A stretch of 20,000 bases of DNA. Origin: an uncultured virus (IMG/VR IMGVR_UViG_3300025771_003046). Its lineage: Duplodnaviria > Heunggongvirae > Uroviricota > Caudoviricetes. Position 1 is the first letter of the stretch; each line of letters opens with the position of its first letter. The position numbers and the translations under genes were made by a program. The notes beneath the pieces are model-generated. The model saw only the letters and a program-made list of their open reading frames with translations, made no database searches and had not been told where the DNA came from. Shown here piece by piece: positions 1 through 20,000 of this stretch. The DNA lies in IMG/VR virus record IMGVR_UViG_3300025771_003046; one strand, written 5' to 3'.

Positions 1-83
1 AAAACGACTCAATTAAGTGTCGATCAAATATCGATGCACCAATAAGATTAAGTTTAAGCTTGCTGGAGACTGAGGATGTCTAG
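1..83 (+). CDS. 3' end of a small phage structural/adaptor-like protein (5'-truncated by the window)
   Basis: Frame +3 is open from base 3 to TAG 81-83 and reads ...NDSIKCRSNIDAPIRLSLSLLETEDV*. It overlaps the next ATG (76) by 8 nt. The ending resembles the 'xDSIx...LxLSxLET' C-terminus I recall from small proteins that precede LSGRV-type genes in T4-like cyanophages (memory, not a search). Confidence 0.6.
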   Translation, partial: NDSIKCRSNIDAPIRLSLSLLETEDV

Positions 84-723
84 AGGAATAGGGTTACTCA
101 GTGGTAGAGTAACTAAGACACCGCCAACAGAAGTTGAATCTGTTGCGCCGGATAGATTTACGTTTATTGATGTTTCAACTGCTGAGGCAGACCTAGGCGT
201 ACCTCCTGGCAACGACTACTTTCTTACCTCTGATACAGTCGGTAACAGATCATGGTTACCTCCGGGGTCACTAGGATTAAACGGTGAAGAAAACGAACTT
301 GTTTTTATTAAAAACGGCGTAAGTGCATCAACTACTAATATAGAATACGACGAAGTTACTGATAGTATAAAATTTCATAATTCTTATCAGCAACGAGGTA
401 CTGCTAAAGTAATATCAGATGACAGTTCTTTTACTGACGGAGTAATTGCAACGTTTGATAAAAACTCTTTTGGCAGTGCAAAATATATTGTGCAGGCTGA
501 CACACCTTCACGTAAAAGACAAATAAGTGAACTACTTTTAGTTCATGACGGTACCAATGCTTCGGCAACAGAATTCGGTGTTATACACACTACAGACCTT
601 CCTATTGCTGAATTTGATGTAGATATTGAAGGTGATTTAGTAAGATTATTAGCAACAAATGCTATAGATGATTCTACCGAAAATGTAAGTTTTCGTATAG
701 TAGAAATGCTGATGCTAATCTAA
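76..723 (+). CDS. Putative phage virion structural protein (215 aa): N-terminal LSGRV...DRF...AExDLGxP motif plus C-terminal SAKY...HDG...TEFG beta-domain
   Basis: ORF with GGAG SD at 65-68 and tandem TAA TAA stops (721-726). N-terminus reads LLSGRVTKTPP..DRFTFIDVSTAEADLGVP..FLTSDTVGNRSW. C-terminal domain reads IATFDKNSFGSAKYIVQA..QISELLLVHDGTNASATEFGVIHT..IAEFDVDIEGDLVRLLAT. I recognise both as recurrent in structural proteins of T4-like marine phages; exact function unknown. Confidence 0.8.
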   Translation: MSRGIGLLSGRVTKTPPTEVESVAPDRFTFIDVSTAEADLGVPPGNDYFLTSDTVGNRSWLPPGSLGLNGEENELVFIKNGVSASTTNIEYDEVTDSIKFHNSYQQRGTAKVISDDSSFTDGVIATFDKNSFGSAKYIVQADTPSRKRQISELLLVHDGTNASATEFGVIHTTDLPIAEFDVDIEGDLVRLLATNAIDDSTENVSFRIVEMLMLI

Positions 724-755
724 TAAAACAGTACATTATTATCCGCTTAAGCTTC

Positions 756-787
756 AATTGGCATAAATACCTTACAGCATGCCAATT
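756..787. repeat. Perfect 9-bp inverted repeat AATTGGCAT / ATGCCAATT with a 14-nt loop
   Basis: Arms at 756-764 and 779-787 are exact reverse complements. The ATAAATA box overlaps the left arm and loop, and the right arm ends just before the GGGGAG SD at 789-794. Confidence 0.8.
762..770 (+). promoter_or_regulatory. T4-type late promoter-like box (CATAAATAC; T4 consensus TATAAATA)
   Basis: 7/8 match to the T4 gp55 late promoter, in the only sizeable intergenic gap, about 35 nt upstream of the 805 start and so upstream of the small fibre gene and the giant gene. Confidence 0.55.
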
Positions 788-804
788 AGGGGAGAGTGAA
801 CCGG

Positions 805-1248
805 ATGGCTAATAATAAAAAGTTCGTAGTCAAAAATGGACTACGCACCCATAACATTGACTTTACAACAACAGATTTGACAAAAACCATTCTTATGGAT
901 ATTGACAATCTAGGTGATCTAAATGTTATCGGTGAGGGCAAAATCGTAGTAGGCGATTATGATGACAGTAGTAGTGTCATCGATCCTACAACTAAAATTG
1001 AGGTAATAGGTAATATTACAGCTTTTAAAGTAAAAGCTGATTTCCAGGGGGATGTGTTTGGGCAAGACTCTTCTCGACTTGTGGACTCTAATAACGGAGA
1101 GTTTAACGGATTTTTAAATGGGCAAGTAAGTAGTTTAGATAATCATACAACTGATGATCTAGATGAGGGCACACAAAATCTTTACTTTACGAAACAGAGA
1201 GCAAGACGTGAAGCAAGAATAATGGCACTGATCTTTGGGAGTAACTAA
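805..1248 (+). CDS. Small fibre-like/adaptor phage structural protein (147 aa from ATG 805; alternative GTG start at 796)
   Basis: GGGGAG SD at 789-794 lies 10 nt before ATG 805, which favours it over GTG 796. N-terminus MANNKKFVVKNGL; internal ADFQGDVFGQDSSRLVD is the same repeat type as in the giant ORF; HTTDDLDEGTQNLYFTKQRAR is a fibre motif; the protein ends in hydrophobic IMALIFGSN. Confidence 0.8.
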   Translation: MANNKKFVVKNGLRTHNIDFTTTDLTKTILMDIDNLGDLNVIGEGKIVVGDYDDSSSVIDPTTKIEVIGNITAFKVKADFQGDVFGQDSSRLVDSNNGEFNGFLNGQVSSLDNHTTDDLDEGTQNLYFTKQRARREARIMALIFGSN

Positions 1249-1251
1249 TAT

Positions 1252-4200
1252 ATGTCTTTTATAAGCACGACAAGAGTAATAGAGAACAATCAAGAGGTTT
1301 TATTCGAAGGCCCATTAGATAAAGAAAGTAATGTACACACAGTTGCCGTACTGAATGAAGGTGTTTCGCCTAATTCTACAACCGATCCAATTAAAGTTAC
1401 ATTAAGTCTTTATGATGCATCTGAGCCCGCGACAAGACCTTTTGCGATACTAGAAGTTGCTCCAGGTACTGATGCACAGTATACTAAAGTTATAAACATA
1501 CGTCCTGGAGATCAACTAAGAGCCGAAACTGATGGTGGTGAAGTCACTATTATGATCGGCGCTTTCGTTGATGAAGATACTCTAGTAACAAGTATTTTTA
1601 ATATAACAGGGCAGTATGATCATACAGTTACATATCAACCATATGATGTTGCATATTATCTTGGGTCAACATATGTTAATACAACAGTAGACCAAACTGC
1701 TGTATATCCTACACAAGTTAATGGCGGTTGGACACCTTTAGGTTCTGGATTTAACGCATATGGTGAATTTGATCCACTTGTATTATATCCGCCGTTGTCT
1801 GTTGTTAAGTGGGCTAACAATGTTTATGTTACAGTTACAGGATCTCCTGTTGGAGTTTATCCGAATGATTATAACAGTACGTGGATTTCTTTTACATCAT
1901 TAACAAGTGACGAAATTCCAGATACGTCTGGTGTAAGTGCAAACGTTGCCGCAAGTATTACAATACTTAATAACAGATTAAACACACTTACTACAACTGA
2001 AGTCCCAGAAGCATCTGATGCCGATTTAGAAGCAGCATCAGGATTTGAAAATGCTTACTTTACTAGAGCTAGAGCTCGTGAATCTATTAGTGTAACAGGT
2101 GACTTAATTTATGATGTTAACACTGGTGTATTATCGGCTCAAACATTAACACAAGATGATGTTAATATATTCATTGACAATAGAGTGTCAAAATCATTTG
2201 TTGATGCATTAGGAGTTGATGCAGATACAGTTGATGGAATTGAAGGCACAGTATTAGCACGAACTGATATATCTCCAACATTTAGTCAAAACATTATAGT
2301 TTCAGGAGAAATGCGTGGCGACCTACGTGGTAATGTATTAGCTGACGATAGTAGTATTATAATCAATCATGCTACAAAAGAAATTAACGGACGTTTCGAA
2401 GGTACACTAATTGCAGCAAATAGTGATGTTATTTTAAATACAGGTATAGATGGTTTTGACGCTACGTTCACTGGTACTACATTTGGTGAACATAGAGGTG
2501 ATGTTTTATCAGACGATTCGAATGTAATCATTGATGCTAGTTCAGGATTAATAAGCGGTGACTTAGAAGGTAACGTCACTGCAACCTTTGGTGTGTCACG
2601 ATTTAATGATATTATTACTGATAACATTATTGTTCAAGAAGAATTACAAGTTGCTAACATTTTAGGTAACATTACGTCAACAGGTGTTAGTACATTTAAT
2701 AACGTTGATATTAATGGCGGTTATATTGATAACGCTGTTATAAACACAACTAATATTACAGGTACAACTATTGTAGGTACCTATATAGAAGCACAAACTG
2801 GTGGATTTAGAGGTGATATTCTATCTACAGGTACATCACGTTTCAACGACTTGATCGTTACAGGTGATCTAACATTTAACACATTAGAGGTACAAGCACT
2901 TGCTGACTTTAAATCTCTTGTAAATATCGACGGCGGACTTACAGTTGGCGGAACACTTAACGTTACTGGTGGAACTACATTTGGTAATATTAATGTTACT
3001 GGTGGACAAATTAGTGGCGTTACTTTGGGTAGTGGATCTTATCCAGTTGATATCGTTGCAGATGATGTAACAATTTTAAATTCATTTACTGCTACAGATG
3101 TTACTGCTGAATTTTCGACATTAATAGTTACAGACGAAATGACAGGTGATGTCAGCGGTAACTTGAGAGGAAATGTATTATCACAAGATGGTACAACTGT
3201 TATAATAGATGCATTTGCTGGAATTATCAGAGGCGACTTAGTCGGCGACACAGTAGGACAACATACTGGTAATGTTGACGGTAATGTTGTAGGTAATGTA
3301 ACAGGTAATGTTACTGCTGCTGCTGGACTATCGTCATTCTCTAGTATGAATGCACAAATTGGTGACATTGCTGCTCTTGAAGCAGGCTCATTAACAGTTA
3401 CTGGTGCAGCAAGTTTTACAGGTGATCTAACATTTGACACACTACAAATTGCTTCATTAGCAGTTAATAACACATTGACAGTTTCTGGTATTTCAACCCT
3501 TGGATCAGTAGACATCGGCGGCGGCACAATGGATGCTGTAACAATCGGTGGCAATGTGCCTGCAAGTGTTACTGGTACAATTTTTACCGGTGACAAAATG
3601 TTTGCTGATTTATTTACAGGTAGCCTAAAGGGTGTCGTAGAAGGATCAGTTGAAGGTGACTTATACGGTAATGTCCTAGGATTAGATAGTTCAATCGTTC
3701 TAAATACAAGTACTGCAAGAGCTACATTAGATGCTGATGTTACTGGACAGATTGATGCAACAGCAAATGGTGGCGGCGAAAGTAGATTTGATGATATAAC
3801 CATTACTGGTGTATTTTCGTTACAAGGCGGCGGCCAACTTACGGGTGATCTAACAGGTAATGTAGTAGGTGACGTTACAGGTGATGTATATGCAAGTAAC
3901 GGAGATAAGATTTTAGAAACAGGCAACGGAACAACTATTCCTGCAAAGTTAACAGGTAATGTAGAAGGCGAAGTATTAGGTACATTTACTGGTACAGCTT
4001 CTGGAGACTTCACAGGTGATGTATTTGCTTACGATTCAACTAAAATGCTTGATGCGTTTTCTAATATATTGAGGGGTGATTTAGTTGGTAATGTAAGTGG
4101 TAATGTTTTAGGCGATTTAACAGGTAATGTTAACACTACAGGAACTCAAAGCGATGGTTTCTTTAGAAACTTAACAGTTGAAGATACACTTACATTTCCA

Positions 4201-7200
4201 TCATTGAATATTTCGACAATTGATTCAGATAACATTGATGTTGATAATGCAATATTAGATGTTGTAACAATCGGCGCTGGTATAACTACTGGTACAATTG
4301 ACAACACTACTATTGGTGCTACAACCCCAAGAGGTGGTGTATTTACTACATTACAAGGTGCAATTATTGAAGCATCGAGTGAGTTTAGAGGTAACATTGT
4401 ATCATCAGGATCTTCTAGATTTAACGAGCTTATTGTTACTGGCGATTTTGTAGCAAACTTACGTGGTGATATTATTGCTGAAGATTCAAGTGTAATTGTT
4501 AACAATGCAACAAAAACATTTTATGGAACACTACAAGGTACAACAGTTGGAACACTACAAGGTAATGTTATAGCAACTTCAGGACTAAGCGAATTTAATA
4601 GTATAAACGTAGCACAAGAAATATCAGGTACATTAAGAGGCGATGTAGTTGCACCTGATAGTACATTGTTAATTGATATATCTAGTCAAAATATAAACGG
4701 TAACGTAATAACAGCAACAGGTGGATTTAGTGGAGAGATTACTGGAACACTAGTAGGAGACATTAAGGCTACTGGTGGCCAGGTTGTTTTAGATTCAGGT
4801 ACTGATGGCACAGATGCAACATTTGCAGGAAACGTAACAGGTAACGTTTTAAACACACTAGGTGAAACAGTACTAGATGCTAATGCTGAAAGACTTACAG
4901 GTACATTAGCAGGTAATGTATACGCAATAGACGGAATATCACAAATACTAGACTCAGGCACAGATGGTACTGATGCTGTATTTACTGGACAAGTAATCGG
5001 AGATGTTACTGGGAATGTCACAGCCTCGTCAGGTGTTTCTAACTTTAATAATATAGTTATTGCTAACGAAGCAGTAGGTAATTTTAAAGGTAATGTTCTT
5101 GCAGCAGATAGTTCTGTACTTGTTAATTATCTTGACTCGTCGATCACTGCTGCTACGATTACAGCAACAGGTAATTTTGTAGGTGACGTAATCGGTAATG
5201 TCGATACAAGAACAGTTGATGTTAACACAAGAAGTTATTTCCAAAACATCACAGTGTTGGGCGAAATTGACCTTAGTGGCGCATCAGGTAATATTACTGC
5301 TGATATTGAAGGTACTTTAAAAGGTAATGTTGTTTCTACAACAGGTGACCCTAATGCTGCTGATGTATTATTATTAGATGCTGCTGGTAGATCGATTCTT
5401 AATATGGCATCAATTAGTTCTAATGAATTTACTGGTGACGAATTTATTGGTGATTTCCTTGGAGATTTATATTCTGCAGACGGATCATTTAGAGTATTAG
5501 ATACAGGTGCAACAGGAAATCAAGCATATTACATCGGTGATATGAGAGGTAATGTACAAGGTAACTTACTCGGTGATGATTCGTCGGTAATTGTAAATTA
5601 TGTTTCGGGTGACATTAATGGTAGAGTAGTTAGTTCTTCTCAAGGATTTCAAGGTAAAATTGAAGATCCAAATAACAATATGTCCTCTTTGTATGACTTA
5701 ACAATTCGTAATAATTTATTTGTTGAAGGCACAACTACTACCGTTAATACTGATAACTTAGATATTAAAGATAATACAATTGTTTTAAACAAAGGACAAA
5801 GCGACGGAGTTACTGGTGTTGTACTAGGTACAGCAGGTATCCAAATTGACAGAGGCAACGGCGTAGATGCAAACCTACTTTGGACGGAAGACGGCGGCGC
5901 TGGCTATTGGGACTTTACAAATACTGCTCAAGTAAGAGGTGCATTTAGAGGTAATGTCACAGGTGATGTTTATAGTCCCTTTAATTCAGGAACTCCTATT
6001 CTAGACACAGGTACTGCAACTTTACCTGCTACATACATAGGTAATGTTGTAGGTGATATAGAAGGTAACGTAACTGTTGGCGCTGGCTTGTCTAGTTTCT
6101 TTAGCGTAAATGTTGAAGAAGAAATTGCTGGTAATTTACGTGGTAACGTATTAGCAAACGACAGTACTAAGATTATTGATTTTATTAACAGTAATATCTA
6201 TGGTGCTACAATTTCAGCAACTGCTGGATTTAGTGGTGATGTATTTGGTAATATTGATGCTAGAGGAGAAAGTTCTGCAAGTTATAGTTATTTCCAAAAC
6301 CTTAGTGTATCAGGTGACATCCAATTTGATAGTTTAAACATTGCTACACTTGAAGTAGGTACTGATTTAAACGTAGGTAACAATGTAGATGTTACTGGTC
6401 AAATTACAGCAGGTAGTGTAGATATTGCTGGTGGTGAAATAGACGGCACAATTATAGGTTCAAATGTTGCTTCTGCTGCTAGTGTAACTACTCTTACAGT
6501 AACCACTGGTGATATTAATGTTACTCAAGGTACTATTAATATTACACAAGGTAACTTGAGTGCTGATACTATTTTTGCTGTTACTGATTTTAGAGGTAAT
6601 TTAGTAGGTAATGTTACTGGTAGTTTATCAGGCGGCACTGTAACAGGTGACGTTTATGGTAACCTTTATCGCCCAGGAGGCACTACTCCTGTTCTTAATA
6701 CTGGTACAGGCGGAGTTGAACCTCGACTTTACGGTAATGTAACAGGTAATGTTACAGGTGACGTATTAGGTGATGTAACAGGTAACGTGCAAGGTGTATT
6801 ATACGGTAGTGTTATAAGTGAAGATAGCACAACAACTATTGTTAATGCTTCGTCTGGTTTAATTACAGGTGACATTAATTCATCAGGTACATCTACTTTT
6901 AATAATATTGTTGTTGAAGGCGCATTAGACTTTACAACATTTGCTCTTAACGAAATTACAGTTAACACACTTCTACAGGTTGACGGCACTGCTAACTTAA
7001 CAGTAGCAAATATATTTGCTGGTAATATTGATAACACTAGAATAGGCGTTACAACTCCTTCAACTATTAAGGGTACTGTTATTGAAGCAACTACTAAGTT
7101 TGTCGGTGACATTGCAGGTGAAGTAGATGGTAACGTTACTGGAGACTTAAGAGGTAATATAATAGGTGAAGATAGTTCAGTTATTGTAGATAATGATCTT

Positions 7201-10200
7201 AAAAGATTTACAGGTAATTTACTAGGTGATGTATATACAACCGATGGTGTGACATTATTTAATATTTTAGATTCAGGAACAGACGGCACAGATGCATCTA
7301 TAATTGCAGATGTTAAAACACCTTTAGGTGCAACTATCGTTGATACAAGTGCTGCTACTGTCACAGCAACAGGCGGCTTTACAGGCCAAATAGATGCGTC
7401 AGCTCCGGGCACTTCTCAATTCCATACAGTAACAGTTTCAAACAATTTAAGTGTTCCGGGAACTGTAAATGTTACTCAAACAGTTGAAGCATCAGGCGGT
7501 ATCGAAAATACTTCAATAGGTGCAGGAAATACAGAATCAACTGGTGCGTTTACATCTATTACTACAACTGGAGCCGTTACTGTTGGCGGAGACTTAATAG
7601 TACAAGGTAATACAGTTACGTTAAATACTTCGACATTAGACGTTGAAGATTTAAACATTACTGTTGCAAAAGGTGCTGCAAACGCTGCTGCTGCTGATGG
7701 CGCAGGCCTAACAGTTGATACAGCAGGAGCATGGATACAATATAAGAATCCAAGTGATCAATGGCGCTTTAATAAAGATATAGATTTAACAACAGAAAAC
7801 GTAAGACTATTAGGTAACATTACTTCAACTGGTGTTTCAAACTTTAGTGGTACAGCAAACTTTAGTGGCACAGTCGATATGGCGGGTGCAACGATCAATA
7901 ACTCAACTTTCCAAAATATGGATGTTGCTGCAACATCAGAGTTTAGCGGAAATATGACATTAGATACTGCTGCAAACTTTACAATGATAAATGCCGCTGG
8001 TACTCCAGTAACAGTATTTTCAATCGACGGATCAAATGGTAATACTACGATTTCACAGGGCGGACAGTTTGAGATATTAGATACGTTATCTGCTTCGATG
8101 TTTAGTGTAGACGGCGGCACAGGAAATACGTTAGTTACAGGTACACTTGGTGTAGACGGCATAGTTAGTATTAATAACACAACAGGATCTACTACTACAA
8201 CAACGGGTGCGCTAATTGTAGACGGCGGTGTCGGCATAGCAGAAAACTTATTCATAGGCGGCAACTTAGATGTTGCTGGCAATGCAGTTATTTCAGGTAA
8301 TTTAACTTTTGGTGATGCTGCAACTGATACAGTAGCATTTGGCGCTGATATTAATAGTAGTATCATTCCAGATATAAACAACACATACGATTTAGGTAGT
8401 TCGGCACAGGCTTGGAGAGAACTTTATCTTACACAAAATATTAACTTTAAAGGTGCAACAGGTGATAATGAAATTATTGTTCCAACAAATTTATTTGATG
8501 CTCTAAGTATTAAAGATGATGCTAATACAAGCATAATTGACGTTGAAACAACTACAGGTGCTCCGGTTGTAAAAATTAACCCGAATACAACCGTTGCTGG
8601 CACTCTTGATGTTACAGGTGAAACTACACTAGCAAGTGCAATTATCAGTGATGTAAATCCAAGTAGAGTTGTACTATCAGGCGGTAGTAAAGAAATAAGT
8701 TACAGTGATCAATTTACATATTCAGCAGGCGCTGGAGTAATTGATGTAGACATTACTGGTAGTTTAGCAGTTGACAACTTAACATTTGATGGAAATACAA
8801 TTTCAAGTACAGATTCGAATGGCGCTATTATACTTGATCCGCAAGGTTCTGGTGTAGTTACAGTAAATGCTAACACAACAATAAGTGGCACATTTACAAG
8901 CACAGGGCTTGCAAGCTTAGATAACGGTATTGATGTTAATGGTGCTGTGTTTACAGTTTCTAACACAGGTGCAGTTAATACTACATCAACATTAGATGTT
9001 ACTGGTCTTGCATCCCTTGATGGCGGAATTGACGTCGACGGTGCCTTTACTGTGGCAAATACAACAGGTAATATTACAACCTCAGGCACACTAGACATAA
9101 CAGGCACAACTACTTTAAGAAATACGGTCGGCATACAAGGTATTACAACTATAAGTAACGCTAATGATGCGTCTAATGCAACTTCAGGAGCATTAATAGT
9201 TTCAGGCGGCGCAGGAATTGCTAAAAAATTATTTGTTGCCGGCGACTTTGAAGTCGGCACAAATAGATTTAATGTAGCAGCAACTACAGGTGATACAACT
9301 GTAGCAGGTGACTTTACTGTTACTAGCGGAACAGCATTCTTAGACGGTGGCATTAATGTTGATAGTGGTGCATTTATTGTGGCAAATACAACAGGTGATA
9401 TTACAACCCTCGGTGATATTAGTATAGCAGATAGTAAGAAGTTACTAATTGGTACAGGAAACGATTTAGAAATCTTCCATGATGGTTCTAATTCTTTTAT
9501 TAAAGATGTTGGTGCAGGTAATTTAACAATAGCAACAGATGTACTAACACTTACAAAGGGTGACGGTACTAAAACAACAGCAGTATTAGATGCAGATGGT
9601 GCAACTGAACTTTATTACAATAATACAAAAAGATTTGAAACTACACTTGTAGGAGCAGATGTTACCGGAACATTCAACACTTCAGGACTTGCAACTTTAG
9701 ATTCGGCTGTAATATCAGATTTACCTGCTAACAGAATTGTATATACAAGTGGTGCAAATGGTAGACTAATTAGCACAGCAGATTTTGTAATAGACGGCAC
9801 ATCATTAAATGTAGGCTCAAATAATTTTGTTGTTACAGCAGCAACAGGTAACACTGCTATAGTTGGTACTTTAGACGTAACTGGCGAAACAACAGTAGGT
9901 AACTTAGTTGCTGACGATATAAAGTTAGGCGATGGCGAAAAGATACAATTTGGTAATGCACAAGATTTAGAAATTTATCACGACGGATCTAATAGTTATA
10001 TACATGAATCTGGTACAGGAGGTTTGATCCTAAGATCTGCCAACTCAATTCTTTTCCAAGACGCTACTAGTACAAAAACAGCCATGTCATTAACTGCTAA
10101 CGGTAGCCAGATATTATACCATAATGATGTTCAAAGATTTCAAACAACTGTCTCTGGCGCAGATATAACAGGTGATGTTGACATCTCTGGCACTTTAGAT

Positions 10201-13200
10201 GTTGACGGCAACTTTCAAGTTGGCACAAGCAGATTTAATGTAGAAGCAACTACCGGTAACACACAAATTGATGGAACTCTTACAGCAGACGGATTAACTA
10301 CACTTAATGGTGGTATTACAGCAGACGGTGGTGTGTTTACCGTAGCAGATGGTACTGGTAATATTGCTACAAGTGGCACGTTAAATGTAACAGGCGACAC
10401 AACTTTAAGTACACTAACTGCAACAAGTGATGTAACAGTTCAAGGTGATTTAACAGTTGAAGGTAACTTAACTACTGTTAATGCTACAGAAATAAATGTA
10501 TCTGATAAGAATATTACACTAGGCGGCACAACTACAACATTGAGTGCGCTAAACAATAGTGGAATTACTATAGGTGGAACATTAGGAGCAGGATCAAATC
10601 CTGCACTAACTTATACATACACTGGTGTTTCTCCAAATCAGGTAGAAAGATTTAATTTAAATAGAGAATTAATCGTTGATAAGGTACACGGTGATATAAA
10701 AGGTAATGTTTATGCATCAGATGATACAAGTATTATTTTAAATGCAGGTACTAATGGCAACGATGCAATATTCAAAGGTGACGTTTATAGTACAACTGAT
10801 ACATTAATTATAGACAGTGGTGCAAGTATAGACGATGCAACATTCTATGGAAATATAGATCTTAGAACAGAAACAAATTACGGAAATACTCCAAGCACAG
10901 GTACTACTTCATACTTTAACAATTTAGATGTTGCCGGTACACTATCGATGGCAAATGCTTCAATAGGCACACTGTCTGGTAACTTAGTTGGAGATATATA
11001 TGCATCTAACGGAACAAGTTTAATATTAGACAATGGTACTAATGGAACAGACGCATCATTCCAGGGTAGTATTAAAAATGACAACGGAACAGTAATTATT
11101 CAAAATGGTTCGACAGGAGTTGCAGCAACATTTACTGGTAAATTAGTAGGTGATGTAGATAGTAGCGGCATATCTTATTTTAACAATATGTATGCTAACG
11201 TTATTAATGCATTCTTAGACGGTGACATTTCGGGTAGTGTACTAGGCGAAGATAGTGTAATGATGCTTGATGCTGGTGCTAGAACACTTAGCGTTACTGA
11301 TGTACAAACAAGTACAATTACTGCATCATCTTATCTATCAGGCGATGTTCGTGGCGATATTTACAACAATAACGGCACCCAAAAAATATTAGAAACAGGA
11401 GGCACAGCAACAGATGCTGCTATCTTTACTGGTAGAGTTGATGCGTCAAATGCAATTAACACAACATCTAATTTTAACAATGTTGACGCAACGGGTATAT
11501 TTACCGGTGTACTAGGCGCAGTAGGTAATACGGCTAATGCATTTGTAAATGATTTAACCGTAGACAGCGTAGCAACATTTACTGGCGTTGTTAATGCTCT
11601 TACTTCAGCTGTTAATATTAATTCTGTAAATATAGATGGCGGAACAATAGACGGAACAGTTATTGGCGCAGCGACTCCAGCAGCAATCACAGGTACAACC
11701 GTAACTGCAAACACAGGATTTGTTGGTAACATTACAGGTAACATCACTGGAGACTTAGACGCAAGAGGTCTAGGCGGTACAACGTTCATTGATGATTTAG
11801 TTATGGGTCCAGGCACAAATGCTGCTATAGATACTGCAACAATTACTACACTTAATGCTTCTACTCTTGTTCTAACAAACTTAGCACTAAGTGGAGATTT
11901 AGACGTACTTACTGGTACAGGTACATTCCAAAACTTAGAAGTTACTGCTGGCGGTAACATTGTAGGACTTGCTACACTAGGTACAAGTGCATCACCAGTA
12001 GCAAGTTCAGTAATTACTACAATTGATGTTAGTGCAGGTGATATAGTTGGCTTGTCTACTCTAGGTACAAGTGCATCACCGGTTATAGCAGCAGACATAG
12101 ACACTGCGGTTATAGATGATGTAACTAGTGTTACAGTAAGGGCTGATAACTTTACTATTACTAACACTGGCGATTCTGCTCATAAGTTTACTGGACCATT
12201 AGAAGGTAATATTACAAGTGCAGGAACAAGCACATTTACCGGCACAGTAAGTTTATCAGGTGCAACTGTTGTACTTGCTGATAATCAACTAAGCGGTGAC
12301 AAAATAGACGGCGGCGTTATAGGCAATGCTGATCTGTTAGGTAATGGAACAAGTAACACAATTAGTGGATACGATATTACAGTAACAGGAGCACTTGACT
12401 TAACTGGAGCAACTGTAACTTATGACAACGATTCGATATCAGGTGATAAAGTATCTGGCGGTACTATTGATGCTGCAAATATAACTGGCGGCGCAGGTAA
12501 AACACTTGACGGATATGATATTACAGTAGGTGCCGGTAGAACATTAACTGTAAATGGATCAACAAGTGTTGCAACATTAGCAGCATCTGCACTTGTAGAA
12601 TTAGACGGCGGTTTTAATGTTAATGACGACTTTGTTGTAGATGTAGACGGTAACACACGCCTTAATGCAGCAGCTAATTTTGAAATTTGGAATGCAGCAG
12701 GAACACCTGTTAAGGTATTTGACATTGTTGGTTCAACAGGTGCAACTACTATTGCAAATACCTTAGATGTTGTTGGTCCAGTATCTATAACAACAGGAAC
12801 AGGAAGTACAAGCACATCTACTGGTTCACTTACTGTTACTGGCGGAGTAGGTATAAGTGAAAATGCATTTGTAGGTGGTGATTTGGATGTTGCAGCAAAT
12901 GCACAACTTAGCGGCACTTTAGATGTTGACGGCGTAACAAATATTAATAACACATTAACTGTAGATTCACTGGCAAGTTTAGACGGCGGCATTGCAGTAT
13001 CAGATGGCGCAGCAGGCGATGCATTTACAGTTGCAGTTACTACAGGTAATGTAGTAACAACAGGTACATTAGATGTAACAGGTTTGTCGTCATTAGATGG
13101 CGGAATCGATGTTAACGGATCTAACTATACAGTATCAGCAGCAGGCGCAGTAACACAAGCAAGTACATTAGATGTAAGTGGAGATGTTACATTATTACAA

Positions 13201-16200
13201 TCTGCAAACTTTGAAATCTTTGATGCAGGTGTCGGTAGTAATTCTACATTCGCTGTTAATGGTGCAGACGGTAACACACAAATAGCAGGTACATTAGGTG
13301 TAGACGGCCTAGCATCGTTAAATGCAAGTTTGACTGTTACTGGACTTACAACAACTGATACAGCAGTAGTTAACAATACACTCAATGTAACTGGTGCAAC
13401 AACGCTAGACGGAACATTTGCTGTACAAAACGCAGGAGCAGACGTATTTACAGTCGCCGATGCAACAGGAAATACAGTAATTTCAGGAACACTTCAAGCA
13501 GGTAATACCACTGTAGCAGACGTAACTGCAACCGGAACTGGAACTATAACTGGTAACTTTGATGTAAACACTACTGCATTTACTGTTGCAGCAGCAACAG
13601 GTAACACTGATATACTTGGCGATTTAGCAGTTAACACAACGGCTCTTACAGTAGCAGCAGCAACAGGTAATACTACAGTAGGTGGAACACTTGATGTAGC
13701 AGGTGATACAAACTTTAACAGTACTACAGGAAGCACATTAAGTACTAATGGTGCAGTAGTAATTGATGGCGGTCTAGGTGTTGCAGAAAATATTAATTTT
13801 GGTGGTGTGTTAAAGACAACGACAGCAACAGCAAGTACAGATACAGTAACAGGATCAATTGTTACCGCAGGCGGCGTTGGTATAGCAGGCGCTTTAAATG
13901 TCGGTGGTGTAACACATATTTCTCAAACAGTAGATGCAACTTCAGCATCTGACGGTGCGTTGTTCGTAGACGGTGGCGTTGGTATTGCTAAGAAACTATT
14001 TGTTGGCACTGATTTAGATGTAACTGGCTCAGTACAAATTGATACAGATCTAAATGTTACTGGAAATACTGTAATAACAGGAAACCTAACAGTCAACGGC
14101 GCAAGCACAACGATTAACGCAGCAACACTAGATGTTGAAGATAAAGATATACGTGTTGCAAGTAATGTAGATACACTACTTGGAGCAAATAATGCAGGCT
14201 TAATAATTGGTAGTACTAATGTTGGTGATGTAGCAAATGGCGGTAATGCAGGCGAAACAAATGTTACATTTACATACAATGCTACAGACGATAGTTTAGA
14301 CAGTAATGTTGATATACAAGCCCCAACATTTATTGGTAATTTAACAGGCGATGTAACAGGAAGTGCAACTATAGGTGTTGGCAAAACTCTTGACGTAGAC
14401 GGAGCATTTAATGTTAATGCAAGTTCTGGTAATTTAGATAATGTAGTAATTGGTGGAGTTACTAGAGCAGATGCAAGTGTACATACGTTAACCACAAGAA
14501 ACATTAATGTAGACTCAGGATACGATGTTACGCTTACAAGTGGAGATGTTACAATTACTGCTGGTGACTTTGTTGCAACAACAGGTAATATTAGTGCAAC
14601 TTCAGGAACTATATCTGGTGATATATTTGTTGCAGGAACAGAATTTAGAGGCGATTTAACAACTGTCGACGGTGGTACTGGTGTTAACTTATTTGAGTCA
14701 ACAGGCGTAGCAGTAAGCACAGGTAACATCACAACTACAACAGGCGACTTTACGAGTACAAGCGGAGACTTTACTACAGGCACAGGAAATATTTCAACAA
14801 GTAGTGGCGATATTACTACTACAACCGGTGATATTAATGGACAAATTATTACCGCTAACACTAAGGTTATAGGACAAATAGGTACTGATGCAAGTACAGC
14901 ATCAGACATGAATGATGCGTTTGTTTCAACACTTTATTCTAATACAACTATAACATCAAGTGGTAATACAGATGTAGGAGGCAATCTTACAGTAACAGGT
15001 ACTTCTAACTTTGACGATGCTGTAACTATTTCAAATAATTTAACAATTACTGGACCAGGAGGCGTTGATGCGCAAGGCGATCCAAATTTATCTACAGCGA
15101 CATTCCAAAACATTGTTGTTACAGGATCATTTACAGTTGATACTCTAACAATTGATGACTTTACGGTTGGTGATGAATTAGCTGTGTTAGGTGATACTAC
15201 GCTATCAGGTAACTTGACAGTTAACAGTGGTGTAACAACATTAAGCTCAGTTGATATTGCAGGCGGCGCAATGGATGGTGTTACAATTGGTGGCGACGGT
15301 GTAACACCTGCTGCAAATATCACAGGCGCTGCGTTAACGGGTACGTCCTTGACTACTACAACAGGTAATGTAACACTAAACAGTGGTAACATAGTTGTTA
15401 CACAGGGTAATATTACAACTACAGCAGGTGAGATAAGATCACCAGTTGGCGGCTTTGTAGGGCAAATTGATGCTACTGCAACAGGTACATCAAGTTTTGA
15501 CAACGTTTTAGTAAATGATGATTTAACTGTAAACGGTAAAGTATTCTCAGTAGCAAGTGCTGCAAGTGGATTTGTTGGAGATTTATATTCTAACAATTCA
15601 GGAGGCACACCAATAAAAATTCTACAAGCAGGTACTACATTAGGCACTGCAATGTATACTGGTAATGTTACTGGTATTGTAGGTGATTCAGCAAACAGAA
15701 ATACTGGTCATTTTAGTACATTAGATGCAACACAATCTAATTTAGCAACTGTTGATATAGATGGTGGTACAATCGACGGAGTTACATTTACAGCAGGTAC
15801 ACTAGTAGACACACCGATTGGACAAACAGGAACACCGCAAAACGCTACAGTAAGTAATCTTGTAAGTAATACAATTAGAGTTAACAGCAGCACTGCAAAT
15901 ACTATAGACGGTGTTACAATTGGTGATACACAGCGTAGACCAGGTAACTTTACTACTTTAGATGCAAACACTAGTATTACAGTAGGTTCAGTAGTAGGTA
16001 GTATAAACTCAACACCGATCGGTGATAGTATTGCATCAACAATAACAGGAACTACAATTACAGCGTCTACAAGATTTGAAGGTGTACTACAAGGCGATAT
16101 ACAATCAACATCGGGTGGTGTTGGATTACCTGCAGGTACATTATTAATAGATTCAAGTACTAGAAATATTTCTAATATTGTCGATTTTACTTCGGAAACT

Positions 16201-19200
16201 GTGGAAGCAACAACCATCACAGCTACCCAAACAACAAACGGTTTCCAAGGTGATTTAACCGGTGATGTAATAGGACAAATTGGTACATCAACACTTGCAG
16301 ATAGAAACAATGCATTCTTCACCAATGTAGACATATTAGGCGATGTTGATATAGATGGCGACATTACACTTGCAGCAACACATTCGATTACTGGTATAAT
16401 AGACGGATTAGCAGGTTCAGATATAACAGGTGCGTTTACACTTGAAACAGGTCAAACAGCAGACTTGTCAGGTGGTACACTAACACTTGCTAATGATCAA
16501 ATTTCAGGTGATGCAATTGAAGGCGGCACAATAGGTAACATTACTATAAGTAATCTTACTTCGCCTAATATAACTATTACTGGCGGGACACTCCAAGGTG
16601 TTGATGCAACAAGTTTTGACATCGACGGCGGCACCATTATTAACACTTCAATTGGACAATCAGGTTCTGCACAGAACATCAAGGGTGCTACAATCGAGTC
16701 TACTACCGGATTTGTAGGACAAATTAATTCTACTGGCGGTGGCGGTGGTACATCAAACTTCGATATAATTACTGTTGCAGGTACAAGTACATTTACAGGA
16801 AATGCAACATTTGGTAATTTAAGCGGTGCGCTTACAGGGTCATTTACTGGCGGCGCAACTATTACAAGTGGTACATTTAGTAATATACAAATTGCAAGTT
16901 CTACACAAATTAATTCTTCAGCATTTATTGGCCCATTATCTGGTGATGTTACCGGCGGCGGCACAGGCACGGTTAGTACCTTTAATAGAATAAACGTACA
17001 AGGTGGTCCAGCAGAAACTTCCCAAATATCAAACTTAACTGTAGGTACGTTTGCAACTAACGCTGCAACAATTACTGGTGGTAATATCACAAACACTACT
17101 ATCGGTGGTGCAACTGGTACAGGTAGTTTCCCAGGATACTTTAGTTTGATAGAAGCAACAGGCGCTATTACAGCAGGAACACAGTTTATAGGAGATATGA
17201 ATAATCCTAATACTGTTAACCAAGATGATTCATCGGCTGACTTTACACAAGGTTATTTTACTGATCTACGAGTTAAGAACTTTGAAACTGATACTATTAT
17301 AATTAACAGTGACCAAGAATTTAGTAATGTTTTGATTACTGGTGATTTAACAGTAAACGAAGATGTGCTAATAAAAGGCGATTTAGAGACTGAACAAAAC
17401 TTTATTACAATTAACAAAAACGAAACAGGTAATGCGGGTATTAGTGGCGCTGGTAACGCAGGTATAATATTTGAACGTGGTAACGGTGTTGGCATACAAG
17501 ATGCAAGTCTTATATTCAGCGAAAGCGGCGGCAATCCTGAATATGAATTTAGTCAATTTAAAGTTGTAGCATCAGAATTTGAAGCACCTTTATTTTCTGG
17601 AAACATTACCGCAGCCTTAGGTACCTCTACATTTAATAATATTACTGTAAATAACTCTGCTAACTTAGGAAACAGCGTTACTATCGCTGGCGGCAATATA
17701 GACAATACTGTAATAGGTAATGGAACTCAAGCAAGCATCGACGGTACAACAATTAAAGCACATGTTGAATTCCAAGGAGACTTAGACACTACTAATGGTG
17801 TTAATGGAAATATTGATACTATCACACTGGATGCAACTGGACTTATTACTGCACGAGCAGGCGTTGATGTAACTGGTGGAACAATTGACGGCGAAGGAAG
17901 ATTTACTACAGGTACAACTATTGACGCTGGTACACATATTAGAAATACACCGATTGGTGTCGATGTAGCCGGTATAAGTGGTAGAGCAGTAGGTTACTTT
18001 AATGCTTTAGAAGCTACTACAATTATTAGTACACTGGGTATAACTGGCAATATTACTGGAGATGTAACAGGTAGTATTGATGATAGAAATACAATCGGTG
18101 AAGTTCCTTTAAATCCGCCTTCATTGACAGAAAACTTAAATATGAATCTATCGCAATTTGACAGAGTAAGTGTACTAGGTCATCTTACAATGGGTACAGA
18201 TACATATATTAAAGCTGTTAACCTAGATGTTTCTGGTATCTTTAATGTTAACGATTTAGATATCGGTGCTACACTTGATGTTGCTGGTAACTTTACTGTA
18301 GGTAGTGGAACACCTAAAAAATTAGATGTCAATGCTGCTACAGGTGCAATGACACATAATGGTGCATTTACAACGTCTGGAACTGCAACATTTGATGGTG
18401 ACATTAATGCAAATGCTAATGTAACAATAGGCAGCGATGCAACAGACGAACTTATTATAAATGCTGTAATCGATAGCGACATATTAACTAAAACTGATGG
18501 CGCTTATGATATTGGTACAGTTTCAACACGTTGGGGACATGTATATGCTGATAATGCAACATTTACAGATGATGTTGCTATAGGTGGAAATTTAACAGTT
18601 ACAGGATCAGTTACCCAGACTAACGTTGACCAAATCAACATTGCAGATAACATAATTGTTCTTAATGGACAAGAATCATCAAATGTAATTTCAGCAAGTA
18701 CTGCTGGTATAGAGATTAGTAGAGGCACCGGAAGTAATGCATCGTTCTTGTATGATGAAGGTTTAAGTTCCTGGACACTTACAGGTGCAACAAGTAAATT
18801 AACTGTTGATGAAGTTAGAGCTGACATTGAAGCCACTGACGGAACAACTATAGTAGATATTTCATCAAAAACAATTGATATGGTTGGTGTTGATACAGAT
18901 ACGTTAACAGTAAATCTAGGTGCAACGATAGGTACAACATTAGCAGTTAGCGGACTATCTACACTTGCACAAGCAAAAGTACAAGACTTAGCACAAGATC
19001 ATATTCCATTAGCAGGACTTGACGGTAGACTTAACACAAATGCAAACTTTAGATTTGACGGTGTTGATTTTGATATAGGTGCTGCTGGTTCAGAAACATT
19101 TAAAGTAGCAGTTGCATCAGGAAACACTGATATACAAGGTACACTTTTTGTAGATAAGCAAACTACAATAAAAGGCAATAATCTAGGTGCAAGTAGTACA

Positions 19201-20000
19201 ACAACAGGTGCAGTAGTAGTTCAAGGTGGTATTGGTATATCTGAAAATATACATGCAGGAGGCACTTTGACGTTAACTGGACTTGCATCACTAGCAACTG
19301 GCATAAATGTTAATAATGATTTTGTAGTAGATGCAGACGGCAATACTGACTTGTCAAGTGGTGCAACACTAACAGTTGACGGTGAAGTAAACTTTAATGG
19401 CGGTCTTGTAATGGACACTGACAGGTTTACTGTAGCAAACGGTTCCGGTAATGTCGCAACGGCTGGCACACTTGATGTAAGTGGGAATACTACACTAACA
19501 TCTGTTACTACATCAGGAATGGCTTCATTAAATGCAGGCATTGAAGTAGACACAACGAAGTTTACTGTAGACGGCGGCACAGGTGCTGTTGTTACACAAA
19601 GTACTTTAACAGTTGACGGCATCACTACGCTTAATTCAGATCTATCTGTAACAGGAAGTAATGATATAAGAATAATTGACGCTCTTACTGCAAATGTATT
19701 TGAAGTAAACGGAACAACAGGCGCAACACTGATTACAGGTAACCTTACAATGGACGGATCTGTAGGCGCAGGTAATCTTGACATAGGTGGCAACTTTACA
19801 GTAGCAAATGCAACAGGTAATACAGACATAACAGGTACATTAGATGTAACTGGTGATACTACAGTAGATGTGTTTAGTGCAGGTACAAGCACATTAGGTA
19901 CAACTTCTATTACTGGTACATCTCTAACAGTAGGTTCTGACTTTACTGTAACAGGAACAAATGGTGTAACTGAAATAGGTGGTATGTTAAGTGCAGATGG
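1252..20000 (+). CDS. Giant (>6,249 aa, 3'-truncated) repetitive tail-fibre-like / virion fibre protein
   Basis: ATG 1252 with GGGAG SD at 1237-1241. Frame +1 has no stop through base 20000 (begins MSFISTTRVIENNQEVLFEGP, ends ...GVTEIGGMLSAD), with strong A/T bias at third codon positions. Fibre-type motifs: AYFTRARARESISVTGDLIYDVNTGVLS, DADTVDG, IDNTTIGATTP, GxLTVxGxxTTVN...DxxIxL...AGI, STTTGALxVxGGVGI, DLEIYHDGSNSYI, YDLGSSxxxWR. No signal peptide is evident. The CDS itself is near-certain; the fibre function is inferred. Confidence 0.92.
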   Translation, partial: MSFISTTRVIENNQEVLFEGPLDKESNVHTVAVLNEGVSPNSTTDPIKVTLSLYDASEPATRPFAILEVAPGTDAQYTKVINIRPGDQLRAETDGGEVTIMIGAFVDEDTLVTSIFNITGQYDHTVTYQPYDVAYYLGSTYVNTTVDQTAVYPTQVNGGWTPLGSGFNAYGEFDPLVLYPPLSVVKWANNVYVTVTGSPVGVYPNDYNSTWISFTSLTSDEIPDTSGVSANVAASITILNNRLNTLTTTEVPEASDADLEAASGFENAYFTRARARESISVTGDLIYDVNTGVLSAQTLTQDDVNIFIDNRVSKSFVDALGVDADTVDGIEGTVLARTDISPTFSQNIIVSGEMRGDLRGNVLADDSSIIINHATKEINGRFEGTLIAANSDVILNTGIDGFDATFTGTTFGEHRGDVLSDDSNVIIDASSGLISGDLEGNVTATFGVSRFNDIITDNIIVQEELQVANILGNITSTGVSTFNNVDINGGYIDNAVINTTNITGTTIVGTYIEAQTGGFRGDILSTGTSRFNDLIVTGDLTFNTLEVQALADFKSLVNIDGGLTVGGTLNVTGGTTFGNINVTGGQISGVTLGSGSYPVDIVADDVTILNSFTATDVTAEFSTLIVTDEMTGDVSGNLRGNVLSQDGTTVIIDAFAGIIRGDLVGDTVGQHTGNVDGNVVGNVTGNVTAAAGLSSFSSMNAQIGDIAALEAGSLTVTGAASFTGDLTFDTLQIASLAVNNTLTVSGISTLGSVDIGGGTMDAVTIGGNVPASVTGTIFTGDKMFADLFTGSLKGVVEGSVEGDLYGNVLGLDSSIVLNTSTARATLDADVTGQIDATANGGGESRFDDITITGVFSLQGGGQLTGDLTGNVVGDVTGDVYASNGDKILETGNGTTIPAKLTGNVEGEVLGTFTGTASGDFTGDVFAYDSTKMLDAFSNILRGDLVGNVSGNVLGDLTGNVNTTGTQSDGFFRNLTVEDTLTFPSLNISTIDSDNIDVDNAILDVVTIGAGITTGTIDNTTIGATTPRGGVFTTLQGAIIEASSEFRGNIVSSGSSRFNELIVTGDFVANLRGDIIAEDSSVIVNNATKTFYGTLQGTTVGTLQGNVIATSGLSEFNSINVAQEISGTLRGDVVAPDSTLLIDISSQNINGNVITATGGFSGEITGTLVGDIKATGGQVVLDSGTDGTDATFAGNVTGNVLNTLGETVLDANAERLTGTLAGNVYAIDGISQILDSGTDGTDAVFTGQVIGDVTGNVTASSGVSNFNNIVIANEAVGNFKGNVLAADSSVLVNYLDSSITAATITATGNFVGDVIGNVDTRTVDVNTRSYFQNITVLGEIDLSGASGNITADIEGTLKGNVVSTTGDPNAADVLLLDAAGRSILNMASISSNEFTGDEFIGDFLGDLYSADGSFRVLDTGATGNQAYYIGDMRGNVQGNLLGDDSSVIVNYVSGDINGRVVSSSQGFQGKIEDPNNNMSSLYDLTIRNNLFVEGTTTTVNTDNLDIKDNTIVLNKGQSDGVTGVVLGTAGIQIDRGNGVDANLLWTEDGGAGYWDFTNTAQVRGAFRGNVTGDVYSPFNSGTPILDTGTATLPATYIGNVVGDIEGNVTVGAGLSSFFSVNVEEEIAGNLRGNVLANDSTKIIDFINSNIYGATISATAGFSGDVFGNIDARGESSASYSYFQNLSVSGDIQFDSLNIATLEVGTDLNVGNNVDVTGQITAGSVDIAGGEIDGTIIGSNVASAASVTTLTVTTGDINVTQGTINITQGNLSADTIFAVTDFRGNLVGNVTGSLSGGTVTGDVYGNLYRPGGTTPVLNTGTGGVEPRLYGNVTGNVTGDVLGDVTGNVQGVLYGSVISEDSTTTIVNASSGLITGDINSSGTSTFNNIVVEGALDFTTFALNEITVNTLLQVDGTANLTVANIFAGNIDNTRIGVTTPSTIKGTVIEATTKFVGDIAGEVDGNVTGDLRGNIIGEDSSVIVDNDLKRFTGNLLGDVYTTDGVTLFNILDSGTDGTDASIIADVKTPLGATIVDTSAATVTATGGFTGQIDASAPGTSQFHTVTVSNNLSVPGTVNVTQTVEASGGIENTSIGAGNTESTGAFTSITTTGAVTVGGDLIVQGNTVTLNTSTLDVEDLNITVAKGAANAAAADGAGLTVDTAGAWIQYKNPSDQWRFNKDIDLTTENVRLLGNITSTGVSNFSGTANFSGTVDMAGATINNSTFQNMDVAATSEFSGNMTLDTAANFTMINAAGTPVTVFSIDGSNGNTTISQGGQFEILDTLSASMFSVDGGTGNTLVTGTLGVDGIVSINNTTGSTTTTTGALIVDGGVGIAENLFIGGNLDVAGNAVISGNLTFGDAATDTVAFGADINSSIIPDINNTYDLGSSAQAWRELYLTQNINFKGATGDNEIIVPTNLFDALSIKDDANTSIIDVETTTGAPVVKINPNTTVAGTLDVTGETTLASAIISDVNPSRVVLSGGSKEISYSDQFTYSAGAGVIDVDITGSLAVDNLTFDGNTISSTDSNGAIILDPQGSGVVTVNANTTISGTFTSTGLASLDNGIDVNGAVFTVSNTGAVNTTSTLDVTGLASLDGGIDVDGAFTVANTTGNITTSGTLDITGTTTLRNTVGIQGITTISNANDASNATSGALIVSGGAGIAKKLFVAGDFEVGTNRFNVAATTGDTTVAGDFTVTSGTAFLDGGINVDSGAFIVANTTGDITTLGDISIADSKKLLIGTGNDLEIFHDGSNSFIKDVGAGNLTIATDVLTLTKGDGTKTTAVLDADGATELYYNNTKRFETTLVGADVTGTFNTSGLATLDSAVISDLPANRIVYTSGANGRLISTADFVIDGTSLNVGSNNFVVTAATGNTAIVGTLDVTGETTVGNLVADDIKLGDGEKIQFGNAQDLEIYHDGSNSYIHESGTGGLILRSANSILFQDATSTKTAMSLTANGSQILYHNDVQRFQTTVSGADITGDVDISGTLDVDGNFQVGTSRFNVEATTGNTQIDGTLTADGLTTLNGGITADGGVFTVADGTGNIATSGTLNVTGDTTLSTLTATSDVTVQGDLTVEGNLTTVNATEINVSDKNITLGGTTTTLSALNNSGITIGGTLGAGSNPALTYTYTGVSPNQVERFNLNRELIVDKVHGDIKGNVYASDDTSIILNAGTNGNDAIFKGDVYSTTDTLIIDSGASIDDATFYGNIDLRTETNYGNTPSTGTTSYFNNLDVAGTLSMANASIGTLSGNLVGDIYASNGTSLILDNGTNGTDASFQGSIKNDNGTVIIQNGSTGVAATFTGKLVGDVDSSGISYFNNMYANVINAFLDGDISGSVLGEDSVMMLDAGARTLSVTDVQTSTITASSYLSGDVRGDIYNNNGTQKILETGGTATDAAIFTGRVDASNAINTTSNFNNVDATGIFTGVLGAVGNTANAFVNDLTVDSVATFTGVVNALTSAVNINSVNIDGGTIDGTVIGAATPAAITGTTVTANTGFVGNITGNITGDLDARGLGGTTFIDDLVMGPGTNAAIDTATITTLNASTLVLTNLALSGDLDVLTGTGTFQNLEVTAGGNIVGLATLGTSASPVASSVITTIDVSAGDIVGLSTLGTSASPVIAADIDTAVIDDVTSVTVRADNFTITNTGDSAHKFTGPLEGNITSAGTSTFTGTVSLSGATVVLADNQLSGDKIDGGVIGNADLLGNGTSNTISGYDITVTGALDLTGATVTYDNDSISGDKVSGGTIDAANITGGAGKTLDGYDITVGAGRTLTVNGSTSVATLAASALVELDGGFNVNDDFVVDVDGNTRLNAAANFEIWNAAGTPVKVFDIVGSTGATTIANTLDVVGPVSITTGTGSTSTSTGSLTVTGGVGISENAFVGGDLDVAANAQLSGTLDVDGVTNINNTLTVDSLASLDGGIAVSDGAAGDAFTVAVTTGNVVTTGTLDVTGLSSLDGGIDVNGSNYTVSAAGAVTQASTLDVSGDVTLLQSANFEIFDAGVGSNSTFAVNGADGNTQIAGTLGVDGLASLNASLTVTGLTTTDTAVVNNTLNVTGATTLDGTFAVQNAGADVFTVADATGNTVISGTLQAGNTTVADVTATGTGTITGNFDVNTTAFTVAAATGNTDILGDLAVNTTALTVAAATGNTTVGGTLDVAGDTNFNSTTGSTLSTNGAVVIDGGLGVAENINFGGVLKTTTATASTDTVTGSIVTAGGVGIAGALNVGGVTHISQTVDATSASDGALFVDGGVGIAKKLFVGTDLDVTGSVQIDTDLNVTGNTVITGNLTVNGASTTINAATLDVEDKDIRVASNVDTLLGANNAGLIIGSTNVGDVANGGNAGETNVTFTYNATDDSLDSNVDIQAPTFIGNLTGDVTGSATIGVGKTLDVDGAFNVNASSGNLDNVVIGGVTRADASVHTLTTRNINVDSGYDVTLTSGDVTITAGDFVATTGNISATSGTISGDIFVAGTEFRGDLTTVDGGTGVNLFESTGVAVSTGNITTTTGDFTSTSGDFTTGTGNISTSSGDITTTTGDINGQIITANTKVIGQIGTDASTASDMNDAFVSTLYSNTTITSSGNTDVGGNLTVTGTSNFDDAVTISNNLTITGPGGVDAQGDPNLSTATFQNIVVTGSFTVDTLTIDDFTVGDELAVLGDTTLSGNLTVNSGVTTLSSVDIAGGAMDGVTIGGDGVTPAANITGAALTGTSLTTTTGNVTLNSGNIVVTQGNITTTAGEIRSPVGGFVGQIDATATGTSSFDNVLVNDDLTVNGKVFSVASAASGFVGDLYSNNSGGTPIKILQAGTTLGTAMYTGNVTGIVGDSANRNTGHFSTLDATQSNLATVDIDGGTIDGVTFTAGTLVDTPIGQTGTPQNATVSNLVSNTIRVNSSTANTIDGVTIGDTQRRPGNFTTLDANTSITVGSVVGSINSTPIGDSIASTITGTTITASTRFEGVLQGDIQSTSGGVGLPAGTLLIDSSTRNISNIVDFTSETVEATTITATQTTNGFQGDLTGDVIGQIGTSTLADRNNAFFTNVDILGDVDIDGDITLAATHSITGIIDGLAGSDITGAFTLETGQTADLSGGTLTLANDQISGDAIEGGTIGNITISNLTSPNITITGGTLQGVDATSFDIDGGTIINTSIGQSGSAQNIKGATIESTTGFVGQINSTGGGGGTSNFDIITVAGTSTFTGNATFGNLSGALTGSFTGGATITSGTFSNIQIASSTQINSSAFIGPLSGDVTGGGTGTVSTFNRINVQGGPAETSQISNLTVGTFATNAATITGGNITNTTIGGATGTGSFPGYFSLIEATGAITAGTQFIGDMNNPNTVNQDDSSADFTQGYFTDLRVKNFETDTIIINSDQEFSNVLITGDLTVNEDVLIKGDLETEQNFITINKNETGNAGISGAGNAGIIFERGNGVGIQDASLIFSESGGNPEYEFSQFKVVASEFEAPLFSGNITAALGTSTFNNITVNNSANLGNSVTIAGGNIDNTVIGNGTQASIDGTTIKAHVEFQGDLDTTNGVNGNIDTITLDATGLITARAGVDVTGGTIDGEGRFTTGTTIDAGTHIRNTPIGVDVAGISGRAVGYFNALEATTIISTLGITGNITGDVTGSIDDRNTIGEVPLNPPSLTENLNMNLSQFDRVSVLGHLTMGTDTYIKAVNLDVSGIFNVNDLDIGATLDVAGNFTVGSGTPKKLDVNAATGAMTHNGAFTTSGTATFDGDINANANVTIGSDATDELIINAVIDSDILTKTDGAYDIGTVSTRWGHVYADNATFTDDVAIGGNLTVTGSVTQTNVDQINIADNIIVLNGQESSNVISASTAGIEISRGTGSNASFLYDEGLSSWTLTGATSKLTVDEVRADIEATDGTTIVDISSKTIDMVGVDTDTLTVNLGATIGTTLAVSGLSTLAQAKVQDLAQDHIPLAGLDGRLNTNANFRFDGVDFDIGAAGSETFKVAVASGNTDIQGTLFVDKQTTIKGNNLGASSTTTGAVVVQGGIGISENIHAGGTLTLTGLASLATGINVNNDFVVDADGNTDLSSGATLTVDGEVNFNGGLVMDTDRFTVANGSGNVATAGTLDVSGNTTLTSVTTSGMASLNAGIEVDTTKFTVDGGTGAVVTQSTLTVDGITTLNSDLSVTGSNDIRIIDALTANVFEVNGTTGATLITGNLTMDGSVGAGNLDIGGNFTVANATGNTDITGTLDVTGDTTVDVFSAGTSTLGTTSITGTSLTVGSDFTVTGTNGVTEIGGMLSAD
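1597..1890 (+). repeat. Two tandem 51-aa aromatic-rich repeats resembling CBM5/12 (ChtBD3-like) small beta modules, inside the giant ORF
   Basis: FNITGQYDHTVTYQPYDVAYYLGSTYVN..VYP....GW (from 1597) aligns with FNAYGEFDPLVLYPPLSVVKWANNVYVT..VYP....TW (from 1750); both the F and the W anchors are 153 nt apart. Confidence 0.6.
2311..7560 (+). repeat. Shaft block type A of the giant ORF: 4-residue G[DN][VLI]x runs, G[DN]VxxxDSSx[IL][IV][DN] and LDxGTDGTDAxFxG repeats
   Basis: About 12 DSS-type copies (near 2329, 2497, 3169, 3667, 4015, 4465, 4639, 5089, 5560, 6142, 6805, 7153). GTDGTDA copies near 4789, 4948 and 7267. GNVxGNVxG runs at 3268-3315 and 6733-6810. Confidence 0.8.
7960..10430 (+). 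repeat. Shaft block type B of the giant ORF: ~30-aa LDGGIxV..FTVAxxTGNxxxxGTLDVTG repeats with inserted modules
   Basis: Examples are ASLDGGIDVDGAFTVANTTGNITTSGTLDITG (9010-9105) and TLNGGITADGGVFTVADGTGNIATSGTLNVTG (10300-10395). The same repeat type recurs at about 12600-14070 and 18900-20000. Confidence 0.8.
13732..14022 (+). repeat. Three tandem 34-aa STxxxxGAxxxxGGVGIAxxLxVGG repeats
   Basis: Copies start at 13732, 13834 and 13936 (102-nt period); single copies lie at 8188, 9169, 12805 and 19189. Confidence 0.8.
14722..14841 (+). repeat. Heptapeptide tandem repeat G[DN][IF]xTxx
   Basis: GNITTTT GDFTSTS GDFTTGT GNISTSS GDITTTT GDING; shorter runs near 6508, 14542 and 15364. Confidence 0.75.

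Follow-up and report, generated by a model that had tools for sequence, protein, structure and literature searches.

Most of the 20,000-nt stretch of DNA analysed here (the window) is taken up by the first two thirds of one giant gene. This 9,511-aa gene is genuine and complete, is conserved and evolves under purifying selection, and its product is probably a structural fibre protein of a T4-core jumbo myovirus, forming a long trimeric fibre and originating from a gene fusion.

The window corresponds to G000:C1:50081-70080 of a 109,900-bp virus record. A single plus-strand frame of 6,249 codons fills 93.7% of it and is still open at the 3′ edge, and the initial annotation was correct in claiming an ORF of more than 6,249 aa. 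On the full record the frame continues to a TAA after 9,511 aa (C1:51332-79867; 28,536 nt), and the contig extension proposed at the outset has supplied both the stop codon and a C-terminal domain, characterised below. Features of the window are collected in Table 1.

Table 1. Features of the giant gene and its upstream region (positions are those of the window unless prefixed C1, which refers to the virus record).
Feature	Position	Strand	Evidence or remark
215-aa ORF, function unknown, just upstream of fibre genes	76..723	+	ORF and translation
147-aa ORF with fibre motifs: N-terminal MANNKKFVVKNG..., FQGDV...DSS, NHTTDDLDEGTQNLYFT	805..1248	+	phrog_697 match
GGGAG Shine-Dalgarno-like motif, 10 nt before ATG at 1252	1237..1241	+	consensus resemblance only
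Giant gene (putative fibre protein), codons 1-6,249 of 9,511	1252..20000	+	runs on to C1:79867, 9,787 nt past the window
N-terminal domain, aa 1-250, presumed virion-attachment end	1252..2001	+	all-beta in low-confidence model
'ENAYFTRARARESISV...YDVNTG' motif region, aa 255-330	2014..2241	+	one copy of ~45-aa repeat
W-module copy 1, aa 1473-1565	5668..5946	+	own-copy HMM, E 6e-29; alignment A2
W-module copy 2, aa 2099-2183	7546..7800	+	own-copy HMM, E 2e-24
Two 'LEI(F/Y)HDGSNS(F/Y)I' modules, aa 2700-3000	9349..10251	+	motifs at aa 2743 and 2910
W-module copy, aa 3051-3139	10402..10668	+	own-copy HMM, E 8e-20
W-module copy, aa 4263-4344	14038..14283	+	own-copy HMM, E 1.5e-16
W-module copy, aa 5356-5443	17317..17580	+	own-copy HMM, E 5e-20
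W-module copy, aa 5765-5853	18544..18810	+	own-copy HMM, E 1.5e-28
Tandem 396-bp (132-aa) unit, only near-identical DNA repeat	starts 19789..20000; C1:69869-70696	+	self-blastn, 432 bp at 91%

The encoded protein has a mass of 954 kDa and a pI of 4.05. It is rich in T (16.1%), G (13.8%), V (9.0%), A (8.5%), S (8.1%), N (8.1%) and D (7.8%) and contains one Cys; the glycine content agrees with an early description of the chain as “Gly-punctuated” repeats. With a stop expected in 7.2% of codons from base composition, an open run of 6,249 codons would arise by chance with a probability of ~1e-203. Sixteen minus-strand ORFs of at least 100 aa also lie within the gene because of its composition, and one antisense frame has just 12.6 stops per 1,000 codons, against 70–122 in the other off-frames.

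An intact and conserved gene in a viral structural block

Three other records (G002, G003 and G004) each carry an uninterrupted ortholog of 9,270 aa that is 95.5–97.5% identical to the giant protein, from which these orthologs differ by in-frame indels of 132, 108 and 1 aa. The dN/dS ratio is 0.124–0.147 in five of the six ortholog pairs, the sixth pair being nearly identical, with 560–1,097 synonymous differences among the comparisons; across ten blocks of 1,000 codons it ranges from 0.059 to 0.199. Self-blastn returned 31 repeat pairs, only one of which, the tandem 396-bp unit, exceeds 80% identity over more than 100 bp. The extra copy of this 132-aa unit is missing from G002–G004. In run X9 a contig spans the junction between the copies, and the one-copy form appears in an RNA-library contig of run X15. 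The variable zone is covered by contigs of runs X4 and X9, and the 108-aa segment is crossed by a 5,066-nt contig. Repeat-unit copy number varies in the giant gene, and the way in which fibre length is tuned can be seen in near-identical strains, which gain or lose units of 108 and 132 aa in frame.

The idea that the frame is an assembly artefact, or a non-functional by-product of repeat composition, has a negligible probability and is already refuted within the reach of the tools. Such an origin could be argued from the repetitive composition, from the near-open antisense frame and from the breaking of short-read contigs within the tandem-repeat zone, but the gene is intact in three other records, its dN/dS of 0.12–0.15 is calculated over hundreds of synonymous differences, only a single DNA repeat is near-identical, and diverged relatives retain frames of 6,200–8,782 aa. 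In addition, at least 0.97 of the sampled words of the giant-gene sequence are present in 14 DNA runs. A misassembled repeat, named beforehand as an outcome that would overturn the claim, is excluded by the self-blastn result, the intact orthologs and the bridging contigs. The sequence occurs in runs that come under the labels of marsh, salt marsh and freshwater metagenomes, which does not indicate the “dilute water” habitat first suggested. Contigs from RNA libraries carry the stretch too; DNA carry-over is possible in such libraries, and therefore no claim of transcription is made.

Judged by its genes, the source virus is an uncultured T4-core jumbo myovirus. Pfam families on the record include Portal_T4, Peptidase_S77, Gp23, T4_baseplate, T4-gp15_tss, sheath, Terminase_6N/6C, gp32 and RecA, gp21 is among the structural genes, and PHROGs identify a late sigma factor, baseplate hub, sheath, tube and Ad2 adaptor. 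The genes that the initial annotation had named as worth seeking (capsid gp23, terminase gp17 and a gp55-like late sigma factor) are all present. The MCP is 67–72% identical to those of the jumbo phages Phosso, Vibrio 2.275.O, PA5oct and pEa_SNUABM_19; in Vibrio phage 2.275.O, genes for tail collar and short tail fibre are found downstream of that for the MCP. No isolate phage matched the window when all of it was compared by megablast.

The giant gene makes up 26% of the 109.9-kb record, or ~8% of the genome if the CheckV estimate of 30% completeness holds. It is part of a tailed-phage structural block, the record also encoding portal, protease, MCP, baseplate, gp15, sheath, tube and terminase, and lies inside a 54-kb fibre cluster between the capsid (MCP) and neck genes. 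Just upstream on the record is a 4,958-aa ORF that matches PHROGs 5342, 4527 and 701 (E 1e-51 to 9e-81). A cellular context, with the protein acting as an adhesin, had been foreseen as a further way in which the fibre reading might fail; the context is viral, and adhesin or secretion families were not found.

Two smaller ORFs precede the giant gene in the window. The 215-aa ORF had no match in Pfam, PHROG or NCBIfam. The 147-aa ORF matches positions 1551–1656 of phrog_697 “structural protein” (E 2.9e-6) and may be an adaptor or a separate small fibre. It shares a frame with the giant gene, its TAA being followed by three bases and then by the giant ATG, and in G001–G004, too, the upstream sequence contains a comparable small frame with its TAA. 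At the opposite end, the giant gene and a 683-aa ORF meet in an abutting TAA-ATG. Stop read-through across these three same-frame ORFs was considered and dropped, as TAA-ATG pairs abut; since stop and start abut, both here and between ORF1 and ORF2 of the diverged relatives G005 and G007, the next gene is in frame by construction. The T4 late-promoter consensus TATAAATA was found 0 times in the window versus 3.0 expected, and a promoter and terminator scan at the 3′ end of the giant gene gave nothing above shuffles.

Domains and repeat modules of the chain

Relatives of the N-terminal domain are P0157 (100% identical; same lineage), the truncated P0158–P0160 (53–55%) and the more diverged G005–G007 (51–57%). 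No match was found for the N-terminal 350 aa by tblastn against isolate phages, for the N-terminal 420 aa among PDB sequences (nothing below E 0.7), or for the domain in Pfam or NCBIfam. Among proteins of 3,436–10,936 aa, residues 1–420 gave no match, and the whole giant protein was absent from the matches. An AF2 model of the domain has a mean pLDDT of 49 (~50–70 over residues 15–215), and its fold leads, which carry Z scores of ≤7.9 from this low-confidence model, are a generic beta-sandwich and two CBM5/12-like modules, the latter by short matches (43–47 aa) that serve as leads only. The Atlas lead is T4_gp9_10_N, carried by 42% of cluster members, with a score of 0.76 where all Atlas scores are ≤0.80. 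By inspection of the translation, the N-terminus (MSFISTTRVIENNQE) lacks signal-peptide features, and neither a signal peptide nor an anchor was seen.

Following this domain is a ~45-aa repeat, 'ENAYFTRARARESISV...YDVNTG', that is common in other phage fibre proteins; for example, BLASTP aligns many copies in P0164 (1,755 aa), and the motif occurs again at aa 9098 and 9340 of the giant protein. A Trp-containing unit of 88 aa, the W-module, has the form 'TTVNTxxLxIxDNxIxLNxG...AGIxIDRG...LxWxE...W' and is present in ~15 copies. By tblastn, aa 2700–3000 are 32–44% identical to annotated tail fiber or structural proteins of S-CAM9, P-SSP6, HTVC142P and CRP-3, and at the level of sequence this is the region of the giant protein most like the tail fibres of marine cyano-, pelagi- and roseophages. 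The phrog_697 “structural protein” matches the chain in four pieces (E 1e-10 to 5e-22), with weak matches to phrog_30742 and phrog_9851 “tail fiber protein”. The fibre nature proposed for the ORF is supported by modules and an end domain that occur also in proteins annotated as phage tail fibre or structural protein.

Database families gave little else. NCBIfam returned nothing for the giant protein, and Pfam, run on eight pieces that make up the whole chain, produced sub-threshold noise only (Bactofilin, E 0.007; Tudor, E 0.08), with no autotransporter, RTX, other adhesin or secretion family. Against PDB sequences, aa 2250–3150 and the W-module profile found nothing below E 0.7. Long proteins on other contigs were tried as relatives and rejected: P0163 and P0164 (1,500–1,800 aa, on 300–356-kb contigs), considered as normal-sized orthologs, have only the 45-aa 'NLYFT...RAR' repeat in common with the giant protein, and P0154 (6,417 aa, on a 401-kb contig) has only the 'FTVDxxxGNT' repeat.

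The last 120 aa constitute a very widespread fibre-end domain, or “knob”, for which no Pfam or NCBIfam family exists. Matches to the last 200 aa number 6,787 cluster representatives at E ≤1e-3 and 805 at E ≤1e-30; among the 150 matches listed, 143 align best over the terminal domain and end ≤5 residues from their own C-terminus, in proteins of 185–3,429 aa. Phage-tail_3/GpJ domains were recognised in two (P0057 and P0076) of seven knob matches searched with Pfam. In BFVD, 22 proteins matched at E ≤1e-3, all of them from phages and among them collagen-repeat fibres and a minor tail protein; the nearest Atlas clusters are viral in 30 of 30 cases, none with a Pfam family. The unnamed PHROGs 17490 (E 1.1e-37) and 28536 (E 7.7e-36) match the extreme C-terminus as well. 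The giant protein's knob belongs to this “IDHP/LEGPE” fibre-end domain and has all 25 invariant columns (K-F-I-H-P...LEGPE...VY.RG...W...Y..R.D...E) of alignment A1, which comprises 41 sequences. Identity between the knobs of unrelated fibres reaches 71%. This conservation is unusual for a receptor-binding tip, and therefore a role in assembly or trimerisation fits better than one in receptor specificity.

An AF2 model of the C-terminus reaches a pLDDT of ~90 over the last 110 aa. The fold of the knob weakly resembles the tips of tailspikes and tail fibres: among solved structures it comes closest to the C-terminal domain of the tailspike of cyanophage Pam1 (7eea; rmsd 2.1 over 68 aa), with a Z of 8.1 that is within the tool's range for models without a clear match, and the fold matches are borderline. 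Next, at Z 5–6.2, come the K64-1 depolymerase end, AP22 gp53, Oekolampad RBP, the R2 pyocin fibre foot and H-type lectins. A Foldseek search of the PDB with the C-terminal model found nothing at E ≤1e-3, and the C-terminal 462 aa found nothing below E 0.7 among PDB sequences.

According to a three-copy model, the last 322 aa would form a parallel homotrimer. The model gives ipSAE values of 0.87, 0.88 and 0.88, versus 0.00 for the best of 3 controls, from a prediction that covers 3% of the chain and, with its custom alignment and three copies, falls outside the tool's calibration; in that calibration, 20 of 30 proteins whose solved form is a pair of one chain reached the mark, as did 1 of 23 whose solved form is a single chain. 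Partner pLDDT is at least 88, contact agreement between runs is at least 94%, and ~1,440 contacts extend along the entire 322-aa length; residues 1–208 of the C-terminal monomer model have a pLDDT below 50. The trimeric fibre put forward by the initial annotation is supported by this prediction for the last 322 aa.

Diverged relatives and the proposed fibre

The diverged relatives divide comparable material in different ways. G005 has an ORF1 of 6,200 aa followed by TAAATG and an ORF2 of 2,243 aa, G007 has an ORF1a of 1,198 aa and an ORF1b of 4,842 aa, then TAAATG and an ORF2 of 2,893 aa, and G006 has a single ORF of 8,782 aa. The G007 copy is interrupted by stops at the 5′ end and changes frame, and for this reason may be decaying or badly assembled. 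Peptidase_S74 terminates G005 ORF1, G006 and G007 ORF1b (E 3e-12 to 7e-16; 46.9–58.6 bits versus a cut-off of 22) and is absent from the giant protein in the Pfam search of the whole chain. The best alignment of G005 ORF1 (residues 1–6106) is to giant residues 1–6570 (2,235 bits; next best 1,162), and that of G007 ORF2 (residues 19–2892) is to giant residues 6198–9511 (936 bits; next best 560), with the same knob at its C-terminus (54% identical). These alignments pass through low-complexity repeats at 25–30% identity, and the junction can be placed only to aa ~6,190–6,570, a presumed ORF1-like/ORF2-like fusion zone that begins at window position 19789.

Since it is collinear with both the first and the second gene of the relatives, the giant gene looks like a fusion. 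Most parsimoniously, it would combine two adjacent fibre genes, a proximal partner of ~6,000 aa, which in relatives ends in a self-cleaving Peptidase_S74 chaperone, and a distal partner of ~2,900 aa with the knob, the chaperone domain having been lost from the fused giant; the direction of the change is inferred. A natural “Rosetta-stone” fusion of this kind is an argument that, in the relatives, the products of the two giant fibre genes are joined end to end in a single fibre.

In the assembly that is proposed, three parallel chains would wind round one another to give a single, very long fibre. At its N-terminus, a clade-specific domain (~250 aa) would fasten it to the virion, most likely at the baseplate or tail. 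A shaft of ~9,000 aa would then follow as a mosaic of diverged repeat modules, including the ~15 W-modules, and the last 120 aa would cap the distal end as a beta-sandwich knob that trimerises around the invariant LEGPE...VY.RG motif. The fibre would lengthen the reach of the particle and make the first, probably glycan-directed, contact with a putative host receptor. Its length would be ~0.3–0.5 μm if a T4-like (gp34) rise per residue holds, and the 300–400 nm put forward by the initial annotation is likewise an estimate that depends on this rise. A bolder version, in which the 954-kDa fused chain trimerises into a covalently continuous, approximately half-micrometre “fishing line” several times the length of the particle, the ~15 W-modules are regularly spaced knobs that provide extra binding sites, and the LEGPE knob is a chaperone-free trimerisation nucleus replacing the S74 chaperone, is offered tentatively and is, on balance, doubtful. 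If true, no longer viral fibre protein would be known, and the knob would represent a new domain of general use in fibre assembly.

It is rather unlikely that the protein is a virion fibre of another kind, namely a hair- or whisker-like appendage of the tail sheath, neck or head, which may be stored wrapped round the particle. The MCP places the phage among Rak2/PA5oct-like jumbo myoviruses, and structures of this kind are known by EM on some jumbo phages. For instance, a report on phage CBB, a member of the same group, describes 119-nm hairs along the tail, with the gene left unidentified there by its authors (PMC5259590), and a review mentions fibres on the head of PTm1, hairs on the tail of Y3 and, in phage G, a coil round the tail (PMC13282480). 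The giant gene is also located directly before the neck genes (gp15-like and Ad2 adaptor-like), and searches of isolate phages and PDB sequences showed no resemblance of its N-terminal domain to a known baseplate-binding domain. However, nothing links this N-terminus to proteins of the head, neck or sheath, neighbouring ORFs of the cluster have matches among cyanophage “short tail fiber”, “tail fiber” and gp7-like proteins, and the end domain occurs on GpJ-type central tail fibres.

Post-translational cutting of the 9,511-aa chain into shorter fibre segments, with no half-micrometre covalent fibre as a result, is improbable. Relatives do split the material over two genes, the first ending in the self-cleaving S74 chaperone, and the 'DLG...RW..Y' motif that precedes the terminal knob (aa 9378) recurs at aa 2387 and 5760, which could be former gene ends. 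Against such a precursor, S74 or another protease domain was not found along the chain, a search with the last 462 aa recovered the full domain only at the end in G002–G004 and no internal copy of the knob, and purifying selection is uniform across the presumed junction. That the protein is fibrous but never part of the virion, being made in or exported from the infected cell to cause, for example, cell aggregation or receptor masking, is very improbable. It is very acidic and repetitive, like some surface adhesins, and virion association is itself inferred; yet there is no signal peptide or anchor by inspection and no adhesin or secretion family in Pfam, the gene lies within the structural block, and the BFVD and Atlas neighbours of its end domain are all from phages. 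A virion-attached trimeric fibre, most likely on the baseplate or tail, is the preferred reading.

Significance and comparison with known fibres

A 54-kb fibre cluster, with genes for 6,200–9,511 aa kept under purifying selection in several lineages, represents a high cost, and its retention suggests that very long fibres are important for these jumbo phages, which are abundant in marshes and estuaries. The fibre-end domain, with its 6,787 cluster representatives, is very common yet unmodelled by Pfam or NCBIfam, and is a candidate trimerisation module.

The solved ends of several receptor-binding proteins (7eea; 9k4a, K64-1 depolymerase S2-4; 4mtm, AP22 gp53; 6cu2/6cl6, R2 pyocin) place a small distal beta-sandwich on a trimeric fibre or spike, as predicted for the knob, to which they compare with Z 8.1 to 5.4 over 65–79 aligned residues at an identity of 6–14%. 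Typical tips of this kind are variable, whereas the knob of the giant protein is highly conserved. Fibres that end in S74 (PF13884) are exemplified by K1F endosialidase and T5 pb1. The domain ends the nearest relatives of the giant protein and is also found in P0155 and P0156, two other giant matches; the giant protein itself lacks S74 and ends in the 'IDHP...LEGPENGVYVRG' knob. Secreted bacterial adhesins differ from it in that it comes from a viral record, has no such Pfam family and shows no signal peptide by inspection.

In the T4 long tail fibre (gp34-gp35-gp36-gp37), proximal and distal trimeric rods are joined end to end, with a distal tip. The proximal/distal split is seen also in the two genes of the giant's relatives, whereas in the giant it has become one polypeptide, ~3.7 times as long as gp34, gp36 and gp37 of T4 summed. 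HMMER-level searches for the gp34–gp37 families gave no Pfam match at E ≤0.01, or at E ≤1 for the C-terminal third.

PHROG 697 (2,079 positions) is the sole family that matches several parts of the giant chain, and it does so in partial stretches of ~80–230 aa that represent common repeat modules rather than full-length kinship. The literature searched contained no paper on a phage protein of comparable size, though one may exist. Also close in kind are giant proteins of T4-like cyanophages annotated as “short tail fiber” or virion structural protein (PHROGs 5342, 4527 and 701), which are also very large, modular and rich in Thr, Gly and Val, and which, like the giant, are encoded in the structural block of a T4-core myovirus; the upstream 4,958-aa ORF belongs with them. 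The giant protein gave no profile match to these families at E ≤0.01, and its N-terminal domain differs from theirs. It is twice as long as gp224 of Synechococcus phage S-WAM2, one such cyanophage fibre (14,280-nt CDS; 4,759 aa), and ~1.5 times as long as the longest PHROG profile encountered (6,136 positions). Giant modular phage fibres are already known, and the 9,511-aa gene is most likely an extreme example of them.

Extent and integrity of the giant gene

The plus-strand ORF that opens at window position 1252 runs for 6,249 codons without a stop to the 3′ edge and occupies 93.7% of the window, which agrees with the initial annotation of an open frame of >6,249 aa over 94% of it. Extension to the full virus record (linear, 109,900 bp, completeness ~30% as estimated by CheckV), as that annotation had proposed, brings the frame to a TAA stop after 9,511 aa. 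Within that record the window spans positions 50081–70080. At the gene's base composition, stops are expected in 7.2% of codons, and an open run of 6,249 codons has a chance of ~1e-203. The product is a 954-kDa protein with a pI of 4.05, rich in T (16%), G (14%), V (9%), A (8.5%) and S, N and D (~8% each), with one cysteine. Sixteen minus-strand ORFs of at least 100 aa lie within the gene. These long antisense ORFs arise from composition; among the off-frames, one on the antisense strand holds 12.6 stops per 1,000 codons versus 70–122 in the others.

Table. Coordinates of the giant gene, its parts and associated features
Feature	Residues (aa)	Coordinates	Remark
Giant ORF	1-9511	C1:51332-79867	+ strand
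N-terminal domain	1-250		no match in isolate phages
'NAYFT...RARESISV...YDxxTG' motif	255-330		recurs near C-terminus
Two 'HDGSNS' modules	2700-3000
132-aa variable segment	6215-6346		the tandem unit
108-aa variable segment	7388-7495
Tandem 396-bp unit		C1:69869-70696	across window's end
Fibre-end domain (knob)	last 130	L009:9397-9786	'K(S/N)FxIDHPTK...LEGPENGVYVRG...'
Post-capsid 54-kb cluster		C1:27882-81919	ORFs of 1,511, 454, 4,958, 193, 215, 147, 9,511 and 683 aa
4,958-aa ORF		L008:952-15825 = G000:C1:33952-48828	2.5 kb upstream of giant
147-aa ORF		window 805-1248	TAA 3 nt ahead of giant's ATG, same frame
683-aa ORF		L009:9790-11838 = G000:C1:79868-81919	ATG abuts giant's TAA (TAAATG)
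hemC		L006:10168-11004 = G000:C1:10168-11007	between gp46-like and baseplate genes
Sugar-modifying gene run		L010:12880-19995 = G000:C1:102780-109898
G007 (distant relative) ORF1a		L045:828-4424	1,198 aa
G007 ORF1b		L045:4406-18934	4,842 aa

A misassembled repeat, raised initially as grounds for doubt, is not upheld, given a single near-identical DNA repeat and intact orthologs in three records. Self-blastn of the 28.5-kb gene returned 31 repeat pairs, of which one is near-identical (432 bp, 91%) and corresponds to the tandem 396-bp unit; the second-best pair spans 225 bp at 79%. Since there is only one such pair, the gene is essentially unique sequence at the DNA level. Its N-terminus is common to four other virus records at 98–100% identity. 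Three of these are long enough for the whole gene, and each carries an uninterrupted 9,270-aa frame that is 95.5–97.5% identical to the 9,511-aa protein (G002–G004). All length differences are in-frame, consisting of the 132-aa and 108-aa segments and one residue. In the five informative ortholog pairs, with 560–1,097 synonymous differences, dN/dS is 0.124–0.147 (Nei-Gojobori), and it ranges from 0.059 to 0.199 across all 1,000-codon blocks of the present gene (G000) compared with that of G003.

Sequencing runs were screened with a 5.5-kb stretch spanning both variable segments, which is present in 20 of 24 rows among the matches listed (17 studies); eight rows could themselves be where this DNA came from. 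Fourteen DNA runs, labeled marsh, salt marsh or freshwater metagenome, contain ≥0.97 of its sampled words, and six metatranscriptome runs contain 0.55–0.87. Contigs from four runs were compared with this stretch. One 5,066-nt contig each in runs X4 and X9 crosses the 108-aa segment without gaps, and an X9 contig bridges the junction between the two tandem copies. An RNA-library contig from run X15 omits exactly 396 nt, and RNA-library contigs are no proof of transcription. This contig may represent a one-copy form or a collapse by the assembler, the latter being conceivable because 107 nt fit both sides. From the unique DNA, intact orthologs, dN/dS values and run contigs, it follows that the gene is real, intact and constrained. 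The number of repeat units differs among close strains.

Genomic context

The record is that of a T4-type phage, and the capsid, terminase and gp55 genes that were looked for are all present. Pfam identified T4-type portal, prohead protease, Gp23 capsid protein, baseplate protein, gp15 and sheath, as well as terminase, gp32, RecA/UvsX and gp46/47-like proteins. PHROGs added a gp55-like late sigma factor (E 7.6e-81), baseplate hub, tube and head-tail adaptor. The capsid protein is 67–72% identical to those of 287–469 kb jumbo phages, namely Sinorhizobium Phosso, Vibrio 2.275.O, Pseudomonas PA5oct and Erwinia pEa_SNUABM_19. Gene order is identical to that of Vibrio phage 2.275.O up to the capsid gene, downstream of which the latter has tail-collar and short-tail-fibre genes; the 54-kb cluster occupies the corresponding position here.

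A second giant ORF of this cluster, 4,958 aa in length, matches the giant cyanophage fibre PHROGs 5342, 4527, 701 and 17885 (E 1e-51 to 9e-81), as well as features annotated as short tail fiber or gp7 in isolate cyanophages. S-WAM2 gp224 (4,759 aa) is an isolate member of this kind. The 147-aa ORF shares motifs with the giant and has an N-terminus like those of small fibre proteins, such as P0108. A similar small frame lies upstream in G001–G007, and the product may be an adaptor or the leftover of a former fibre N-terminus. The C-terminal third of the 683-aa ORF matches several PHROGs annotated as tail fiber or unknown function (E 1e-13 to 8e-19), and its product may be a further fibre or tip protein.

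Elsewhere on the record, a porphobilinogen deaminase gene (hemC; Pfam E 6e-66) may be an auxiliary metabolic gene that serves tetrapyrrole synthesis. A series of sugar-modifying genes encodes a cytidylyltransferase/mannose-6-phosphate isomerase fusion, GT8, a pyruvyl transferase, a GT29 sialyltransferase-like protein and several methyltransferases; a sulfotransferase is encoded farther upstream. Unusual for a phage, these genes might modify the host surface or the virion.

Architecture of the chain and its conserved end

Searches of isolate phages, of PDB sequences and of Pfam and NCBIfam returned no match to the N-terminal domain. The only relatives identified are P0157, a fragment from the same lineage with 100% identity; the truncated metagenomic proteins P0158–P0160 (53–55% identity); and three more distant virus records (G005, G006 and G007) at 51–57%. 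The AF2 model, computed from an alignment of six rows, is all-beta but has low confidence (mean pLDDT 49). Its fold matches are generic beta-sandwiches (Z ≤7.9), and two short chitinase CBM5/12-like matches (Z 6.1–7.0) are leads only.

The shaft that follows is a mosaic of diverged modules, including 'FRGD/N' (13 occurrences), 'DINGGxIDG' (14), 'TGNTxIxGxL' (17) and 'GGxGI' (9). An HMM built from the giant's own copies of an 88-aa Trp-containing W-module detects ~15 full copies (E 7e-13 to 6e-29), 14 of them in alignment A2. The 'NAYFT' motif also forms a repeat unit of other phage proteins, the 'HDGSNS' region is 32–44% identical to annotated cyano-, pelagi- and roseophage tail fibres, and four pieces of the giant match phrog_697 'structural protein' (E 1e-10 to 5e-22). 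Protein P0154 (6,417 aa, 401-kb contig) consists almost entirely of ~130–170-aa repeats ('VESVRFTGDQIG...', 'FTVDxxSGNT...'), has only one repeat type in common with the giant, and is another giant repeat protein, probably of a huge phage.

The end domain, or knob (last 120 aa), matches PHROGs 17490 (E 1e-37) and 28536 (E 8e-36), both of unknown function. With the last 200 aa as query, a full HMMER search retrieved 6,787 cluster representatives at E ≤1e-3. Neither Pfam nor NCBIfam has a model for the domain, which is a candidate new curated family. Of the 150 hits listed, 143 (proteins of 185–3,429 aa) have the knob as their best stretch, ending ≤5 residues from the C-terminus; in the remaining seven the best stretch is the NLYFT repeat. 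GpJ/Phage-tail_3 domains occur in two of seven knob hits checked with Pfam. Alignment A1 (41 sequences) contains 25 invariant columns, including LEGPE and VY.RG.

When modeled as a monomer, the last 110 residues form a beta-sandwich (pLDDT ~90), with the preceding 208 residues below 50. Foldseek returned no PDB match at E ≤1e-3. An exhaustive VIA search gave the C-terminal domain of the cyanophage Pam1 tailspike as top match (Z 8.1, rmsd 2.1, 68 residues), followed at Z 5–6.2 by H-type lectins and distal domains of K64-1 depolymerase, AP22 gp53, Oekolampad RBP and R2 pyocin fibres. Because a Z under 8 can mean a common arrangement, these likenesses are taken as resemblance rather than proof. 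Among predicted viral structures, all 22 matches at E ≤1e-3 are from phages, including collagen-repeat fibres and a minor tail protein, and the 30 nearest Atlas clusters are all viral and without a Pfam family.

Three copies of the last 322 aa were called a complex, with ipSAE of 0.87, 0.88 and 0.88; the best of three controls scored 0.00. Partner pLDDT was ≥88, and contact agreement between runs was ≥94%. In calibration, 20 of 30 proteins solved as one-chain pairs and 1 of 23 solved as single chains attained the mark, but a run with its own alignment and three copies falls beyond what was calibrated. The ~1,440 contacts extend along the entire length, and the tightest pairs lie in the invariant 225–236 stretch, thus placing a conserved motif at the modeled trimer interface. 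A disordered monomer becoming a confident trimer would be the behavior of an intertwined fibre, here for the 3% of the chain modeled, and the model supports parallel, intertwined trimerisation of the distal end.

Putative fusion origin, function and comparison with known fibres

The three distant relatives divide the chain differently. G006 has one ORF (8,782 aa), while G005 has ORF1 (6,200 aa) joined through TAAATG to ORF2 (2,243 aa). In G007, ORF1a and ORF1b, which overlap by 19 nt with a change of frame, precede TAAATG and a 2,893-aa ORF2. Peptidase_S74, a chaperone domain, ends G005 ORF1, G006 and G007 ORF1b (E 3e-12 to 7e-16, with scores over the Pfam threshold) and was not found by Pfam on eight pieces spanning the whole 9,511-aa chain. 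Best BLASTP alignments are collinear: G005 ORF1 1–6106 with giant 1–6570 (2,235 bits, next best 1,162), G007 ORF1b with 1478–6192, and G007 ORF2 19–2892 with 6198–9511 (936 bits, next best 560). The knob of G007 ORF2 is 54% identical to the giant's.

These sequences are most simply read as a fusion in the lineage of the window, where the proximal gene would have lost both chaperone and stop codon and become joined to the distal one. Its junction would lie in the repeat zone at aa ~6,190–6,570, which also contains the recent 132-aa duplication. Parsimony over the three relatives favors fusion rather than fission as the direction. The proximal gene of G007 also has stops among its first codons, and this copy may be in decay, may rely on a programmed frameshift or may be misassembled. 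If fusion occurred, the relatives' two gene products would therefore belong to one fibre, likened to gp34 and gp37, which belong to one fibre in T4.

The giant is a complete, conserved gene of the phage structural block, with modules and an end domain that are those of phage fibres. Its N-terminus would anchor an extended fibre to the virion, and the fibre would mediate first host contact. The T4 long tail fibre rises by about 0.055 nm per residue; at this rate the giant would measure roughly 0.5 µm, although knobby modules would shorten it. For the knob, a role in trimerisation or folding fits better than receptor specificity because it is highly conserved, and candidate binding sites could instead reside in the W-modules. 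A less likely placement, drawn from PMC5259590 and PMC13282480, would make the protein a hair- or whisker-like appendage on sheath, neck or head rather than a baseplate tail fibre.

The literature searched gave no description of a phage protein this size, which does not exclude that one exists. Among proteins of 3,436–10,936 aa, the giant's central modules occur in only four, the longest being 6,417 aa. Giant modular fibre genes are already known in T4-like cyanophages (S-WAM2, 4,759 aa; PHROG profiles of up to 6,136 positions), but a PHROG profile search places the 9,511-aa protein outside cyanophage families 5342, 4527 and 701. What appears new is the combination of extreme length, a probable chaperone-free two-gene fusion, a clade-specific putative anchor domain and a ubiquitous, unannotated end domain.
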